From assembly GCA_963826115.1 (NCBI GenBank), contig CAWGVS010000003.1:64001-128000 (forward strand): a DNA stretch of 64,000 nt, read 5' to 3'. A program made the translations under genes and the position numbers. This DNA is from an uncultured Candidatus Rokubacteria bacterium. Its GTDB lineage: Bacteria > Methylomirabilota > Methylomirabilia > Rokubacteriales > DASRDR01. The stretch's first letter is position 1. Each line of letters starts with the position of its first letter. Under the pieces are notes generated by a model that saw only the letters and a list, made by a program, of their open reading frames with translations, ran no database searches and had not been told where the DNA came from. This document shows, in pieces, positions 1 to 64,000 of the stretch.

Positions 1-336
1 CTTGTCCCGAACGTCCTGGGCGGCGACGTCGACGGAGCGGCTGAGCGAGAACGTGATCGTCACGTTGCTCGTGCCGGGTCCGGTGAGAGACCGGAGCTCC
101 GTGATGCCCTGGATGGTGTTGACCGCTTCCTCGATCTTCTGCGTGACCTGCGTCTCCATCTCCTCGACGGAGGCGCCGGGCAGCTCGGTGCGGACGCTCA
201 CCGTGGGCAGCTCGACGGACGGGAAGCGGTCGACGCCCAGCCGGAAGTAGCTCGCGCTGCCCACCACCACGAGGGCGAGCACGATCATCGCGGCGAACAC
301 CGGCCGGCGGATGCAGACCTCGGCGAGCTTCTGCAC
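1..336 (-). CDS. RND efflux transporter permease subunit (AcrB/AcrD/AcrF family), N-terminal part; truncated by the window edge
   Basis: Manual translation from GTG at 336 gives MQKLAEVCIRRPVFAAMIVLALVVVGSASYFRLGVDRFPSVELPTVSVRTELPGASVEEMETQVTQKIEEAVNTIQGI, a typical AcrB N-terminus. It lies directly downstream of the adaptor gene. Confidence 0.93.
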   Translation of the reverse strand, partial: MQKLAEVCIRRPVFAAMIVLALVVVGSASYFRLGVDRFPSVELPTVSVRTELPGASVEEMETQVTQKIEEAVNTIQGITELRSLTGPGTSNVTITFSLSRSVDVAAQDVRDK

Positions 337-345
337 CGGGGTCCC

Positions 346-1629
346 CTACTTCTCGACCGTCACGGCCTGGCCGCCCGTGAGGTTGCCGGCGGGATCGACG
401 ACCGGCTGACCCACCTTGAGACCCGACACGATCTCGACCCGGTCGCCCAGGCGGCGGCCGGTGGTCACGCGCAGCTCCTCGCTCTTGCCGTCCTTGACCG
501 TGAGCACCTTCTCCACCCCCGCGAACGAGACCAGGGCGGTCGCCGGCACCGTCACGATCCGGTCGTCCGCCTGCACGACAACCTCGGCCTTGGCGAAGGA
601 GCCCGGACGGAGACGACTGGCCGCGTTCGGGACCTCGGCCTCGATGAGAAGCGTCCGGTTCTGCTCGGCGACCGCCGGCGACAGGCGCGCCACCATGCCC
701 GGATACACCGCGGGGTCCCCGTCCACGGAGACGCGGACGGGCTGTCCGCGGCGGATGCTCGCGGCTTCGCGCTCCGGCACGGACAGTCGGAGCCGCAGCG
801 GGTGGAGACGCACGATGGTCACCACCGGCGCGCCGGCCGACAGGAACTGCCCCACGGACGCCTGGCGCTCCACCACCGCGCCCTCGATCGGCGAGGCGAT
901 CACGGTGTCGGTGATCTGCTGGCGCGCGAGATCCACCTCCGAGCGCCGCTGCAGCAGCATGCCCTGCCGGTTCTGGACCTCTTCCAGCGCGTCCTGGTAG
1001 CGCCCGTCGGCCACCTGGAACGCGGAGACGGCGGCGTCGAGCTCCGCCCGGGCGACGAGCTGTCGCTCCCAGAGCTGCGCCAGCCGGTCCCGGTTCAGCT
1101 GCGCCTGGTCGAGCTGGGCCTTCGCCTGGCGCACCACCGCGGTCTGGGCGAGGTCCACGCGGTCGTCGTCGCCGTCGGCCGGAAGCCCGAGGCGGACGCG
1201 GGCCTGCTTCAGCGCGGCGACCGCCTGGTCCAGGCGGTACTGGTAGTCCTTGGGGTCGATGCGCGCGACGGCCTGACCCTGCTTGACCAGGCTGCCGAGG
1301 TCCACGGTGATCTCGGCCAGACGTCCCACGATCTTCGTGCCGAGGACGACCTGCTCGTCGGCCGCCAGGGTCCCCGTGGCCGCCACCGTCCGGGCCACCG
1401 TGGCCTCGGCGGCCGGCACGACCTTCACGCTCCGGGCCGGACCGGACGGGCCGGCTTCCGACTTCTTGGGCGCGGCCGTCGCGGGGATCTCCTGCTGGCA
1501 GCCGCCGGCGGCGAGCGCGGCGAGACAGAGGGCCGCGACCACGTGCAGCGCACCCGACCGGGTCGGGGGGGTCCTGTTGGGCTCGGGGCCGTGTGCGGCC
1601 CGACGGCCGGACGGGCGGAGGATGACCAC
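346..1629 (-). CDS. RND efflux periplasmic adaptor (membrane fusion protein), lipoprotein
   Basis: C-terminal half of ORF 346..3084. It has a lipobox-like LAAGGC, the motifs TGTLAADEQVVLGTKIVGRLAEITVDLGSLVKQGQ and IASPIEGAV, a coiled-coil hairpin and LRPGSFA. The start (GTG 1629) is approximate. Confidence 0.9.
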   Translation of the reverse strand: MVILRPSGRRAAHGPEPNRTPPTRSGALHVVAALCLAALAAGGCQQEIPATAAPKKSEAGPSGPARSVKVVPAAEATVARTVAATGTLAADEQVVLGTKIVGRLAEITVDLGSLVKQGQAVARIDPKDYQYRLDQAVAALKQARVRLGLPADGDDDRVDLAQTAVVRQAKAQLDQAQLNRDRLAQLWERQLVARAELDAAVSAFQVADGRYQDALEEVQNRQGMLLQRRSEVDLARQQITDTVIASPIEGAVVERQASVGQFLSAGAPVVTIVRLHPLRLRLSVPEREAASIRRGQPVRVSVDGDPAVYPGMVARLSPAVAEQNRTLLIEAEVPNAASRLRPGSFAKAEVVVQADDRIVTVPATALVSFAGVEKVLTVKDGKSEELRVTTGRRLGDRVEIVSGLKVGQPVVDPAGNLTGGQAVTVEK

Positions 1630-1742
1630 CTTGGCTCGCAGGATAGGGCATCCCGGGCCGCTCCGCCAGCGTTCTGGCATGACGAATCCCGCACGGACGG
1701 ACAGGGTCGGCGTCCTCGGAGGTGACGCGGCGGGCCGCCGGG

Positions 1743-3314
1743 TCAGAGGCGGCCGGCCCGGGCCCGGGCGATGACTTCCTGCGCCGCGTTGTGCCCGGGG
1801 GCGCCCATGACGCAGCCGCCGGGCCAGGCGCCGGACCCGCAGAGGTAGAGGCCCCGGATCGGCCCCTCGTACGAGGTCGACCCCGGCACCGGGCGAAGGT
1901 CGAACGCCTGCTCGGGCACGAGCTCGCCGTGGAAGATGTGTCCGCCGGTCAGCCCGAAGCGCGCCTCGAGGTCGGGCGGCGCGAGCACCTGCCGCGCCAG
2001 CACCGAGCCCGGCACGTTGGGCGCGTAGCTGCCGAGCTCCGCCAGCACCTTGTCGGCGATGGCGTCGCGCCGCTCCGCCCACGTCCCCTCCGCCAGGCGG
2101 TACGGGAAGTACTGCGTGAAGATCGACATCGTGTGACGGCCCGCCGGCGCCACCGAGTCGTCCACGACCGACTGGAGGTGGACGTTCAGGAAGGGATGGG
2201 TCGCGGGCCGGCCGGCCCGCGCCTCGTCGCACGCGCGCTGCATGTAGTCGATCGTGGGCGCGACGAACAGGCCGCCGGAGTAGCCTTCGCGAATCCGCTC
2301 GGCCGGCAGCATGCTGAAGCGAGGCGGCTCGCTGATCGCCATGTTGATCTTCATCACGGGGCTCTCGATCTTGATCGCCTCGACGGCGCGCCGGTAGTCG
2401 TTCGGCAGATCCCGGCCCGGAACGAGCTTGAGGTAGGTCCGCACCGGGTCCGCGTTCGACAGCACGACGCGCCCGCGGACCTCCTCGCCGTCCGCCAGGA
2501 CCGCGCCGGTGGCGCGTCCGCCCTGGATCAGGATCTCGCTCACCTCGGCGCCCGTGCGGATCACCACGCCCCGGGCCGTCGCCACCCGCGCCAGCGCCTG
2601 GGTCACCGCGCCCATGGCTCCTTTGACGTACGTCCATGCCCCGCGGTTCCCGGTGGCCATCCCCATGGAGTGGTAGAGCTTCACGTATCCGGTGCCCGGG
2701 TCGCGCGGGCCGCGGAACGTCCCGATGATCCCCGTCGCCGCCACCACGGCCTGGAGCTTCTCGCTCTCGAAGAAGTGCTCGGCGATGTCGGCGGCGGAGC
2801 CGAGGTAGCACTTCTGGAAGACCGTCAGGTCGGCCGGAGTCCGAAACTCCGCGGCCACCTCGCTCCACGAGGGCGGGTTGCGGAGGATGAACCGGTCCAT
2901 CACCGAGGCCGCCCGCTCGATGAACGCCTCGTAGTCGGCGAACCGATCGGCGTCCCGCTTCGAGATCTTCGCCAGCTCCGCGTGGAGCCGCGCCGGATCG
3001 CCCCACCACGTGAGCGAGGTGCCGTCCGGGAACGGCACGAAGATGCGCGGGTCGCGCGGGAGATACTGGAGGCCGGCCGACCACAGGTCGAGCTCGTCCA
3101 TGAGCCGCCGCGGCATGAGCGACAGCACGTAGGAGCCGGTCGAGACGCAGAACCCCGGGCTGAGCTCCTCGGTGACGGCAGCCCCGCCGACGACGGATCC
3201 TCGCTCGAGAATCACGACGGACAGGCCCGCTCCGGCCAGGTAGCAGGCCGCCATGAGGCCGTTGTGGCCGCCACCGACCACGACCGCGTCGTACTGCCGG
3301 ACCGCCTGCGTCAT
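1743..3314 (-). CDS. Phytoene desaturase-family NAD(P)/FAD-dependent oxidoreductase
   Basis: N-terminal Rossmann motif VVGGGHNGLMAACYLA...ERGSVVGGA. C-terminal motifs GGHIFHGEL and LYLCGSGAWPGGCVMGAPGHNAA. Confidence 0.9.
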   Translation of the reverse strand: MTQAVRQYDAVVVGGGHNGLMAACYLAGAGLSVVILERGSVVGGAAVTEELSPGFCVSTGSYVLSLMPRRLMDELDLWSAGLQYLPRDPRIFVPFPDGTSLTWWGDPARLHAELAKISKRDADRFADYEAFIERAASVMDRFILRNPPSWSEVAAEFRTPADLTVFQKCYLGSAADIAEHFFESEKLQAVVAATGIIGTFRGPRDPGTGYVKLYHSMGMATGNRGAWTYVKGAMGAVTQALARVATARGVVIRTGAEVSEILIQGGRATGAVLADGEEVRGRVVLSNADPVRTYLKLVPGRDLPNDYRRAVEAIKIESPVMKINMAISEPPRFSMLPAERIREGYSGGLFVAPTIDYMQRACDEARAGRPATHPFLNVHLQSVVDDSVAPAGRHTMSIFTQYFPYRLAEGTWAERRDAIADKVLAELGSYAPNVPGSVLARQVLAPPDLEARFGLTGGHIFHGELVPEQAFDLRPVPGSTSYEGPIRGLYLCGSGAWPGGCVMGAPGHNAAQEVIARARAGRL

Positions 3315-3339
3315 GTCACGTCTCCCGGTGCGTCGAGGG

Positions 3340-4134
3340 TCAGAGGATCTTCAGGAACTCGACCAGGTCCCTCAGGTCGTCGTCCGTGAGCTTCTCGGTC
3401 GTCCCCGCCTTCTGCACGTACTCCCACATGGCCTGGGCGGCCTGCTCCAGGGTCGTGTAGCGGCCGTCGTGGAAGTACGGCCCCGTCCGCGCGACGCTCC
3501 GGAGCGACGGCACCTTGAACTTGCCGCCCGATCCGATGTCCTCGACGTCCTTCTTCTCGTAGTGCGGCGGCTCGTGGCACGTCTTGCAGCCGGCCCTCAC
3601 GGTGAACAGCTCGTACCCGCGCTTGGCCGCCGCCGAGGCCGCGTCCGAGGGCGAGCCGTCGTCCTTGAGATTCGGATTGGGCGGGTACGCGAGCGACCGC
3701 ACGTAGGCGGCGAGGGCCGCGAACGTCTCCGGCGACGGCTCGGCCCCCTTCATCCGGTTGACGATGATGCCCCGGATGTTGGCCTCGAGGCTGGGCGCGG
3801 TGCCCGCCCACGAGTAGGCGCGCCGGAAGCCGGCGCCCCACAAGGTCGGCGTGCTCCGGCCGTTCGGGTCCCCGTCGGCCACGACGGTCACCCCCACGTA
3901 GGTCTTGTTGTCCGTGTGGCCCTCGCTCGGATGGCACGAGGCGCACGACCATCGGCGGTCCGCCGACAGCCCCGCGTCACTGAAGAGCTCCCGGCCGCGC
4001 GCCACGAGCTCGGCGGGCGCGGAGCCGCTCGCCTGCGCGACGCGGAGCTCCTCGGCCCGGGACGGCGCGCGGACGAGAAGACCGGCGAGAAGGACCAATG
4101 GGCCGACGAGGAGCAGGGCCGTCCGAACGCGCAT
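3340..4134 (-). CDS. Compact di-heme cytochrome c (cytochrome c peroxidase/MauG-like), exported
   Basis: ATG 4134 follows GGAGGGG. It has a signal peptide, two CxxCH motifs (CASCH, CKTCH), and the bCcP-family motifs STPTLWG and FKVPSLRSVARTGPYFHDG. Confidence 0.85.
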   Translation of the reverse strand: MRVRTALLLVGPLVLLAGLLVRAPSRAEELRVAQASGSAPAELVARGRELFSDAGLSADRRWSCASCHPSEGHTDNKTYVGVTVVADGDPNGRSTPTLWGAGFRRAYSWAGTAPSLEANIRGIIVNRMKGAEPSPETFAALAAYVRSLAYPPNPNLKDDGSPSDAASAAAKRGYELFTVRAGCKTCHEPPHYEKKDVEDIGSGGKFKVPSLRSVARTGPYFHDGRYTTLEQAAQAMWEYVQKAGTTEKLTDDDLRDLVEFLKIL

Positions 4135-4502
4135 CGTCCACCCCTCCTGGCTCGAAGTGGCGGCTATCCTAGCATGGGCGTCGGAGCGGCCCGGGACCGG
4201 AAGGCGGGGATCAGCACTGAGCCGGATGCCGCCCCCGATCGCCCACGCGGAGACGTTCGGGCCGCCCGGCGTGCCGAGCACCGCCCGCGTCTTGGCCCGG
4301 CTGCCGATCAGCGTGTCGAGCTGCGTGAACACTCCCGGCGGCACGGTCTGCGTTTCGGCCAGCGCGCCGTGTGCGAGGATCGCGCGCCCCGTCCCGAGCC
4401 GGCCGACGTGCCGGCGCGTGAAAGCGCCCTGCGCGCCGGGAGCGCGCCCAAGTCCAGCTTGGCGCGCTCGGACTTCCGACAGCGGCGGGTCGACTCCGGC
4501 GG

Positions 4503-4934
4503 TCAGCGCTTCGTCAGCTCGAACGCGCTCCGACCGTTGACTCCCACCCACGTGCCCTCGCCCCTCAGGACCTTGCGGCCGTCGCCCTCGTGGTACGTCG
4601 CCACGCCGCGCGTAAACGATCCCTCGAAGACGACCTTCCCGTCCTCGATGCGGCTATTGCCGACGCCCAGCTGGCCGTTGACGTTCGAAGTGAACGACCC
4701 GTCCGGCGCGACGACGACGCGCGCTAACTGGGCCCGACGGCCCCCGAGCGGGCCGGTCCCCCCGACATCCTCGAGCGTCCCCTGCCACTCCCCGGCCAGG
4801 ATCGCGAAGTCCCCGGCCTGGAGCGCCTTCACCGGCGGCAAGGGGGCGGCCGGCGGCGTCCCCGCGCATCCACCGGTGAACCCGAGCACCGCCAGAACGC
4901 TCCCGGCAAGGGCCAGATACCTTCTCATCCTCAT
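4503..4934 (-). CDS. Hypothetical lipoprotein
   Basis: ATG 4934 after GGAGGGAG. Signal peptide with GGC lipobox and a beta-rich mature part (LAGEWQGTL). Confidence 0.7.
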   Translation of the reverse strand: MRMRRYLALAGSVLAVLGFTGGCAGTPPAAPLPPVKALQAGDFAILAGEWQGTLEDVGGTGPLGGRRAQLARVVVAPDGSFTSNVNGQLGVGNSRIEDGKVVFEGSFTRGVATYHEGDGRKVLRGEGTWVGVNGRSAFELTKR

Positions 4935-4989
4935 CGCAGTTCCTCCCTCCACGTGAATGGGACGAAGCTCTCGTGATCGGCCGCGCCCC

Positions 4990-5436
4990 TCACGGCGCGG
5001 CCCCGACCGGAGCCGCGAGCGTGAGCTCGTTCCGGCAGCCGCCACACTGGACGACGCGCGGGAGCCGGAACCGGCCACCCGGGGCCAGGTCTAGCGCCGC
5101 GTGACACCGCGGACAGACCCCCCGGACCCGCGCCAGGGTCCGCGCCTCGGCGAGCCGGAAGCCGGCCAGGACGACTCCGCCCACGACCAGGCCCGGCACG
5201 AGGACGAAGTGGACCACCGGGAGGAAGATCGCCGGGAACGCGAGGACCCAGGCGACCCCGAGGGCGAGCGCCGCCCGGCCCACTCGCGCGCCCAGGCTCC
5301 GGTGCTGCACGCTCACGACTGCCTCCGTCGGCGGCGCGCCGAAGGCCGAGAGCGTGGCGGGAGCCTCCACCACCGTGTCGCCGGCGGCACCCCGCGCGCG
5401 CGGCGCCTCACCGACCCGCCGCTCGGTCTCGTTCAT
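4990..5436 (-). CDS. Hypothetical membrane protein with C-terminal zinc ribbon
   Basis: Tail of ORF 4990..6576, starting MNETERR. Two hydrophobic helices, then CPRC...CGGC. Confidence 0.7.
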   Translation of the reverse strand: MNETERRVGEAPRARGAAGDTVVEAPATLSAFGAPPTEAVVSVQHRSLGARVGRAALALGVAWVLAFPAIFLPVVHFVLVPGLVVGGVVLAGFRLAEARTLARVRGVCPRCHAALDLAPGGRFRLPRVVQCGGCRNELTLAAPVGAAP

Positions 5437-5525
5437 CGCCTCGGTCTCGCTCCCAGTGTGCGCCCGCGCCGCGCGGATGCCAACGCGGAGGGCGCGGCCC
5501 CCCTGACGGCCGGGACGCGCGACCT

Positions 5526-6827
5526 CTACAGGAGCGGGAGCGGCCAGTTCAGGATCAGGCGCACATCGGGGAGGAGGCCCGGCGTCCCCTGGAGGTCGAT
5601 GAGCGCCGCGCGGGCCTTGATCTGGAGCCCCTTCAGCCAGCCGCCGCCGAAGGTGTAGGTCACGTCGAAGTCGTACTCGCGCTGGTCGGCGACGCCGGCG
5701 CCGGTCGCCGCATTGATCGCGCCGGTGCCCTGGGCGTACCAGAAGAACGCGGTCAGGCCGGGCAGGCCGACGCCCTTGAAGTCGTAGGTGAGCTTGACGC
5801 CCCAGGCGGTCTCGCTGGCGCGGTCGAAATCCTTGTTGATCAGCGAGAGATAGCCGGGCCAGGTCCCGTACCGGGCGCGGATGTCCGCGCCGTCCCCGGT
5901 CTGGTGGAACATGAAGTCGACCGACGCGTCCCAGAAGCTGAGCCGCGCGTGCCCGCCCACGTTCCAGGTGTCGAAGCCGCCGATGAGCTCGCTGCCGACG
6001 CTCCGCTGGTCGTGGTACTGGGCGCCGACCGTCAGCGCGACCCGGTCCGCGAGCGGCACCGTGTACTCCGCCTGCACGAAGGCGGTGTTGTACGTGTCGA
6101 TCCCGTAGGCCGTGCTCGCGTCGATGCTGAGGGGCTTCCACGGGACGACGCGCAGACCCGCGAGGACCAAGCCGGCGTCGGAATCGGTGGCCCCGGCGCG
6201 CTCGGCCATGCTGAGGAAGCTGTCCTCCTCGCGGGGCTTGATCCCGAACAGGTAGCCGGCGTGATAGTCGAGCCAGCCGACCTTGCCGTCCAGCATGACG
6301 GCCTCGAACGTGTTCGGGATCATGCGGTTGTCCTGCGGGTTCACGTACCCGACGTTGATCCCCTGGCGGTATCCGGTCAGCACGTGGTCGCCGTACCGGA
6401 GCTTCGCCCACGCCTCCCCGAGAACGGCGATGGGGTCCTGGCCCGGCTTGAGGAGAAGCGTCCCGTCGCGGTCCTCGGGCGCGTAGACTGGCAGCGAGAA
6501 GTAGCCGGTGGCGCCGATCGCGAACGTGTCCGCGAGCCAGCCCGACCGGTAGCCGAGCCAGCCGCCCGCGGCCCACGCCTCCTGGAAGACGTCGGGGCTG
6601 GCCTCGTTGTTCCGGTAGTAGCTGCGGATGTGGAGGAGGAGGCGCGTGTCCCGGAAGAACGGCGGCGCGTCTTTCAGCCCCGCCGCGAGCCCGGGGAGCG
6701 CCTGTCTGAGGAGCGGCTCGTCCTTGTCCGCGTCCGCCGCGCCCACCACGGGTGGCCGAGCGAGCGCGGCCACGATCCCGAGCGCGAGGACCGCGAGCCG
6801 GAGCCGTGCGCGAGCCGTCCGCATCAC
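5526..6827 (-). CDS. OprD-family outer membrane porin
   Basis: Signal peptide, GYRSGWLADTFAIG, GEAWAKL, NPQDNRMIPNTFE, DFDRASETAW, and a C-terminal beta strand RLILNWPLPLL. Confidence 0.85.
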   Translation of the reverse strand: MMRTARARLRLAVLALGIVAALARPPVVGAADADKDEPLLRQALPGLAAGLKDAPPFFRDTRLLLHIRSYYRNNEASPDVFQEAWAAGGWLGYRSGWLADTFAIGATGYFSLPVYAPEDRDGTLLLKPGQDPIAVLGEAWAKLRYGDHVLTGYRQGINVGYVNPQDNRMIPNTFEAVMLDGKVGWLDYHAGYLFGIKPREEDSFLSMAERAGATDSDAGLVLAGLRVVPWKPLSIDASTAYGIDTYNTAFVQAEYTVPLADRVALTVGAQYHDQRSVGSELIGGFDTWNVGGHARLSFWDASVDFMFHQTGDGADIRARYGTWPGYLSLINKDFDRASETAWGVKLTYDFKGVGLPGLTAFFWYAQGTGAINAATGAGVADQREYDFDVTYTFGGGWLKGLQIKARAALIDLQGTPGLLPDVRLILNWPLPLL

Positions 6828-6849
6828 CGGATCTGCCCTGCCCCGCGCG

Positions 6850-7128
6850 TCAACGGTCCGATGGTCCGACCCGGTCGAACTGGCGCTGCTGCTCCATCAG
6901 CTGCTGCTCCTGCTGGTACCGCTGGTTGCGCTCGCGATTGGTGTCCTCGGTCGTGCCGACCGAAGGGTCCCCCGATCCGGGCCCGAACGGGATGGAGCAC
7001 GCGCCGACGCCGATTCCCGTGAGGAGGAGCCCGCCGATCAGCCGAACGGCCCTGCGGCTCCGTGCACGGGCGCGGAGGCAGGCGTCGGCGCACGATCCAC
7101 ATCTCGAGACGTCTGCCGGCTGCGCCAC
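6850..7128 (-). CDS. Small hypothetical lipoprotein
   Basis: GTG 7128 after AGGGAG. LLLTGIGVGAC lipobox and a Gln-rich tail. Same orientation as the porin gene. Confidence 0.55.
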   Translation of the reverse strand: MAQPADVSRCGSCADACLRARARSRRAVRLIGGLLLTGIGVGACSIPFGPGSGDPSVGTTEDTNRERNQRYQQEQQLMEQQRQFDRVGPSDR

Positions 7129-7281
7129 GACTGGCTCCCTTCCGGTGCGGCGCGCTTCGCCGCCCGCGACGGCATGATGACACGGGAGCCCGCGTCGCGG
7201 GTAGCGGTTCGAGCGCCCTCCGCGTCGAAGCCTCTTGTGAGGGCGCGCACGCGGAGTGTACTTTCGGGTGGAGGCCTGGGG

Positions 7282-10200
7282 GTGGATCGAGTGCGGGACC
7301 CGACGTTCTGGCGTCGTCGGCGCGGGCTTCTCGCCGGGGGACTCGCCCTCCTCGCGGCGACCACGCTCGCACCGGCGCTCGCGACGGCGTCCGGGGACGT
7401 CGAGCGGGACCGCCGCGGTCCGCCCCGGAACATCCTCCTGCTTCATGCGTATCCGCGGCTCTCGCCGCCGGTGATCACCCTCGACGAGGCGTTCCGCGCG
7501 ACGCTCGGAGCCGAGTCGCCGTTCCCCGTCTACTTCTACACCGAGTACCTCGACCTCACCCTGTTCGACGGCGATGCGCCGCCGGGCGAGCTGGCGACGC
7601 TGCTCCGCCGGAAGTACGCGTCGCGAGCCATCGATCTCATCGTGGCCGCCGGGAGCCGCGCGCTCCGTGTGGCGCTGCACAACCGCGCCGACCTGTTCTC
7701 GGGCGCGCCGGTCGTCTTCGTCGGCGTGGACCGGGCCATGGTCGCCGACCTCCGGCTGGGCGTGGACGTCACGGGCACCTGGCTCCGGCAGGACTGGCTC
7801 GACACGCTCGAGCTCGCGCAGCAGCTCCAGCCCGACATCCGGCGCGCGGTCGTCGTGGCCGGGTCGGCGCCCTCCGACCTGACCTGGGTGACAGCCGCGC
7901 AACAGCAGCTCGCCGCAGGCCGCACCGACGTGGCGGTCTCCTACCTCACCGGCCGCACGCTCCAGGAGGTCGTGTCGCAGGTCGCCACCCTGCCCCGCGA
8001 CACGGTGGTCCTGGCCGGAGCGTTCCTCCGCGACGCCACCGGCCAGGACTTCAACACGCGGGACGCGATCGCGCGCATCGCCGCCGGCGCCAGCGTGCCC
8101 GTCTACGTGGTCCAGGACCACGCGGTGGGCACCGGCAGCGTCGGCGGCAGCGTGGTGAGCTACGAGGCCCACGGGCGGAGGGCGGCCCAGCTCGCGCTCC
8201 GCGTCCTCTCCGGCGAGCGCCCGGAGCCGGAGGACGCCGACACCACCGTGCCGATGTTCGACACCCGCGCGCTCCAGCGGTGGGGGCTCGACGAGCACCG
8301 GCTCCCGTCCGACCGTATCCTCCTCTTCCAGGAGCCATCCGCGTGGGAGCGTCACCGGTGGGTCATCGTCGGCGCGGTGGTCCTGCTCCTGCTGCAGAGC
8401 GCGCTGATCGTCGCCCTCCTCGTCCACCGGGCCCTGCGCCGACGCGTGCGGCACGCGCTCGCCGAGCGCCTGCGCTTCGAGACGCTCCTGTCCGACCTGT
8501 CGGCCATGTTCGCCACCGGGCCCGTGTCCGACGTCGACCGCCAGATCGAGACAGGGCTCCGGCGCCTCGTCGAGGACCTGGGCGTGGACCGCGCGACCGT
8601 GGGCGCGCTGGCGCCCGCCTCCGACCAGGTCCGGGTGACGCACTCCTGGACGCGCGCGAGCGTGGCGCCGCTCCGGGAGATGATCCGGGGTCGCACCGCG
8701 CCCTGGATCGTGTCGCGGCTCCGCCAGGGCCACGTCGTCCGGTTCGCGCGGCTCGACGACCTGCCGGACGAAGCCGCGGTCGATCGCCAGAGCCTCGCGC
8801 AGTTCGGCACGGGGTCGGCGATCGTGGTGCCGCTCCTCGCGGGCGATTCAGCCGTCAGCAGCCTGGCCGTGGCCACCCTGCGCGAGGGGCGCCGTTGGCC
8901 CGACGAGCTCGTCCCGCGCCTCCGGCTGCTGGGGGCCGTGTTCGCGGGCGCGCTCGCGCGGCAACGGGCCGACCAGGCCGTGCGCGAGAGCGAGGAGCGC
9001 TTCCGCCGGATGGCGGACAGCGCGCCGGTGATGGTGTGGCTGTCGGGCCCCGACGGCCGCCGGACGTACGTGAACCAGCGATGGCTCGACTTCACCGGAG
9101 GACCGCTCGACCGCGAGCTCGGCGAGAGCTGGATGACGAGGGTCCACGCCGACGACCGGCCGGACCTCGCTCGGGTCCTGCGAACGGCGCTCTCGGAGGA
9201 GCGGGCGTTCACGGTGGAGTACCGACTGCGCCGCCGCGACGGGGCGCACCGCTGGGTCCTGGACCACGGGGTGCCCCGGCACGGCGACGACGGCGCCCCG
9301 GTCGGCTTCGTGGGCTCGGCCGTCGACGTCACGCAGCTCCGGGCTGCCCAGCAGGCGCTGCTGGAGACCGACCTCCTGCGGAGCGCGATCTTCGGCGCGC
9401 TCCACGGTCACGTGGCCGCCCTCGACAAGCACGGTCGCATCATTGCCGTGAACCAGGCCTGGGGGCGGTTCGCCCTCGAGAACGGCGGCAACCCGGTCCG
9501 GGTGTCGATCGGGGTCAGCTATCTGGACGTGTGCCGGGACGCCGCCGCCCGCGGGGACCGCCACTCCGGCCAGATCCTGGACGCCCTCCGCATGGTGCTC
9601 GCCGGAGGCACGCCGCTCCAGGTGGAGTACGCGTGCCAGACGCCCGACGGTGAGCGGTGGTTCGAGATGACGGCGGAGCCGCTCCGTCGTCCGGAAGGCG
9701 GCGCGCTCGTCACGCACATCGACATCACGCGCCGCCGCCAGGCGGAGGAGCAGTCGGAGCGGCAGCGCGAGGAGCTGGCCCACGTGCTCCGGACCACCAC
9801 GCTGGGCGAGCTCGCCGCGTCGCTGGCCCACGAGATCAACCAGCCGCTCGCGGCCATCGTGGCCAACGCGCAGGCCACGCGTCGGCTCCTCGACACGGGC
9901 CGGGCGTCGCGGCCGGGGGTGGTCGACGCGCTGACGGACATCGTGGACGACGCCAAGCGCGCCTCGCAGGTGATTCGCCGCCTCCGCGCGCTGTTCCGGA
10001 AGGAACAGGGCGCGCGGCAGGCGGTGGACGTCAACGAGCTCGTCCAGGACGTGGTGGGGCTGCTCCGCCACGACATGGAGCGCCAGCGCATCGTCGTGCA
10101 GTGCGCGCTCGACCGGGAGCTCCCCCGGGTCCCCGGCGACCCGGTCCAGCTCCAGCAAGTCCTCCTGAACCTCCTCGTCAACGCGCGCGAGGCGATGGCG

Positions 10201-10485
10201 ACGACCGAGACGGGGCCGCGAGAGATCGCGATCGAGACCGCCCGCTGGGAGTCCGTGGGCGTCACCGCCTCGATCCGGGACACGGGAATCGGCGCCAAGG
10301 AGGGGGACCTCGAGCGGATCTTCGAGCACTTCGTCACCAGCAAGCCGGACGGGCTCGGAATGGGCCTGGCGATCAGCCGCTCGATCGTCGAGGCGCACGG
10401 CGGCCGCGTCTGGGCGACCATCAACGAGGAGCGGGGCCTCACCCTCCACCTCACGCTCCCGGGCGAGCCGGAGCCCGCGGCATGA
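7282..10485 (+). CDS. Sensor histidine kinase (periplasmic ABC-SBP-like sensor, TM, GAF, 2x PAS, HisKA, HATPase)
   Basis: GTG 7282 after GGAGG. H-box GELAASLAHEINQPL, N-box QVLLNLLVNAREA, G-boxes DTGIG and GLGMGLAISRSIVEAHGG. PAS motif ESEERFRRMADSAPVMVW. Confidence 0.93.
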   Translation: MDRVRDPTFWRRRRGLLAGGLALLAATTLAPALATASGDVERDRRGPPRNILLLHAYPRLSPPVITLDEAFRATLGAESPFPVYFYTEYLDLTLFDGDAPPGELATLLRRKYASRAIDLIVAAGSRALRVALHNRADLFSGAPVVFVGVDRAMVADLRLGVDVTGTWLRQDWLDTLELAQQLQPDIRRAVVVAGSAPSDLTWVTAAQQQLAAGRTDVAVSYLTGRTLQEVVSQVATLPRDTVVLAGAFLRDATGQDFNTRDAIARIAAGASVPVYVVQDHAVGTGSVGGSVVSYEAHGRRAAQLALRVLSGERPEPEDADTTVPMFDTRALQRWGLDEHRLPSDRILLFQEPSAWERHRWVIVGAVVLLLLQSALIVALLVHRALRRRVRHALAERLRFETLLSDLSAMFATGPVSDVDRQIETGLRRLVEDLGVDRATVGALAPASDQVRVTHSWTRASVAPLREMIRGRTAPWIVSRLRQGHVVRFARLDDLPDEAAVDRQSLAQFGTGSAIVVPLLAGDSAVSSLAVATLREGRRWPDELVPRLRLLGAVFAGALARQRADQAVRESEERFRRMADSAPVMVWLSGPDGRRTYVNQRWLDFTGGPLDRELGESWMTRVHADDRPDLARVLRTALSEERAFTVEYRLRRRDGAHRWVLDHGVPRHGDDGAPVGFVGSAVDVTQLRAAQQALLETDLLRSAIFGALHGHVAALDKHGRIIAVNQAWGRFALENGGNPVRVSIGVSYLDVCRDAAARGDRHSGQILDALRMVLAGGTPLQVEYACQTPDGERWFEMTAEPLRRPEGGALVTHIDITRRRQAEEQSERQREELAHVLRTTTLGELAASLAHEINQPLAAIVANAQATRRLLDTGRASRPGVVDALTDIVDDAKRASQVIRRLRALFRKEQGARQAVDVNELVQDVVGLLRHDMERQRIVVQCALDRELPRVPGDPVQLQQVLLNLLVNAREAMATTETGPREIAIETARWESVGVTASIRDTGIGAKEGDLERIFEHFVTSKPDGLGMGLAISRSIVEAHGGRVWATINEERGLTLHLTLPGEPEPAA

Positions 10486-11135
10486 CGACCGACGGCGTGG
10501 TCTACGTGGTCGACGACGACGCGTCGGTGCGCCGCGCGCTGGCGCGCCTGATCGCGGCGGCCGGCTTCGAGGTCGAGACGTTCCCGTCGGCGCGGGCGTT
10601 CCTGCACCACCCGCGCGGGGACCGCCCGGCGTGCCTCGTCCTCGACGTCCGCCTGCCGGGCGAGGACGGGCTCGAGCTCCAAGCCGCGCTGGGCGACGGC
10701 CAGCGGTTCCTCCCCGTCATCTTCGTCACGGGTCACGGCACGGTGCCGCTGGGCGTCCGCGCGATGAAGGAAGGCGCCGTCGACTTCCTCCAGAAGCCGG
10801 TCGACGAGGCGGAGCTGATGGGAGGCATCCAGAGGGCGCTCGAGGGCAGCCGCCGGGCGCGGGCCGACCTGGTCGAGAAGGTGGACCTCGAGAGCCGGCT
10901 GGACGCTCTGACCGTCCGCGAGCGCGAGGTGCTTGACCTGGTGGCCATCGGGCTCCTCAACAGGCAGATCGGCGACCGCCTGGGGATGGCCGAGAAGACG
11001 GTCAAGGTTCACCGGGGGCGCGTCATGCAGAAGATGGCGGCCGCATCGGTGGCCGAGCTGGTCCGGATGCTGCACAAGCTCGGCCGCGAGGCGGCCCCTC
11101 CGGAGGACCTCGGGCGTAGGACCAAAGGCCTATAG
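10482..11135 (+). CDS. FixJ/NodW/TodT-type response regulator (REC + LuxR HTH)
   Basis: VYVVDDDASVR, CLVLDVRLPG, FVTGHG, DFLQKP, LTVREREVL and KTVKVHRGRVMQKM. ATGA overlap with the kinase. Confidence 0.93.
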   Translation: MTTDGVVYVVDDDASVRRALARLIAAAGFEVETFPSARAFLHHPRGDRPACLVLDVRLPGEDGLELQAALGDGQRFLPVIFVTGHGTVPLGVRAMKEGAVDFLQKPVDEAELMGGIQRALEGSRRARADLVEKVDLESRLDALTVREREVLDLVAIGLLNRQIGDRLGMAEKTVKVHRGRVMQKMAAASVAELVRMLHKLGREAAPPEDLGRRTKGL

Positions 11136-11160
11136 CGGAGGACGGTCGGAGGCGCGCAGA

Positions 11161-11574
11161 GTGAGCGACGTGATGGTGAGCGGGGACGCGACCCTCCGCC
11201 CCCTCCTGCGGGCGCCGATGGTCTGCGTGGTCGACGACGACGCCTCCCTCCTGCGCGCGCTCCGGCGCCTCCTGAGCGCCACGGGCTTCCGTGTGGAGAC
11301 CTTCGGCTCGGCAGAGGCGTTCCTGGAATCGGACCACCGTGGCCGGGCGGACTGTCTCGTCCTGGACGTCCACCTCCGCGGCCAGAGCGGCCTCGATCTG
11401 CAGGAGCGCCTCGCCGCCGCCGGCGTCCGCACGCCGGTCGTCATCATCACCGCTCACGACGACCCGCCGACGCGCCAGCGCGCCCGGCGGCTCGGCGCGG
11501 TCGAGTACCTTCGCAAGCCGTTCGACGACGACTTTCTGATCGACGCCATCCACAAGGCGATCGGCCATTCCTGA
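11161..11574 (+). CDS. Single-domain response regulator (receiver only)
   Basis: VCVVDDD, LVLDVHL, ITAHDD and YLRKPF. GGAGG lies upstream of GTG 11161. Confidence 0.88.
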   Translation: MSDVMVSGDATLRPLLRAPMVCVVDDDASLLRALRRLLSATGFRVETFGSAEAFLESDHRGRADCLVLDVHLRGQSGLDLQERLAAAGVRTPVVIITAHDDPPTRQRARRLGAVEYLRKPFDDDFLIDAIHKAIGHS

Positions 11575-11581
11575 GGCGCGC

Positions 11582-12004
11582 GTGGCGACGCGGATTCCGG
11601 GCGCTCGCCGGCGCGCTCGCGGCGGCCGGCGATGGGCGGCGGTCGCGGCCCTCCTCCTCGCCGGGTGCAGCTTCGTGTCGACGCGCGCCCAGCCGTACAT
11701 CGGCGGCCCGGCGTACCCGCCGAGCGATCCGGCGAAGGTCGTCATCCTCCGCGGCGAGCCGGGGCGTCCGCACGAGCGTCTGGGGGAGGTGTTCGCCGAG
11801 CCCTCGGGCGACCCGACGGTCCAGCAGTACGAGCAGGCCCTCCGCGAGGGAGGCGCCAAGATGGGCGCCGACGCCGTCGTGGTGGTCTACGACCGCATGC
11901 AGGTCGTCGGGACGATGGTGACCGGGCCGTGGTGGGCCCCGGCGGCGTCGCCCATCGTCGGCCGCGTCGTGGTCGGTCTCGCGATCCGCTACGCGGGCCC
12001 CTGA
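11582..12004 (+). CDS. Hypothetical lipoprotein
   Basis: LLLAGC lipobox. The segment LREGGAKMGADAVVV resembles YbjQ-like lipoproteins. Confidence 0.7.
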   Translation: MATRIPGARRRARGGRRWAAVAALLLAGCSFVSTRAQPYIGGPAYPPSDPAKVVILRGEPGRPHERLGEVFAEPSGDPTVQQYEQALREGGAKMGADAVVVVYDRMQVVGTMVTGPWWAPAASPIVGRVVVGLAIRYAGP

Positions 12005-12100
12005 GCTCCGGGCGTCGGCGCGCTCGCAGGGGGGGCCCCTGTCGTCGTGAGATGATCGGAGCGGCCCAGCGCGATCCGCCACTTCCCCGGGCCCGATGCG

Positions 12101-14599
12101 ATGACCAGTCTGCCGGACCAGTCCAGCCTGGAGGACGCGCTCACCCGCATCCCCCTCTTCGCCGAGGTCGACCGGGTGACGTTGGCCCAGCTCGCCGCCC
12201 ATCTCGACCCGCTCGACCTGTCGGAGGGCGACGTCGTGTGCCGCCAGGGCGAGCCGGGCGACTGCCTGTTCATCCTGACCGCGGGGCGGCTCGGCGTCCA
12301 CGTCCACGACCCGGATGACGGCGCGTCCCGGCGGATCGACGGCCTCGGTCCCGGGGACTTCTTCGGCGAGATGGCCCTCCTGACCGGCGAGCCGCGCTCG
12401 GCCACCGTCCGCGCCGACGTCCCGAGCCGCGTCCTCCGGCTCGACCGGGAGCGCTTCGAGTCGCTGGTGCGCGCCGAGCCGTCGAGCTTCCTCGCGATCG
12501 CGCGCGTCCTGAGCCGTCGCCTGGCCACCGCGAACCGGATGCGGCTCGCCGAGGAGCGCGCGCTGGCGGCCGGTGTCGAGGCCGCCCTCGAGCGCCTGCC
12601 GCCCGAGCGCTGCCAAGCGGTGCTGGAGGCGAGCCTTCTCGAAGAGCCCGTCGGTCTGGAGGCGCTCTTCGGCGACCGCGCCCCGGCGATCGCCGCCGAT
12701 CTCGAGGTCCTGGGCGTCCGGCGCGGCGGCAGCACCGTCGTGCGCGACGTCCTGCGGGAGCGGCTCCGCCGTGACGAGCGGCCGGCGCGCGTGCGCGAGC
12801 GCGCGGACTCGCTCGCCGAGCGGCTCGCCGCCGCGGCCGAATGGGACGCCGCGCTCGGGGTCCTGGCCGCCCACGCGGACGCCGGGGCGGTCGTCGGCAT
12901 GCTGGGGCGCGCGCTCCGCGCGGTGCCGCCCCTTCCGCCCGATCGCGTCCGGCGCTGGATCGAGCGCCTCGAGGACGACGCGGTCGTGAGCGATCCGGAC
13001 GCCGCGCTCGCGCGCGCGGCGTTCCACCGCGACCGGGCGGATCCCGTCCGCGCCCTCGTCGTGCTGCGCCGCGCGCTGGGCGGGGCGCTCCAGGCGACGG
13101 CCAGGGACGACGGCTCGCGGGTCGCGGCCGAGATCTCCCGGCTCGCGCTCGCGGCGGGGGAGCATCCGGTCTCCCGCGCGGAGCTTCGCCCTCGCGTGAC
13201 CGGCGAGGCGGCGATCCCGCACCGCGCGGGATGGCCGAGCCGGGTCTGCCTGGCCGCGGGCGTCGCGTGTGCGGGCGCCGCCGCGTGGCCGGGAGCGACG
13301 CCGCAGTGGGCGTTCGTCGCGCTGCTTCTCGCCGCGATCGCGACGATGCTGAGCCGGAGCCTGCCCGACTTCGTGGTGGGCCTGGGCCTCGTCGCGGGCT
13401 GGATCCTGCTCGGTGTCGCCCGGCCCGCCGAGGCGCTGGCGGGATTCGCCTCGAAGGAGTGGCTGTTCGTCGTCGCGGTCTACGGCCTGGCCGCGGCCAC
13501 CGCCCGCTCCGGCCTCCTCTACCGCATCGGGCTCCTGCTCGTCCGGCGCGTGCCGCAGGGCACCCGGCAGCAGGCGCTGACCCTGCTCCTCAGCGGGCTC
13601 GCCCTCACGCCGCTCATCCCCTCGGCCACGGGGCGCGCGTCGCTCGTCCTGCCCCTGGCCCGGGCGCTGGCCGAGGCGCTCCGGATCCCGGAGCGGTCGG
13701 GCGCCGCGGCCGTGCTGGGACTGGCGGCCTGGACCGGCGCCGGCCCGCTCATGTTCGTCGCGCTGAGCGGATCGGGGACGTGCCTCCTCGCGTGGGGGCT
13801 TCTGCCGGAGGCGAGCCGGGTCCGGATGGGCTGGATCCAGTGGCTCGTCGCGGCCCTGCCGCTCGGGGCGTTCCTCGCCGCCGGCGCGCTCGGCCTGCTG
13901 TTCGTCCTGCTCCGCCCCGGCCCCGTTGCCGCGCCGCCCCGGGAGCGCATCGGGCTCCAGGTCGCGCTCCTCGGTCCACCCTCCCGCCGCGAGGTCGCCA
14001 TGGCGCTGATCCTCGCGCTCACGGTGGCCGGCTGGATCCTGGCCCCGTGGCTCCACCTCGACCTCGCCTCGGTGGCGCTGCTCGGCCTCCTCGGCGCCGC
14101 GGCGGTCGGCAGCTTCGACACGCCGGCCCTCCAGGCGCTCGACTGGGGCATGCTCCTGTTCTTCGGCGCCGTGCTCGGGCTTGGCCGGCTCGCCGCCGCC
14201 CTCGGCCTCGACGCGGAGGCCGGGGCGATCATCCAGCGCGCGCTGGGCGACAGCCGGCCCGGCCCCCTCGGCCTGGTGCTTGCCGTCGCGCTGGTGAGCT
14301 TCGTCGTCCGCCTCGCGCTCGAGCAGGACCTCACGGTCCTCCTGGTGAGCCTGACCCTGATCCCCGTCGCCACCGCCGCCGGCGTCGAGCCCTGGGCCGT
14401 GACGATCGCGCTCCTGGCGACCTCGGTGGTCTGGTTCCTGCCCTTCCAGACGTCGAGCTACATGGTCGCGCGGTCCGCCTCCGAGGACCGCCTCTTCTCC
14501 CACGAGCAGGCCCGGCGCTTCGCGCTCGCCTACGCGGCGCTCACCCTCGTGGGCCTCTCGCTCGCCGTGCCATACTGGAAGCTGCTCGGAATCCTGTAG
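12101..14599 (+). CDS. cNMP-binding domain protein fused to an SLC13/DASS anion permease
   Basis: N-terminal RQGEPGDCLFIL...GDFFGEMALLTGEPRSATV (cNMP fold). Multi-TM C-terminus with IPSATGRA, LDWGMLLFFG and WFLPFQTSSY. Confidence 0.88.
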   Translation: MTSLPDQSSLEDALTRIPLFAEVDRVTLAQLAAHLDPLDLSEGDVVCRQGEPGDCLFILTAGRLGVHVHDPDDGASRRIDGLGPGDFFGEMALLTGEPRSATVRADVPSRVLRLDRERFESLVRAEPSSFLAIARVLSRRLATANRMRLAEERALAAGVEAALERLPPERCQAVLEASLLEEPVGLEALFGDRAPAIAADLEVLGVRRGGSTVVRDVLRERLRRDERPARVRERADSLAERLAAAAEWDAALGVLAAHADAGAVVGMLGRALRAVPPLPPDRVRRWIERLEDDAVVSDPDAALARAAFHRDRADPVRALVVLRRALGGALQATARDDGSRVAAEISRLALAAGEHPVSRAELRPRVTGEAAIPHRAGWPSRVCLAAGVACAGAAAWPGATPQWAFVALLLAAIATMLSRSLPDFVVGLGLVAGWILLGVARPAEALAGFASKEWLFVVAVYGLAAATARSGLLYRIGLLLVRRVPQGTRQQALTLLLSGLALTPLIPSATGRASLVLPLARALAEALRIPERSGAAAVLGLAAWTGAGPLMFVALSGSGTCLLAWGLLPEASRVRMGWIQWLVAALPLGAFLAAGALGLLFVLLRPGPVAAPPRERIGLQVALLGPPSRREVAMALILALTVAGWILAPWLHLDLASVALLGLLGAAAVGSFDTPALQALDWGMLLFFGAVLGLGRLAAALGLDAEAGAIIQRALGDSRPGPLGLVLAVALVSFVVRLALEQDLTVLLVSLTLIPVATAAGVEPWAVTIALLATSVVWFLPFQTSSYMVARSASEDRLFSHEQARRFALAYAALTLVGLSLAVPYWKLLGIL

Positions 14600-14628
14600 C
14601 TCGCCTTCCGGCGGAGTCGGAGATCACA

Positions 14629-15939
14629 ATGCTCGAGGAGCGTGGCCGGCACCGGCGCCTCTGCGGCTCGGCTCGGCGCTGGCTGCCGGTCGTCATCGCG
14701 GCCGCCCTGACGACTGTCGGCGCGGGCGTCGCGCCGGCGGCCGCGGAGAAGGCACGGCCGGCCGACGACGCGGCGGAGATGGTCGGCGTCAACACCCACC
14801 TCGTCTACGCAGGAACGGTCTACGACACCGGGTTCGAGAGCATCGTCAAGCCCCGCCTGATCGAGCTAGGCGTCCGTTACATCCGCGACTGGGTGACGAC
14901 CGAGCCGCGATACGTCGAGCGGTACCAGGACCTCGCGGGCTACGGGATCCGCGCGCTCCTCATCAACTGGGATCCCGGCGCCTCCGCCCGGGACGCGGTC
15001 AAGGCGCTGAACGACCACCCCGTGCGTCCGGTCGCGATGGTCGAGCCCGCCAACGAGCGCGACTGCGAGCGTCTCAACGACTGGGCCGCCTGGCTGCGCG
15101 ACTTCCAGAAGTCGATGTGGCAGAGCTACAAGAGCGACCCCGCCACCGCCGACATCCCCGTCCTCGGCCCCTCCCTGTGCAACACCCGGGACAGTCCCGC
15201 CGTGCTGGCCCGGGCGTTTCCCGACGCGTCCCAGTACATGGACCGGGGCAACCTCCACGACTACTCCGGCCGCGCGACCGAGGGACCGCGGGGCGGCGGT
15301 TGGGGAATCGACCTCGACCGGGCGATCGACGAGTACCGGAAGCTCGCCGGGGCCAAGCCGCTCGTCTCGACGGAGACCGGGTACAAGATGTCCGGCCCGG
15401 TTCGGAACCACCCCGTCGTGTCCGAGCGCGCGGCGGCGAAGTACATGCCCCGCCTGTTCCTCGCGCATCTGCTGAAGGGGTTCACCCACGTCTTTCTCTA
15501 CCAGCTCATCAACGACACGGAGGACTTCGGGCTCCTGAACCCCGACGGGTCCCCGCGGCTCCAGTTCCACGCCGTCCGCAACTTCATCGCTCTCTTCCGG
15601 GATCCGGGTCCCCCCTTCGAGACGGGCACGCTCGACTACACGCTGGAGGGCAACACCTCGGACGTCTGGAAGATCCTTCTGCAAAGGAGGGACGGCACCT
15701 TCTACCTCGTCCTTTGGCAGGGTGTGAGCAGCCACAACGCGTGGCTCGACTCGGACATCGAGCCCCGGCCGCGGTCCCTGACGCTCCGGCTACAGACGCC
15801 GATCGCATCGGCCCGGACGTACCTGCCGAGCTTCAACGGGACGGCACCGACGTCGCGGCACGATCACCCCGTCTCTATCAAGCTGAGCGTTCCCGACCAC
15901 GTGCTGGTGGTCGAGCTCGTGCCAGCCCGGGATCGGTGA
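14629..15939 (+). CDS. Secreted glycoside hydrolase-like protein (clan GH-A TIM barrel)
   Basis: ATG 14629 with a signal peptide. GVNTHL, acid/base-like EPANE, NLHDY and nucleophile-like STETGY. Confidence 0.72.
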   Translation: MLEERGRHRRLCGSARRWLPVVIAAALTTVGAGVAPAAAEKARPADDAAEMVGVNTHLVYAGTVYDTGFESIVKPRLIELGVRYIRDWVTTEPRYVERYQDLAGYGIRALLINWDPGASARDAVKALNDHPVRPVAMVEPANERDCERLNDWAAWLRDFQKSMWQSYKSDPATADIPVLGPSLCNTRDSPAVLARAFPDASQYMDRGNLHDYSGRATEGPRGGGWGIDLDRAIDEYRKLAGAKPLVSTETGYKMSGPVRNHPVVSERAAAKYMPRLFLAHLLKGFTHVFLYQLINDTEDFGLLNPDGSPRLQFHAVRNFIALFRDPGPPFETGTLDYTLEGNTSDVWKILLQRRDGTFYLVLWQGVSSHNAWLDSDIEPRPRSLTLRLQTPIASARTYLPSFNGTAPTSRHDHPVSIKLSVPDHVLVVELVPARDR

Positions 15940-15955
15940 TTGTCAGGCCGTCGCC

Positions 15956-15984
15956 TTGACAGCGGGAACCCCCTTCCCTAGTAT
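15956..15984 (+). promoter_or_regulatory. Sigma70-type promoter of the C1 (fae) operon
   Basis: TTGACA (15956-15961), a 17-nt spacer, then TAGTAT (15979-15984). Confidence 0.75.
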
Positions 15985-16015
15985 TGGCGCCACTCGACCG
16001 TACTGGTGCCACTCG
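15985..16015. repeat. 12-bp direct repeat at the predicted transcription start (candidate operator)
   Basis: TGGCGCCACTCG (15985-15996) and TGGTGCCACTCG (16004-16015), period 19 nt. A further CACTCG lies at 16055-16060. Confidence 0.55.
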
Positions 16016-16222
16016 GCTTGGCTTCATGCCTCGAGGATCGCGTATCCCGTGATTCACTCGTTCGCTCGCTGGTTCCCCCTCGGTCCATCGCGTCCGCCCG
16101 GCGCGGGCGCGCGGCGCTTCGGAGTCGATCTCGAGGGAAGGGGGTGTAAGGGCAGTCGGCAAGCCGGACGGTCGTAGTCGGCATCGCACACACTGAGCAC
16201 GCTCCACTGACGGAGGGATCGT

Positions 16223-16723
16223 ATGGCTACGGACAACTTCATGGTGGGTGAGTCGCTGGTCGGCGACGGCAACGAGATCGCGCACATCGACCTGATCATC
16301 GGTTCGAAGAGCGGGCCCGCCGGGATCGCCTTCGTGCATCGGGTCGCCGACCAGACGGCGGGTCACAACGGGCTCCTCGCCGTGCTCGCGCCCAACGTGC
16401 CGGCCAAGCCGGACACGGTCATGTTCAACAAGGTCACGATCAAGGGCGCCGGCCAGGCCGTCCAGATGTTCGGGCCCGCCCAGGCCGCGGTGGCCAAGGC
16501 GGTCGTCGACAGCGTCGCCGACGGCACCATCCCGAAGGCGAGCGCCAACGACCTCTGCGTGATCGTCGGCGTGTTCATCCACTGGCAGGCGAAGGACAAC
16601 AAGAAGATCTACGACTTCAACTACCGGGCGACCAAGGAAGCGATCACGCGGGCGATGAAGCACCACCCGACCGTGGACGAAGTCCTCGCCCAGAAGGACA
16701 CCGCCAAGCACCCATTCGCGTAG
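16223..16723 (+). CDS. fae: Formaldehyde-activating enzyme
   Basis: VGESLVGDGNEIAHIDLIIGSKSG, KPDTVMFNKVTIKGAGQAVQMFGPAQAAVAKAVVDSVADG and GVFIHW are near-canonical Fae. RBS GGAGG present. Confidence 0.97.
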   Translation: MATDNFMVGESLVGDGNEIAHIDLIIGSKSGPAGIAFVHRVADQTAGHNGLLAVLAPNVPAKPDTVMFNKVTIKGAGQAVQMFGPAQAAVAKAVVDSVADGTIPKASANDLCVIVGVFIHWQAKDNKKIYDFNYRATKEAITRAMKHHPTVDEVLAQKDTAKHPFA

Positions 16724-16749
16724 GCGCGGCGAGTCGCCGCCGCGCGGTC

Positions 16750-16781
16750 GGAGCCCGCGGTCTCGCGCGGCCGCGGGCTCC
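16750..16781 (+). other. GC-rich stem-loop between fae and fhcD (mRNA stabiliser or partial terminator)
   Basis: GGAGCCCGCGG / CCGCGGGCTCC form a perfect 11-bp stem. No U-tract follows. Confidence 0.5.
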
Positions 16782-16815
16782 GGCCCCGCCCTCGCCACGG
16801 CACGCCTGACACGCC

Positions 16816-17715
16816 ATGCTGCGCATCAACGGGGTCGAGATCGAGGACACCTTCGCCGAGGCCTTCAAGATGCGCGCGGCCCGCGCGATCGTGACAGCCG
16901 AAACCGCCGCCTGGGCGCACACCGCAGCGGCGCTCGCGACCGGGTACGCCACCTCCGTCATCGGCTGCGACGCCGAGGCCGGCCTCGAGTCCGAGGTGCC
17001 CCCGCACGAGACGCCGGACGGCCGGCCCGGCGTGAGCCTCCTGGTCTTCGGGTTCAACACCGCCGCGCTCGGGAAGGCGCTGGTGAACCGCGTCGGGCAG
17101 TGCGTGATGACATGTCCCACGACCGCCTGCTTCAACGGGCTCCACCCCGGCGAGGAGACCGTGAAGGTCGGCGCGCTCCTCCGCTTCTTCGGTGACGGGC
17201 ACCAGGCGAGCAAGAAGCTCGACGGCCGCCGCTACTGGCGGGTGCCGGTGATGGACGGCGAGTTCCTCTGCGAGGACACGTTCGGCGTCCAGCGCGCCGT
17301 CGCGGGCGGCAACTTCCTGATCCTCGCCACCGATCAGGCCGCCGGGCTCGCCGCGGCCGAGGCCGCCGTTCGGACCATCCGCGCCGTGCCGGGCGTGATC
17401 CTCCCCTTCCCCGGCGGGATCGTCCGGAGCGGGAGCAAGGTTGGCTCGCGTTACAAGGCGCTGAAGGCGTCGACGAACGACGAGTACTGCCCCACCCTCC
17501 GCGGACTGGGCGCGAGCCGTCTCCCCGCCGAGGTCCACGCCGTCTACGAGATCGTCATCGACGGTCTCGACGTCGGGGCGGTCGAGGCCGCCATGCGCGC
17601 CGGCGTCCGGGCCGCATGCCAACCCGGGGTCGTGCAGATCACCGCCGGCAACTACGGGGGCAAGCTCGGCCAGTACCCGCTCCACCTCCACCGGATCCTC
17701 GAATCCGGGTCATGA
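16816..17715 (+). CDS. fhcD: Formylmethanofuran--tetrahydromethanopterin N-formyltransferase (Ftr/FhcD)
   Basis: INGVEIEDTFAEAF, ATSVIGCDAEAG, ETPDGRPG, RVGQCVMTCPTTACF, PFPGGIVRSGSKVGS and TAGNYGGKLG. Confidence 0.96.
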   Translation: MLRINGVEIEDTFAEAFKMRAARAIVTAETAAWAHTAAALATGYATSVIGCDAEAGLESEVPPHETPDGRPGVSLLVFGFNTAALGKALVNRVGQCVMTCPTTACFNGLHPGEETVKVGALLRFFGDGHQASKKLDGRRYWRVPVMDGEFLCEDTFGVQRAVAGGNFLILATDQAAGLAAAEAAVRTIRAVPGVILPFPGGIVRSGSKVGSRYKALKASTNDEYCPTLRGLGASRLPAEVHAVYEIVIDGLDVGAVEAAMRAGVRAACQPGVVQITAGNYGGKLGQYPLHLHRILESGS

Positions 17716-18284
17716 TCGTCGAGACGGTGGTGACGACGCTGGACGAGGACGGCCAGGTGAACTTCGCCGCGATGGGCGTCGTGTGGGGCGAGGAGCGTCT
17801 CGTGATCCGGCCCTACGTCGCGACCCGCACGTTCCGGAACCTCGTTCGCACGCGCGAGGCCGTCGTCAACGTCACCGACGACGTGCTGGTCTTCGCGAAG
17901 AGCGCTCTCGCGCGGGAGCGCTTCCCGAGCCGCCCCGCGACGCGGGTCCGCGGCGCGATCCTGGCGGACGCCTGCCACTGGCGCGAGGTCGCCGTCGAGC
18001 GCGTGTCGGCGCCCGATCCCCCGCCGCCGGCGGGCGGCCGGGCCGACGTGGAGACCCGCGTCGTGGCCGGCGCGGTCGGCCGGCCGTTCGCCGGCCTCTG
18101 TCGCGCCAAGCACGCGGTGGTGGAGGCGAGCATTCTCGCCTCGCGGGCGCGGCGCCTCCCGCGGGACGAGGTGCTCAGGGGCCTCGCCCGGCTCGATCCC
18201 CTGGTCGACAAGACCGGCGGGCCGGCGGAGCGCGAGGCCATGGCATACATCCGCGACCACGTCCGCCGCCTCGTGAGCGGCTGA
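17712..18284 (+). CDS. DUF447 family protein (FMN-binding split-barrel-like, H4MPT-cluster associated)
   Basis: MIVETVVTT...NFAAMGV...RPY...TFRNL...VNVTDDVLVFA...CRAKHAVVEASILASR...VDKTGG. ATGA coupling to fhcD. Confidence 0.85.
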   Translation: MIVETVVTTLDEDGQVNFAAMGVVWGEERLVIRPYVATRTFRNLVRTREAVVNVTDDVLVFAKSALARERFPSRPATRVRGAILADACHWREVAVERVSAPDPPPPAGGRADVETRVVAGAVGRPFAGLCRAKHAVVEASILASRARRLPRDEVLRGLARLDPLVDKTGGPAEREAMAYIRDHVRRLVSG

Positions 18285-18299
18285 CGGCGCCGACCCGGC

Positions 18300-19270
18300 A
18301 TGCGCACGATCGTCGAGGCGGGGGCGCGGCTCCACCTGGGGTTCCTGGACCTCCACGGCGGGTGCGGGCGGCGCTACGGGTCGATCGGCGTCACCCTCGA
18401 GCGCCCGCGCTGCACCGTGGCCGCCGGTCGCGCGCGCCCGGGCGATGCGCCGACGGCGAGCCCCGCGCTCGAGATCCTCGAAGGTCTCGCGCCCGGGCTC
18501 GACCCGAGGGCGATCACGGTCGAGCTCCTCGAGGCGATCCCCGCGCACGCGGGATTCGGCGCGGGCACCCAGCTCGCCCTCGCCGTCGCGCTGGCCGGCG
18601 CGCGCGCCGCCGGCCGCTCGATCGGCATCCGGGAGCTGGCCGCCCGGCTCGGTCGGGGGCAGCGCTCGGGCATCGGCGTCGCAGCCTTCGAGCGGGGTGG
18701 GCTCGTGATCGACGCGGGCCACGCGACGGGCGAGGATGACGGCGCGACCGCGTCACGCGCGCCGGAGCCCCCGCCGGTCGTCTTCCAGCACCCCCTGCCC
18801 GATGCCTGGCAGTTCGTGCTGGCCACGCCGCGCGCCGCTCCCGGTCTCTCCGGCGCGACGGAGCAGCGCGCGTTCGGGGATCTGCCGCCGATGGACGCCG
18901 GACGCGTCGGGCGGATCTGCCGACTCACGCTGATGCAGGTCATGCCGGCGGCGCTGACCAGCGACATCCGAACGTTCGGCGCCGCGATCACCGAGATCCA
19001 GACAGACGGTCGGCGACTACTTCGCGCCGTGGCAGGGCGGTCGGTTCGCGACCGAGACCGGCTGCCGGTGACCGAGCTCGCCCTCGCGCAAGGCGCTCAC
19101 GGCGTGGGCCAGAGCTCCTGGGGTCCGACGGTGTTCGCGCTGGTCCAGGGCGAGGCCGACGCCGAGGCGATGGCCGGCGCGATCGTGGGAGACGCTTCGG
19201 CGAGCGCCTCGCGTGGGTCGGCGTCAGTCCGGCGCGGAACCGGGGCGCGTCGTGCCGAGAGGCACCGTGA
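18300..19270 (+). CDS. mptG: beta-ribofuranosylaminobenzene 5'-phosphate (RFA-P) synthase, GHMP family; frame-disrupted near the C-terminus
   Basis: ARLHLGFLDL, IPAHAGFGAGTQLALA, GRGQRSGIG...FERGGLVIDAG and GQSSWGPT. The family-like VGDYFAPWQGG and C-terminal ARNRGA lie in shifted frames, and the true stop is probably 19268-19270. Confidence 0.88.
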
Positions 19271-20262
19271 GCGCGAGCGATCGACCTGAACCGCCGCGCC
19301 ATCCGCTCGCCGACGCCCTCGCGGACGACGCCGCGCTCGTCGGCGTCCGGGTCACCGAGGTCGGTGGTGCCCGGCTGATCGACTGCGGCGTGGGCGTGGC
19401 GGGCGGGCTCGAGGCCGGGCGGCGCCTCGCGGAGATCTGTCTCGCCGGCCTCGGCACGGTGTCGCTCACCAGCGTGGACGTCGGAGGCCTCTGGCTCGCC
19501 GCGGTGGCGGTGACCACCGATCACCCGGTGACCGCGTGCCTCGCGAGCCAGTACGCCGGGTGGGCCATCGACCCCCCGGGGTACTTCGCCATGGGCTCGG
19601 GTCCCGCCCGCAGCGTGGCCCGGGTGGAGCGGGAGCTCTACCAGCGGATCGGCTATGCGGAGTCGGGAGACTCGGCCGTGCTCGTGCTGGAGGGTCGCGC
19701 CCTGCCGGACGAGGCGGTCGTGCGGTTCGTGGCCGACAAGTGTCGCGTCCGGCCGGAGGGTCTGAGCCTCCTGATCGCCCCCACCGCCAGCATCGCCGGC
19801 TGCGTCCAGGTGGCCGCGCGCTCCGTGGAGACGGGGCTCCACAAGATGCTCGAGCTCGGGTTCGACGTGCGCGCCGTGCGGAGCGGCGCCGGCGTGTGCC
19901 CGCTCGCCCCGGTGGCGAAGAACGACCTCCGCGGCATCGGCTGGACGAACGACTGCATCCTCTACGGCACGCGCGCCTACTTCGCCGTCCACGCCGACGA
20001 TGCCGAGGTCGCGGCGATGGTCGAGCGGCTCCCCGCCTCCTCGTCGGCGGACTACGGCACGCCCTTCTACGACATCTTCAAGCGGGCCGGGAACGACTTC
20101 TACAAGATCGACAAGATGCTGTTCAGCCCCGCCGAGGTCGTCGTGAACAACCTCGCCTCGGGGCGCGTCCTCCGGGCCGGACGGCTCGCCCCCGAGATCC
20201 TCCGCAGGTCGCTCGGGCTGGACGAGTCCGCGCCGGGCGCCGGTCCCGGGAGCCGGTCGTGA
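19267..20262 (+). CDS. mch: Methenyltetrahydromethanopterin cyclohydrolase
   Basis: ACLASQYAGW, MGSGPAR, APTASIAGCVQVAARSVETGLHK, TNDCILYG and DFYKIDKMLFSPA. Confidence 0.96.
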   Translation: MSASDRPEPPRHPLADALADDAALVGVRVTEVGGARLIDCGVGVAGGLEAGRRLAEICLAGLGTVSLTSVDVGGLWLAAVAVTTDHPVTACLASQYAGWAIDPPGYFAMGSGPARSVARVERELYQRIGYAESGDSAVLVLEGRALPDEAVVRFVADKCRVRPEGLSLLIAPTASIAGCVQVAARSVETGLHKMLELGFDVRAVRSGAGVCPLAPVAKNDLRGIGWTNDCILYGTRAYFAVHADDAEVAAMVERLPASSSADYGTPFYDIFKRAGNDFYKIDKMLFSPAEVVVNNLASGRVLRAGRLAPEILRRSLGLDESAPGAGPGSRS

Positions 20263-21167
20263 AGGTCGTCATCCTGGGCTCCCGGTCCGGCTGGCACGAG
20301 GCCCGTCTCGGGCACGCGCTCCGGGAACGCGGCGCGGAGCCCATGGTGGCGCCGGTCACCGCGCTCGCGACCGCCGTGGCGGCCCCGGGCGAGGGACCGC
20401 GGCTCGCCGCCGGCGGCGTGCCGCTCGACGACTGCGGCGCGGTGATCGTGCGCGCGATCCCCGCCGGCTCGCTCGAGCAGGTGATCTTCCGGGTGGACGC
20501 CCTCCACCGCATGGCCCGACTCGGCGTCGCAGTCATCAACTCCCCGCGGTGTGTGGAGCGCACGGTGGACAAGTACTTCACCTCGACGATCCTCGAGGAC
20601 GCGGGCCTCCCGACGCCCCGGACCCGCGTGTGCGAGCGGGTCGACGACGCGCTCGCCGCCTACGAGGCCCTGGGCCGGGACGTCGTGATCAAGCCCCTCT
20701 TCGGCTCGGAGGGTCGCGGGATCGTGCGGGTGTCCGATCCCGACCTCGCGTACCGCACCTGCCGGGCCCTCGAGCTCACGCGGTCGGTATTCTATCTGCA
20801 GGAGTTCGTGCCCCACGGGGAGCGCGACATCCGAGCGTTCGTCGTCGGCGGCCGTCTGGTGGCGGCCATGACTCGCCGGGGCGCGGGGTGGAAGACGAAC
20901 GTCTCGCAGGGCGCGCGCGCGGAGCGGGTCGCCCTGTCCCCGGCGCTCGAGCGCCTGAGTCTCGAGGCCGCGGGGCGGCTCGAGGCCGACTACGCGGGGG
21001 TGGACCTTCTGTGCGCGGACGACGGGCGGACCTTCGTGATCGAGGTCAACGGGATACCGGGATGGCGCGGGCTCCAGCAGACGACCGACGTCGACGTCGC
21101 CGGCGCGATCGCCGACCACGCCATCGCGGTCGCCGGGCGCGGGCTCCCCGTCCCGGCCGCGCCATGA
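20259..21167 (+). CDS. RimK-family ATP-grasp glutamate ligase (Orf5-like of H4MPT clusters)
   Basis: GSLEQVIFRVDALH, ERTVDKY, KPLFGSEGRG, FYLQEF, WKTNVSQG and EVNGIPGWRGLQ. Follows mch as in methylotroph clusters. Confidence 0.92.
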   Translation: MKVVILGSRSGWHEARLGHALRERGAEPMVAPVTALATAVAAPGEGPRLAAGGVPLDDCGAVIVRAIPAGSLEQVIFRVDALHRMARLGVAVINSPRCVERTVDKYFTSTILEDAGLPTPRTRVCERVDDALAAYEALGRDVVIKPLFGSEGRGIVRVSDPDLAYRTCRALELTRSVFYLQEFVPHGERDIRAFVVGGRLVAAMTRRGAGWKTNVSQGARAERVALSPALERLSLEAAGRLEADYAGVDLLCADDGRTFVIEVNGIPGWRGLQQTTDVDVAGAIADHAIAVAGRGLPVPAAP

Positions 21168-22048
21168 GCGCGGCGGCGGTCCTCGCGGACCGGCCCTCGC
21201 CGGCGCGCATCGCGGCGGCCGCGACCCTGGCCTGCACGCTCGAGGCCTGCGCGGAGAAGGTGGGCAACGTCACGCCCACCCGCGCCTTCGCCGACGCGCG
21301 CTTCGACGACTTCGCGCTGAGCGCGCAGGCGCTCGGGTCCGCGGTCGCCGGCGCCGCGCCGGGCCGGGTGGGCCGCGCGATCTACGACGCGGTCGCCGCG
21401 ACCGGCCGCGTCGCGCCGTCCAACACCAACCTCGGCATGGCCCTCCTGTTCGCGCCGCTCGCGGCCGCCGCCCGCGGGCGCTCGAGGACGGCGCTCCGGC
21501 GTCGCCTGGTGCCGGTGCTGCGAGGGCTGAGCGTCGACGACGCGCGCTGGGCCTACCGGGCGATCCGCCTCGCGCGCCCGGGCGGGCTCGGGGAGAGCCC
21601 GGACGCGCCGGTCGCCCGCCCGCCCCGCATCACACTCGGCGAGGCCATGCGGCTGGCCGCGCGGCGGGACACCGTGGCGGCGGAGTACGGTCGGGGCTTC
21701 GCGGTGACGTTCGACCTCGCCCTCGCGCGGCTCCGCCGGGCGCTCCGCCGCGGCCTCCCGCTGCTCGACGCGATCGCGCAGGCCCACCTCGAGCTGATGG
21801 CCCGCGTGCCGGACACCCTGATCGCGCGCAAGGCCGGCGCCGCCGCCGCCGCGCGAGTGGCCGCGCGCGCCGACGCGGTGGTGCGGGCCGGGGGGATCGC
21901 GACGCGGCGCGGGCTCGCCGCCGCGCGGCGGCTCGACCGAGACCTCCGGCGGCACGGGAACCGCCTGAACCCCGGCACGTCGGCGGACCTCGTCGCTGCC
22001 GCCCTGTTCGTGTGGCTCCTGGAAGCGCCGGGACGAGGGCGCGCATGA
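21164..22048 (+). CDS. CitG-like triphosphoribosyl-dephospho-CoA synthase family protein (Orf7-like)
   Basis: EACAEKVGNV, NTNLGMALLFAPL, PDTLIARKAG and LNPGTSADLVAAALF. Confidence 0.9.
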   Translation: MSAAAVLADRPSPARIAAAATLACTLEACAEKVGNVTPTRAFADARFDDFALSAQALGSAVAGAAPGRVGRAIYDAVAATGRVAPSNTNLGMALLFAPLAAAARGRSRTALRRRLVPVLRGLSVDDARWAYRAIRLARPGGLGESPDAPVARPPRITLGEAMRLAARRDTVAAEYGRGFAVTFDLALARLRRALRRGLPLLDAIAQAHLELMARVPDTLIARKAGAAAAARVAARADAVVRAGGIATRRGLAAARRLDRDLRRHGNRLNPGTSADLVAAALFVWLLEAPGRGRA

Positions 22049-22569
22049 GCCGGCCGCCGAGCCCCTTCCGCGTCCGCATCGAGAAGGACTACACCGTCTT
22101 CTGCGCCGGCCACTTCATCACGTACGACGGGCACGAGTGCGAGCCGCTCCACGGCCACAACTACCGGGCGGCGGCCGCGCTGGAGGGCCCGCTGGACGAG
22201 AACGCCTACGTCTTCGACTTCAGCAAGCTCAAGCGCGCGCTCCGCGCCATCGTCGACCGCCTCGACCACCGGATGCTCCTGCCGACCAAGAGCGCGCTCA
22301 TCCGGGTTACGCAGTCGGGCGCCGAGGTGGAGGCGGCCTACCGGGAGAAGCGGTACGTCTTCCCGGCGAGCGACGTGGTGCTCCTCCCGATCCCCAACAC
22401 CACCGCCGAGATGCTGGCCTGGTGGATCGCGCAGGAGCTTCGCCGAAGTCTGGGCGCGCTCTCGCCCGGGATGACGGCCCTCGAGGTCGAGGTCGACGAG
22501 TCGTCCGGCCAGCGGGCCTTCTACCGGGAGCCGCTCGATTCCCCGGGCGGCGGAGCCGGGCCGGCGTGA
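22045..22569 (+). CDS. 6-pyruvoyltetrahydropterin synthase family protein with dual PTPS-I/III motif
   Basis: FCAGHF...CEPLHGHNY...DF...LDHRMLLP...NTTAEMLA...EVDES. Confidence 0.9.
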   Translation: MSRPPSPFRVRIEKDYTVFCAGHFITYDGHECEPLHGHNYRAAAALEGPLDENAYVFDFSKLKRALRAIVDRLDHRMLLPTKSALIRVTQSGAEVEAAYREKRYVFPASDVVLLPIPNTTAEMLAWWIAQELRRSLGALSPGMTALEVEVDESSGQRAFYREPLDSPGGGAGPA

Positions 22570-24026
22570 CGGCGCCGTCGGTCGTCTACCTCGGCCTCGG
22601 CTCGAACCTGGGCGACCGCCAGGCGAACCTCGCGGAGGCGATCCAGGCCCTCCGCACCCACGTCCGGATCGAGCGCGTGTCCCCCGTGTACGAGACCGAG
22701 CCGGTGCACGTGACCGACCAGCCGCGGTTCCTGAACCTCGCCGTGAAGGGCGTCACCGCCCTCGAGCCGGCGGAGCTCCTCGCCGCGGTCAAGCGCATCG
22801 AGGCGCGGATGGGCCGGCAGCCGGGCGAGCGGTACGGCCCGCGGCCGATCGACGTCGACATCCTCTTCTACGGCGACCGCGTGATCCGCACCGACGCGCT
22901 CGAGGTGCCGCACCCGCGGGCCGCCGAGCGCGGCTTCGTCCTGGTGCCGCTCCACGACATCGCCCCCGACCTCCGGCATCCGGAGCGCGGGCGCAGCGTC
23001 GCCGAGCTCCTCCGGGATCTCGGGGAGACGCGCGGTATCGTCCGCGTGGCGCGCGGCCTCACGGCGCGGCTCGAGCGCGATGTCCAGGAGGAGTCGCCGC
23101 TCGCGCGGATCCGGCTCGACCAGACGGGCGTCACGGGACTCCACCGCATCATCCGCCTCTCCGACGGCCGGGGCCTCTTCTACGCGACGCTCGACCTCTT
23201 CGTCGAGCTGCCGGCCGACCAGAAGGGCGCCCACATGTCGCGCTTCAGCGACACGGTGGAGGAGGTGCTCGAGGACCTGGGCGCCTTCGAGGCCCCGATG
23301 ATCGAGACGCTCGCCGAGCGCATCGCGCGCGCCCTGACCGTCGGCCATCGCGCCGAGCGCGCGGACGTGGAGATCCGCGCCCAGTTTCCGCTCGAGCGCC
23401 GCGCGCCGATCTCCGGCAAGCCCTCGCAGGAGCTCTACACGCTGATCGGCCTCGCCGCCGCCAGCCCGCGCCGCACGGTCCAGCTCATCGGCGTGGAGGC
23501 GGAGGGGATGATGGCGTGCCCGTGCGCCCAGGAGATGGTCCGCGCGCAGGCCGAGGCGCGCCTCCGGGAGCACGGGCTCGCGCCGGACCTCACCGCGGAG
23601 GTCTTGTCGCTGGTCCCGATCGCCACGCACAACCAGCGGGGGCGCGGGCGCCTGCTGGTCGGCGCGGACCGCGCGCTCCGCGCCGAGGACCTGGTCGAGA
23701 TCGTCGAGGGCGCGATGAGCTCCGAGAACTACGACCTCCTGAAGCGCCCGGACGAGCTGTTCGTGGTGGAGAAGGCGCACCGCCACCCCCGTTTCGTCGA
23801 GGACGCGGTGCGGGAGATGCTGCGGACCTTCGTGAGCACCTACCCCGAGCTGGCGGACGACGCCTACGTCCACGCCCGGCAGGTGAACATGGAGACGATC
23901 CACAAGCACGACGTCTTCGCCCAGCGCGGCGGGCAGCTGGGCGAGATCCGGGGCGAGCTCCTCGACGGGAAGCCCCGCGGGAGCACCGCGCTCTCCGCCT
24001 GGCTCGCCGCCCGGCTCGCGGGCTAG
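22566..24026 (+). CDS. folK: Fusion: FolK (HPPK) + GTP cyclohydrolase IB (FolE2/MptA-like)
   Basis: N-terminal VYLGLGSNLGDR, YETEP, FLNLAV, GPRPIDVDILFY and PHPRAAERGFVLVPL. C-terminal KGAHMSRF, GMMACPCAQ, ATHNQRG, LKRPDE, PRFVEDAVR and ETIHKHD. One uninterrupted frame. Confidence 0.92.
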   Translation: MTAPSVVYLGLGSNLGDRQANLAEAIQALRTHVRIERVSPVYETEPVHVTDQPRFLNLAVKGVTALEPAELLAAVKRIEARMGRQPGERYGPRPIDVDILFYGDRVIRTDALEVPHPRAAERGFVLVPLHDIAPDLRHPERGRSVAELLRDLGETRGIVRVARGLTARLERDVQEESPLARIRLDQTGVTGLHRIIRLSDGRGLFYATLDLFVELPADQKGAHMSRFSDTVEEVLEDLGAFEAPMIETLAERIARALTVGHRAERADVEIRAQFPLERRAPISGKPSQELYTLIGLAAASPRRTVQLIGVEAEGMMACPCAQEMVRAQAEARLREHGLAPDLTAEVLSLVPIATHNQRGRGRLLVGADRALRAEDLVEIVEGAMSSENYDLLKRPDELFVVEKAHRHPRFVEDAVREMLRTFVSTYPELADDAYVHARQVNMETIHKHDVFAQRGGQLGEIRGELLDGKPRGSTALSAWLAARLAG

Positions 24027-24763
24027 CCGGGCGCGATCAGGTCGGCGGCGCCCAGGACGCCGGTATGGAGCGCGGTCCCGACCAGCGCGGCCTGGTAGCC
24101 CGCGGCCGCGAGCGCGCGAAGGTCGTCCCGGCCCCGCACCCCGCCGCCGAGCACGATCTCGGCCTCCGGCAGCCGCGCCCGGAGCCGCCGCGCGGGCTCC
24201 GTCTCGGGACCGGCGCGCGCTCCCACGCGCGCGAGGTCGAGGACGATGAACGTCCGGAGGCCCGCCGCCCAGGCCTCGGCGGCCAGCTCCGTGGCCTCGG
24301 CCCCGGCGACGGCCGGCGATCCGCCGAGGAGCCGCCCCTCGCGATGGTCGAGGCTCAGGATGCAGTCCGCGCCGCGGCTCGTCTCCCGCACGGCCGTGGC
24401 GATCGCGCGGAGGTCGCGCACGTCGCGCAGCGTCTCCGTGCCGACGATCACCCGCGCGGCGCCGTGCGAGACGGCGCGCCGGGCGCCGTCGGCCGTGGAC
24501 ACGCCGGCGTCGAGCCACACCGACAGCCCGAGCTCGGCGATCGCCCGGACGACCGGGCCGTGGTCGCCCGTGCCCGCGATGGCGTCGAGGTCGGCGACGT
24601 AGCAGGCGTCCGAGCCCAGGCGCTCGCGGAAGCCGCGCGCGAGGGCGACCGGGTCCGCGGAGTCCGAGAGCACGCTCCGTACCGGCGCGTAGGCGTGACG
24701 CTCGCCGCGCACCGCATGGACGGCCACGCCGCCCTTCAGGTCCATCACGGGCACGATGCGCAT
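24023..24763 (-). CDS. HisA/HisF-related TIM-barrel protein (Orf17-like)
   Basis: MRIVPVMDLKGGVAVHAVRGERHAYAP, YVADLDAI, IVGTETL, VLDLARVG and LGGGVRG. Confidence 0.9.
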   Translation of the reverse strand: MRIVPVMDLKGGVAVHAVRGERHAYAPVRSVLSDSADPVALARGFRERLGSDACYVADLDAIAGTGDHGPVVRAIAELGLSVWLDAGVSTADGARRAVSHGAARVIVGTETLRDVRDLRAIATAVRETSRGADCILSLDHREGRLLGGSPAVAGAEATELAAEAWAAGLRTFIVLDLARVGARAGPETEPARRLRARLPEAEIVLGGGVRGRDDLRALAAAGYQAALVGTALHTGVLGAADLIAPG

Positions 24764-24843
24764 CGCGGAGCGGAGGATAGCACGCGTGCAACGCATCTTG
24801 GCGACGACGCCGGTCTGACCGGACGGCCTTCGGCCTGTGGGCG

Positions 24844-25866
24844 ATGACCCGCGCAAGCCGGGTCCTCGGCTGGGACGTGGGCGGCGCCTACGTCAAGGCG
24901 GCGGTCGTGGAGCAGGACGGAGCCGGACGCCGTGTCCGCACGGCGAGCCGGCCCTTCGAGATCTGGCGCGACAAGAACGCCTTGCCCGACGTCCTCCGCG
25001 CGCTCGCCGCCGAGCTGCCCGCACCGGAGTCCGTGGCGGTGACGATGACCGCGGAGCTCTCGGACGTGTTCCGGACGAAGCGCGAGGGCGTCCACTTCGT
25101 CCTCGACGCCGTCGAGGCCGTGTCGCGGGCGCCGGTGCGCGTCTTCACGACGGCGGGCGAGTTCGTGGACCCCGCCGTCGCGCGGGCGCGGCCCCTCGAC
25201 GCGGCGGCCTCCAACTGGGTCGCCACCGCCCTGCTGGTCGGGCGGTTCGTCCCCGAGACGCTCCTCGTGGACATCGGCTCGACGACGACCGACGTGATCC
25301 CGGTGACGAAGGGGCAGGTCGCGGCCCTCGGCCGGACCGACCCCGAGCGGCTCTCGAGCGGGGAGCTCGTCTACACCGGTGCCCTCCGCACGAACGTGGC
25401 GGCCATCGTCCGTCGGGTCCCCTTGCGGGGCGCCCAGTGCCCGGTGGCCTCCGAGCTGTTCTCGGTGAGCGGCGACGTCCACGTGCTCCTCGGATCTCTC
25501 GCGCCGGATGAGTACACGTGCCCGACTCCCGACGGCCGGCCGCCCACGCCGGAGTTCGCGGCGGAGCGCCTCGCGCGGGTCGTGTGCGCGGACGGCGACA
25601 TGCTCGACCCCGAGGAGATCCGGGCCATCGCGCGGGCGGTCGACGAGGCGCAGGTCGAGGAGATCGCGGGGGCCATCGCCCGGGTGGCGGGCCGGCGGGC
25701 CGAGGGAACGCCCGTGATCGTCACCGGGCTCGGCGCCTTCCTCGCGCGCCGCGCCGCGGAACGGCTCGGGCTGCCGGTCCGGGATCTCGCGGACGTCCTC
25801 GCCGTCGACGTCGGCACCGTCGCGCCCGCGGTCGCCGTCGCCTGGCTCCTCCTCGACGCCGACTGA
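24844..25866 (+). CDS. Hydantoinase/oxoprolinase-fold H4MPT-linked protein (Orf9/MfnF-like)
   Basis: LGWDVGGAYVK, AVTMTAELSDVF, AASNWVATA, DIGSTTTDVIP, DPERL and GELVYTG. Confidence 0.9.
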   Translation: MTRASRVLGWDVGGAYVKAAVVEQDGAGRRVRTASRPFEIWRDKNALPDVLRALAAELPAPESVAVTMTAELSDVFRTKREGVHFVLDAVEAVSRAPVRVFTTAGEFVDPAVARARPLDAAASNWVATALLVGRFVPETLLVDIGSTTTDVIPVTKGQVAALGRTDPERLSSGELVYTGALRTNVAAIVRRVPLRGAQCPVASELFSVSGDVHVLLGSLAPDEYTCPTPDGRPPTPEFAAERLARVVCADGDMLDPEEIRAIARAVDEAQVEEIAGAIARVAGRRAEGTPVIVTGLGAFLARRAAERLGLPVRDLADVLAVDVGTVAPAVAVAWLLLDAD

Positions 25867-25869
25867 CGC

Positions 25870-26523
25870 ATGCGCCGGGCTCGCGCGACGCCCGACTGGG
25901 TGATCAAGGTCGGCGGGAGTCTGGGCGCGCGACCCGCCCCGCTCCGTCGCCTGATGGCCACCCTGGCGCGCGCCGGGCGGCACCGCTGGCTCGTCGTCGT
26001 CCCCGGCGGCGGTAGCTTCGCCGACGAGGTGCGCCGGGCCGACCGCCGCTACGACCTCGGCGACTCGGCCGCCCACTGGATGGCCATCCTGGCGATGGAC
26101 CAGTACGGCCATCTTCTCGCGCGGCTCGCGCCCGGGGCACGCGTCGCGGCGAGCCGGCGCGAGCTCGCCCCGGGCCGGCTCAACGTGCTGCTCCCGTCAG
26201 CCTGGCTCCGGCGCGCCGACCCCCTGCCCCATTCCTGGGACGTCACGTCGGACTCGATCGCCGCGTGGGTGGCCCGCGAGCTCGGCGTCCGGCGCCTCAT
26301 GCTGGTGAAGCACCGTGACGGTTTCGTCGCGCCCGCCCGCGGGCCGCGGAGGGTGCCGCCGCGCGAGCGGCGATCCTCCCTCGCCGCGCTCGCGGGCGCG
26401 GTCGACCCCTATTTCGCGCGCGCCGTCGATCCGGCCACTGGCTGCTGGCTCGTCCAGGGACACCGGCCCGGCGCGATCGCGCGTCTCATCGACGCGGACG
26501 GGCCGCGCGGATCGCGCGCCTAG
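25870..26523 (+). CDS. Amino-acid-kinase-family protein (Orf21/MfnE-like)
   Basis: VIKVGGSL, VVPGGGSFADEVR, AHWMAILAMDQ and LPHSWDVTSDSIAAW. Confidence 0.9.
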   Translation: MRRARATPDWVIKVGGSLGARPAPLRRLMATLARAGRHRWLVVVPGGGSFADEVRRADRRYDLGDSAAHWMAILAMDQYGHLLARLAPGARVAASRRELAPGRLNVLLPSAWLRRADPLPHSWDVTSDSIAAWVARELGVRRLMLVKHRDGFVAPARGPRRVPPRERRSSLAALAGAVDPYFARAVDPATGCWLVQGHRPGAIARLIDADGPRGSRA

Positions 26524-26555
26524 GAGCGCCCTCTCACCGCTCGGCGGTCGGGCGG

Positions 26556-27275
26556 TCAGGCCGACTGCCCGACGGTCGGCCGGGGGCCGCGTGCGCGGAC
26601 GAGGGCGCGCACCCGCTCGGCGTCGACCCGGCCCCCGACACGGTCGCCGATGCAGGCGGCGCCGCGCACGCCCACGAGGTCGGGGCCGATCGGCGCGAGC
26701 CGCGCGAGGTCCTCGACCCGAAGGGAGCCGGCGAGCGCCGAGAAGAGGCCGCGCGCGCGGCAGTCCTCGACGAAGGCCGCGAGCTCGTCCTCGCCGAGCC
26801 AGTGGAAGAGCCCGCGGCCGTCCTTCACGGCGGTGTCGACCAGGCAGCCGTGGGCGCCCGCGGCGGCGGCGAGGGCCGGCAGGTCGCGGGGCCGGGGCGC
26901 TCCCGCGCGCGCGAAGTCGGCGAAGCCCGCCACCACGAGGTAGGCCTCGGGAGGCAGGCTCGCGCGCGCCGCGCGAAGAGCGGCCGCGGCCGCCGCCGGC
27001 GACGTCTCGCGGAGCCCGAGCTTCACGTAGATCGCGCCGCTCCGCGCCGCCGCCCCGGCCAGGGCCGCCGCCACCGCCGGCGTGAACGGCCCATCGCCGA
27101 GCGCGGCGCTCACCGGCAGGCTCGCGGGCGTGGCGTCCCGCACCGCGCGGACCGTGGCCGGCGCGGCCTCGCCGAGGGCTCCGAGCGCGGGATCCTTGAC
27201 GTCGATGATGTCGGCGCCGGCGTCCGCCGCGATCCGGGCTTCCGCGGCGTCCACGACGCTCACCAGGAGGCGCAT
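26556..27275 (-). CDS. mfnB: (5-formylfuran-3-yl)methyl phosphate synthase (DUF556, Orf22)
   Basis: MRLLVSV...EA...GADIIDVKDPALGALG, PVSAALGD, YVKLGL, LVDTAVKDG, LAGSL and PDLVGVRGAAC. Confidence 0.93.
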   Translation of the reverse strand: MRLLVSVVDAAEARIAADAGADIIDVKDPALGALGEAAPATVRAVRDATPASLPVSAALGDGPFTPAVAAALAGAAARSGAIYVKLGLRETSPAAAAAALRAARASLPPEAYLVVAGFADFARAGAPRPRDLPALAAAAGAHGCLVDTAVKDGRGLFHWLGEDELAAFVEDCRARGLFSALAGSLRVEDLARLAPIGPDLVGVRGAACIGDRVGGRVDAERVRALVRARGPRPTVGQSA

Positions 27276-27283
27276 CGGCCGGC

Positions 27284-27291
27284 ATTATAGT
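27284..27291. promoter_or_regulatory. Overlapping divergent -10 elements (mfnB / SDR)
   Basis: Minus-strand TATAAT (27284-27289) lies 8 nt before the mfnB ATG. Plus-strand TATAGT is at 27286-27291. Confidence 0.6.
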
Positions 27292-27342
27292 AGTCGGGTA
27301 TCGGCGCGGCAACGGACCCACCCCCAGGAGGGCGCGAAACCG

Positions 27343-28101
27343 GTGAGGCGTCTCGACGGTCAGGTGGCGGTGGTCACCGGGGCGAGCCGGGGCATCGGCC
27401 GCGCGATCGCGCTCGCGCTCGCGCGGGAAGGCGCGCGCGTCGTCGTCAACTACTCCCGGTCGCGTGAGCTCGCCGAGGCCGTGGTCGCCGAGATGGTTGC
27501 CGCCGGGGGCGAGGCCCTCGCCATCCGCGCGGACGTTTCGCGGTCGGACGACGTCGCCAATCTCCTGGGCTCGACGCTCGGCACGTGGGACCGGATCGAC
27601 ACGTGGGTCAACAACGCGGGCGCCGACATCCTGACGGGCGACGCGCGGACCTGGCCCCCCGAGCGCCGCTGGGACGCGGTGATGACCGTCGACCTCAAGG
27701 GCACCTGGCTGTGCTCGCGGGCGGCGGCGGACGCGATGCGCCGGGCCGGCGGCGGCGTCATCGTGAACCTCTCCTGGGACCACGTCACCCACGGGATGGG
27801 CAACCAGACGGCGGCCATCTACGCCGCCGCGAAGGGCGGCGTGGCGGCCATGAGCCGTTCCCTCGCGCGGGAGTACGCGCCCCTCGTGCGGGTCAACGTG
27901 GTCGCGCCCGGCTGGGTCCGGACCGAGTGGCTCGACGGCGCCGGCGCCGAGGTCCAGCAACACGTGAGGGACGCGACCCCGCTCGGCCGTCCCGGCACGC
28001 CCGACGACGTCGCCGGCGCGGTCGCGTTCCTCGCCTCCGCCGACGCGGCCTTCATCACCGGACAGACCCTGCTGGTGAACGGAGGCGTCGTGGCCAGCTG
28101 A
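27343..28101 (+). CDS. SDR family oxidoreductase (candidate pterin reductase)
   Basis: GTG after AGGAGG. TGASRGIG, VNNAG, YAAAKGG, VNVVAPG and FITGQTLLVNGG. Confidence 0.88.
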   Translation: MRRLDGQVAVVTGASRGIGRAIALALAREGARVVVNYSRSRELAEAVVAEMVAAGGEALAIRADVSRSDDVANLLGSTLGTWDRIDTWVNNAGADILTGDARTWPPERRWDAVMTVDLKGTWLCSRAAADAMRRAGGGVIVNLSWDHVTHGMGNQTAAIYAAAKGGVAAMSRSLAREYAPLVRVNVVAPGWVRTEWLDGAGAEVQQHVRDATPLGRPGTPDDVAGAVAFLASADAAFITGQTLLVNGGVVAS

Positions 28102-28189
28102 TGCGCCACACGGCGCGGGCCGCGTGGACGCTCCGGCGCCCCGCGGTCCGGCGACCATTTGCGAAGCGCGAGATCCGCAGGAGGGCATC

Positions 28190-28570
28190 ATGGCTGAAGA
28201 GAAGAAGCTCCCGGTCCTTCCGGACGACGAGATCGAGCGGCGGCTCGCCCAGGAGCTGCCGGGCTGGTGGTACGAGGGCCGCTGGATCCGCCGGAAGTAC
28301 AACACGGACGGCTGGCTCACGACGCTCGCGATGGTCAACACGATCGGCTACGTCGCCGAGGCCGCCTGGCACCATCCGGACCTCGAGGTGACGTGGGGCA
28401 AGGTGTGGGTGAAGCTGCGCACCCACTCGAGCAACGGTGTCACGGAGCGGGACTTCGCGCTGGCCAAGCGCCTCGAGGACGCGGTCCTGTGGCGCCCGGG
28501 CTCGGGCTCCCACATGGAGGGCACGCCCAACAAGTGGGTGAAGGGCGGGAGCCCCGATAAGCCCGCCTGA
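28190..28570 (+). CDS. Pterin-4a-carbinolamine dehydratase
   Basis: AEAAWHHPDLEVTWGKVWVKLRTHSSNGVTERDFALAK (HHPD motif). RBS AGGAGG present. Confidence 0.92.
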   Translation: MAEEKKLPVLPDDEIERRLAQELPGWWYEGRWIRRKYNTDGWLTTLAMVNTIGYVAEAAWHHPDLEVTWGKVWVKLRTHSSNGVTERDFALAKRLEDAVLWRPGSGSHMEGTPNKWVKGGSPDKPA

Positions 28571-28592
28571 GCGGAGGGCCACCGACCCGCCC

Positions 28593-29975
28593 GTGCCCAA
28601 GACGCTCTTCGTCACCGGCAAGCTCGCCGAGCCGGCGCTCCGGGCGACGCTCGCCCGGATGGCGCCGGACTTCCCCTACGAGGTGGTGGTCCTGCGGATC
28701 ACCGTCGCCGCGCTCATGACGACCTCCTGGATCGCGAAGCACCTCACGGACGTCTCCGGCTCGGAGCGCATCGTCATCCCGGGTCTCTGCGAGGGCGACG
28801 TGCGGGCGATCGAGGACCGGTGGGGCGTGAGGGCCGAGAAGGGGCCCACCGACCTCCGGGACCTGCCGGAGCACTTCGGTCAGGCGGCGCTCCGGGAAGA
28901 ATACGGCGCCCACGACATCCGGATCTTCGCGGAGATCAACAACGTCCCGTACCTCCCCCGCGAGGAGGTGGTGCGGGCAGCGGAGTACTACCGGGCGAGC
29001 GGCGCCGACGTCGTCGACCTCGGCTGCTCCCTCGACCGGAAGTTCGACGACGTCGCCGAGGTCGTGGGCCTCCTGAAGGCCCGCGGGTTCACCCTCAGCA
29101 TCGACACCCTCGACCCCGGGGAGATCGCCGCCGCCGACCGGGCCGGCGTCGACTACGTGCTGAGCCTGAACGGCCGGAACCTCGACCTGGCCGACACGCT
29201 CCGGGCCACGCCGGTCCTCATCCCGGACTCGCCCGCCGAGCTCGACACCCTGGACCGGAGCATCGCCCGTCTCGAGGCGCTCGGGCATCCCTACATCGTG
29301 GATCCGGTGATCGAGCCGATCGGGTTCGGCTTCGCGGCGGCGCTCGACCGCTACGTGCAGGTCCGGGCGCGCCACCCCGCGGTCGAGATCCTGATGGGCA
29401 TCGGCAACATCACGGAGCTGACCGACGCCGACACCACCGGGATGAACGCGCTCCTGATCGGCTTCTGCCAGGAGCTCGGCGTCCGTCACGTGCTCACGAC
29501 CGAGGTCATCCCGTGGGCGCGCGGCTCGGTGCGGGAGATCGACGTGGCCCGCCGTCTGATGTACGCGGCCCGCCAGCGCGGCGTCCTCCCGAAGCACGTC
29601 GACGACCGGCTGCTCACGGTCAAGGACGCGCGACCGAAGTACTACGCGGAGGCGGAGCTCCGGGAGCTCCACCGCGCGATCACCGATCCGAACTTCCGCA
29701 TCGCGACGACGCGCGATGCGATCTGCGTGTTCAACAACCGCCTGTTCGTGACCGGCACGGACATCCAGGCGATCTTCGAGCAGCTCGACGTCCAGGACCC
29801 CGCCCACGCGTTCTACCTCGGCAAGGAGCTGATGAAGGCCCGCCTCGCGCTCCTCCTCGGCAAGACCTACGTGCAGGAGCAGCCGCTCCGCTGGGGCTAC
29901 CTGACGCCCCCGCGCGAGGACACGGCCCACCGCCGCGTGCGGATCGAGGGACGCCGGAAGCCGCGGGACCAGTAG
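28593..29975 (+). CDS. Dihydropteroate synthase-like protein (Orf20-like, with DUF4346-type C-terminus)
   Basis: LFVTGKLAE, VAALMT, KGPTDLRDLP, IFAEI, GADVVDLGC, DPVIEPIGFG, MGIGNITELTDADTTG and HAFYLGKEL. Confidence 0.9.
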   Translation: MPKTLFVTGKLAEPALRATLARMAPDFPYEVVVLRITVAALMTTSWIAKHLTDVSGSERIVIPGLCEGDVRAIEDRWGVRAEKGPTDLRDLPEHFGQAALREEYGAHDIRIFAEINNVPYLPREEVVRAAEYYRASGADVVDLGCSLDRKFDDVAEVVGLLKARGFTLSIDTLDPGEIAAADRAGVDYVLSLNGRNLDLADTLRATPVLIPDSPAELDTLDRSIARLEALGHPYIVDPVIEPIGFGFAAALDRYVQVRARHPAVEILMGIGNITELTDADTTGMNALLIGFCQELGVRHVLTTEVIPWARGSVREIDVARRLMYAARQRGVLPKHVDDRLLTVKDARPKYYAEAELRELHRAITDPNFRIATTRDAICVFNNRLFVTGTDIQAIFEQLDVQDPAHAFYLGKELMKARLALLLGKTYVQEQPLRWGYLTPPREDTAHRRVRIEGRRKPRDQ

Positions 29976-30048
29976 GGCTCCCTCCCCGGCCGGATCGGCA
30001 GGGAATGCCGGTCCGGGGCACGCCGTCCAACGTGGCAGGAGGGACGTC

Positions 30049-30300
30049 ATGGAGCGCACAGGTTCGTCGATCCCGAAGACCTCGGTCCGTCCCCCGCGCA
30101 GGGCGCTCGGCCTCGGCCTCGGCGCCGGGCTGCTGGCCCTCGCGGGCACCCTCGCGCTCGGCGGCTGCTACGTCGTGCCGGCCCACACGGCCTATGTCGC
30201 GCCGGCGCCCGTCTACGTGACGCCCGCCCCCGTGTACGTGGTGCCCGCGCCCAGGTACTACTACGGCGGGTACGGGTGGCGGGGCTACCGACGCTGGTGA
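30049..30300 (+). CDS. Small proline-rich lipoprotein
   Basis: LALGGC lipobox, YV(A/T/V)PAP repeats and a YYYGGYGWRGY tail. RBS GGAGGG present. Confidence 0.7.
   Translation: MERTGSSIPKTSVRPPRRALGLGLGAGLLALAGTLALGGCYVVPAHTAYVAPAPVYVTPAPVYVVPAPRYYYGGYGWRGYRRW
30193..30255 (+). repeat. Three imperfect 21-bp tandem coding repeats
   Basis: TATGTCGCGCCGGCGCCCGTC / TACGTGACGCCCGCCCCCGTG / TACGTGGTGCCCGCGCCCAGG. Confidence 0.7.
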
Positions 30301-30405
30301 GGAGCGTCCGACCGCGCCGATCGGTCCGCTGATCGCCGCCGCGCCTCCCGCGGCGCGTGGGGTAGGATTGTGGGACGCCGCAAGTCACCCCACCGGGAGG
30401 TGCGC

Positions 30406-31260
30406 GTGAAGAAGTTGCTCCTGCAGCTCGATCCCGACAAGCATCCCAGCGCGTTCGACCGCATCGTCGCCCACGACGCGGGCGCGGATGAGGTCCTGAG
30501 CTACGGCGGCGTGGCGCCGGCCGACGTCACGCCGCTCGTGCACGGCGCGATCTTCACGCGCGGACCCGGCGAGCTCCGCAACACCGCGATATGGGTCGGC
30601 GGCACGGACGTCGGCCAGGCCGAGGCGCTGTTCGCCGCGGTCCAGAAGGCGTTCTTCGGCCCGTTCCGGGTCAGCGTGATGATGGACGCCAACGGGTGCA
30701 ACACGACCGCCGCCGCCGCGGTGGCGCGGCTCGCCGGCGTGGTCACGCTCTCCGGCGCCCGGGCCGTCGTCCTGGGCGGAACCGGGCCGGTCGGGCTCCG
30801 GGCGGCGACGCTCCTGGCGCGCGAGGGCGCCGGCGTGACCCTCTGCTCGCGGTCCCACGAGCGGGCACGCGCCGCGTGCGAGCAGCTGAAGGCGCGCTTC
30901 GCGGTGGACGTGAGCCCGTGCGAGGCGTGGGACGAGGAGGGGGTGGCGCGCGCGCTCGAGGGCGCCGACGTCTGCCTGACCGCCGGCGCCGCCGGCATTC
31001 AATTCCTCCCGCGCTCCCTGTGGGCTCCGCACCCCGCGCTGAAGGCGCTCGCCGATGTGAACGCGGTCCCCCCGCTGGGCATCGGCGGCATCGAGGCGAC
31101 CGACAAGGGGGCCGAGCGAGACGGCAAGCGCGTGTTCGGCGCGCTCGGCATCGGCGGCCTCAAGATGAAGGTCCACCGCGCGTGCGTGGCGAAGCTCTTC
31201 GAGCGAAACGACACCGAGCTGGACCTCGAGGCCATCTACGCTGCCGCGCGCGCCAGCTGA
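30406..31260 (+). CDS. NAD(P)-dependent methylene-H4MPT dehydrogenase (MtdA/MtdB/MtdC family; appears MtdC-like)
   Basis: MKKLLLQLDPDKHPSAFD, HGAIFTRGP, FFGPFRVSVMMDANGCNTTAAAAV, GGTGPVG, DVNAVPPLGIGGI and GALGIGGLKMKVH. Confidence 0.93.
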   Translation: MKKLLLQLDPDKHPSAFDRIVAHDAGADEVLSYGGVAPADVTPLVHGAIFTRGPGELRNTAIWVGGTDVGQAEALFAAVQKAFFGPFRVSVMMDANGCNTTAAAAVARLAGVVTLSGARAVVLGGTGPVGLRAATLLAREGAGVTLCSRSHERARAACEQLKARFAVDVSPCEAWDEEGVARALEGADVCLTAGAAGIQFLPRSLWAPHPALKALADVNAVPPLGIGGIEATDKGAERDGKRVFGALGIGGLKMKVHRACVAKLFERNDTELDLEAIYAAARAS

Positions 31261-31296
31261 GGCACCCGCGGCGCGCTCGGGCCCCGCTCCCGACTG

Positions 31297-32391
31297 ATGC
31301 CGCGCGTCGTCGGCGTCGATCCCGGCACGCAGAGCGTGGACCTCTGCGGACTCGCGGACGGCCAGGTGTTCCTCGAAGCGTCGGTCCCGGCCGATGAGGG
31401 GGGCCGCGCCCCGGCGGCGCTGGTGGACCGGCTGGCCGCGGCGCTTCCCCTCGACCTGATCGTCGCGCCCTCCGGCTACGGGCTGCCGCTCGTCCCCGTC
31501 GCCCAGCTCGACCCGTCGCGCCTCGACCTCGCGCTCCTCGTGCGACCCGAGGACCGCGCGCAGCCGGAGCGTGTCGGCGGCCTCCGCGCCATGCTCGAGG
31601 GGATGCAGGCGCGCGGGCTGCCGGCGGTTCTCCTGCCCGGCGTGGTGCACCTCGACACCGTGCCGGCGCACCGCAAGGTGAACCGCGTCGACATGGGCAC
31701 CGCGGACAAGCTGTGCGTGGCCGCCCTCGGCATCTGGGACCAGAGCCGCCGCCTCGCGTGTTCGCCCGCCGAGACCGGATTCGTGCTGCTCGAGCTCGGT
31801 GGCTTCTTCACCGCCGCGCTCGCCGTCGAGGCGGGGTGCGTCGTCGACGGGATCGGCGGGAGCGCGGGAGGCCTCGGGTACCGCGCCCTCGGGACGCTCG
31901 ACGGCGAGGTCGCCTACGTCCTCGGACGGGTGCGGAAGTCGGCGCTCTTCACCGGCGGGGCCGCGTTCGTCGCCGGCGCGCCGGACCTCTCCCCCGAGGA
32001 GCTGGCGGCGCGCGCGACCCGGGATCCGCGTGCCCGGATGGCCTGGGACGCGCTGATCGAGGCCGCGGCCAAGCTCGTGGCGGCGCTGAGGGTCACCGCG
32101 CCCGGCGCGCGCGAGGTGCTGCTCTCGGGACGCGTGGGCCGCGTGCCGACCGTCGTCGAGGCGCTCGAGCGTCGGCTCGCCGGCGCGCTCCCCGTGCGCC
32201 CCCTCGACCGCTTCACCGACCGCGTGAAGGAAGCGGCCCAGGGCGCGGCGCTGCTCGCGGACGGCCTCGCCGGCGGCCAGCATCGGGAGATCGTCGAGGC
32301 ACTGCGCCTCCGCGCGAGCGGCGGCTCGGTGCTCGACCATCTCTACGTGGCGGGCGCGGACGAGGTGCGGCGCCGCTTCGGGCTGGCGTGA
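31297..32391 (+). CDS. DUF1464 family protein (ASKHA/butyrate-kinase-like)
   Basis: VGVDPGTQSVDLCGL, APSGYGLP, PGVVHLDTVPAHRKVNRVDMGTADK, GTLDGEVAY and KEAAQGAALLADGLAGG. Confidence 0.88.
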   Translation: MPRVVGVDPGTQSVDLCGLADGQVFLEASVPADEGGRAPAALVDRLAAALPLDLIVAPSGYGLPLVPVAQLDPSRLDLALLVRPEDRAQPERVGGLRAMLEGMQARGLPAVLLPGVVHLDTVPAHRKVNRVDMGTADKLCVAALGIWDQSRRLACSPAETGFVLLELGGFFTAALAVEAGCVVDGIGGSAGGLGYRALGTLDGEVAYVLGRVRKSALFTGGAAFVAGAPDLSPEELAARATRDPRARMAWDALIEAAAKLVAALRVTAPGAREVLLSGRVGRVPTVVEALERRLAGALPVRPLDRFTDRVKEAAQGAALLADGLAGGQHREIVEALRLRASGGSVLDHLYVAGADEVRRRFGLA

Positions 32392-33509
32392 GGGTCCTGA
32401 TCGCCGGACTCACGACCCGGGCCATGGCCGAATCCGCGGCGCGCGCCGGCGCCGAGATCGTCACCGTCGATTACTTCGGCGACCTGGACCAGCGACGCCT
32501 CTGCGAGACCCACCCCCTGCGCGACCACGGCTTCGGCTACTCGCCGTCGGCGATCCTCGAGGTCGCGCGCAGCCTCGCCTACGACGCCGTCGTCTACTGC
32601 GGAGGCCTGGAGAACCATCCCGACGTCGTCGCCGAGCTCGTCCGCGGCCGGGTGCTCCTCGGGAACGCGCCCGAGACGCTCCGCCGGGTGCGCGATCCGC
32701 GCGCGATCTTCGCCCGGCTGGCCGGCCGCGGCTTCGCGGTGCCCGCGACCCGCTTCCCGGACGATCCCCTGCCCGTGTCCGGCCGGTGGCTCCTGAAGCC
32801 GGCGCGCGGAGGCGGCGGCCAGGGCGTGCGCCCGTGGGGCGGCCGGCCCCCCGCGGCCACGGAGATCCTGCAGGAGGTCGTGGACGGCGTCAGCGGCTCG
32901 GCCTCGTTCGTGGCCGACGGGCGACGGAGCATCGTCCTCGGCTGGACCGAGCAGCTCCGTCCGCCGCGAAGCTTCCGGTACGGCGGCAACGTCATGCCGC
33001 TCGAGGCCCGCGAGGCCACGCACGTGGAGGTCCGGGCGATTGCCGACGCGCTCACGGAGGAATACGGGCTCCGCGGTCTGAACGGCGTCGACTTCGTCCT
33101 GCGCGACGACCGGCCGGTCGTGCTCGAGGTAAACCCGCGGTACTGCGCGTCGATGGAGCTGGTCGAGCGCGCCCTCGGGGTATCCGTGTTCGGCCTCCAC
33201 GTGGCCGCCTGCCGGGGTGATCTCCCCGCCCGGGTTGGCGAGGTCACCGGGGCGTGGGGCAAGGCGATCGTCTATGCGCGGCGAACGGTGGCGGCGCCGG
33301 ACACGACGGCCTGGCTCGACCGGGGCGTCCGCGACGTGCCGCACCCCGGCGAGGTCATCCGCGCGGGCCACCCGATCTGCACGGTGCTGGCCACGGCGCC
33401 GACGCCGGCGCTCTGCAAGGCCGCGCTCGCCGAGGACGCCGCCCTGATCGAGGCTGCCTGCTCGCCGATCGACGGCCCCGACGCGGTCGACGGCGCCGAG
33501 GAAGCGTAA
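32388..33509 (+). CDS. ATP-grasp domain protein (Orf1-like of H4MPT clusters)
   Basis: RAMAESAARAG, DYFGDLD, GGLENHP, LLGNAPE, WLLKPARGGGG, GLNGVDF, LEVNPRYCASME and DVPHPG...PICTV. Confidence 0.88.
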   Translation: MRVLIAGLTTRAMAESAARAGAEIVTVDYFGDLDQRRLCETHPLRDHGFGYSPSAILEVARSLAYDAVVYCGGLENHPDVVAELVRGRVLLGNAPETLRRVRDPRAIFARLAGRGFAVPATRFPDDPLPVSGRWLLKPARGGGGQGVRPWGGRPPAATEILQEVVDGVSGSASFVADGRRSIVLGWTEQLRPPRSFRYGGNVMPLEAREATHVEVRAIADALTEEYGLRGLNGVDFVLRDDRPVVLEVNPRYCASMELVERALGVSVFGLHVAACRGDLPARVGEVTGAWGKAIVYARRTVAAPDTTAWLDRGVRDVPHPGEVIRAGHPICTVLATAPTPALCKAALAEDAALIEAACSPIDGPDAVDGAEEA

Positions 33510-33618
33510 CACCCGGGTCGCGGCGACTTGATAGCTGTCCGCCGAGGCGGGCGAGGACTTCGGAGCCCGCGCGTGCCGCTACGTCGCCATCGACGGAAGG
33601 CCTGCAAGACCTGCTGAG

Positions 33619-34491
33619 CTAGGCCTTCACGCCCCTGCCGCTCCGCGGCTTCCACTCCATGACCACGTGACGCTGGACGCCGAGACGCTCGATCCCCATC
33701 TCCACGACGTCGCGCGGGACGAGGTAGCGCGGCGGCCGCGCGCCGTGGCCCACGCCGGCGGGCGTGCCGGTGGAGATCAGGTCGCCGGGCTGGAGCGACA
33801 TGAACCGGCTCACGTAGGCCACCAGCATGCGCACCGGGAAGACCATGTGGCGGGTGTGGCCGTCCTGCCGGCGCACCCCGTTGACGGTCGTCCAGAGGCG
33901 CAGGTCCTGCGGGTCGGGAACCTCGTCGGCCGTGACCAGCCAGGGGCCCACGGGGCCGAAGGAGTCGGCGCTCTTGCCCTTGGTCGTGGTGCCGCCGTGC
34001 TCCATCTGGAACGCGCGCTCCGAGACGTCGTTGACGATGGTGTAGCCGGCCACGTACGAGAGCGCGCGCGCCTCGTCCACGTAGCGCGCCTCGCGGCCGA
34101 TGACCGCGGCCAGCTCCACCTCGTAGTCGAGCTTCGTCGCGTCACGCGGCCGCACGATGGGATCGCTCGGCCCCGAGAGGGCGCTGGGCGCCTTGATGAA
34201 CACCGTGGGCTCGGCGGGAAGCGGGAGTCCCACCTCCTCGGCGTGGTCGGTGTAGTTGAGCCCGATGCACACCATCTTGCCGATCCCGGCCAGCGGGCAG
34301 CCGAGACGCGGTCGGCCCCGCACCGCGGGGAGGCGCGCGACCTTGAGGCCGCGGAGCCGCGCGAGACCGGCGGGGGCGAGGAGCGCGGGCGTGATGTCCC
34401 GCACGGCGCGGGAGACGTCGCGCAGTGTGCCCTCGTCATCGATCAGTCCCGGCTTCTCGTCGCCGGGACGGCCGTACCGGACGAGCTTCAT
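33619..34491 (-). CDS. Fumarylacetoacetate hydrolase family protein
   Basis: CIGLNYTDHA, KLDYEVELA, NDVSERAFQ, KGKSADSFGP and PGDLISTGTPAGVG. Confidence 0.95.
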   Translation of the reverse strand: MKLVRYGRPGDEKPGLIDDEGTLRDVSRAVRDITPALLAPAGLARLRGLKVARLPAVRGRPRLGCPLAGIGKMVCIGLNYTDHAEEVGLPLPAEPTVFIKAPSALSGPSDPIVRPRDATKLDYEVELAAVIGREARYVDEARALSYVAGYTIVNDVSERAFQMEHGGTTTKGKSADSFGPVGPWLVTADEVPDPQDLRLWTTVNGVRRQDGHTRHMVFPVRMLVAYVSRFMSLQPGDLISTGTPAGVGHGARPPRYLVPRDVVEMGIERLGVQRHVVMEWKPRSGRGVKA

Positions 34492-34545
34492 GGAAGGCGA
34501 GCGTAGCGCCCTTGGAGGACGCCCGCAACCGGACCGCGCCGCCGG

Positions 34546-36033
34546 TCAGCGCCGGCGCGCCGCCTCGATGGCCTGGGCGAGCCGCTCCATGCCGCGCCGC
34601 GCGGCGTCGGGACGCACCGCCGCGAAGCCGAGGACGAGGCCGTCCGGCCGGGGCGCCCGCCCCGCGAAGTACGCCGACAGCGGCGCCGCCTCGACCCCTC
34701 GGGCGGCGGCCTCCTCCGAGACGCGGCGGGCGTCCGCGCCGTCGAGGTCCGCGACGGCATGGAGGCCGGTCTGCACGGGCCGGACGCGGAGCGCGCCGCC
34801 GCAGAGTCGCGCCGCCGCCGACACCATGGCCTCGAGCCGCTCGCGGTAGGCGACGCGCATCCGGCGGAGATGCCGGGCGAAGTGGCCGCCGACGATGAAG
34901 TCGGCCAGCACCGCCTGGTCGAGCGTCGGCGGGTGCTGGTCGGCGGCCGCCCGCGCGGCGACCAGCTGCGGCCGGAGGTCCGGGGGCACGATGAGGAAGC
35001 CGAGGCGGAGCGCCGGGAAGAGCGTCTTGCTGAAGCTCCCCACGTAGATCACGCGGCCGTCGGGATCGAGCCCGTGGAGGCACGGGATCGGCCGCGCCCC
35101 GTAGCGGAACTCGCTGTCGTAGTCGTCCTCGATGACCCACGCGCCCGCGTCACGGGCCCATGCGAGGAGGGCGAGCCGCCGCGGCAAGCTCATCGGCACG
35201 CCGAGCGGGTACTGGTGGGACGGCGTCACGTACGCGAGGCGCGCGTCGGCCGCGCGGCGGACGCCGTCGCCGACGTCCAGCCCCTCCGCATCGACGCGCA
35301 CGGGGACGATCCGCGCGCCCGCCGCCCGCAGCGCGCTCCGTGCGCCGGGGTAGCCCGGCTCCTCGATCCAGGCGCGGTCACCCGGATCCAGGAGCAGGCG
35401 GCAGACGAGCTCGAATCCCTGCTGGGCGCCGGCCACCATCACGACCTGGTCGGGCTCGCAGCGCGTCCCCCGGGCGGTCTCCACGTGGCTCGCGATGGCC
35501 TCGCGGAGGACCCCGAGGCCCGCGGGGTCGCCGTAGTCGAGCTGCGCCGCCGTGACCATCCGCAGCCGGCGGCCGGCGAGCCGCTGCCAGAGCGCGACCG
35601 GAAAGAGGTCCACGCCGGGCGTGCCGAGCCGGAAGGGGCGCGGCGGCCCGCCCAGTCGGCGCGCGCCTTCTCGCACGGCCGCCACCGAGGCCCCGCGGCG
35701 GGACAACGCGGGATGCCGGAGCCTCGAGACCCGCCCGGCGCCGGCCCGCGCGACGAGGTCGTCCGGCAGCTCGTGGGCGACGGCCGTGCCGGAGCCCCGT
35801 CGTGCGGTGAGGTACCCCTCGGCCTGGAGCTGCTGCATCGCGAGGAGCGTGGTCGTGCGAGAGACGCCCAGGTCGACGGCAAGCGCGCGCGACGAGGGAA
35901 TCCGCGTTCCTGGGCCGATCACGCCGTCGAGGATCGCGCGCCGGATGCTCGCGTAGATCTGCTGCTGAAGCCCCTCACGGAGCCGGGCGTCGAGGCGGAC
36001 GAGGAGGCTCGGGGCCGCGCGCGGAGTGGCCAT
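34546..36033 (-). CDS. MocR/PdxR-type GntR regulator (wHTH + PLP aminotransferase domain)
   Basis: ATG 36033. IPSSRALAVDLGVSRTT, YVTPSHQYPLG, IEDDYDSEFRY and GSFSKTLFPALRLG. Confidence 0.95.
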   Translation of the reverse strand: MATPRAAPSLLVRLDARLREGLQQQIYASIRRAILDGVIGPGTRIPSSRALAVDLGVSRTTTLLAMQQLQAEGYLTARRGSGTAVAHELPDDLVARAGAGRVSRLRHPALSRRGASVAAVREGARRLGGPPRPFRLGTPGVDLFPVALWQRLAGRRLRMVTAAQLDYGDPAGLGVLREAIASHVETARGTRCEPDQVVMVAGAQQGFELVCRLLLDPGDRAWIEEPGYPGARSALRAAGARIVPVRVDAEGLDVGDGVRRAADARLAYVTPSHQYPLGVPMSLPRRLALLAWARDAGAWVIEDDYDSEFRYGARPIPCLHGLDPDGRVIYVGSFSKTLFPALRLGFLIVPPDLRPQLVAARAAADQHPPTLDQAVLADFIVGGHFARHLRRMRVAYRERLEAMVSAAARLCGGALRVRPVQTGLHAVADLDGADARRVSEEAAARGVEAAPLSAYFAGRAPRPDGLVLGFAAVRPDAARRGMERLAQAIEAARRR

Positions 36034-36154
36034 ATCCAGGGTCGTCTCTCCCGATCTACCGATCATACCAGCCCGGCGGAGCGGCCAAGTGGCCGCATGC
36101 CCCGGCGCGAAACTGGATCTCCGCTGGGCGCGCCGGCCGGTCGACAATCGGCGC

Positions 36155-36982
36155 ATGAGCCAGAGCCCGGCCGATGACCTGTTCGCCTTCGCGCGGTTCC
36201 ACGCCCGTCCCGCCCACGAGGCCGCGGTGGCCGACGCGCTGCTCGACGTCGTCGGCCCTACCGGAGAGGAGCCCGGGTGCCTCGGCGTCCACGCGTACCG
36301 GTCTGCCCGCGACCCGCGACTCTTCTACATCCACTCCCGCTGGAGGGACGAGCCGGCGTTCGAGCGGCACGCCGTCCTGCCGCACACGGTCCGCTTCCTG
36401 GAGCGCGTGGGGCTCCTGATCGACCACCCCCTCGACGTCGCGCGCACGCGACGGCTCGACAGGCCGGAGCTGGAATCCGCGCCCGCACTGCGCGGCCGGC
36501 CGGCGCGCGACGGCGCCCGCGACTTCGACTTCCTGGTCGGCCGGTGGCACATCCGCCACGAGCGGCTGCCGGAGCGCCTCCAGGGCTGCACGAAATGGGA
36601 GACGTTCGATGCCACCGGGGAGGCGCACCCGCTGCCCGGCGGCCTCGGCAACACGGACCACTTCCGCACGGACCACTGGCCGGGCTTCGTGGGGATGTCC
36701 GTCCGGCTCTACGACCCCCGAACGCGGCTGTGGAGCATCTACTGGGCCAGCACCCGAACCGGGTCGTTCGAGCCGCCCGTCGTCGGGTCGTTCGCCGACA
36801 GCGTGGGCGTGTTCGAGGGTCGCGACATCCTCGATGGCCGGCCCATCCTCGTCCGCTTCGTCTGGTCGCGTATCACCGCGACCGGGGCACGCTGGGAGCA
36901 GGACTTCTCGCCGGACGAGGGACACACCTGGGAGAAGAACTGGATCATGACCTTCACGCGGGCGGAGCCCGAGGCGTCGTGA
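36155..36982 (+). CDS. ABM-monooxygenase domain fused to a DUF1579-like beta-barrel
   Basis: N-terminal EEPGCLGVHAYRSARDPRLFYIHSRW...FERHAVLPHT. C-terminal DFDFLVGRW, LYDPRTRLWSIYW and WEQDFSPDEGHTWEKNW. Confidence 0.8.
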   Translation: MSQSPADDLFAFARFHARPAHEAAVADALLDVVGPTGEEPGCLGVHAYRSARDPRLFYIHSRWRDEPAFERHAVLPHTVRFLERVGLLIDHPLDVARTRRLDRPELESAPALRGRPARDGARDFDFLVGRWHIRHERLPERLQGCTKWETFDATGEAHPLPGGLGNTDHFRTDHWPGFVGMSVRLYDPRTRLWSIYWASTRTGSFEPPVVGSFADSVGVFEGRDILDGRPILVRFVWSRITATGARWEQDFSPDEGHTWEKNWIMTFTRAEPEAS

Positions 36983-37731
36983 TGCGACCGGCGATCCGCG
37001 TGCTCGAGCTGCGCAACTATCTTCTCCAGCCTGGCCGGACGCACGATTTCCTCCGGTACTTCGAGGAGCACTTCCTGCGGTCCCAGCGGGACGAGGGCAT
37101 GCACGTGCTGGGTCAGTTCGAGCTCGATGGCGAGCCGGACCGCTTCGTCTGGATCCGCGGCTTCGAGGACATGCCGACACGACTCCGCGGGCTGACCGAC
37201 TTCTACGGCGGCGCGTTCTGGCAGGCGCGCCGTGACGCGACGAACGCGATGCTGCTCGACCACGAGAACGTGCACCTGCTCCGGCCGCTCGGGCCCGTCG
37301 ACGCGCTCACCGGCGGCGAGGAACTCGAGGACCGGGCCGCGGCACCCCTCGCGACGACGCCCCCCGAGGCCGGCCTGGTGGTCGTCGACTTCTACCGCGT
37401 CGACCCCGCGGATCTCGGGGAGGCGGTCGCGCTCTTCGAGCGGCGCGGCCGCGCGGCGCTCGACGAACAGGGGCACGCCGTGCTCGCGCACCTCGTCGGC
37501 GAGGCCGCGCCGAACGACTACCCGCGGCTCCGGGTCATCCAGGATCCCGGGCTCGTCGTGGTCGTCTCCGCCTATCGCGACGCGGCGCACTGCGCCGAGG
37601 CGCGGCGCGACTGGGACGCCCGCGGTCCGCGCTCCGACGCTCCGCTGCGGCCGCTGCTGACGGGAGCGCTGACGACGCTTCGCCTGCGGCCGACCGCCCG
37701 GTCACTCATCCGCTACCGGGGCGCCGTCTAG
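36982..37731 (+). CDS. NIPSNAP family protein
   Basis: VLELRNYLLQPG...F...GMHVLGQF...PDRFVWIRGFEDM...FYGG...NAMLLDHENVHLLRP. Confidence 0.85.
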   Translation: MRPAIRVLELRNYLLQPGRTHDFLRYFEEHFLRSQRDEGMHVLGQFELDGEPDRFVWIRGFEDMPTRLRGLTDFYGGAFWQARRDATNAMLLDHENVHLLRPLGPVDALTGGEELEDRAAAPLATTPPEAGLVVVDFYRVDPADLGEAVALFERRGRAALDEQGHAVLAHLVGEAAPNDYPRLRVIQDPGLVVVVSAYRDAAHCAEARRDWDARGPRSDAPLRPLLTGALTTLRLRPTARSLIRYRGAV

Positions 37732-38747
37732 CGGAGGACGCGAAGCGCACCACCGTCGGGGAGGAAGCCCGAGCCGACCACGAGGCGGCGGCCACCAGAC
37801 TGGTCCGCCTCGAGGTGGCCGGTCACGACGACGCGCTCGCCCGGCTCCGCCGCGTTGCAGTAGAGGCCCTCGAAGCTCACGACCTCGTCAAGCGGGCCCG
37901 GCGGCCCTTCGAGCCACCGCACGTCCGCAACCCGGTACACCGCGGGAAGGAACATCGCCTCGCCGGCATCGATCACACGCGCCTCGACCACCGCGCGCCC
38001 CAGCGGAGCGTAGCGCCGGTCGCCGTAGCCCTCGCGGATCTCCTCGTCGGTCCGGGTCGGGTGGAGCGACACGTAGCGCCCGCGGAAGAGCCGGTAGTGC
38101 CAGCGTCGGGCGTCGAGGTCCAACGTCGCGTCCGGGGCGAGCCCGAAGCGCGCGGCGGTCTCCTCGCGCCACGCGGCCCGCCGCGCGGCGGGCAGTGGCA
38201 CGAGCCCCTCGCCCGCGAGCCCGTCGATCACCGCCCTGAGTCGCCGCGCGTGCTCCGCCCCGTAGATCAGGAGGTCGATGTCGGAGAACGCCGGATCGTG
38301 GAGACCGAGGAGGATCGACCCCGAAATGCCGAGCGCGTCCAGGGGTACGCCGGCCGAGCCGGCCAGGAGCGTCGCGAGGTCGCGGGTCTCGCGCTCGAGC
38401 GCGTCCGCCGGCATCGCCACGATCTCCGCCAGCCGGTGCTCGGGCACGTAGTAGCGGGCCACCGCGTCGCGAGGAACGTGGGAGAACCGGAGGCCCGTGG
38501 CCGGGTCGGTCCACAGGTACCGCGGGTGCGCGGCCTCGAGCCATTCGAGGGTTCGGCGCACGTGGCGGACGTGATAGTAGGGCAACTCCCGCTGGTACGC
38601 GACCTCGCCGCGCGCCCACTTACCGGCGGCGGCCGGCGTGTACTTGAGGTACGCGACGAACCGGTCCGGTGGATGGACGTAGCCCACCACGCAGAAGAGG
38701 AGCCCCTCCGGCGTCTCGACGAAGTCCCGGTCCCTCGGGCGCCGCAT
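37728..38747 (-). CDS. Predicted nucleotidyltransferase (COG1665-like, mostly archaeal family)
   Basis: RDRDFVET...FCVVGYVHPPDRFVAYLKY and the NTase signature GISGSILLGL...SDIDLLIYG. OB-like C-terminus (VSFEGLY...GE...G.LE). Confidence 0.78.
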   Translation of the reverse strand: MRRPRDRDFVETPEGLLFCVVGYVHPPDRFVAYLKYTPAAAGKWARGEVAYQRELPYYHVRHVRRTLEWLEAAHPRYLWTDPATGLRFSHVPRDAVARYYVPEHRLAEIVAMPADALERETRDLATLLAGSAGVPLDALGISGSILLGLHDPAFSDIDLLIYGAEHARRLRAVIDGLAGEGLVPLPAARRAAWREETAARFGLAPDATLDLDARRWHYRLFRGRYVSLHPTRTDEEIREGYGDRRYAPLGRAVVEARVIDAGEAMFLPAVYRVADVRWLEGPPGPLDEVVSFEGLYCNAAEPGERVVVTGHLEADQSGGRRLVVGSGFLPDGGALRVLR

Positions 38748-38914
38748 CCTCCGGATGCTACCGCCCGCGCCGAGACACCGCCACGGGTGCGACGCCGCGT
38801 CGCCCGGCGCTCGCGCGATGGCCCGCCCGCCGTTTGCGCTACACTCTGCCCCTGTGCGCGTGATCCCGCCCGCTCGTCGTTTCCGCTTCCATCGCGCGGC
38901 GCTCCAGCGCTCCG

Positions 38915-39838
38915 ATGGCTGAGACGGCCGGGGCGTCCCCCGGCCAGGCGGTCGACGCGGCTCGAGCGGGCCGCACCCGCGGGTTCGCCCTCGCCCTCAG
39001 CGCGACGGTCTTCTGGAGCCTCGCCGGGCTCCTGATCCGCCTCATCGGAGAGGCCACGAGCTGGCACATCATCCTGTACCGCTCGATCGGCGCCGCGATC
39101 ATGGTGGCCACCATGATCGCCGTCGTCCATCGCGGGCGCGTGGCCGAGGCGTTCCGGCACGCGGGCTGGCCCGCGGTCCTGGCGGGCGCATGCTCGAGCG
39201 CGTCGTCGGTGTTCTTCATCCTCGCGCTGGGCCGGATCACGGTGGCGAACGCGACGTTCATGGGCGGCATCACGCCCTTCCTCGCGGCGCTCGGGGCTCA
39301 GATCTTCCTCGGCGAGCGCGTCCCGCGCCGGGCCTGGGGAGCGATGGGCCTGGCGGCCGCGGGCGTCACGTTGATGCTTGGCGGGGGCCTGGCGCTCGGC
39401 CAGCTGTCCGGGAACCTGCTCGCGCTCTGCTCCGCCGTCGCGTTCGCCGGCCACGCGCTGTTCCTGCGCTGGAATCGCCGGAGCGACATGCTGCCGGCCG
39501 TCGTCTACGCGGGGATCCTGGGCATCCTCTTCGGGCTCCTGGCGCTCGGGGCGAGCGGCGTCTCGCCCCGGGTCACGCCCCGGGACCTCGGGCTCGCCCT
39601 CACGATGGGCGTCGTCCAGCTCGGCGGCGGGCTCGTCCTCTACACGCGCGCGTCGCGTTACCTCCCGGCGGCGGAGCTCCAGCTCGTCGCGACGGCCGAG
39701 CTGGTCCTGGCCCCGCTCTGGGTGTGGATCGGCGTCGGCGAGGCGCCGGGCGCGGCGACGCTCGCCGGCGGGACGCTCATCCTCCTCGCCATCCTGATGC
39801 AGGCGCTCGGCGCCCGCGAGCGACTCGCCGCGCGGTGA
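38915..39838 (+). CDS. DMT/EamA family transporter
   Basis: About 10 TM segments, WSLAGLLIR, TVANA, FLGERV and ELVLAPLWVWIGVGE. Confidence 0.9.
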   Translation: MAETAGASPGQAVDAARAGRTRGFALALSATVFWSLAGLLIRLIGEATSWHIILYRSIGAAIMVATMIAVVHRGRVAEAFRHAGWPAVLAGACSSASSVFFILALGRITVANATFMGGITPFLAALGAQIFLGERVPRRAWGAMGLAAAGVTLMLGGGLALGQLSGNLLALCSAVAFAGHALFLRWNRRSDMLPAVVYAGILGILFGLLALGASGVSPRVTPRDLGLALTMGVVQLGGGLVLYTRASRYLPAAELQLVATAELVLAPLWVWIGVGEAPGAATLAGGTLILLAILMQALGARERLAAR

Positions 39839-39884
39839 GTCGGGCCCGCGAGCGTCTCCCCGCGGGCCGGCTCGCGCGCCGGCG

Positions 39885-41294
39885 TCAGCGAGCCCGCCGC
39901 CGGAACGACCGCGACCGCAGCCTTCGCTGAAAGCGCAGGGTCCGGTCGGTCAGGCTCCCCTTCCGGATCCGCAGGCCCCGGCGGTCGAGCTCGCCCACCG
40001 GCTCGCCCAGCGCGACCTCGAGGCCGGCCGACTTCACCAGTCCGAGCCGCTGACTCGCGTAGACGCTCCGGTGCCCGACCATCAGGAAGGCCGCGCCGGC
40101 GCAGAGGGCCGCATACACGCCGATGGGCCCGGGCAGAAGCTCCATGCCCATCACGGCGGCCGCGATCGGCGTGTTGGTCGCCGCGGCGAGGACGGCGACG
40201 AATCCGAGCGCCGCGAACAGGCCGACGGGCAGGTGCAGGAGGTGCGCGAACACCGCTCCGCTCGTGGAGCCGATGAAGAAGATCGGGGTGACGATCCCGC
40301 CACTCCCTCCAACTCCCAGGGTCAGCGCGGCCGCGCCGATCTTCACGAGCGGGGCGGTCGCGTCGATCTCTGCCGCCTTCCCCATGAGGGCCGCCTCGAT
40401 CGTCGGCGTCCCGAGGCCAGCATAAGCGTCGCCGACCAGCCGGAACAGCACGGTCAGCGCGAAGCCGCCGAGGATCGCGATCCGGTACGGGTGCGCCGCG
40501 GCCAGCGGTCGGAGGCTCCGGTCGAGCATGCGCATCGCCTCGATCAGGAGGAGCGCGACGAGCCCCGCAATCGCGCCGAAGCCGATGGACAGCGCCACGA
40601 GATCGGTTCGGCCCAGCCCGCCCAGGTCCTGGTGGAGCGCGGGCACCGGCGGCGTCACCCCGCTCACGAGGTGCGCGATGATGCCGGCAACCAGGCAGGG
40701 AAACAGCACCGGATACTCGATGCGGCCAAGGTAGAGCACCTCGATCCCGAAGAGCGCGCCCGACACGGGCGTGCCGAACACCGCGGCGAATCCCGCCCCG
40801 ATGCCGCAGATCACCAGGCGGCGGCGGTCCTCGTCCGAGAGACGAAGGCGGTCCGCGAAGAAGCTCGTGATGGCCGCGCCGATCTGCGCGCACGGGCCCT
40901 CCTTGCCGACCGAGCCGCCGAACGCCAGCGTCAGGATCGTGGCGAGGAGCTTGACGGGGGCCACCCGCCAGTCGATGCGTCCCGACTGCTGGTGCACGGC
41001 GGCGATGACGGCCTCGGTCCCGTGGCCCCGGGCGCTCGGCGCGAATCGACGCGTGAGCCAGACGCTGACGGGCAGCGCGAGAACGAGAAAGTCGTGGAAC
41101 CGAAGGCCGCGGGGCGTCAGCCACGTCGCCACCCTCGTCGAGAAGGCCAGCGCCGACAGGAATGCCCGCGTCCCCAGCCCGACGCACACCCCCGCGACGA
41201 CGCCCAGCAGGGCCCACTTGAGAGTGGTGATGGCGAGCGCGGTGTGCTCCGTGTACCAGCGAATCTCCTCGTCGGACGAAGTGGCGGCGGCCAT
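39885..41294 (-). CDS. ClC-family chloride channel/antiporter
   Basis: ATG 41294. GHGTEAVI, GGSVGKEGP, GFAAVFGTPVSGALFGIE, GGSGGIVTPIF and NTPIAA. Confidence 0.93.
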   Translation of the reverse strand: MAAATSSDEEIRWYTEHTALAITTLKWALLGVVAGVCVGLGTRAFLSALAFSTRVATWLTPRGLRFHDFLVLALPVSVWLTRRFAPSARGHGTEAVIAAVHQQSGRIDWRVAPVKLLATILTLAFGGSVGKEGPCAQIGAAITSFFADRLRLSDEDRRRLVICGIGAGFAAVFGTPVSGALFGIEVLYLGRIEYPVLFPCLVAGIIAHLVSGVTPPVPALHQDLGGLGRTDLVALSIGFGAIAGLVALLLIEAMRMLDRSLRPLAAAHPYRIAILGGFALTVLFRLVGDAYAGLGTPTIEAALMGKAAEIDATAPLVKIGAAALTLGVGGSGGIVTPIFFIGSTSGAVFAHLLHLPVGLFAALGFVAVLAAATNTPIAAAVMGMELLPGPIGVYAALCAGAAFLMVGHRSVYASQRLGLVKSAGLEVALGEPVGELDRRGLRIRKGSLTDRTLRFQRRLRSRSFRRRAR

Positions 41295-41314
41295 CTCCCG
41301 CAGTGTACGCCCCG

Positions 41315-42199
41315 TCAGGGGGCGCGGCTCCGCGCGAGCGCCGCGGCCCGCTCGCGGAGCGCCGGCGCGCCGAGCCGGGTTGCCCAGTCCCCGAGCTCGC
41401 GGCCAGGACCGCGCCAGCGGAGCCCGTCGACGTCGGCGCCGACCGGCGCATCCAGGCGCAGCGTGGCCAGCGCGCGGAACAACAGGGCGCGAGCCCGCTC
41501 GGCGGCGAGCGTGGCGGCGAGACGCGCCGCGCCGCGCACCGTCACATCCCACGCCGCGGCCTGGTCCGGGATCGCCTCGATGTGCCGGTACCGGGCGAGC
41601 ACCGTCGCCGCCGAGCGGGCGCCCCAGCCCGGCAGCCCGGGATAGCCGTCGGCGGCGTCGCCAACCAGCGCCAGCCAGTCGGGAATCGACGCGGGCGGCA
41701 CGCCGAACTTCCGCTCGACGCCCCCCTCGTCGCGCACCTCGCGCGTCCGCCGGTCCAGCTGGACGACCCGGTCCCCCCGCACGCACTGAGCCAGGTCCTT
41801 GTCCGGCGTGCAGACCACAACCTGCGTGACGCGCGGATCGGCCGCGGCCATCGCGGCGGCCGCGGCAAGCGCGTCGTCGGCCTCGAACTCGACCATCGGC
41901 CAGACCACGACGCCGAGCGCACGGAGCGCGTCCTCCAGCGGCTCGAACTGGGCGCGGAGCACCGGGTCCACTCCCTCGCCGGTCTTGTAGCCCGGCCAGA
42001 GGGCGTTGCGGAAGGACTCGATCACGTGGTCCGTGGCAACCCCGAGGTGTGTCGCGCCGCCCTCGAGCATCCCGAGCACCGACCCGACGACGCCGCGGAC
42101 GCCTCGGAGGCCTTCCGGAGCGGAGCGGTCGAAGGACGCCGCGGGCGAGAGGAAATAGCGGAAGAGCTCGTACGTCCCGTCGACGAGGTGGACGATCAC
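41315..42199 (-). CDS. 5'-3' exonuclease / flap endonuclease (stand-alone PolI N-terminal type)
   Basis: VHLVDGTYELFRYF, SFRNALWPGYK, FEADDALA, TPDKDLAQ and ALVGDAADGYPGLPGWG. Confidence 0.92.
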   Translation of the reverse strand: MIVHLVDGTYELFRYFLSPAASFDRSAPEGLRGVRGVVGSVLGMLEGGATHLGVATDHVIESFRNALWPGYKTGEGVDPVLRAQFEPLEDALRALGVVVWPMVEFEADDALAAAAAMAAADPRVTQVVVCTPDKDLAQCVRGDRVVQLDRRTREVRDEGGVERKFGVPPASIPDWLALVGDAADGYPGLPGWGARSAATVLARYRHIEAIPDQAAAWDVTVRGAARLAATLAAERARALLFRALATLRLDAPVGADVDGLRWRGPGRELGDWATRLGAPALRERAAALARSRAP

Positions 42200-42216
42200 G
42201 GAGCCGGCGTTTACCC

Positions 42217-42663
42217 CTAGGACGCGGACCGCATGAGCTGCAGGGTGCACGAGCGCGGGATCGAGCCGCTCTCCGTCCGGAGCTTCCACCGCTGGCTGCC
42301 CGTCAGCCGCGCCACGCTCTCCTCGATCCGCCCGCGGTACTCCGCCTCGTAGCTGTAGTTGGGCGTGTTCACCTTGGTCGTGAGCACGACGTCACCGTTC
42401 GCCGCCACGGGCCCTTCGCCGCGCTCGAACATCCCGCTGGGTCCCCCGTTCGGATGCTGGATCTCCCGCTCGTAGCGCGCGCGCCCGTCGGCCACGGCCA
42501 TCGTCACCTTCGTCCGCAGCGGGCGGAGCCTCGGCAGGGCCTCGCACTCGATCGTCCCGACGAAGGTCCCGGTCCCGACCTGTGCGACCGACGCGGTGGT
42601 GACAAGCGCCGCGGCAAGGAGGACGACCCCCGCGGCGCGCGACGCACCCGGGCGAGCCGTCAT
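42217..42663 (-). CDS. Hypothetical exported protein
   Basis: Signal peptide MTARPGASRAAGVVLLAAALVTTASVA. Beta-rich mature part with two Cys. Overlaps the stop of the upstream gene. Confidence 0.7.
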   Translation of the reverse strand: MTARPGASRAAGVVLLAAALVTTASVAQVGTGTFVGTIECEALPRLRPLRTKVTMAVADGRARYEREIQHPNGGPSGMFERGEGPVAANGDVVLTTKVNTPNYSYEAEYRGRIEESVARLTGSQRWKLRTESGSIPRSCTLQLMRSAS

Positions 42664-43004
42664 CGAGACCGCCCTGACGGCCCCGCGTGAGGCTTCCCCC
42701 AGTACAGGGGCGCGGCCGGGAAGACGGGCCGGCACCTGATGGCCTCGGTCGGCCCGTCGAGGGTGTCGGCCACCGCCCGCCACACGGCGTAGTGGGGCGT
42801 GGCCCGGTGCGCCTCCAGCGCCTCCGGTCCGGTGTACACCTCGTAGAAGTAGTACACGTTCGCGTCCTGCTCGTCCTGGAGCACGTTGAACCGCAGGCAG
42901 CCGGGTTCGTCCCGCTCCGAGCCGAGCGCGTCGGTCTCGATCGCGTCCAGGAACCGCTGCCGGAGCTCCGGCTTGATCCGCACCTTCACCCAAATCGCGA
43001 GCAT
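42660..43004 (-). CDS. Putative quinol monooxygenase (ABM/LsrG-like)
   Basis: DEPGCLRFNVLQD...YFYEVY...AHRATPHY. Confidence 0.9.
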   Translation of the reverse strand: MLAIWVKVRIKPELRQRFLDAIETDALGSERDEPGCLRFNVLQDEQDANVYYFYEVYTGPEALEAHRATPHYAVWRAVADTLDGPTEAIRCRPVFPAAPLYWGKPHAGPSGRSR

Positions 43005-43202
43005 GCGTCCCCCTTCGTGCGATCGAGACCCGGTCGTCCCGGGACCCCGTCAGGTCCGGCAAACGCGGTGATTTTGCACTATTATGCATGGGACGGCTCT
43101 CGCGTTCAGGCGGTGCCCACCGCCATACCGGCGTTGCCAGGCTGAGAGGGGTTCTCACCGGTCGGCGTCCTGGAAACACTCCGAGAGTCAAGGAGGCTCG
43201 TC

Positions 43203-43862
43203 ATGTCGTTGCGGATCAACAGCGAGGCCCCGAACTTCACCGCCGAGACCACCCAGGGCCCGATCCACTTCCACGACTGGATCGGCGCCGGGTGGGCCAT
43301 CCTCTTCTCCCACCCGAAGGACTTCACTCCGGTGTGCACGACCGAGCTCGGCTACATGGCGCGCCTCAAGCCGGAGTTCGACAAGCGGAACACCAAGGTC
43401 ATCGGGCTGAGCGTCGACCCGGTCGCAGACCACCTGCGGTGGTCGAAGGACATCGAGGAGACCGGCGGCTATCCCGTCACCTACCCGATGATCGGGGACC
43501 CCGAGCTCAAGATCGCCAAGACCTACGACATGCTGCCCGCCGAGTCGGGCAGCACCTCGCAGGGCCGCACGGCCGCCGACAACGCCACGGTCCGGTCGGT
43601 GTTCGTCATCGGCCCCGACAAGAAGGTCAAGGCGATGCTGACCTATCCGATGAGCACCGGCCGCAACTTCGACGAGGTGCTGCGGCTCCTCGACTCCTGC
43701 CAGCTGACGGCCAAGCACAAGGTCGCGACGCCGGTGAACTGGCGGCAGGGCGACGACGTCATCATCGTGCCGGCCGTCTCCGACGCGGAGGCCAAGGAGA
43801 AGTTCCCCGGCGGCTGGAAGTCGCCCAAGCCGTACCTCCGCATCGTCCCGCAGCCCCGGTAG
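43203..43862 (+). CDS. 1-Cys peroxiredoxin (Prx6)
   Basis: FSHPKDFTPVCTTELG, YPMSTGRNFDEVLR and ATPVNW. Confidence 0.96.
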   Translation: MSLRINSEAPNFTAETTQGPIHFHDWIGAGWAILFSHPKDFTPVCTTELGYMARLKPEFDKRNTKVIGLSVDPVADHLRWSKDIEETGGYPVTYPMIGDPELKIAKTYDMLPAESGSTSQGRTAADNATVRSVFVIGPDKKVKAMLTYPMSTGRNFDEVLRLLDSCQLTAKHKVATPVNWRQGDDVIIVPAVSDAEAKEKFPGGWKSPKPYLRIVPQPR

Positions 43863-43984
43863 CCGGACGGCCAGGCTGGCCGCCGCGCGGGTGACGGGGC
43901 TCCTGCTCCCGCTCCGCCCGGGCGGCGGGCGGCCGGGTCGAAGGCCGGACGGCCCGGTGCGAGTCCGTCGCGAGAGGCGCGCGC

Positions 43985-45103
43985 TCAGCGCCCCGGCCAG
44001 ACCCAGAGGTCCGGCCACTGGTCGTTCCCCTCGTGGTGCGTGAGGCGCACCGCGTGCTCCCAGGGAGTTCCGACCTCCCACACGAAGATCTCGTAGTCGG
44101 CGCTGTCGTGCTCGTGGCCCTCCGCGGCGGCGCCCCACACGAGCCACCGCCCGTCGCTCGAGAGCTTCGGAAAATACTCGTGGCTGTAGGCGCCCGGGAG
44201 ATCCATGAACACACGGCGATCGGCGCCGTCGGGTGACGCCGCCATGACCCTGGTGCCGCCGTTGCCGCCCGTCTCCATCCAGAGGACGCGCCGGTCGTCG
44301 GGCGCCCACGTCGGCTGGCACGCCTGCTCCCGCGTGAGGATCGAGAGCCGGCGGGTGACGAGATCGAGCACGACCGCTCCCGAGAACTGGCCCTCGAGCC
44401 CGTAAGCGCCGCCAAACCGTCCCCGGAGCCCGAACGCGAGCCGCCCGCCATCGTGCGACAGCTCGAAATCTCCGATCTCGGTGACCCCGTGAAACTCGCG
44501 CTCCCCGTCGAGGACGAGATCCTGCCGACGGGTCTTCAAGTCGAGGCGCCAGAGCTGGAAGCCCTTCTCGAACACCACCGCCGCGCCCCGGTCCGCCCAG
44601 GTCGCGTGGTATCCGCCCCGCGCCAAGACCTCCTCCCCCGTGCCGTCCGTGTTCACCAGCATCACGTCCCACGCCGCCTTCTCACGGAAGCTCACCCCTT
44701 CCCTCTGACTCCGGAGGAAGAGGACGCGTCGCCCATCCGGCGAGAGGCGCGAAAGGAAGTCGACGCGCGGGTCGCGGGTCAGCCGGCGGGACGTCTGCCG
44801 GGTCAGGTCGAGCAGGTACAGCTCGTGGTTGCCGGTCCGATTCGAGGACCAGACGACGAGCCCGTCGAGCCTCCGCCCGAGGACCGCGACCGCCTCGCGC
44901 TCGGGGCCCGTGAGAGCGCGGAGCCGCCGCCGGACGGGCACGAGCGGGGCCGTGGCCCGCATCCACTGACGCGCCGGCCAGCGGGCGGCCGCCGACAGCG
45001 GCCCAGGCAGGAGGTGGGCGACCCGGGCGAGCGCCACGTCAGCGCCGATCACAAGCGCGAGTACCAGGATCGGCACCAGCACGCGGTACCGGCCCTGCTT
45101 CAT
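43985..45103 (-). CDS. TolB-like beta-propeller (PD40 repeat) protein
   Basis: ATG 45103, N-terminal TM, WSSNRTGNHELY, LSPDGRRVLF, PTWAPDD, PKLSSDGRWL and NDQWPDL. Confidence 0.85.
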   Translation of the reverse strand: MKQGRYRVLVPILVLALVIGADVALARVAHLLPGPLSAAARWPARQWMRATAPLVPVRRRLRALTGPEREAVAVLGRRLDGLVVWSSNRTGNHELYLLDLTRQTSRRLTRDPRVDFLSRLSPDGRRVLFLRSQREGVSFREKAAWDVMLVNTDGTGEEVLARGGYHATWADRGAAVVFEKGFQLWRLDLKTRRQDLVLDGEREFHGVTEIGDFELSHDGGRLAFGLRGRFGGAYGLEGQFSGAVVLDLVTRRLSILTREQACQPTWAPDDRRVLWMETGGNGGTRVMAASPDGADRRVFMDLPGAYSHEYFPKLSSDGRWLVWGAAAEGHEHDSADYEIFVWEVGTPWEHAVRLTHHEGNDQWPDLWVWPGR

Positions 45104-45221
45104 GGCCGACGGGTCCGCAGGCGACGGGGCGCGCACCCCGCCCACAATCCGGGGCACATCCCGGCACCACGGGTCGTCCGCCGCCCCCGCGCCGGAGGAA
45201 GGGCGCGGATGTGGCCCGCGC

Positions 45222-46226
45222 TCAACGCGCCGACGCCGGCCGGCCCGCGCACACGCGCGCCAGGAACAGCTCGAGGAAGCGCGCGGCGTGGACCCTCGTC
45301 GCGACCCGGCAATTCGGCGGAGTCCGCTCGCCGGGTGGCAGCGTCCGGAGGTCGGCCACCGATGCGCCGCGCGTCACGCGCCCCTCGTCCTCCACGTCCA
45401 CGTGGAGCGGCGCGAGATGGACCAGCGAGGGATCGAGCGCCACCCCCACGGCGAGCGGGTCGTGGAGCGCGAACCCCTCCTCGCCCCGCCGGTCGCCGAA
45501 CGTGAACAGGTGGTTCGTGAAGTCGTCGATGAACCGCGCCACGCGCGGGTCCCCGCGGCCGAGGGCCGCGGCCAGCTGCTCGCGTCGAAGCGTGACCTGC
45601 TGCGTCGCGTCCAGCGGAACCAGCTCGAGCGGCAGCCCCGAGCGAAAGACCGCGGCCGCGGCTTCCGGGTCCACGTGGAAGTTGAACTCCGCCGCCGGCG
45701 TCACGTTCCCGGGCACCGCCACCGCGCCACCCATGATGACGATGCGCGCAACCCGGGCCAGGCGGCGCCGGTCCCGCTCGAGGGCGACGGCGAGATTGGT
45801 GAGGGGCCCGAGCGCCACGACCACCAGCTCGCCGGGGAACCGGTCGGCCATCTCGAGGATGAGGTCGGCGGCGTCGACGCTCTCCGCGCGCGCGAGGCGG
45901 CCGGCGGCGGAGACCGGGTAGCGAGGCGCGCCGTCCGCGTCGAGGAGGCGGGTCGCGCCTCCGAGCCCGTCGTCGCCGTGGAATTCCGACGCGGTGACGA
46001 GCGGGCCGCGGAGCGGCGCCGCGGCGCCGCGGGCGACGCGCACCGGCGAGACCGGTGCCCCGACCGCAACGATCCGGTGGACGTTGTCGGTCGTGAAGTC
46101 GACGGGGACGTTGCCCGCCACCGAGGTGATGGCCTCGAGCGACACCTCCGGAGACGCGAAGGCGAGGAGGATCGCGAGCGCGTCGTCGATGCCGGGATCG
46201 GTGTCGATCAGCCAGGGCACGGGCAC
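45222..46226 (-). CDS. Inosine/uridine-preferring nucleoside hydrolase
   Basis: IDTDPGIDDALA, HGDDGLG, LGPLTNLA, GNVTPAAEFN and LHDPLA. Confidence 0.95.
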   Translation of the reverse strand: MPVPWLIDTDPGIDDALAILLAFASPEVSLEAITSVAGNVPVDFTTDNVHRIVAVGAPVSPVRVARGAAAPLRGPLVTASEFHGDDGLGGATRLLDADGAPRYPVSAAGRLARAESVDAADLILEMADRFPGELVVVALGPLTNLAVALERDRRRLARVARIVIMGGAVAVPGNVTPAAEFNFHVDPEAAAAVFRSGLPLELVPLDATQQVTLRREQLAAALGRGDPRVARFIDDFTNHLFTFGDRRGEEGFALHDPLAVGVALDPSLVHLAPLHVDVEDEGRVTRGASVADLRTLPPGERTPPNCRVATRVHAARFLELFLARVCAGRPASAR

Positions 46227-46256
46227 GGGAACGGCCTCTCGGGTCCGAGCGCGGGT

Positions 46257-47318
46257 CTAGGCGAACACGAACGCCCGGCGCGGGTTGTCCACCAGCAGGG
46301 TCTCGATCGTTCGTTCGTCGACGCCCTTCCGCCGGAGCTGCGGCACGACGCTGACCAGGAGGTGCTGGTAGCCGAAGCCGCCCCACCGCGTGAGGCAGTG
46401 CTTGTAGGCAATGTCGTGGGACATGAGGATCCGGTCCAAATGGCCGTGTTCGATCAGGAAGAGGATCTGGCGGAGGCGCCCCGCGTCGTTCGGCATGTCG
46501 AACGAGGGGTTGTAGGGATAGTAGGATGTCTCCAGTCCGAACAGGTCGTACTCGAGGTGGACGCCGGTCGCCGCGAGCTCGAGCAGCACCGCGGGGTCGG
46601 TGATCGTCCGCTCGATGTGGCACATGATCGTGCGCCGGAGGTCGGCGCCCTCGCGACGGATGACGTCCACGATCTCGAGCGGCAGCCGCTCGTGCCGCCC
46701 CGGGTGGATCATGAGCGGCGCGCCCGTCTCCCGCTGGGCCAGCACCGCCGCCTGCACGACCTTCCGCTCGTTGGCGGTCCACGGCCAGCTGGTCCCGATC
46801 TCGCCGATGAAGCCCGCGCGGACCCCCGTGTCCCCCACGCCGGTGGTGAGCTCGGCCACGATCTCGCGCGCGATCCCGTCCACGGTCTTGGCGTCCATGT
46901 CCGGCGGGTGCGACGCCGCCACGTAGTAGCCCGATCCCATGACGATGTTCAGGCCGGTCGCCCGCGACACGCGCGCCAGCGCGAGGGGATCCCGGGACAA
47001 CCCCCGGTTCGTGGGATCGACGAGGGTCCGGCCGCCGGCCTGGCGGTACAGGAGGAGCTCGTCCTTCGCAACGCTCTCGTCGGTGAGCCGCAGGTTGTCG
47101 AGACTCGAGCTGAAGTTCCGCCGCACCCAGCCGAGGTTGTCCATCTGGACCGGCTGGCGTGCGAGCGCCCGTTCCCGCTCGCCGTCGGGCTCCTTGAACA
47201 TCAGGGTGAAGTCGATGAGGAGATGCTCGTGCGGGAGCGTGATGCCCATGTCCGCGGCGGCGATCGGGCCGAGCACCGTCTGGGCCCGCCCCGCGAGCGG
47301 CGAAGGCGCCATCGTCAT
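46257..47318 (-). CDS. Phosphotriesterase-related amidohydrolase
   Basis: GITLPHEHLL, GFIGEIG, IHPGR, CHIER, EYDLFG and ILMSHDI. Confidence 0.93.
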   Translation of the reverse strand: MTMAPSPLAGRAQTVLGPIAAADMGITLPHEHLLIDFTLMFKEPDGERERALARQPVQMDNLGWVRRNFSSSLDNLRLTDESVAKDELLLYRQAGGRTLVDPTNRGLSRDPLALARVSRATGLNIVMGSGYYVAASHPPDMDAKTVDGIAREIVAELTTGVGDTGVRAGFIGEIGTSWPWTANERKVVQAAVLAQRETGAPLMIHPGRHERLPLEIVDVIRREGADLRRTIMCHIERTITDPAVLLELAATGVHLEYDLFGLETSYYPYNPSFDMPNDAGRLRQILFLIEHGHLDRILMSHDIAYKHCLTRWGGFGYQHLLVSVVPQLRRKGVDERTIETLLVDNPRRAFVFA

Positions 47319-47352
47319 CTCTCCGTCGAGCGGGCCCGTCCCGGGCGGCCGC

Positions 47353-48150
47353 TCAGCCCGAACGGAGGAGATAGGGCAGCCACCGGCCGAGGACCCCGGT
47401 CAGCGTGCCGTCCTGTTTCAGGCTCGCGAGGATGTCGTTCAGCTGGGCGAGAAGCTGCGGGTCGTCCCGCCGGACTCCCCAGGCGAGATTCTCGCGGTTG
47501 AGCGGCTGCCAGATCCCGGCGAGGTCGGCCTCGTTCGCCGACACGAGCCATGCGATCGACGGGGCGTCGTGCACGAACACGTCCACCGTGCGGCGCCGGA
47601 GCGCCAGCGCGCCGTCGCTCGCGCGCGAGAGCGGAACGCGCCGGGCGCTGGGGAAGCTCTGCTGCACGAACACGTCGCCGGTCGTCCCCTCGATGAAACC
47701 CACGCTCGCCGAGGTCTGGAGGAGGGCGTCGCGCGAGGGGTAGCGCGCGGCGTCGTCGACGCGCACCAGAGCCATCAGCCCCGCCTCGAGGTACGGCGTC
47801 GTGAACGCGATCCGGACCGCCCGCGCCTCCGTCACCGACATGCCGGACATGATCACGTCGGTCCGGCCCGCCAGGAGGGCGTCGATCTGCCGATCCCACG
47901 CGACCTCGACGAAGTAGAGCGGCCGCCCCAGGCGCGTCGCCACGAGCCGGGCGAGGTCAGCCTCCACGCCGGCGACCTGGCCGGCCTGCCGGAAGACGAT
48001 GGGCGGGTAGGTCGACGTGACCCCGACGCGCAGCGCATTCGCCGGGACCTCGGCCGGTCCCGGAGCGGGTCGGTAGTAGTCCTCGACGCAGCCGGCCCCA
48101 AGCGTGGCGAACACGAGCAGGTAGGCGAGCCGACGGCGCACGCGCGTCAT
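47353..48150 (-). CDS. Polar amino-acid ABC-type substrate-binding lipoprotein (SBP family 3)
   Basis: ATG 48150 after GAGGAG. LGAGC lipobox, LRVGVTSTYPP and DVIMSGMSVTEAR. Confidence 0.88.
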   Translation of the reverse strand: MTRVRRRLAYLLVFATLGAGCVEDYYRPAPGPAEVPANALRVGVTSTYPPIVFRQAGQVAGVEADLARLVATRLGRPLYFVEVAWDRQIDALLAGRTDVIMSGMSVTEARAVRIAFTTPYLEAGLMALVRVDDAARYPSRDALLQTSASVGFIEGTTGDVFVQQSFPSARRVPLSRASDGALALRRRTVDVFVHDAPSIAWLVSANEADLAGIWQPLNRENLAWGVRRDDPQLLAQLNDILASLKQDGTLTGVLGRWLPYLLRSG

Positions 48151-48249
48151 ACGAGGCTCCTCTCCCGGCCGGCACACCGGCGCGATCGAATGTCGAGCAT
48201 CATAGCAGGCCCTCGGGCGTATCATGCGAGTCGCCGCGAACCCGGACCG

Positions 48250-48513
48250 ATGCGACTCGCTCTCGCCGCCCTGCTGCTCCTCCTCCCGCTCGCCAGGGCC
48301 GCGCGAGCCCAGACCGCCCCACAGTGCCGGGAGGCGACGGACCAGGCGCTCGCCGCGTTCAAGTCCGCGCTACCGGAGATGTCCGAGCGCGATCGGGCCG
48401 GAGCGGAGGCGCTCGTCGACGAGCTGGAGCGCCTGATCAAGGACAGCCGGGCCCGGAGCGTGGACGAGTGCGTCATCTGGCAGGAGCTCAACCGGCGCGT
48501 CGTGAGGTCCTAG
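48250..48513 (+). CDS. Small exported helical protein with a Cys pair
   Basis: MRLALAALLLLLPLARAARAQ signal peptide. QCRE...ECVIW. Confidence 0.65.
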   Translation: MRLALAALLLLLPLARAARAQTAPQCREATDQALAAFKSALPEMSERDRAGAEALVDELERLIKDSRARSVDECVIWQELNRRVVRS

Positions 48514-48718
48514 CCCGGTCGGCGCCTTGCGGACCCGCGGGCGGGCCCGTACCATGTCGTCGCCGCGACACGGTCGTCCCGAGCGAGGTCATCGCGTCGA
48601 ACCCAGCTCCGGATCGCGCTTCACGGTGCCGCGTTGCCGCAACGAGGCGGCGCCCGGGGACGCGCCCCGCGCCGCGCAGGGCCGGTGCCCGGCCAGTGCC
48701 GGAAGGAGCGCAGGAGCG

Positions 48719-49954
48719 ATGAAGGCGAGCGGAGGGACGGCCGCGTCCGCGACGCTGGTGGAGAGCGCGTACGCGTGGCGGCGGCTCGTGGCCTCGCTGG
48801 CGCTCAGCACCATCGGCGGCGTCGGCCTCTGGTCGGTGGTGGTCGTCCTGCCGGCGGTGCAGGCCGAGTTCGACGTCGCGCGCGGCAGCGCCTCTCTGCC
48901 CTACACCGCCACGATGCTCGGCTTCGCCATGGGCGGGATCCTCATGGGTCGCCTGGCCGACCGCTTCGGGATCGTCGTGCCGCTCGCGATCTCGTCGGTC
49001 GCGCTCGGCCTCGGCTACTTCCTGGCGGCGCAGGCGCCCACCCTGGGCGCGTTCGCGCTCACCCAGGGCCTTCTCATCGGGCTCCTCGGCAGCTCGGTGA
49101 CGTTCGGCCCGCTGGTGGCCGACGTCTCCCATTGGTTCACGCGCCGTCGGGGCATCGCGGTCTCGATCTGCGCCAGCGGCAACTACCTCGCCGGCACCGT
49201 CTGGCCCCCGGTGCTCCAGCACTTCACCACGACCCTGGGGTGGCGGCGGACGATGGTCGGCGTCGGGATCTTCTGCATCTCGAGCATGCTGCCGCTCACC
49301 TTCCTGCTCCGCCGTCGCGCGCCGGTCGGCCACGGCACGGCGTCCCTCGCCGCGACCCCGGCCGCGGGCCGCGCGCCCATCTCCCCGGGCCGCCTGCAGG
49401 CGCTCCTCATGGTCGCGGGGCTCGGCTGCTGCGTCGCCATGTCGATGCCGCAGGTGCACATCGTGGCGTACGCGAACGACCTCGGCTACGGCGTCGCCCA
49501 CGGGGCCCGGATGCTCTCGATGATGCTCGGGCTGGGCGTCGTCAGCCGCCTGGCCTCCGGGTTGATCGTCGACCGCATCGGCGGGGTCCGGGCGCTCCTC
49601 CTGGGATCCGCGCTCCAGTGCCTGACGCTCGCGCTGTTCCTCCCGTTCGACGGCCTCGTCGCCCTCTACGTCGTCTCCGCGCTGTTCGGGCTGTCGCAGG
49701 GCGGGATCGTGCCGAGCTACGCGATCATCGTCCGGGAGTACTTCGCGCCGGAGGAAGCGGGGACGCGGATCGGCACCGTGGTGATGGCGACGATCGTCGG
49801 CATGGCGCTCGGCGGCTGGATGTCGGGCGCGCTGTTCGACCTCACCGGCTCGTACACCTCGGCCTTCGTCAACGGCATCATCTGGAACCTGCTCAACCTC
49901 GCGATCGCGCTCTGGCTCCTCGGCCAGCCGCGACGCATCCCCGCGTTCGCCTAG
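48719..49954 (+). CDS. MFS transporter
   Basis: ATG after AGGAG. GRLADRFG, WFTRRRGIA and DRIGG. About 12 TM segments. Confidence 0.93.
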   Translation: MKASGGTAASATLVESAYAWRRLVASLALSTIGGVGLWSVVVVLPAVQAEFDVARGSASLPYTATMLGFAMGGILMGRLADRFGIVVPLAISSVALGLGYFLAAQAPTLGAFALTQGLLIGLLGSSVTFGPLVADVSHWFTRRRGIAVSICASGNYLAGTVWPPVLQHFTTTLGWRRTMVGVGIFCISSMLPLTFLLRRRAPVGHGTASLAATPAAGRAPISPGRLQALLMVAGLGCCVAMSMPQVHIVAYANDLGYGVAHGARMLSMMLGLGVVSRLASGLIVDRIGGVRALLLGSALQCLTLALFLPFDGLVALYVVSALFGLSQGGIVPSYAIIVREYFAPEEAGTRIGTVVMATIVGMALGGWMSGALFDLTGSYTSAFVNGIIWNLLNLAIALWLLGQPRRIPAFA

Positions 49955-50763
49955 CGCGGCGCGGCGGGATCGAGCGGCGTCACGACGCCGGTCGCGCGCA
50001 TCGCCGCCCGCGCGATGTCGCCGATGCACTGCTCGCCCACGTGGAGGTCGGCCATGCCCTCGCAGAACACCGCGAGGATGAGCCGGCCGCCGGGGCCGCT
50101 CACGAACCCGACGTCGTTGGTCACGCCCTTGAGCCCGCCGGTCTTCGAGCCCCAGCGCACCCCGGGGGCCTCCGGCACGTACCGGCCGATCCGCCGCCCG
50201 TTCTGCTGCCGCTCGAGCATGGTGACCATCGCCGCCGTGCCGGCGGGGCCCGCCGCCCGCCCGTCGAGCAGCATGCGGATCGCCTGCGCGTAGTCCTCGG
50301 GCGTCGCCCAGTTCTCGACCTCGTCCGACTCGGCGGGCTGGCCCCGCATCTCCCGGCCCAGCGTGGAGCCCGTCATGCCGAGCGAGCGGATCGTCTCGTT
50401 GACGGCCGCCATCCCCACGCGGCGGATGAGGAGGTTCGTCGCCGAGTTGTCGCTGATGCTCATCGTGAGGTAGACGAGGTCCTCGACGGACGGGGCGAGC
50501 CCGGTGTGGAGGTGGAGCAGCACCCCGCTCCCCGCCGCCCGGTCGGCGTCGGTCAGGCGATGCGGCTCGTCCAGCGCGAGCGCCCCTCGCTCGACGCGGC
50601 GGTACACCTCGACCATCAACGGGATCTTCACCACGCTCGCCGCCCGGAAGCGGCGCCGCCCGTGACGCGACCACCGCTGGCCGGTCGGGCCCTCGAGGGC
50701 GACGCCGACGGTCCCGAACGCCTCGGCGCGGACGACGGCCTCCTCCACCTCGCTCCAGTCCAT
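49951..50763 (-). CDS. Class A beta-lactamase-like serine hydrolase, no signal peptide
   Basis: SxxK (AASVVK), SDN and KTG motifs. ATG 50763 after AGGAGAG. Confidence 0.88.
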   Translation of the reverse strand: MDWSEVEEAVVRAEAFGTVGVALEGPTGQRWSRHGRRRFRAASVVKIPLMVEVYRRVERGALALDEPHRLTDADRAAGSGVLLHLHTGLAPSVEDLVYLTMSISDNSATNLLIRRVGMAAVNETIRSLGMTGSTLGREMRGQPAESDEVENWATPEDYAQAIRMLLDGRAAGPAGTAAMVTMLERQQNGRRIGRYVPEAPGVRWGSKTGGLKGVTNDVGFVSGPGGRLILAVFCEGMADLHVGEQCIGDIARAAMRATGVVTPLDPAAPR

Positions 50764-50780
50764 GTCGGCCCTCTCCTGGC

Positions 50781-52361
50781 TCAGGGAATCGCGTGGCCCG
50801 CGAGCACGCCCGTGCAACGCTCGTCGTCGACGGCCACCTGGCCGTTGACCACGACGAACGGAATACCGGACGGGTAGCGACGCGGGTCGTCATAGGTCGC
50901 GTTGTCGATGACGCGGTCGGCGTCGAAGACGACGAGGTCGGCGAAGTACCCCGGCGCGACGCGGCCCCGCCGGGGCAGACCGAACCGCCGGGCGGGCGCG
51001 TCGGTCATCCGCTGCACCATCGCCTCGAGGCCGAGCCCGCCGAACTCCCGGCGCAGCCGCCCGAGGAAGCGCGGGAACGCGCCGAAGGAGCGCGGATGCG
51101 GAAAGCCGCCGGCCGGCGTCATGTCGCTGCACACCATGTAGTCCGGCCGGGCGAGCAGCGTCATGCAGTCCTGGCTCACCTGCCGCCACACTGCCGGGCT
51201 CCGCGGCGGGGCGCCCAGGTGGCCCACGTTGAGCTCCTCCTCCAGCAGGAGCCGGCACAGGGTCTCTCCCATCCCCAGGCCCTCGCGCCCGGCGACGTCC
51301 GCGAGGCTCATGCCCTCGAGGTGCCGGTTCCGGGGCAGATACGAGAGCACCACGTCGCTCATGGGGAGGGCGTCCTGGCGGTCGAGGTGGGCGGCGATCC
51401 GCCGGCGCTCGGCCGGATCGCGGAGCCGCGCCAGGATCGCGTCGGGCCCGCCCTCCTGGGCGTCGCTCGGCAGGAAGCTGACCGGGATCGAGCTCCCCGC
51501 GGGGTACGGGTAGACGTCGAAGCTCACGTCCGCGCCCGCGGCGCGGGCCGGGTCGATGCGCTCCATGATCCGGCCGATCTGCCCGGCCGTCGCCGGCCCC
51601 GTCCGGTAGTGCGCGAAGTGGAGGCGCACGCCCGTCCGCCGCGCGACCTCGAGCGCCTCCGCCACCCCGTGGCCGCCGTGGGCGCGCTCCAGGTTGGCGC
51701 TCCGAGGCTCGCACATGTACACGCCACCGGCCTCACGGACGATCCGGCACAGCTCGACCAGCTCCTCCGTGTCGGCCCACGGCCCGGGGTAGTACTTCGA
51801 GCCGGTCGACAGGCCCACCGCGCCTTGCTCGAGCCCCTCGCGAACGAGCGCGCGCGCCCGCCGGAGGGCGTCGCCGGCGAGCGGCGCGTCCCGGAATCCC
51901 AGGACCTCGAGGCGTACCGTGCCCTGCGGCACGAGGTAGACCGTGTTGACGGCGACGCGCCGGTGATAGTGCCGGCGGAAGGCCGACACGGACCCCATGT
52001 CGAGATCGTCCGGCGGGTCACCCAGGAGGCCGCCCAGCCACCGGCGGAACAGTCGGTAGTTCCCCGGGGAGAGCGGCGCGTACGACATCCCGTCGATGCC
52101 GAGGAAGAGCGTCGTGATGCCCTGGCGCACGCCCATGGCATTCTGGGGATCGACGAGGAGCGCGCCCTCGGCGTGAGTGTGCGTGTCGATGAACCCCGGC
52201 GCGACGACGAGACCGCTCGCGTCGATGACGCGGCCGGCCTCGGCCCGGGACAGGTCGCCGACGGCGGTGACGGTCTCGCCGGTCAAGCCGACGTCGGCCC
52301 GGTACCCGACGGCCCCGGAGCCGTCGACGACCGTCCCGCCGCGGACCACGAGGTCGAACAT
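50781..52361 (-). CDS. N-acyl-D-amino acid deacylase (D-aminoacylase)
   Basis: VRGGTVVDGSG, APGFIDTHTH, DVYPYPAGS, HPRSFGAFPRFLG and ADLVVFD. Confidence 0.92.
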   Translation of the reverse strand: MFDLVVRGGTVVDGSGAVGYRADVGLTGETVTAVGDLSRAEAGRVIDASGLVVAPGFIDTHTHAEGALLVDPQNAMGVRQGITTLFLGIDGMSYAPLSPGNYRLFRRWLGGLLGDPPDDLDMGSVSAFRRHYHRRVAVNTVYLVPQGTVRLEVLGFRDAPLAGDALRRARALVREGLEQGAVGLSTGSKYYPGPWADTEELVELCRIVREAGGVYMCEPRSANLERAHGGHGVAEALEVARRTGVRLHFAHYRTGPATAGQIGRIMERIDPARAAGADVSFDVYPYPAGSSIPVSFLPSDAQEGGPDAILARLRDPAERRRIAAHLDRQDALPMSDVVLSYLPRNRHLEGMSLADVAGREGLGMGETLCRLLLEEELNVGHLGAPPRSPAVWRQVSQDCMTLLARPDYMVCSDMTPAGGFPHPRSFGAFPRFLGRLRREFGGLGLEAMVQRMTDAPARRFGLPRRGRVAPGYFADLVVFDADRVIDNATYDDPRRYPSGIPFVVVNGQVAVDDERCTGVLAGHAIP

Positions 52362-52377
52362 GGATCAGCGATCCATC

Positions 52378-52917
52378 CTAGGCCAGCGCGTGGCGCGCGA
52401 CGGGGCCGCTCAGCGTCTCGCCGCCCGCCGACACGTACAGCTCGCGCTCGCTCACGGACAGACTCCACGTCACGCGCCGCTCGAGGCGGGCGGCCAGGGC
52501 GGCGACGAGCCCCCGGTCGACCGCGTACAGCTCGAGCTCCGCCGCGCGGTGGATGCGCTCCCCCGCGAGACGGCCGAGCCACGGCGCCGGGTCCCGGTGC
52601 GTGTACACGGCGACGCGGTCCACGGCCTTCGAGGCCCGGTGGAGGCGCGCCGCCTCGGGCGCGCCGACCTCGATCCACGCGCGGAGCTGGCCGGTGAGGT
52701 CACGCACGCGGATCGCCGGCTCGTCCGGCTCGAAGAGCCCGCGCGAGAACTCGATGCCCTCGGTGAACTCGAGGGCGTAGGCGAGGACGCGCGTCACGAG
52801 GTACTCCTCGGTCTCCGACGGGTGCCGGGCGACCCGGAGCGCCAGGGACTCGTAGACCTCGCGGTCCGCGTCCGCGAGCTCGACGTCGAAGGTGTGGATC
52901 GTCGCGGTGAGCGCCAC
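52378..52917 (-). CDS. yaeQ: YaeQ family protein
   Basis: MALTATIH...ARHPSETEEY...RVLAYAL...F..GL..PDEPAI...WIEVG.P. Confidence 0.92.
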   Translation of the reverse strand: MALTATIHTFDVELADADREVYESLALRVARHPSETEEYLVTRVLAYALEFTEGIEFSRGLFEPDEPAIRVRDLTGQLRAWIEVGAPEAARLHRASKAVDRVAVYTHRDPAPWLGRLAGERIHRAAELELYAVDRGLVAALAARLERRVTWSLSVSERELYVSAGGETLSGPVARHALA

Positions 52918-52927
52918 CGGGGCGTCC

Positions 52928-53623
52928 CTAGCCCGTCCGCCGCCAGACCATCGCGTAGCTGATCGGCATGCCGGCGTAGGCCTGCCACTTCGGCTTCTTC
53001 GCGAGCCACGCCGCGTCGACCACGGCCTCGTCCATCTCCCCGAGCGTCCAGCCCGACGCGAGCGCGGCCGTCGCGTGGTCGCTGAAGAGGTGCACGTAGC
53101 TCCGGATGGTGACCGTCTCCCCCGGCGCCCGATCGAAGTGCGTCGGCGTGCCGGCCATCAGGAAGTACGGGTGGAACCCCACGATGACGAACACGCCCCC
53201 GGGCGCGGTGACGCGCGCCCCCTCCCGGTAGAGCGACGCGACGTCCGGGAGGTGCTCGTCGGCGAGCGACTGGATGCACAGGTCGTACGCCCGGTCGGGG
53301 AGCCCGGTGCGCGTGACGTCACCCTGGTGCAGCGCGCGGTAGATCCCCTTCCCGCGCGCGACCGCGAGCATCTCCGGCGTGAGGTCGATCCCGTCGACGG
53401 GGGCTGCGCATCGCGACCGGAGCCAGACGCCGATCCGGCCCGTGCCGCACGCGAGGTCGAGCACCGCCCGGGCGTGGGACCAGTCGACCGTCCTGAGCCC
53501 GTCGAGGAGGCGCAGGTCCATCTCGGCCTGCACGGTCGCCTCGTAGGTGCGGACCCACGCCCCGTAGCCCTCCCGCACGTCCACGATCGGATAGCGCCGC
53601 TTGTCGTAGACCGAGTGGTCCAC
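52928..53623 (-). CDS. Class I SAM-dependent methyltransferase
   Basis: GTG 53623 after AGGAGAG. VLDLACGTGRIG and GIDLTPEML. Confidence 0.9.
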   Translation of the reverse strand: MDHSVYDKRRYPIVDVREGYGAWVRTYEATVQAEMDLRLLDGLRTVDWSHARAVLDLACGTGRIGVWLRSRCAAPVDGIDLTPEMLAVARGKGIYRALHQGDVTRTGLPDRAYDLCIQSLADEHLPDVASLYREGARVTAPGGVFVIVGFHPYFLMAGTPTHFDRAPGETVTIRSYVHLFSDHATAALASGWTLGEMDEAVVDAAWLAKKPKWQAYAGMPISYAMVWRRTG

Positions 53624-53822
53624 CCTGACTCTCCTTTCCCAGCCAGCCTCGCGGGCCGGCGACCGCTCCATCGTGTCACACCCGGCCGCCGCAATCCGTC
53701 GCGGACGACCGCTGCATAACGTCTCCGGCCCACGATCCCGCCCGAAACCCGGCTTCCTGCCGGTCGAACGCGCCCCTCCGGCGGCGGCCAGCCTGGTACG
53801 AACGTTGCTAGAAATCACCCTC

Positions 53823-54845
53823 ATGCGATGGACCCTGAGCGGCATCCTGCTCGCGGCCGGGCTCCTCCTGGCCGTGCCGGTGGCCGCGGACGACCCGATC
53901 GATGGGGAGCAGGCGCCCGTCGGCCTCACATCCGACGCCGTAGGCGACCTTCGCCTAGAGATCGACCGGCTCCGCGCCCGGCTCGAGCGGCTCGAGACCG
54001 GCCAGTCCGCGCTGCCGCGGGCGCTCCACGCCTTCGAGCTGCCGGCCAGTCTGCGGTTCGCCGGCGAGCCCGTGCCCCTTGGACGGTGGGACGTCGGGGA
54101 GCGCCTCGAGCGGGAGTTCCTCCTCTCGCTCGGGAATCCCGCCCAGGTGGTCCTGTGGCTGAAGCGCAGCGCCCGGTACTTCCCGTACATCGAGCGCGAG
54201 CTAGCGCGCGCGAACCTCCCGGACGACCTGAAGTACGTCGCGGTGATCGAGAGCGCGCTCCTGCCGAGCGCCTACTCCCACGCGAGCGCGCTCGGCATCT
54301 GGCAGTTCATCGCCACGACGGCCAAGCGCTACGGGCTCTCGGTGACGTCGGGCTGGGACGAGCGACGGAACCCGGAGCGCTCCACCGCCGCCGCGCTCGC
54401 GCTCCTCCGCGAGCTGCGCCAGCGGTTCCCGGACTGGCCGCTCGCGCTCGCTGCGTACAACTCCGGCGAGGGCCGCATCGACCAGGCCATGCGGCACCAG
54501 GGTGTGTCGAGCTACTACCAGCTCTCCCTGTCCGACGAGACGGAGCGCTACGTCTTCCGGGCGCTCGCCGCGAAGCTGATCCTCTCCGAGCCGGAGCGCT
54601 ACGGGTTCGAGGTCCCACACGAGGCCCGGTACCGGCCCTACGACGCCGACGTCGTGGCGGTCGAGCTCCGCGAGCGCGTGGCGGTGGCCGATCTCGCGCG
54701 GCGCGCGGGCTCCTTCTACCGCGAGTTGAAAGCTCTCAACCCGGAGATCGTCGAGGACTGGCTCGGCAAGGGCCGCTACGCGCTGCGCGTCCCGAAGGGC
54801 CAGGGCCCGACGCTCCGCGCGGCGCTCGGAGGCGCCACCCGCTAG
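53823..54845 (+). CDS. Lytic transglycosylase (MltD-like SLT domain)
   Basis: Signal peptide. LPDDLKYVAVIES, ALGIWQF, DERR, LALAAYNSGE and ETERYV. Confidence 0.92.
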   Translation: MRWTLSGILLAAGLLLAVPVAADDPIDGEQAPVGLTSDAVGDLRLEIDRLRARLERLETGQSALPRALHAFELPASLRFAGEPVPLGRWDVGERLEREFLLSLGNPAQVVLWLKRSARYFPYIERELARANLPDDLKYVAVIESALLPSAYSHASALGIWQFIATTAKRYGLSVTSGWDERRNPERSTAAALALLRELRQRFPDWPLALAAYNSGEGRIDQAMRHQGVSSYYQLSLSDETERYVFRALAAKLILSEPERYGFEVPHEARYRPYDADVVAVELRERVAVADLARRAGSFYRELKALNPEIVEDWLGKGRYALRVPKGQGPTLRAALGGATR

Positions 54846-54857
54846 ACGGGCAGCCGC

Positions 54858-54904
54858 TTGACACGGTCTGGACGCCGGTGCTACCTGTCTAGACAACTAG
54901 ACAG
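54858..54904 (+). promoter_or_regulatory. Promoter with HutC/GntR-type operator
   Basis: TTGACA (54858-54863), perfect palindrome TGTCTAGACA (54886-54895), then a second half-site CTAGACA just before the GntR ATG. Confidence 0.75.
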
Positions 54905-55666
54905 ATGGACGACACCGGCACGGCGGTTCTCGTAGACGCGCGGCTCGGGGGACGGATCCCCCGCTATCTCCAGATCGCCCGCGCGCTCCGGCGCCGCCTG
55001 GCTGGCGCCGCGGCGGGCCCGGTGGCGCGACTCCCCTCGGAGTTCGCCCTGGCGGCCGAGTTCGGGGTCAGCCGCGAGACGCTCCGCCAGGCGCTGTCGC
55101 TCCTCCGGGACGAGGGCCTCATCTACTCGCTGGTCGGCCGGGGGACCTTCGCCAGTCCCGGCCATCGCCCGGTCGGTATCCGCATCACCCAGCCGATCAA
55201 CGAGCCCTACGTCGCGGGACGCCCCAGCGTCCTCCGGGTCCTCGAGGAGGGCTGGGTGAAGGCGCCGGCGGAGGTGAGCCGCGCCATGGCGGTGCCGGCG
55301 CGGACCCCGGTCTACTGCTACCGCTCGCTGCGCACGATCCGCGGGCGTCCCTTCCGCTACGGGCGCGTCTACCTGCCCCGGGAGATCGCCGAGCGTCTGG
55401 ATCTCACCCGCCCGCCCGAGCTCACGATCTCGGAGCGGGTCGAGCACGAGGCGTCCGTCCGGCTCCTCCGCGCGCAGCAGGCGGTGCTGGCAGTGGCAGC
55501 GCCGGCCGAGGTCGCGAAGCAGTTCGGCCTGGCGGCCGGGGCCCCGCTCCTGATGTTCCGGCGGACCTACTACCAGGACACCGGGGGCCCGGCGGAGTTC
55601 GTGCTCGAGTACCAGGACTCGATACGGTTCCCGTATGAAGAGACCTTCGTCCGGACGCCGCGCTGA
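54905..55666 (+). CDS. GntR family regulator, HutC subfamily (UTRA domain)
   Basis: PRYLQIA, LPSEFALAAEFGVSRETLRQAL and GRGTF, followed by a UTRA-type C-terminus. Confidence 0.93.
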   Translation: MDDTGTAVLVDARLGGRIPRYLQIARALRRRLAGAAAGPVARLPSEFALAAEFGVSRETLRQALSLLRDEGLIYSLVGRGTFASPGHRPVGIRITQPINEPYVAGRPSVLRVLEEGWVKAPAEVSRAMAVPARTPVYCYRSLRTIRGRPFRYGRVYLPREIAERLDLTRPPELTISERVEHEASVRLLRAQQAVLAVAAPAEVAKQFGLAAGAPLLMFRRTYYQDTGGPAEFVLEYQDSIRFPYEETFVRTPR

Positions 55667-55784
55667 GCGGGCCCCAAGGGGCTCGACGGATGCCGAGACA
55701 CAGGACCGCCGGAGCGAGGCGCGGGTCGAGCCGTCGCGCGCTCCGGCGCCATGGACCGATTGCTCTACTAGACGGGAGGCTCCC

Positions 55785-57381
55785 ATGAAGCGACAGATCT
55801 CGCGAGGCATGCTCGGGCTGCCTCGCCCTCGCGTGCGCGCTGGCGGTGGCCAACAGCTCGACCGCGCAGGAGCCGCGCCGCGGCGGCACGCTGACGGTGA
55901 TCACGCCGTCGGACGTCTCCACGTTCGACCCTCATCCGGCGGTCGGCTTCTCCGTCCGGGTGTTCGCGAACATCTACGAGCCGCTCTTCCGGAAGGACGA
56001 GAAGGGCGTGCTCACCGGACACCTCGCCCAGTCCTGGCGCTTCCTCGATCCGACGAAGCTCCAGATCACGCTGCGGAAGGGCGTGAAGTTCCACAGCGGC
56101 AACGAGCTGACCGCCGAGGACGTCAAGTTCACGTACGAGCGGCAGCTGAACCCCGCCGACCTCGCGCGCGACGCGGCGGTCATCAAGATGCTCAAGACGC
56201 CGATCCAGGTGGTGGACCGGTACACGCTGATCCTGGAGACGCGCGAGCCGAACGCCGCGATGGTGGACACCCTGGCCCAGTCGCTGGCGACCCTGATCCC
56301 CGACTCCGCCGAGATCAAGAAGTGGGGGAAGGACTACGGGCTCCACCCGTCCGGGACCGGCCCCTTCAAGTTCGTCGAGTGGGTGCGCGGGCAGCACATC
56401 AAGCTCGCCCGGAACGCCGACTACTGGAACGGCCCGCCCTACGTCGACTTCCTCGTGTTCAAGGTGGTGCCCGAGGAGGCGACGCGGGTGCTGGCGCTGG
56501 AGAGCGGCGAGGCGGACGTGCTCTACGAGACGCCCCCGAGCGCGATCGCGGGGCTGAAGAAGAACCCGAAGCTCAAGGTGAACCGGGTCCCCACGTACCG
56601 GGACGTCAACGTGCACTGGAACGCCCTGAAGGCGCCGACCGACGACGCGCGGCTCCGGCGCGCGCTCTCCCAGGCGATCGACGTGAAGAGCATCGTCGAG
56701 GAGGTCATCACCGCCGACATCGGCCAGGTCGCGACCGGGATCTTCAACCCGAGCGTCTTCGGAGCGTGCGACGTCGGCTTCCCCGTCTACAACCAGGCGC
56801 GGGCGAAGCAGGGCCTGGCCGAGCTGGGCTACAAGCCCGGCAAGGACGGGATCCTCGAGAAGGACGGGAAGCCGCTCACGCTCACGCTCGTCGTGAACCC
56901 GCAGCGCGACCCCCGGAACGGCGAGGTGGCCGAGGCGATCCAGGCCCAGCTCCGGGCGGTCGGGGTCGACATGAAGGTGAACGCGAACGAGTTCGCCACC
57001 TACATGAAGATCCTGCAGAGCCCCGAAGGCGACTACAACATGATCTTCCACGGGTACGGCGTGGCGACGGCCGACGCCGACCTGAAGGCGACCTTCTTCC
57101 TCGGCACGAACCTGCCGCCCGCCGGGCAGAACAGCCCGCGCTTCACGAGCCCCGAGCTCGACGGCCTGATCCTCGGCGCCCAGCGCGAGTCGAACAAGGA
57201 CAAGCGCAAGGACCTCTACTGCAAGATGGGCCAGCTCTACCGGGACCAGGCGCTCGGCGTGCCGCTCTACGCCTCGTTCCGCAACACGACCACGCAGGCC
57301 AACGTCCACGGCATGGTGCTCCACCCGGACGAGTGGTACACGCAGACCTACACGCGCGCGTGGCTCGGGCCGAAGCCGTAG
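55785..57381 (+). CDS. Peptide/nickel ABC transporter substrate-binding protein (family 5); frameshift in the signal-peptide region
   Basis: RGGTL, FDPH, IYEPL, LRKGVKFHSG and GTGPFKFVEW. RBS plus ATG at 55785 (MKRQISRGMLGL) is out of frame with the body (LALACALAVANSSTAQ). Confidence 0.9.
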
Positions 57382-57390
57382 GAGGGCGGC

Positions 57391-58335
57391 ATGGGCGGCG
57401 GGGGCGCCGCAGGCCTGGCCGGGTACGTCGTCAAGCGGCTCTTGGCCATGCTGCTGCTGCTGGCGGGGGTCACCTTCATCGTCTTCGGGATGATGTACCT
57501 CGCGCCGGGCGACGTGACGACCATGATCGCGGCGAGCAGCCCGTCGCCCGAGCAGGTCGCGGCGATCCGCCGGGACTTCGGGCTCGACCAGCCGCCCTGG
57601 ACCCAGTACGGCATGTTCCTCGGCCGCCTCACCCGGGGTGACCTGGGCGATTCGTGGATCGACCGTCGCCCGGTCATGCCCCAGGTGCTGGGCGCGTTCG
57701 GCTACACCCTTCGCCTCGCCGCCGCGGCGCTGGTGCTGTCGATCGTCCTTGGCACGGTGGGGGGCGTCTGGTCCGCCCTCCGGCACCGCTCCCTGGCCGA
57801 CGAGTCGATCCTGACCGTGACGCTCCTCGGCATCTCCGTGCCGGTGTTCGTGACCGGGCTCCTGCTCATCTACACCTTCGCGTTCCGGCTCGGCTGGTTC
57901 CCGACGTCGGGCGCGGGCTCGTGGCGCCACCTGGTGCTGCCGGCCTGCACCCTGGCGAGCTTCCTGATCGCCTACAACGTGCGCATGACGCGCGCGTGCA
58001 TGCTCGAGGTCCTCGGCCAGGACTACGTCCGCACCGCGCGAGCCAAGGGCGTGCGGGAGCTCTGGGTGCTGGGGCGCCACGCGCTCCGGAACGCGCTGAT
58101 CCCCATGGTGACCGTCCTCGGGCTCCAGGTCGGCCTGCTCCTCGGCGGCTCGGTGATCACCGAGACCGTGTTCGCCTACCCCGGCGTGGGGCAGCTGATC
58201 GTCTCGGCGATCTCCGCGCGCGATACGCCCCTCGTCCAGGCGTGCGTGCTGGTGACGGCCAGCGGGTTCATCCTGGTGAACCTCCTGGTCGACGTGAGCT
58301 ACGTCCTGATCGATCCCCGGATCCGGCTGTCGTGA
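57391..58335 (+). CDS. Peptide ABC transporter permease (DppB-like)
   Basis: GLDQP, GDLGDS and EVLGQDYVRTARAKG...HALRNALIP. Confidence 0.95.
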   Translation: MGGGGAAGLAGYVVKRLLAMLLLLAGVTFIVFGMMYLAPGDVTTMIAASSPSPEQVAAIRRDFGLDQPPWTQYGMFLGRLTRGDLGDSWIDRRPVMPQVLGAFGYTLRLAAAALVLSIVLGTVGGVWSALRHRSLADESILTVTLLGISVPVFVTGLLLIYTFAFRLGWFPTSGAGSWRHLVLPACTLASFLIAYNVRMTRACMLEVLGQDYVRTARAKGVRELWVLGRHALRNALIPMVTVLGLQVGLLLGGSVITETVFAYPGVGQLIVSAISARDTPLVQACVLVTASGFILVNLLVDVSYVLIDPRIRLS

Positions 58336-58369
58336 GCCCTCGAGCGACCCGACCGGCCGGCGTTCGCGG

Positions 58370-59227
58370 ATGAGCGGGACGGGGGGCACCGGCCCTCGCC
58401 GGGCCTGGCGCGCGCTGCGGCAACCGCGGGCGGCCGCCGGCGCCCTCATGCTGAGCGCGCTCCTGGTCGGCGCCCTCGGCGCGGGCTGGCTCGCGCCCCA
58501 CGATCCGGCCCGCGCGGACCTGAAGCTCCGGCTCCAGCCTCCGAGCCGCGAGTACCCGCTCGGCACCGACTGGATCGGCCGCTGCCTCTTGAGCCGCCTG
58601 CTCTACGGCCTCCGCCTCACGCTCGCGGTCGGCGTGGCGACGGTCGCGGCCGGCGTGGCGGCCGGCCTGACGCTCGGCCTCGTGGCCGGCTTCTACGGCG
58701 GCCTCCCGGAGGCGATCATCATGCGGGGCACGGACCTCCTCCTAGCGTTCCCGTACTTCCTCCTCACGATCGTCTTCGTCGCCGTCCTCGGCCCGAGTCT
58801 CCTGAACGCGATGATCGCCATCGCCGCGTGGACGGCGCCTCACTACGTCCGGCTCGTCCGGTCCGTCGTGCTCACGGTGAAGACGCGGGAGTTCGTGGAG
58901 GCGGCGCGGGCGCTCGGGCGCCCCGAGCTCGGGATCCTCACGCGCCACATTCTCCCGGCCTGCGTGCCGGTCCTCGTCGTGCAGGCGGCCATCTTCTGCG
59001 CCCAGAACATGCTGATGGGCGCGAGCTTGAGCTTCCTCGGACTCGGCGCCCAACCCCCGTCGCCGGAGCTCGGCGCGATGCTGGGCGCCGGCCGCCAGTA
59101 CCTCCGGGCGGCGCCCCAGGTGGTCGCCGTCCCTGCCGCGGGCATCTTCCTCGGCGTCCTCGCGTTCAACTTCCTGGGGGACGTCCTCCGGGATCACCTC
59201 GACCCGACTGCCGGGCGGACCGCGTGA
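58370..59227 (+). CDS. Peptide ABC transporter permease (DppC-like)
   Basis: PLGTDWIGR, REFVEAARALG...RHILP and LSFLGLGAQPPSPELG. Confidence 0.95.
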   Translation: MSGTGGTGPRRAWRALRQPRAAAGALMLSALLVGALGAGWLAPHDPARADLKLRLQPPSREYPLGTDWIGRCLLSRLLYGLRLTLAVGVATVAAGVAAGLTLGLVAGFYGGLPEAIIMRGTDLLLAFPYFLLTIVFVAVLGPSLLNAMIAIAAWTAPHYVRLVRSVVLTVKTREFVEAARALGRPELGILTRHILPACVPVLVVQAAIFCAQNMLMGASLSFLGLGAQPPSPELGAMLGAGRQYLRAAPQVVAVPAAGIFLGVLAFNFLGDVLRDHLDPTAGRTA

Positions 59228-59294
59228 GCGGGCCCGCTTCGCCCAAACCGGGCCGCCGAGCCGACGGCCCGCTGACCGACCGACAGGAGCTTCA

Positions 59295-59966
59295 ATGGCC
59301 AGACTGCCGACCATCTACACGGCGCGCTCCGACGTCGACGCCGCCAATCTCGCTCGCGTGGAGAACTGGTACGCCGGGCGCCACGCCCCGGACCTGATCC
59401 GCGCGGGGTTCTACACGGCCCAGGTCTACTACTCGGATCTCGGGTCGCCCCGGATCTGCAACCTCTACGAGATTCCCGGACCCGAGCTCTTCCTCACCCA
59501 GGCGTACCGGGACGTGGCGGTCCACGACGCCGACGGACCGGCGGTGATCGCGCTCCTCACGAGCCGCTCCAACACGATCTACGAGCAGATGCTGACGGCG
59601 AGCGTCGCCCACGGCGAAGCCGACCGCGTGGCCGCACCCGCCCTGTCCACGTGCCGGTTCGACGTGCCGGCGGCGGACGATGAGGCGCTCCTCGACTGGT
59701 ACGGCGCGGAGGAGTATCCGCGGCTCCGGCGCCAGTCCGGCTTCCACGCGGGCCGGCTCTGCCGGCGGGGACCGCCCCACCCCACCGCATCCTCGCGAGA
59801 TCCCCGATGGTTCGCGATCAACGAGTGGGACGGCGTGCGATCGGCGATGGCGGACGGCTCGGCCGACGACGCGGCCGCGCGCCACCGGACCCGGTTCCTC
59901 GCCCTGACGGGCTTCGCCTACAACGTGGCCCACCGCACCTTCCGCCTCGCGCGGCCGCAGGGCTGA
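59295..59966 (+). CDS. Hypothetical protein, tandem dimeric alpha-beta barrel (EthD/DUF4286-like)
   Basis: Two related halves (NWYAGRHAPDLIRAGF / DWYGAEEYPRLRRQSGF). RBS AGGAG present. Confidence 0.65.
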   Translation: MARLPTIYTARSDVDAANLARVENWYAGRHAPDLIRAGFYTAQVYYSDLGSPRICNLYEIPGPELFLTQAYRDVAVHDADGPAVIALLTSRSNTIYEQMLTASVAHGEADRVAAPALSTCRFDVPAADDEALLDWYGAEEYPRLRRQSGFHAGRLCRRGPPHPTASSRDPRWFAINEWDGVRSAMADGSADDAAARHRTRFLALTGFAYNVAHRTFRLARPQG

Positions 59967-59976
59967 GGGCGCCTCG

Positions 59977-60777
59977 ATGGACACGCGGTGCCCCCTGGGC
60001 GTCAACGGCGGCGAGTTCCCCCACTGGTCGGTGACGCAGATCCTGGACCTCGCGGTGCGGCTCGGGGTGGCGTTCGTCGAGCTGTCGGCGCGCCGCGTGA
60101 TCGGGGCGGGGCCGGCGGCGGTCGCGGCGGAGGCGCGGCATCGCGGCCTCGGCATCCACATCGGCGCGATGGTCTCGGAGCTGCCCGACGCGTTCGTGGT
60201 CGCGCACGCCGTCGGCGCGCCCCTGATCGTGGCGGTCGACGACGCCATCGAGCGCGCCGACCTGAGCCGGCGCGAGAGCCTCGACGCCTTCCGGCAGCTC
60301 GTCGTCGAGCTCCTGGACCGCCCGGAGCACGGCGGGATCCGGCTCGCGCTGGAGAACGCGATCGTCAAGATCACGCGCCACCCGGAGGACCTTCAGGCGG
60401 TGGTGGCCCTGGTGGGCCACCCACGCTTCGGGCTCAACTTCGACGCGGACAACTTCTACAACGCCGGCATCGAGCCCTTCCCCTACGCCTACGAGCTCCT
60501 CCGCGAGCACGTCTTCCAGGTCCACGTGAAGGACTCGGGGCGGTACGTCGCCGAGGTGCACGGCGACTGGCGGCGCGTGCTGCACCGGGCCGGGGGCAAC
60601 GTGGTGTGCCTGCCCGTGGGGACGGGCGCCGTGAACTGGACGGGGCTCATCGCGCGCTTCCAGCGGGACGGCTACCGGGGGCCCGTGTCCCTCGAGCCGC
60701 ACCTCCTGCCCCACGAGATGGCGCCGGCCATGGAGGCCGACGCCGCGTTCCTGCGACGCGCGGGCTGGGTCCGCTGA
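59977..60777 (+). CDS. Sugar phosphate isomerase/epimerase (xylose isomerase-like TIM barrel)
   Basis: Metal ligands in LALEN, GLNFDADN, VHVKD and GYRGPVSLEPH. PVGTGAVNW also present. Confidence 0.88.
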   Translation: MDTRCPLGVNGGEFPHWSVTQILDLAVRLGVAFVELSARRVIGAGPAAVAAEARHRGLGIHIGAMVSELPDAFVVAHAVGAPLIVAVDDAIERADLSRRESLDAFRQLVVELLDRPEHGGIRLALENAIVKITRHPEDLQAVVALVGHPRFGLNFDADNFYNAGIEPFPYAYELLREHVFQVHVKDSGRYVAEVHGDWRRVLHRAGGNVVCLPVGTGAVNWTGLIARFQRDGYRGPVSLEPHLLPHEMAPAMEADAAFLRRAGWVR

Positions 60778-60806
60778 GGGCCGCCCGCCCCGAGAGAGGC
60801 CAGACG

Positions 60807-61802
60807 ATGAAGAGCCGGATGCGGCTGGGCATGACGCTGCCGATCGGCGTCGGCGCGCTGGGTGACGGGAAGCCGGTGCCCTGGACCGCCTTGCGGGAGA
60901 TCGCGAAGCGCGGCGAGGAGGTCGGCTTCGACACGATCATGGCGCCGGACCACCTGCTCTTCCGCCGGTCGCCGCCGGGCGACGTGATGATGGTCGACAT
61001 GCCCGAGGGCAAGAGCCGGGGCATCTGGGAGGTGTGGTCCGTCCTGAGCGCGGTGGCCGAGGCGACCCGGCGCGTTCACCTCGGTACCCTCGTCGCCTGC
61101 ACGGGCTTCCGCAACCCCGCGCTGCTCGCGAAGATGGCCGACACGCTGGACGAGATCAGCGGGGGCCGCGTGTTGCTCGGCCTCGGGGCCGGCTGGCACA
61201 CGCCCGAGTACGAGGCCTTCGGCTATCCCTCCGATCACCGGGTGGGCCGCTTCGAGGAGGCGCTCCAGATCATTGTCCCGCTCCTCCGGCAGGGGCGGGT
61301 CGACTTCCAGGGCCAGTACTACCAGGCCCGGCAGTGCGAGCTCCTCCCGCGCGGGCCGCGCCCGAGCGGGTTGCCCATCTTCATCGGCGCCCAGGGACCG
61401 CGGATGATGCGGCTGGTGGCCCGCTACGCCGACAGCTTCGACGCGGACTACCAGACCGGGCCGCCGCCGGTCGTCGAGCGGCTCGGCCGCCTGGAGACCG
61501 CCTGCCGCGACGTCGGGCGCGATCCGGCGACGATCGGCCGCATGGCGGCCACGAGAGTGGCGCTGGCCGGCCCGGGAAGCGCGTCCGGCTTCCAGGTCGG
61601 CCCGGCGAAGGACGGCATCGCCCAGTTCGACCTCGCCGGCGTGCGGTTCCCGGCGCGCCTCGGCTCCGTCGAAGAGGTGGCCGCCCACCTCCGGGCATTC
61701 GAGGCGGTCGGCGTCGAGCACCTCACGGTCAACGTCGTCGACCCTCCCGGCGTGCGCGGCATCGAGCGCTTCGCGGCCGTGATCGAGGCGCTCCGCCGGT
61801 AG
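60807..61802 (+). CDS. LLM-class flavin-dependent oxidoreductase
   Basis: GFDTIMAPDH, RNPALLAKMADTLDEISGGRVLLGLGAGW and IFIGAQGPRMMRLVARYAD. Confidence 0.93.
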   Translation: MKSRMRLGMTLPIGVGALGDGKPVPWTALREIAKRGEEVGFDTIMAPDHLLFRRSPPGDVMMVDMPEGKSRGIWEVWSVLSAVAEATRRVHLGTLVACTGFRNPALLAKMADTLDEISGGRVLLGLGAGWHTPEYEAFGYPSDHRVGRFEEALQIIVPLLRQGRVDFQGQYYQARQCELLPRGPRPSGLPIFIGAQGPRMMRLVARYADSFDADYQTGPPPVVERLGRLETACRDVGRDPATIGRMAATRVALAGPGSASGFQVGPAKDGIAQFDLAGVRFPARLGSVEEVAAHLRAFEAVGVEHLTVNVVDPPGVRGIERFAAVIEALRR

Positions 61803-61839
61803 GCTCGCGCCCGCCGGGCCGGCGGGCGCGTCACCCCGC

Positions 61840-63300
61840 CTAGGCGCGCTCGGCCGAGAGCGAGGCGACGTAGCGGACGGCGCCGACCCGCTCGACGACC
61901 GCGCGCGAGACGAGCTCGACGTCGCCGAGCCGGCAGCGCGCCTCGTGCCGCGCGGGCGGAGCGACCGCGGGCGGCGGCCCGGCCGCGCCTCGAAGCGCCT
62001 CGGTCAGGGCCCGGCCGTCGAGCGGTGCGTCGGTCGTCACGCCAAGGAGCCGGAGGACGGTCGGCGCGACGTCGACGTTGCCCGAGGGCGTCCCGGAGAC
62101 GAGCCCCTCCCGGAAGCTCGGGCCGCTCCCGACCAGCGTGCAGCGGAGCTCCTGCGGGCTGCCGGAGCCGTGCGTGCCGAGGCCGGGCGCGCCCTCGCTG
62201 CTGTCCGCCGAGCCGGCGGCGCCCCCGGCCGGCACCGAATCCCACCGGAAGGACAGGACGATGTCGGGTGCCCGGGGCCCCGCGAGACCGACCGCCTCGG
62301 CCGGAAGCAGCCCCAGCGCGGCGCCCGCCGCGCGCCCGGCGACCAGCGCGCCCGCCCACGACTGGGCGACCAGCCAACGCGTGAAGCGCTCGAGGGCGCG
62401 CGAATCCCCGTCGCGCACGTAGAAGAGCGCGGCGCCCCCGTTCGCGGCGACGGTCACGCCGCCGGGCCGGTCGCCCGGCGGGAAGCCCGCGTCCCGCACG
62501 ACGTCCTCGAGCTGGATGCGGCGGGCGATCGTCGAGTAGCCGTGGTCGGACACCACCAGCACGTCGGGCGCAACGCCTCGCGCAGCGAGCTCCCCGAGGA
62601 TCCGGCCGAGCTCCGCGTCGGCGGCGTTGAGCGCCTCGACGGCGGGCCCTGAGCCGACGCCCGCCGCGTGCTGCGAGGTGTCCGGCTCGGGGAACCAGAT
62701 GAGCGCGGCGTCGGGATCGACCTCGGGCACGAGGTAGCCGCGGAAGACGTCGCCGGCCCGGCGGATCCGGCCGAGCTCGGGGGACCGCTTCGGCGGCCAC
62801 GGGCCGAAACGCGCCACCACGCTCGCGTGGTGCCCGCCGGGCAGCGTGAACTCGGGGTGGAGGATCGCCCCGCCGACCCGGTCGGCCCGCGGGTGCTGGA
62901 CGTACGCGTTGCCGCTCGTCCCGCCCACGACGGTCCCGAAGGTGAGCCCGTGCGGGGCCAGCAGCTCGCCGAGCGTCGGCGCGAGGAGTGCGTGGCCCGT
63001 CGCCTCGGCGACCCGGCGGAGCTCGGGCTCGAGCGCCGGGATCGCCTGGTGCGCGTCCCACTCGGGAATCACCAGCGTGTTGCCGGCGAGTCCGTGGCCG
63101 CCGGGATGCCGCCCGGTCACCATGCTGGCCGCGTTCACCCGCGTGACCGTCGGAAAGACGGCATGGTGGCGGGTGAACGTGACACCGTCCCGCGCGAGGC
63201 GGTGGATGGTGGGCGTCAGCTCGGGACCGATCTGGGACGGCTGGAGTCCGTCGAAGGCGGCGACGAGGACGCGGAGCCGGGGCCGGCGAGTCTGAGTCAT
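61840..63300 (-). CDS. Alkaline phosphatase superfamily protein (nucleotide pyrophosphatase/phosphodiesterase type)
   Basis: FDGL, FPTVTRVN (Thr nucleophile), EPDTSQH, VVSDHG, GTHG and NVDVAPT. Confidence 0.9.
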   Translation of the reverse strand: MTQTRRPRLRVLVAAFDGLQPSQIGPELTPTIHRLARDGVTFTRHHAVFPTVTRVNAASMVTGRHPGGHGLAGNTLVIPEWDAHQAIPALEPELRRVAEATGHALLAPTLGELLAPHGLTFGTVVGGTSGNAYVQHPRADRVGGAILHPEFTLPGGHHASVVARFGPWPPKRSPELGRIRRAGDVFRGYLVPEVDPDAALIWFPEPDTSQHAAGVGSGPAVEALNAADAELGRILGELAARGVAPDVLVVSDHGYSTIARRIQLEDVVRDAGFPPGDRPGGVTVAANGGAALFYVRDGDSRALERFTRWLVAQSWAGALVAGRAAGAALGLLPAEAVGLAGPRAPDIVLSFRWDSVPAGGAAGSADSSEGAPGLGTHGSGSPQELRCTLVGSGPSFREGLVSGTPSGNVDVAPTVLRLLGVTTDAPLDGRALTEALRGAAGPPPAVAPPARHEARCRLGDVELVSRAVVERVGAVRYVASLSAERA

Positions 63301-63394
63301 GGCGGTCGGGCACCGCGATTATACGTAGCCTCGAGGCGATCCCGCGCGCGCATGGCGCCAGCATCCACCCCGGGCGAGACGGCGCCGCGGACGG

Positions 63395-63880
63395 CTAGAA
63401 GGGCTTTGTCACCATCAGCACGATCACGAGCCCGATCACCAGGAGCTCCCAGGCGTGCGCCGCGGCCACCACGGGATCGGCAAAAGCCGCCGCGAGGGCC
63501 GCCGTGACGCGGCCCTGGGCGCGCGCATCCTGGAGGGCCCGGTCGAACAGGCGCCCGCGCGGCAGGAACACCCCGACGATCAGCGGCACGAGGGTCAGGT
63601 ACAGGACCAGCGACGCGAGGAGCCAGTTCACGGTCCCGCCCTGGAGAACGCCGAGGATCGGCCAGCCCCGGAGCCACGCCGTCAGGAGGCCGAGGACGAG
63701 CACGACGACGGAGGGCACCCGCACCATGCGCTCGAAGCGCCCGGCGAGCGCCACCAGCGCGGTGACGGCGCCAATGTCGGAGGCTCGGGCGGCCTGGCGG
63801 AGCGTCATGCCGCGGCCGACCACTCCGATCGCCAGCCAGAACCCGGCGAGGACGTGGAGCAGGTTCAGGAGCGTCGCCAG
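63395..63880 (-). CDS. DUF2269-like integral membrane protein
   Basis: In-frame LATLLNLLHVLAGFWLAIG..., four TM segments and C-terminal LMVTKPF. Probable CTG start at 63880 after GGAGGG. Confidence 0.75.
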   Translation of the reverse strand: MATLLNLLHVLAGFWLAIGVVGRGMTLRQAARASDIGAVTALVALAGRFERMVRVPSVVVLVLGLLTAWLRGWPILGVLQGGTVNWLLASLVLYLTLVPLIVGVFLPRGRLFDRALQDARAQGRVTAALAAAFADPVVAAAHAWELLVIGLVIVLMVTKPF

Positions 63881-63905
63881 CGCGCCGTCCCTCCGGGCAT
63901 GCCGC

Positions 63906-64000
63906 TCACCTGATGATCTTGTCCGCCTGGAAGAGCACCGACTGCGGGATCGTCACGCCGAGCTTCTGCGCGGTCTGCAGGTTGACCACCAGCTCGAACT
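63906..64000 (-). CDS. ABC transporter substrate-binding protein (COG2984-type), C-terminal end
   Basis: Manual translation gives [30 protein letters not shown], the typical C-terminus of this family. Confidence 0.85.

Follow-up and report, generated by a model that had tools for sequence, protein, structure and literature searches.

A probable H4MPT/methanofuran formaldehyde-oxidation island in a Rokubacteriales genome

A member of the Rokubacteriales very probably carries a working, largely operon-organised gene island for H4MPT/methanofuran-linked formaldehyde oxidation, together with nearly all of the genes for synthesis of the carriers. The island is a lineage variant of an already known pathway. 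An earlier reading of the DNA from its letters alone (hereafter the sequence-only reading) had recognized a non-proteobacterial version of the pathway, and this agrees with the identity of the host, a Rokubacteriales member of the Methylomirabilota whose closest protein and locus matches bear the names Rokubacteria or Methylomirabilota. The genome is 99% complete. It is a soil-type Rokubacteria genome.

Within the window, the 64,000-nucleotide stretch analysed in this study, the block at positions 15956-33509 opens with a promoter-like site, which is followed by 20 genes: fae, ftr, mch and mtd, 15 further cofactor-synthesis or cluster-linked genes and 1 unrelated gene for a small lipoprotein. 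Called in this 73% G+C DNA from third-codon-position G+C content and domain hits, the genes span 16223 to 33509, with 18 of the 20 on the + strand and only the HisA/F-like gene and mfnB on the - strand.

15956..15984, +, promoter-like site (TTGACA-17-TAGTAT), roughly 240 nt ahead of fae
16223..16723, +, fae, formaldehyde-activating enzyme (Pfam Fae, E=3e-71)
16816..17715, +, ftr (fhcD), formylmethanofuran:H4MPT formyltransferase (Pfam FTR and FTR_C)
17712..18284, +, DUF447 protein, conserved H4MPT-cluster gene (Pfam DUF447_N and DUF447_C)
18300..19289, +, beta-ribofuranosylaminobenzene 5'-phosphate (RFAP) synthase, MptG-like, GHMP kinase fold (TIGR00144, 166 bits, cut-off 113.5)
19267..20262, +, mch, methenyl-H4MPT cyclohydrolase (TIGR03120, 387 bits, cut-off 228.8; start uncertain: 19213, 19252 or 19267)
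20259..21167, +, RimK-type alpha-L-glutamate ligase, MptN/MyfB-like (TIGR00768, 195 bits, cut-off 143)
21164..22048, +, CitG-like triphosphoribosyl-transferase homologue (Pfam CitG, E=8e-67)
22045..22569, +, PTPS, PTPS-III-like, Cys-Glu before the HGH motif (Pfam PTPS, E=1e-24)
22566..24026, +, FolK (HPPK) fused to MptA-type GTP cyclohydrolase, one ORF
24023..24796, -, HisA/HisF-like protein (Pfam His_biosynth, E=3e-35)
24844..25866, +, MfnF-like hydantoinase-fold protein (TIGR03123, 353 bits, cut-off 244)
25870..26523, +, MfnE-like kinase, amino-acid-kinase fold (Pfam AA_kinase)
26556..27275, -, mfnB, (5-formylfuran-3-yl)methyl phosphate synthase (Pfam 4HFCP_synth, E=2e-66)
27343..28101, +, classical SDR, FabG-like by sequence (Pfam adh_short_C2, E=8e-58)
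28190..28570, +, pterin-4a-carbinolamine dehydratase homologue, PCD (Pfam Pterin_4a, E=7.5e-25)
28593..29975, +, dihydropteroate-synthase-like (DHPS-like), MptH-like (Pfam DUF6513 and PterinBD-DUF4346)
30049..30300, +, small predicted lipoprotein, PAPVYV-type repeats (lipobox-like LALGGC in the translation)
30370..31260, +, mtd, NAD(P)-type methylene-H4MPT dehydrogenase, MtdA/B family (Pfam Mpt_N, E=9e-32)
31297..32391, +, DUF1464 protein, actin-fold, kinase-like (Pfam DUF1464, E=9e-85)
32388..33509, +, ATP-grasp_3 ligase, MfnD/MyfA-like (Pfam ATP-grasp_3, E=5e-24)

Every family named in the sequence-only reading was recovered at its place, with Pfam/NCBIfam E values of approximately 1e-10 to 1e-135, although that reading had not listed the DUF447 gene. 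FolK and the GTP cyclohydrolase form a single fused ORF (22566-24026). Start/stop overlaps of 4 bases join six gene pairs (ftr/DUF447, mch/RimK-like, RimK-like/CitG-like, CitG-like/PTPS, PTPS/FolK-MptA and DUF1464/ATP-grasp). The block start given in that reading, 15956, coincides with the -35 hexamer of a promoter-like site that matches the consensus at 10 of 12 positions and is also kept in the related locus L020; the region has two such sites, where shuffled sequence would give 0.3, and the second (27312-27284, - strand) lies just upstream of mfnB. The small lipoprotein (30049-30300), which had no Pfam or NCBIfam match and a partial match in only 1 of 63 loci (L023), is probably outside the pathway.

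NCBIfam cut-offs were exceeded by Fae (TIGR03126, 248.8 bits versus 118), Ftr (TIGR03119, 446 bits versus 292.6), Mch, the RFAP-synthase and RimK families, FolK, MptA, TIGR03123 and PCD, while the mtd product combines an Mpt_N domain with a following Rossmann-type domain. By family membership, Fae would bind formaldehyde to H4MPT, Mtd and Mch would carry the oxidation onward to formyl-H4MPT and Ftr would transfer the formyl unit onto the furan carrier. As a source of the formaldehyde, a PQQ methanol dehydrogenase was sought and none was found.

Pterin synthesis is represented by a fused FolK-MptA ORF (TIGR01498, 144 bits, cut-off 54; TIGR00294 for MptA, 279 bits, cut-off 220), a widespread fusion (at least 118 of 120 listed protein clusters have both domains), and by a PTPS reading C-E-P-L-H-G-H where its best solved relatives read E-T-L-H-G-H, its Glu occupying the position that is Glu in those relatives. 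Since a second, unfused FolK lies on contig C2 and a QueD-like PTPS on C6, the cluster copies are extra ones. From families and gene order, the MptA-type cyclohydrolase, the PTPS-III-like enzyme and FolK are predicted to form a dedicated supply of 6-hydroxymethyl-dihydropterin diphosphate; the MptA-to-PTPS hand-off is only putative, because MptA-type enzymes yield a cyclic phosphate whereas the PTPS-III substrate is a triphosphate. On the same grounds, RFAP synthase (188 bits to the equivalog NF040726, under its 328 cut-off) and the DHPS-like enzyme (TIGR00284, 194 bits, under 257) may couple the pterin to the aminobenzene-ribose part, and later steps could fall to the CitG-like protein, which scores far under the NCBIfam CitG/MdcB equivalog cut-offs, and to DUF447, which adjoins the DHPS-like gene in proteobacterial loci and whose solved relatives are all uncharacterised (best 3b5m, E=3e-26). 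PCD clears its NF002017 cut-off (87.8 bits versus 80), and the aromatic amino-acid hydroxylase of its classical role was not found in the genome.

Judging by families and order, MfnB and two ATP-grasp ligases, together with the MfnE-like, MfnF-like and HisA/F-like proteins, would assemble a carrier of the methylofuran type that bears a glutamate chain. Equivalog scores are below cut-off for mfnB (NF002575, 200 bits versus 304), the MfnE-like kinase (NF040622, 93 versus 300), the MfnF-like protein (NF040623, 233 versus 520; family label 'probable H4MPT-linked C1 transfer pathway protein') and the RimK-type ligase (MptN, NF040720, 256 versus 350). In the parts of PMC8141765 available, Orf5/MyfB, the proteobacterial homologue of the RimK-type ligase, elongates the methylofuran polyglutamate chain, Orf17, of the same Pfam family as the HisA/HisF-like protein, is needed for methylofuran synthesis in M. 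extorquens, and roles are given for MfnD and MyfA, to which we liken the ATP-grasp_3 ligase, a single-copy gene in the genome (tblastn). MfnA had no genome match above cut-off and no MfnC was identified. The DUF1464 protein, which is linked to mtd in loci of Gemmatimonadales, has relatives in methanogens; in the Atlas its neighbours are clusters of DUF1464, of the 'butyrate kinase family' and of 'methanogenesis marker 12'.

Gene order is identical in all four close Rokubacteria loci (L020-L023), as far as each reaches, and near-identical in L024, L025 and L027, while the Gemmatimonadales and Vicinamibacterales loci L030 and L032-L035 have in common the order ftr-mch-RimK-CitG-PTPS-HisAF-MfnF-MfnE-MfnB-SDR-PCD-DHPS. 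The MfnF-like tree groups the window with Rokubacteria (support 98), then Methylomirabilis (93), then a clade of Gemmatimonadota, Acidobacteriota and Bacillota (99), with Proteobacteria apart. The supposedly recruited families (PTPS, FolK-MptA, SDR, PCD and DUF1464) do belong to the cluster, but they are not peculiar to this genome and were not recruited by it: most of the order, including that of PTPS, SDR, PCD and the DHPS-like gene, is common to Methylomirabilis, Gemmatimonadales and Acidobacteriota, the FolK-MptA fusion is widespread and DUF1464 has its methanogen relatives. The literature search, in the parts of the sources available, returned no published description of this gene set for Rokubacteriales.

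The lack of a Dmr gene, seen before in the window, extends to the whole genome, where no known dihydromethanopterin reductase family was found: the 99%-complete genome yields zero DHFR_1 matches (DmrA-type) and no DmrB/AfpA-type gene, TIGR02700 matching only at 30 bits or less and only with its ferredoxin-like end. Because of this gap, and because an sdr-pcd-DHPS-like triad lies within the H4MPT cluster in all 20 AfpA-less genomes examined (Methylomirabilota, Gemmatimonadota-type and Acidobacteriota) and in none of 10 AfpA-bearing ones, a complementarity among related genomes that may reflect only one or two independent switches, the SDR is a candidate dihydromethanopterin reductase. We tentatively propose from this phyletic pattern that the SDR, possibly with the adjacent PCD, reduces dihydro-methanopterin to H4MPT in place of DmrA/DmrB. 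AfpA-bearing Bacillota fall within the SDR-bearing clade of the MfnF tree, and their own SDR matches stand alone. It is also quite conceivable that the SDR has no pterin role, acting instead on a ribofuranosyl intermediate, a furan or a fatty-acyl substrate, and that the reductase is another protein, for example DUF447 or one encoded elsewhere. The nearest solved structures of the SDR are FabG, pteridine reductase being absent from its top 60 solved relatives and the pteridine-reductase model scoring 160 bits against a 288 cut-off; Rokubacteria SDR paralogues (44-48% identity) are nearly as close as cross-phylum 'orthologues' (46-50%); and in Pirellulales genomes AfpA is absent and the SDR has no clear orthologue, so that a further reductase must exist somewhere and could serve here too. 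DUF447 occurs in every cluster type and has a flavin-binding-type fold, yet it co-occurs with AfpA in proteobacterial loci, so that its distribution is not complementary to that of the known reductase. Against a role outside pterin reduction stand the restriction of the SDR to places where AfpA is absent, the constancy of its triad there and the isolation of the Bacillota matches.

The solitary Ftr, without flanking fhc or fwd genes, was correctly noted before; the accompanying statement that fhcABC are missing holds for the window but fails for the genome, where, contrary to the expectation that the missing genes would not lie elsewhere, the formyl-methanofuran enzyme genes form one fwdD-B-A-C-fdhD operon on contig C10. 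FwdB, FwdA and FwdC each exceed their cut-off once in the genome (C10:440685-444440), with an FwdD-like gene upstream and fdhD (sulfurtransferase FdhD) downstream, and with no FwdF/G-type electron carrier beside the operon. An in-frame TGA occupies the catalytic selenocysteine/cysteine position of FwdB and aligns with the X of 'SVXHGP' in the solved FwdB 9sfi_Q, and the genome has tRNA-Sec and SelB. A Cys-type fwdD-B-A-ftr-...-fwdC-mch arrangement lies within the cluster of a same-genus genome (L104) and of Methylomirabilis (L105), in place of which the window has a 92-nt fae-ftr gap; Ftr is thus alone because in-cluster genes kept in those relatives are missing here. This genome may accordingly be read as having lost the Cys-type fwdDBA/fwdC and retained only the Sec-type paralogue. 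A Sec-type FwdB is likewise encoded outside the cluster in G121 and G124, and G122 has both types. No FwdB of either type was found in G065 (98% completeness) and G123, two genomes of the lineage that have Mch or the cluster.

The sequence-only reading had suggested a chemically distinct pterin or furan carrier, but no feature requires one, and the extra genes are more simply explained as a dedicated pterin head-group supply and a replacement for the missing reductase. That the recruited PTPS, FolK-MptA, SDR, PCD and DUF1464 alter the chemistry to give a carrier unlike H4MPT/methylofuran seems unlikely to us. The gene set does differ from the characterised proteobacterial one in DmrA/DmrB and MfnA, contains only one ATP-grasp_3 gene and has MfnB, MfnE, MfnF, MptN and RFAP synthase all below equivalog level, and the methylofuran core already varies among Proteobacteria between tyrosine and tyramine (PMC8141765, parts available). 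However, each extra family has a simpler standard-route role in head-group supply or final reduction, the carrier-recognising Fae, Mch, Ftr and FwdA/B/C all exceed curated equivalog cut-offs, DUF1464 and MptA are common to methanogens, and Pfam reveals no methyltransferase, glycosyltransferase or other tailoring gene in the block. The classical biopterin set comprises GTP cyclohydrolase, PTPS, an SDR-type sepiapterin reductase and PCD, and all four families are present, yet a separate tetrahydrobiopterin-like synthesis or recycling set amid the H4MPT genes is improbable: the genome has no biopterin-dependent hydroxylase, the PTPS has the hydroxymethyl-pterin-type Glu and overlaps FolK, SDR and PCD hold a constant position immediately upstream of the DHPS-like gene across 20 genomes, and most of those genomes have no in-cluster cyclohydrolase. 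Least probable is operation in the reductive direction, from CO2 to methylene-H4MPT for carbon fixation via a redox-type Fwd, which would suit a Sec-containing FwdB of archaeal redox type that also has a 4Fe-4S motif, and a fwd operon near a tungsten-type aldehyde:ferredoxin oxidoreductase homologue and formate dehydrogenase genes; it fits poorly with an operon headed by Fae, a formaldehyde-capture enzyme, with a bacterial NAD(P)-type Mtd and with a window that shows neither mer nor methyl-branch genes.

In the oxidative direction, the formyl-furan would be handled by the separately encoded FwdD-B-A-C and FdhD. Four named FwdB/FmdB chains and 9sfi_Q match FwdB at 344-378 bits, but 6s6y_B at 56; this likeness to archaeal redox enzymes, with a catalytic Sec codon, would make CO2 the more likely end product rather than formate, which the proteobacterial Fhc hydrolase releases.

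Gene calling bore out the island proposed by the sequence-only reading, and its anatomy with it. Plain lists of open reading frames (ORFs) are crowded by false frames in this window of 70–78% G+C, and genes were called from third-codon-position G+C and then checked against Pfam and NCBIfam. This yielded 20 genes within 16223–33509, 18 on the forward strand and two, a HisA/F-like gene and mfnB, on the reverse strand, with 4-base start/stop overlaps at six gene junctions. The host assembly comprises 6.24 Mb in 12 contigs (99% complete, 5.3% contaminated), and its nearest proteins and loci bear the names Candidatus Rokubacteria, Rokuibacteriota or Methylomirabilota, with 79–94% identity for the MfnF-like protein.

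Features of the island and its flanks (window coordinates)
14626–15939 (+): upstream neighbour, a secreted protein of ~430 amino acids with a signal-peptide-like N-terminus and no Pfam family, masked in ORF lists by the transporter gene before it, whose long open frame it shares
15956: −35 element of a promoter-like site (TTGACA-17-TAGTAT), the left edge of the island as first drawn
15985–16222: leader of ~240 nt between this site and fae
16223–33509, genes 1–7 (all +): fae, ftr, DUF447 gene, beta-RFAP synthase gene, mch, RimK-type glutamate ligase gene, CitG-like gene
Same interval, genes 8–13 (+ unless marked): PTPS gene, FolK/MptA-type GTP cyclohydrolase fusion ORF, HisA/F-like gene (−), MfnF-like gene (TIGR03123), MfnE-like kinase gene, mfnB (−)
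Same interval, genes 14–20 (all +): classical SDR gene, PCD gene, DHPS-like gene, small lipoprotein gene, mtd, DUF1464 gene, ATP-grasp_3 ligase gene
30049–30300 (+): the lipoprotein gene, between the DHPS-like gene and mtd, predicting 83 amino acids with repeated PAPVYV-like motifs
Downstream of the island: genes for an FAA-hydrolase-family protein and a GntR-aminotransferase regulator

The region has two promoter-like sites where shuffled sequences would give 0.3, and the one at 15956 is kept in one relative. Aligned with two relatives (too few sequences for a structure test), the fae leader retains the promoter and some blocks, among them GGAAGGGGGTG and the segment ahead of the ribosome-binding site; it carries no known riboswitch, as the entire window has no Rfam match at gathering thresholds. 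The lipoprotein has a partial match in one of 63 related loci (L023, from a close Rokubacteria genome). No public RNA sequencing run is listed as containing the region; of the DNA runs, the best contains 0.29 of the sampled words.

All four enzymes of the H4MPT-linked formaldehyde oxidation module are encoded in the island: Fae (TIGR03126, 248.8 bits; cut-off 118), Mtd (Pfam Mpt_N, 109; cut-off 27), Mch (TIGR03120, 387 bits; cut-off 228.8) and Ftr (TIGR03119, 446 bits; cut-off 292.6). No PQQ methanol dehydrogenase was found in the genome, and the remaining window genes (histidine kinase, porin, transporters, hydrolases and others) include no C1-source enzyme or regulator tied to the island. 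A flavin amine-oxidase-family gene adjoins a gene for a MauG-like di-haem cytochrome c peroxidase at 1746–4653 (−); no link to the island was seen, and the pair could generate aldehydes from amines. Neither the island nor the fwd operon described below is anywhere near a second, distant Fae-like ORF (C10:22637–23140; 35% identity to the cluster Fae).

The island's gene set had been called atypical; comparison with relatives shows that it is not an invention of this genome. Window proteins were searched by tblastn against 63 loci fetched around MfnF-like homologues. Four close Rokubacteria loci (L020–L023) share the order as far as each reaches, including the FolK-MptA fusion, SDR, PCD, DUF1464 and both reverse-strand genes, and the same order recurs in Methylomirabilis (L024) and two small-genome relatives (L025 and L027), there without FolK-MptA at this position and with an extra ATP-grasp gene ahead of mfnF. 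Gemmatimonadales loci L030, L032, L034 and L035 read ftr-mch-RimK-CitG-PTPS-HisAF(−)-MfnF-MfnE-MfnB(−)-SDR-PCD-DHPS, a Vicinamibacterales locus (L033, from a genome flagged unpublished) follows this order from mch onward, and L030 and L032–L034 run on into DUF447. Proteobacterial loci have another arrangement and only 35–45% identity (Fae ~61%). In a quick maximum-likelihood tree of MfnF-like proteins (63 rows; SH-aLRT support in brackets), the window groups with Rokubacteria (98), with the Methylomirabilis group adjacent (93), inside a clade with Gemmatimonadota, Acidobacteriota and Bacillota (99), while a second, paralogous clade apart from the window holds Proteobacteria and further Gemmatimonadota copies. 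Going by these loci and this tree, the gene set is the usual one of a large non-proteobacterial group of clusters. The fusion ORF is likewise widespread, both Pfam domains occurring in at least 118 of the best 120 protein clusters listed, one of them named NC10. The island is thus a real, coherent block of a known pathway, of the Methylomirabilota/Gemmatimonadota cluster type. The two deep clades of the MfnF-like/TIGR03123 family (Gemmatimonadota loci L038–L078 versus L028–L035) meet in Gemmatimonadales genomes, which carry one copy of each in a single extended H4MPT supercluster, one beside HisAF/MfnE/MfnB and the other beside ATP-grasp genes and fae-mtd-DUF1464.

Within the phylum the pathway is patchy. 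Of 121 evenly sampled Methylomirabilota genomes, 24 had Mch and 23 had FwdB; nearly all members of two small-genome families (including Methylomirabilis-like genomes) had Mch/FwdB, as did other genomes of the window's genus (Mch in four of five, FwdB in three of five), against only 2 of 73 in the large sister family and none of three from other genera of the window's own family. This distribution fits the statement, in the available text of Butterfield et al. 2016 (PMC5103831), that the Rokubacteria of that study were unable to oxidise formaldehyde via the H4MPT route. Term searches of two Rokubacteria genome papers returned no mention of methanopterin or methanofuran, and a literature search of the accessible text of papers found no published description of the island in Rokubacteriales.

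Ftr indeed stands alone in the window, as first read: 92 nt separate fae from ftr, which is followed by DUF447, and nothing lies between the RFAP synthase gene and mch. The accompanying claim that fhcABC is missing holds for the window, but a formyl-methanofuran complex is encoded on another contig, C10. Three curated models (TIGR03121, 679 bits; TIGR03122, 261; TIGR03129, 498) each pass their cut-offs once in the whole genome, and the fwdB, fwdA and fwdC genes that they detect lie side by side at C10:440685–444440. The operon, outside the window at C10:440056–445460 (L018:12056–17460), reads fwdD-fwdB(TGA)-fwdA-fwdC-fdhD; the FwdD-like gene directly upstream of fwdB scores below its cut-off (NF042908, 82 bits; cut-off 175), and the sulfurtransferase gene fdhD lies downstream. 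Just beyond, on the opposite strand, is an aldehyde:ferredoxin-oxidoreductase homologue, and ~6 kb further on (L019) are genes for the alpha, beta and gamma subunits of an FDH-N-type formate dehydrogenase.

The B subunit of this complex, FwdB, has an N-terminal CxxCxxxC motif and a single in-frame TGA at the catalytic position (HTSL*HGP); with the TGA read as selenocysteine it matches 9sfi_Q, 8rja_B, 5t5i_B, 9sw6_J and 7bkb_H at E values of 5e-112 to 1e-94 (344–378 bits to the four named FwdB/FmdB chains and 9sfi_Q, the latter deposited as ‘molybdopterin oxidoreductase’), the TGA aligning with the unknown-residue X of ‘SVXHGP’ in 9sfi_Q. 6s6y_B, which we take to be FhcB from the M. extorquens Fhc structure, is matched at only 56 bits. 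FhcB is a non-redox relic without catalytic Cys/Sec, and the catalytic TGA, the CxxCxxxC motif and the 56-bit score do not fit a B subunit of that type; an identity as proteobacterial Fhc was rejected too, ftr not being co-encoded with fhcA/B/C and the fwd genes lying on another contig. With its Sec codon at the catalytic position and its closeness to solved FwdB chains, this FwdB is of the redox Fwd/Fmd type. Both tRNA-Sec and SelB are present in the genome, and a small hairpin ~21 nt downstream of the TGA folds no better than shuffles (z = 0.41). ARAGORN also calls a tRNA with anticodon CTA at C12:686301–686373, labelled tRNA-Pyl; the label could reflect a false call or a tRNA of the suppressor-like kind. 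Proteobacterial Fhc works as a hydrolase, giving off formate (available text of PMC8141765), and the redox-type FwdB suggests that here the formyl group is instead oxidised to CO2.

Relatives with in-cluster fwd genes explain the lone ftr. A same-genus genome (L104) reads fae-fwdD-fwdB-fwdA-ftr-DUF447-RFAP-fwdC-mch and Methylomirabilis (L105) fae-mtd-fwdD-fwdB-fwdA-ftr-fwdC-mch; both FwdBs have Cys at the catalytic position and 47–64% identity to that of the window's organism, and Methylomirabilis carries another copy elsewhere, of the TGA type (L106). Of the close relatives, G121 and G124 carry the TGA type away from the cluster, G122 both types and G127 the Cys type; the FwdB search in G123 gave no match. 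The simplest reading is that the lineage had two ancestral Fwd sets, of which the window's organism kept only the Sec-type one. The Sec-type fwdB of G122 matches as two pieces with overlapping coordinates (G122:C18:618138–619389), which suggests a frameshift or assembly error in that copy, and an intact Cys-type fwdB lies near its cluster. fwdD has been described as kept in NC10 but not in Proteobacteria (Chistoserdova 2016, PMC5020050).

On the pterin side, the PTPS reads C-E-P-L-H-G-H, its Glu aligning with the E of E-T-L-H-G-H in 1y13_A; this is the motif of the best solved relatives (1y13_A, 2a0s_A and related entries), presumably Plasmodium enzymes. Pribat et al. reportedly showed in 2009 that PTPS-III, the form that produces 6-hydroxymethyl-dihydropterin and stands in for FolB, is recognised by a Glu that replaces or accompanies the catalytic Cys before HGH; by its motif, the window enzyme would be a PTPS-III. 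Its stop overlaps the start of the FolK-MptA gene, whose cyclohydrolase half scores as MptA (TIGR00294, 279 bits; cut-off 220) and not as FolE2 (139; cut-off 215). The genome encodes a separate FolK and a QueD-like PTPS elsewhere. Judged by families and gene order, the island appears to have its own route from GTP to the diphosphate, which the DHPS-like enzyme would join to beta-RFAP. A scheme in which PTPS and SDR directly build the C9-methyl side chain of methanopterin was dropped as chemically unsupported.

Furan genes comprise mfnB, the MfnE-like, MfnF-like, HisA/F-like and RimK-like ligase genes and one ATP-grasp_3 ligase gene. MfnB (200 bits; cut-off 304), MfnE (93; 300) and MfnF (233; 520) fall below the equivalog cut-offs and match the broader family models (4HFCP_synth, TIGR03123). 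The available text of PMC8141765 equates proteobacterial Orf22 with MfnB, Orf21 with MfnE and Orf9 with MfnF, and reports that Orf17 (HisA/F family) is needed for methylofuran, that Orf5/MyfB (RimK-like) lengthens its polyglutamate chain and that OrfY/MyfA is an ATP-grasp enzyme related to MfnD. No MfnA was found above cut-off in the genome (best 83 bits; cut-off 299). Since three methylofuran-making strains without an MfnA homologue have a tyrosine core and three others also without one a tyramine core (same text), this does not predict the core type. DUF1464 is another archaeal-shared family, its nearest feature-based neighbours being DUF1464, ‘butyrate kinase’ and ‘methanogenesis marker 12’ clusters, many from methanogens; literature searches on DUF447 returned only unrelated DUF447x families. 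The chemically distinct carrier suggested by the sequence-only reading is not needed to explain the island.

One step lacks its usual enzyme, and here the initial remark that no Dmr was visible extends to the whole genome. DHFR_1 (PF00186), the family of DmrA, a DHFR homologue (available text of PMC6193120), has no match in this 99%-complete genome, and the AfpA/DmrB archaeoflavoprotein model (TIGR02700) reaches only 30.5 bits (cut-off 251), over positions 145–194 at its ferredoxin-like end. Three RibD_C (PF01872) matches, RibD and two small ORFs far from the cluster (C3:202325–202828 and C1:72421–72921), were set aside because DmrA is of the DHFR_1 type. With no FolA-type gene, dihydrofolate reduction would also fall to another enzyme.

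We surveyed the 34 genomes behind the fetched loci for AfpA, for an SDR orthologue and for the neighbours of SDR matches. AfpA-type N-terminal matches (80–106 bits) occurred in ten, eight Proteobacteria and two Bacillota. None of these eight Proteobacteria, nor any of the ten proteobacterial genomes overall, had an SDR match at E ≤ 1e-45; the two Bacillota had stand-alone matches (43–46%) without pcd or the DHPS-like gene. Conversely, all 20 genomes of Rokubacteria, Methylomirabilis, the Gemmatimonadales type (including one metagenome-assembled genome labelled ‘delta proteobacterium’), Vicinamibacterales and Acidobacteriota lack AfpA and encode the SDR at 46–81% identity directly before pcd and the DHPS-like gene, a triad that lies among H4MPT genes in every one except G134, where only the triad itself was found. 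AfpA and a clear SDR orthologue are both absent from the last four genomes, of which two are Pirellulales, one is an alphaproteobacterium and one belongs to Methylococcales. The two patterns are complementary, though among related genomes, and may reflect perhaps only one or two independent switches.

An identity of the SDR as a pteridine reductase of the FolM/PTR1 kind was rejected: the protein scores 160 bits against NF006598 (cut-off 288), 21st in the best 25 of 221 matched SDR models, FabG, glucose dehydrogenases and the like make up its top 60 solved relatives, and its glycine motif is TGASRGIG, so it is by sequence an ordinary FabG-like enzyme and was not classed with pteridine reductases. 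Its neighbour PCD is left without a classical partner, as the genome encodes no aromatic amino-acid hydroxylase; the probable substrate of PCD is a methanopterin-related pterin. That the cluster SDR is a dihydromethanopterin reductase seems to us quite possible, if short of an even chance, and it might also serve PCD-linked repair of oxidised H4MPT. As a more tentative extension, we propose that the sdr-pcd pair may be a further, non-homologous way of keeping methanopterin reduced, beside DmrA, DmrB/AfpA and DmrX, used by Methylomirabilota, Gemmatimonadota and Acidobacteriota; in this scheme the SDR would reduce 7,8- and/or quinonoid dihydromethanopterin with NAD(P)H, and PCD would feed it 4a-hydroxy-H4MPT, which in aerobes would arise by oxidation. 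DmrB/AfpA and DmrX are related flavoproteins. Our literature search found no paper joining dihydromethanopterin to a short-chain dehydrogenase.

The oxidation of formaldehyde via H4MPT has a central place in methylotrophy and in debates on the common history of methanogenesis and methylotrophy; to our knowledge, its experimental dissection has been confined to Proteobacteria and Archaea. The Rokubacteriales genus of the window is abundant in soils. Its full pathway contrasts with the proteogenomic study that, in its available text, denies the route to its own Rokubacteria (PMC5103831). More widely, a large non-proteobacterial cluster group joins two bacterial enzymes, Fae and an NAD(P)-type Mtd, to a formylmethanofuran dehydrogenase of archaeal type that contains selenocysteine. 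The lineages of this group lack all known dihydromethanopterin reductases and each keep the SDR–PCD pair in the cluster, which makes it a concrete candidate for this step of cofactor synthesis; if the proposal is right, the pair supplies the reductase that bacteria without Afp or DmrA were noted to lack. This candidate for the missing last step of methanopterin synthesis is the most useful product of the analysis, and the gain would be modest should the SDR prove unrelated.

Set against proteobacterial clusters (the ‘archaeal-like’ type of Methylorubrum extorquens, with fhcCDAB and DmrA or AfpA/DmrB), the island shares Fae, Mtd, Mch and Ftr, the RFAP synthase, DHPS-like, CitG-like and DUF447 genes and, by the available text of PMC8141765, the MfnB/E/F-like, HisA/F-like (Orf17 family), RimK-like (MyfB family) and ATP-grasp genes. 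It differs in having Ftr outside an fhc operon and in the added PTPS, FolK-MptA, SDR and DUF1464, while its genome lacks DmrA and AfpA and, unlike Proteobacteria, has a redox-type FwdB with Sec and a FwdD-like gene. Candidatus Methylomirabilis (NC10), of the same phylum, shares the order HisAF-MfnF-MfnE-MfnB-SDR-PCD-DHPS-DUF1464-ATP-grasp at 58–83% identity (L024); it keeps fwdD-B-A-ftr-fwdC-mch in its cluster (L105), whereas the window has lost the fwd genes, and it has FwdB of both Cys and TGA types, the latter as five complete copies and one partial among the genomes listed for family f5.

For Gemmatimonadetes soil methylotrophs, the available text of Butterfield et al. 2016 (PMC5103831) describes a complete H4MPT pathway, encoded together with genes for cofactor synthesis in a single neighbourhood; the Gemmatimonadetes loci examined here share the order from PTPS to SDR-PCD-DHPS and the fae-mtd-DUF1464 linkage at identities of 40–60%. 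The cluster described in that text adjoins a xoxF methanol dehydrogenase gene, which has no PQQ-type counterpart in the Rokubacteriales genome. Like the archaeal tungsten/molybdenum Fwd/Fmd (5t5i and others), the complex on C10 comprises FwdA, FwdC, a FwdD-like protein, a Sec codon at the catalytic site and an N-terminal Cys motif; unlike it, its operon has no FwdF/G polyferredoxin gene beside it and has FdhD attached, and its host, in contrast to the archaeal owners, is a bacterium that uses Fae and an NAD(P)-type Mtd.

Follow-up and report, generated by a model that had tools for sequence, protein, structure and literature searches.

The pterin head of bacterial methanopterin has hitherto been assumed to be borrowed from folate synthesis. 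Gene islands for tetrahydromethanopterin (H4MPT) and methanofuran are widely spread among bacteria, in methylotrophs and in other phyla, and in the available portions of the report describing them, no GTP cyclohydrolase, PTPS or FolK is named among the island genes (PMC5020050). The locus analyzed here, in a 64,000-nucleotide stretch of DNA (the window) from an uncultured Rokubacteria bacterium, differs in this respect and raises the question of whether such an island can carry a pterin supply of its own. We see a roughly even chance that two of its genes form a self-contained module, inside a tetrahydromethanopterin/methanofuran operon, that leads from GTP to 6-hydroxymethyl-7,8-dihydropterin diphosphate. 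A PTPS-III-type enzyme and a fusion of FolK with an archaeal-type cyclohydrolase appear to give the methanopterin operon its own precursor, and the relatives of the locus suggest the same for many islands. Within the literature searched, as far as its accessible text goes, we found no description of this wiring for methanopterin.

The genes of the island are as follows (positions in the window, with strand).

16223..16723, + strand: fae, formaldehyde-activating enzyme, first gene of the island (Pfam Fae 238.8 bits; start from translation)

16816..17715, + strand: fhcD-like formylmethanofuran:H4MPT formyltransferase (Pfam FTR 201 bits, FTR_C 214 bits)

17712..18284, + strand: DUF447 protein (Pfam DUF447_N, DUF447_C; ATGA overlap with fhcD)

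18300..19289, + strand: MptG-family beta-ribofuranosylaminobenzene 5'-phosphate synthase, whose product is the partner of the pterin diphosphate (TIGR00144 166.3 bits, above cut-off 113.5)

19213..20262, + strand: mch, methenyl-H4MPT cyclohydrolase (Pfam MCH 387.7 bits); the true start is probably later than 19213

20259..21167, + strand: RimK-family/MptN-like glutamate ligase (TIGR00768 197.6 bits, above 143.4; MptN model 258.8 bits, under cut-off 350; GTGA overlap with mch)

21164..22048, + strand: CitG-like protein (Pfam CitG 228.5 bits; ATGA overlap at each end)

22045..22569, + strand: PTPS gene, long form with CEPLHGH (ATG start, TGA stop, 174 aa)

22566..24026, + strand: FolK/GTP cyclohydrolase IB fusion (GTG start, TAG stop, 486 aa, stop-free frame)

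22566..23075, + strand: FolK (HPPK) domain of the fusion, residues 1 to about 170

23076..24026, + strand: GTP cyclohydrolase IB domain, MptA type by sequence, fusion residues about 171-486

24023..24856, - strand: HisA/HisF-family protein, convergent with the fusion (Pfam His_biosynth 122.3 bits; TIGR00734 133.1 bits, under that model's cut-off)

24844..25866, + strand: H4MPT-linked C1 pathway protein, MfnF-like (TIGR03123 353.1 bits, above cut-off 244.1)

25870..26523, + strand: amino-acid-kinase family protein, MfnE-like (Pfam AA_kinase; MfnE model 92.9 bits, under cut-off)

26556..27275, - strand: MfnB-like 4-HFC-P synthase of the methanofuran branch (Pfam 4HFCP_synth 224.3 bits)

27343..28101, + strand: short-chain dehydrogenase, SDR (Pfam adh_short_C2; many SDR models match, none decisive)

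28184..28570, + strand: pterin-4a-carbinolamine dehydratase (PCD) homologue (NF002017 87.8 bits, above cut-off 80)

28593..29975, + strand: dihydropteroate-synthase-like (DHPS-like) protein (Pfam DUF6513, PterinBD-DUF4346; TIGR00284 194.3 bits, below 256.65)

30301..31260, + strand: methylene-H4MPT dehydrogenase-like (mtdB-like) protein (Pfam Mpt_N 109.2 bits)

31261..32391, + strand: DUF1464 protein, final island gene seen (Pfam DUF1464 285 bits)

The clustering of fae, fhcD, mch, mptG and DHPS-like genes marks the locus as an H4MPT/methanofuran island, and it shares with known bacterial islands the mtdB-like, DUF447, CitG-like, MptN-like and Mfn-like genes as well. From gene structure, family membership, synteny and co-occurrence, we infer the following enzymatic activities. 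The C-terminal domain of the fusion would open GTP to a dihydroneopterin phosphate ester (step 1), and the long-form PTPS would remove the side chain to leave 6-hydroxymethyl-dihydropterin (step 2), which elsewhere is the job of FolB. The N-terminal FolK domain would then add the diphosphate (step 3), and the island's DHPS-like enzyme would couple the resulting pterin diphosphate to the ribofuranosyl-aminobenzene phosphate made by MptG (step 4), with the diphosphate going mainly to methanopterin.

The PTPS, which carries the motif string HECEPLHGHNY, matches Pfam PTPS at 86.9 bits (cut-off 22.4). The single frame of the fusion matches both Pfam HPPK (135.6 bits; cut-off 25.7) and GCHY-1 (214.1 bits; cut-off 25), and its protein contains the strings GMMACPCAQ and ATHNQRG. 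The stop of the PTPS gene overlaps the start of the fusion in GTGA, and 4-nt overlaps also occur at three junctions upstream (mch/MptN-like, GTGA; MptN-like/CitG-like and CitG-like/PTPS, both ATGA). Both genes lie inside a translationally coupled H4MPT/methanofuran operon. The original prediction described a complete FolK in frame with a GTP cyclohydrolase IB alongside a PTPS, placing steps 1 and 3 on one protein and the CExxHGH signature in its neighbor; coordinates, domains and motifs bear this out, and the flanking gene families support its placement of the pair in an H4MPT operon.

Both domains of the fusion look intact. The FolK domain scores 144.7 bits against TIGR01498 folK (cut-off 54.1) and 136.6 bits against the solved HPPK 7mpy, and a predicted model of the fusion has a low-confidence linker at residues 166-171. 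The window protein and most of 11 aligned fusions contain the stretches GSNLGDR, RPIDxDIL and PHP, which are conserved in HPPK/FolK and have catalytic roles there; one fusion (P0135) has lost them and another (P0136) has lost them in part. In known fusions, FolK is likewise joined to an enzyme of the same pathway (FolB-FolK, 2cg8; FolK-FolP, 7mpy, 4pzv, 3mcm and 2bmb); these link consecutive steps, however, whereas the window fusion unites steps 3 and 1, with step 2 on a gene of its own. No FolK-FolE2 or FolK-MptA fusion was found in the searched literature, to the extent that its text was accessible.

Two homologue clusters (P0121 and P0122, 91-93% identity) carry the GCHY-1 domain only, as might be expected if an assembly or frame artefact had joined two genes in the window. 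The chance of this is practically negligible: both Pfam domains are present in the other 118 of the 120 clusters among those listed, which come from several independent sources, and the frame is stop-free. The best 150 matches listed include at least 10 representatives, at 41-61% identity, in which the fusion is full length, as it also is in five of six other genomes of the genus. It recurs in at least five other phyla, where a tblastn criterion classes 44 of 80 named genome loci as fused (a further fused locus, L053, with a divergent N-domain, is counted outside these). The homologues therefore refute the artefact reading, and the gene fusion proposed originally stands.

The cyclohydrolase domain is, as judged from its sequence, of the MptA type, as had been predicted. 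It passes the MptA model (TIGR00294, 280.1 bits; cut-off 220) and fails the FolE2 model (NF010200, 139.8 bits; cut-off 215). In a tree of 46 hand-picked rows, five FolE2 references split away at 100/99 and the window domain falls on the archaeal side; the stand-alone relatives closest to it are archaeal. Its CPC-to-HNQR spacer of 34 aa is common to all named archaeal rows, and the CPC-to-HxQR spacer is 32-36 aa in all 39 pattern-matched non-FolE2 rows (of 41), compared with 9 aa in four of the five FolE2 references. The domain belongs to the same Pfam family as solved FolE2 (3d2o, 2r5r and 8g6c), has CPC/HNQR/KRPDE-type columns in common with it (invariant across the 11 aligned fusions) and, like FolE2, probably catalyses the first step of pterin synthesis, but it matches the solved FolE2 chains at only 78-83 bits, in an alignment broken into two pieces, and differs further in being fused to FolK. 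Unlike archaeal MptA, it is bacterial and FolK-fused and has no MptB, MptD or MptE partners.

The PTPS satisfies both the ExxHGH (PTPS-III) and the CxxxHGH (PTPS-I/QueD) motifs, and reading CEPLHGH as a dual PTPS-I/III signature, as originally done, agrees with the CExxHGH hybrid motif in the available sections of PMC5041015, where the two simple motifs are also defined. Its best solved relatives are Plasmodium PTPS (1y13, 2a0s and 3lze; E about 1e-19), which share the long form, and its Glu aligns with that of the Plasmodium enzyme, which makes 6-hydroxymethyl-dihydropterin through a Cys-to-Glu change, according to the part of PMC2229834 at hand. The CE-type motif is kept in all eight long-form PTPS neighbors of fusions. 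The window enzyme resembles PTPS-III and dual PTPS-I/III proteins (COG0720; Plasmodium and bacterial FolB substitutes) in having ExxHGH with a preceding Cys and in its long form, and the type occurs in some, though not only in, FolB-less genomes. Known here from sequence, it differs from them in its setting, a methanopterin operon whose host genome retains FolB, and in being coupled to an MptA-type cyclohydrolase, not FolE or FolE2. We consider it very unlikely that the PTPS is instead a QueD or, together with the SDR and the carbinolamine dehydratase, makes or recycles a biopterin-like pterin. Such a role would fit the CxxxHGH motif, the presence of SDR and PCD genes within the island, and the best NCBIfam match, which is QueD (TIGR03367, 68.2 bits); this score, however, is under the cut-off of 89.25, and the genome has a separate C-only QueD-type paralogue, which adjoins FolE at another locus. 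Formation of 6-hydroxymethyl-dihydropterin is indicated by the Glu, the long form and the Plasmodium match. The long form also occurs in five of seven FolB-less genomes, and a cyclohydrolase fused to FolK implies that a substrate for FolK is produced.

The long CE-type PTPS tracks methanopterin genes and FolB loss. We surveyed 21 genomes: the window's own, those of 5 relatives and 15 from other phyla. Related genomes do not count as independent, and many are incomplete MAGs (G151-G165 have no completeness figures). Of the 9 Mch-positive genomes, 8 have the long form; of the 12 Mch-negative ones, a single genome does, and it has no FolB. It is found in five of seven FolB-less genomes and in 4 of 14 with FolB, the window's own included, all four being Mch-positive. 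Among 151 genomes sampled from the phylum, Mch and the long PTPS occur together in 23 and are both missing from 120; Mch stands alone in 5, all of them 82-88% complete, and the PTPS alone in 3. In one family (f2), the two coincide in the identical 2 of 94 genomes. The gene thus appears to be linked to methanopterin across the whole phylum. Two relatives with FolE and no GCHY-1 in their genomes have orthologues of the PTPS, at 73-74% identity, in H4MPT neighborhoods: one in a fully syntenic island (G010), the other near an Mch fragment (G087). In the former, the slot of the FolK fusion is occupied by a PabB-PabC fusion, which likewise supplies a precursor of this cofactor.

The original prediction held that the PTPS bypasses FolB and that the supply is dedicated to methanopterin. 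The first idea fails in this genome, where FolE, an adjacent FolB-FolK pair and FolP, a complete ordinary set, are encoded elsewhere; a FolB at another locus is a finding that the prediction itself had named as counting against it. The island module would therefore be a second supply. Nor does the second hold in general. Fewer than two H4MPT markers lie within the flanks fetched for 38 of the 44 fused loci, Mch is absent from 12 of the 15 genomes of other phyla, and 13 of those 15 have no GTP cyclohydrolase I other than an MptA-type enzyme, ten of the 13 also having an ordinary FolB. Elsewhere, then, the bacterial MptA-type enzyme must feed ordinary folate synthesis. Conversely, the fusion is missing from 22 genomes of the phylum sample that do have Mch, so methanopterin can be made in its absence.

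With FolB and a second FolK in the genome, the module could have come in with a transferred island and be redundant here, serving folate and pterin synthesis in general and not methanopterin in particular. Within the phylum sample, only its own genus has the fusion (G000 and five of six others; none of 144 genomes outside), and its nearest relative comes from a Chloroflexia MAG in which the genes are arranged very similarly; elsewhere it is a housekeeping enzyme that can adjoin FolP, coming after a canonical FolP in one locus (L029). We nevertheless judge this unlikely. The pair is translationally coupled inside the operon, and the PTPS is adjacent in all six fused loci that show two or more H4MPT markers, often with a DHPS-like gene next to them (directly after the fusion and PTPS in L017 and L047). 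Moreover, four island carriers retain a separate housekeeping cyclohydrolase (FolE in G000, G108 and G151; a short FolE2-type GCHY-1 in G162), and the PabB-PabC fusion in the equivalent slot of a relative likewise serves the same cofactor.

If the island does feed methanopterin in this way, the most likely intermediate is the triphosphate, with the MptA-like domain acting like FolE2. MptA of Methanocaldococcus jannaschii is reportedly Fe(II)-dependent, with 7,8-dihydroneopterin 2',3'-cyclic phosphate as its product. Were the predicted domain to form this product, either a ring-opening step would be missing or the PTPS would use an unreported substrate. It is possible, if somewhat doubtful, that the pathway follows such archaeal chemistry and that the PTPS uses the cyclic phosphate or a monophosphate released by an unrecognised phosphodiesterase. 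The MptA and FolE2 model scores, the tree position and the 34-aa spacer agree with this, as do a full-length but sub-threshold MptB-like HD protein in one genome (G162, 103.6 bits) and the statement, in the accessible text of PMC5041015, that some archaeal PTPS-III members serve H4MPT synthesis, perhaps acting on a monophosphate. That role also makes the original statement that either solution "would be new biochemistry" too strong, within the limits of that text. The window system shares its end product with the archaeal MptA/MptB/MptD/MptE route and with the Pyrococcus-type variant, in which, as far as the same partial source goes, a PTPS-III member serves methanopterin; it has only the MptA-type piece, however, and its kinase is the bacterial FolK, not MptE. 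The best MptB match in the window's genome reaches 21.6 bits against a cut-off of 172.35 that both methanogen controls pass, MptB is under the cut-off in all 15 other genomes, and profiles for MptD (PF04038) and MptE (PF01973) find no match in the window's genome, with archaeal controls positive. These results, and the occurrence of the PTPS orthologues of relatives with FolE alone, favor the triphosphate. Since no MptB was found and FolB is present in bacteria that use the MptA type as sole cyclohydrolase, the context speaks weakly against a cyclic-phosphate product. Quite unlikely, in our estimate, is the direct form of this chemistry, in which the PTPS takes the cyclic phosphate without MptB, perhaps docked to the fusion; if true, it would lead from GTP to the pterin diphosphate without free dihydroneopterin triphosphate and insulate the methanopterin supply from the FolE-fed folate, queuosine and biopterin pools of the same cell.

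Every enzyme here comes from a known family whose reactions can be predicted, and what is gained is pathway wiring and annotation rather than a new principle. The "archaeal" MptA-type GTP cyclohydrolase is widespread in Bacteria, and because it is the sole first pterin enzyme in most of the genomes sampled from other phyla, names such as "GTP cyclohydrolase IV" may assert a product that the cells cannot process. The available part of PMC13397572 describes the MptA family as lacking an experimental structure, for which soluble bacterial fusions would be convenient subjects. The SDR and PCD genes near the gene pair are left unexplained by the proposed pathway; the SDR gene is kept in the islands of G010 and G108, and in L011 a PCD homologue is also placed between the fusion and the DHPS-like gene.

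The PTPS gene and the gene that joins FolK to a GTP cyclohydrolase IB domain lie exactly where the original prediction placed them, inside an H4MPT/methanofuran gene island that covers ~16.2-32.4 kb of the window.

Gene pair
22045 (ATG) to 22569 (TGA): PTPS, 174 aa; Pfam PTPS 86.9 bits, motif HECEPLHGHNY
22566 (GTG) to 24026 (TAG): fusion, 486 aa; HPPK (FolK) 135.6 bits, then GCHY-1 (cyclohydrolase) 214.1 bits

Gene order in the island
First part: fae, fhcD, DUF447, mptG-family, mch, MptN-like ligase, CitG-like, PTPS, fusion
After the fusion: HisA/F-like (reverse strand), MfnF-like, MfnE-like, MfnB-like (reverse strand)
End: SDR, pterin carbinolamine dehydratase, DHPS-like, mtdB-like, DUF1464

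The PTPS stop codon overlaps the fusion start in GTGA, and 4-nt overlaps recur at the three junctions upstream (mch/MptN-like, GTGA; MptN-like/CitG-like, ATGA; CitG-like/PTPS, ATGA) and at the fhcD/DUF447 junction (ATGA). The SDR and pterin-4a-carbinolamine dehydratase homologue (27343-28570) immediately precede the DHPS-like gene. The islands of two relatives (G010 and G108) retain the two genes, and the dehydratase also occurs in a Chloroflexia locus (L011). Neither has a step in the module proposed here.

The in-frame fusion is genuine. No stop codon interrupts the single open frame between the HPPK and GCHY-1 domains, and fused homologues occur across several phyla, which rules out an assembly artefact joining two genes. 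Among the 120 top-ranking homologue clusters listed, 118 have both Pfam domains (64-100% identity, several sources), and the top 150 representatives at 50% clustering include ten full-length fusions, at 41-61% identity. A locus scan with a single genome for each species yielded 80 loci, of which 44 are fused by a tblastn criterion, plus one (L053) with a divergent N-domain. Hosts of fused loci include Chloroflexota, Eremiobacterota/Vulcanimicrobiota, a Binatus MAG, two proteobacterial MAGs, a complete Solidesulfovibrio genome, and a Synergistales MAG; the remaining 35 loci hold stand-alone relatives, every one from Actinomycetota. In the predicted structure (mean pLDDT, 87.2), used for domain layout only, both domains are modelled with confidence, and the linker between them (residues 166-171) with low confidence. 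In some fusions the FolK domain has decayed (P0135, P0136, and loci of the L029-L046 type); P0135 is missing the GSNLGDR and IDxD stretches. Four genomes of the Eremiobacterota type (G158-G161) have a fused HPPK scoring just 88-99 bits and a second FolK that adjoins FolB.

The GCHY-1 domain belongs to the MptA sequence type. The NCBIfam MptA equivalog scores 280.1 bits on it, above a cut-off of 220, whereas the FolE2 model reaches 139.8 bits, below a cut-off of 215; solved FolE2 chains match it at just 78-83 bits, with the alignment in two pieces. Outside Bacteria, the stand-alone proteins closest to it are archaeal, and their sources call them MptA or FolE2. For a tree we chose 46 rows by hand: besides the window's domain, these were 10 representatives of fusions and 10 of stand-alone proteins, 18 of the 80 loci, and 7 annotated references. 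The root was not inferred; two long branches (Sulfitobacter and Arthrobacter) and several rows of skewed composition were flagged. The five FolE2 references, all bacterial, separate from every other row at 100/99. Profiles and tree together upheld the earlier proposal of an MptA-like cyclohydrolase. The window's domain joins a Chloroflexia MAG and P0123, also at 100/99. A spacer of 32-36 aa separates CPC from HxQR in all 39 pattern-matched rows (of 41 non-FolE2 rows) and forms two helices in the predicted structure of the fusion; of the five FolE2 references, four have a 9-aa spacer and one has 18 aa. The six named archaeal rows form a 100/99 clade together with three unnamed rows. Under a FolE2 root, which is itself assumed, this clade nests inside the bacterial MptA-type radiation, and the label "archaeal-specific" may therefore not hold. 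The conjugative Arthrobacter plasmid pZXY23 (L097:2905-3900) encodes, directly after a TauD-type dioxygenase, a "hypothetical protein" that resembles GCHY-1 but is highly divergent; it has a 34-aa spacer and a long branch in the tree.

All eight long-form PTPS neighbors of fusions share C-E-x-L-HGH. Passages of PMC5041015 define ExxHGH as PTPS-III and CxxxHGH as PTPS-I and describe hybrids active in both pathways; the window's motif fits both definitions. The best solved relatives are Plasmodium enzymes, with which the Glu residues align, and PMC2229834 attributes the formation of 6-hydroxymethyl-dihydropterin by Plasmodium PTPS to a Cys-to-Glu change. We compared 21 genomes (the window's own, 15 from other phyla, and five relatives): the long CE-type PTPS occurs in five of the seven without FolB and in four of the 14 with FolB, all four of which carry Mch (methenyl-H4MPT cyclohydrolase). 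The other ten FolB-positive genomes have short C-only PTPS forms or none.

The original prediction of a minimal pterin supply had counted a folB elsewhere against itself, and the window's own genome (99% complete) does encode FolB, beside a second FolK (contig 2), together with FolE (contig 6) and FolP (contig 5). Scores exceed the NCBIfam equivalog cut-offs for FolB and FolP and the Pfam cut-offs for FolE and the second FolK. The module thus duplicates the genome's ordinary pterin route. The fusion is the only GCHY-1 protein there; MptB did not exceed its cut-off (21.6 bits versus 172.35), and MptD and MptE gave no profile match in this genome, with archaeal controls positive. Two further PTPS paralogues adjoin FolE; the motif of one is of the QueD type (C-only), and that of the second lacks both Cys and Glu. 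They belong to a stretch of contig 6 (~140200-143600; L004, L006) that encodes a glycosyltransferase, PTPS LATIHGH, QueD-type PTPS CARDHGH, FolE, an SDR, and an ErpA-like protein. This looks like a separate pterin cluster around the housekeeping FolE, its product possibly a glycosylated biopterin-like pterin; the paired PTPS genes are the same in the relatives G010, G087, and G108.

In the proposed module, the C-terminal cyclohydrolase domain of the fusion would open GTP, PTPS would remove the side chain, the FolK domain would add the diphosphate, and the DHPS-like enzyme would couple the pterin product to the MptG product. Each of the other island carriers searched also has a separate housekeeping cyclohydrolase: G108 and G151 have FolE, and Solidesulfovibrio (G162) has a short GCHY-1 copy. 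Because these carriers keep that enzyme beside the module, we read the latter as a dedicated pterin supply.

Outside the phylum, we surveyed fifteen genomes reached via named loci, several of them small MAGs, for which sizes rather than completeness are given; among them, Mch was found in three, FolE in one, and FolB in 11. GCHY-1 is present in one copy per genome, except for two in Solidesulfovibrio. From the FolE and GCHY-1 counts, no GTP cyclohydrolase I other than the MptA-type enzyme was found in 13 of the 15, and six of those 13 have no FolK besides the fusion. We dropped the fusion as sole cyclohydrolase of Solidesulfovibrio given the second, short GCHY-1 copy, which its match length and score suggest is of the FolE2 type. 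PTPS is adjacent to eight of the 44 fusions, including all six fused loci with at least two H4MPT markers. A DHPS-like gene comes immediately after the pair in L017 and L047, a canonical FolP lies directly upstream of the fusion in L029, and in five stand-alone Actinomycetota loci the MptA-type gene is directly upstream of a DHPS-like gene. In an 11.3-Mb Chloroflexia MAG, the PTPS beside the fusion is broken across two frames (L011:7428-7908), by either a frameshift or an assembly indel.

We favor the triphosphate as the intermediate passed from the fusion to PTPS, on three grounds. First, close PTPS orthologues (73-74% identity, in G010 and G087) appear to work beside FolE alone. Four relatives (G010, G087, G008, and G044) have FolE and the long CE-type PTPS and lack GCHY-1, and only G010 among them has FolB. 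Second, MptB was not found; none of the fifteen other-phyla genomes had a match over the cut-off, and the searches returned generic HD-domain matches apart from one sub-threshold full-length match, to a 191-aa HD protein distant from the Solidesulfovibrio island (G162:C1:594916-595413; 103.6 bits, cut-off 172). Third, in other phyla, folate synthesis that runs through FolB must draw on this type of cyclohydrolase. Since PTPS-family enzymes also operate in MptA-bearing archaea, we keep a cyclic phosphate as a less likely alternative intermediate.

Every part of the proposed module belongs to known families. The FolK-MptA fusion, a PTPS-III-type gene in bacterial methanopterin islands, and the wide spread of the MptA type among Bacteria all appear undescribed in the searchable literature. 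Among the papers listed by full-text searches, judged by titles, abstract starts, and passages of main texts, none described a FolK-FolE2/MptA fusion and none placed a PTPS in a bacterial H4MPT island. A supplementary table of PMC1971073 catalogues folate-gene fusions and could include a FolK-cyclohydrolase fusion.

Within the phylum, we sampled 151 genomes, evenly drawn and including three unpublished ones (G101, G047, and G058) that enter the tallies only. The full-length fusion is confined to the window's genus, where it occurs in the window's genome and five of six others; the sixth is 79% complete. Mch is present in 28 of the 151, 22 of them without the fusion. Mch and the long-form PTPS occur together in 23 genomes and are both absent from 120, with Mch alone in five (all 82-88% complete) and PTPS alone in three; these counts are given without a statistical test, and the relatives are not independent. 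In family f2, the two occur in the same two of 94 genomes. One of these is G010 (98% complete), whose island is syntenic with that of the window and whose PTPS shows 74% identity. Its fusion slot (L115:5614-7470, reverse strand) is occupied by a 618-aa protein in which PabB is joined to a PabC-like domain, a p-aminobenzoate supply, not a pterin supply. In G008, a single contig (100% complete), the sole PTPS gene is of the long CE type and lies distant from the H4MPT island; this one enzyme would need to supply both folate and methanopterin synthesis, and also that of queuosine if the cell makes it.
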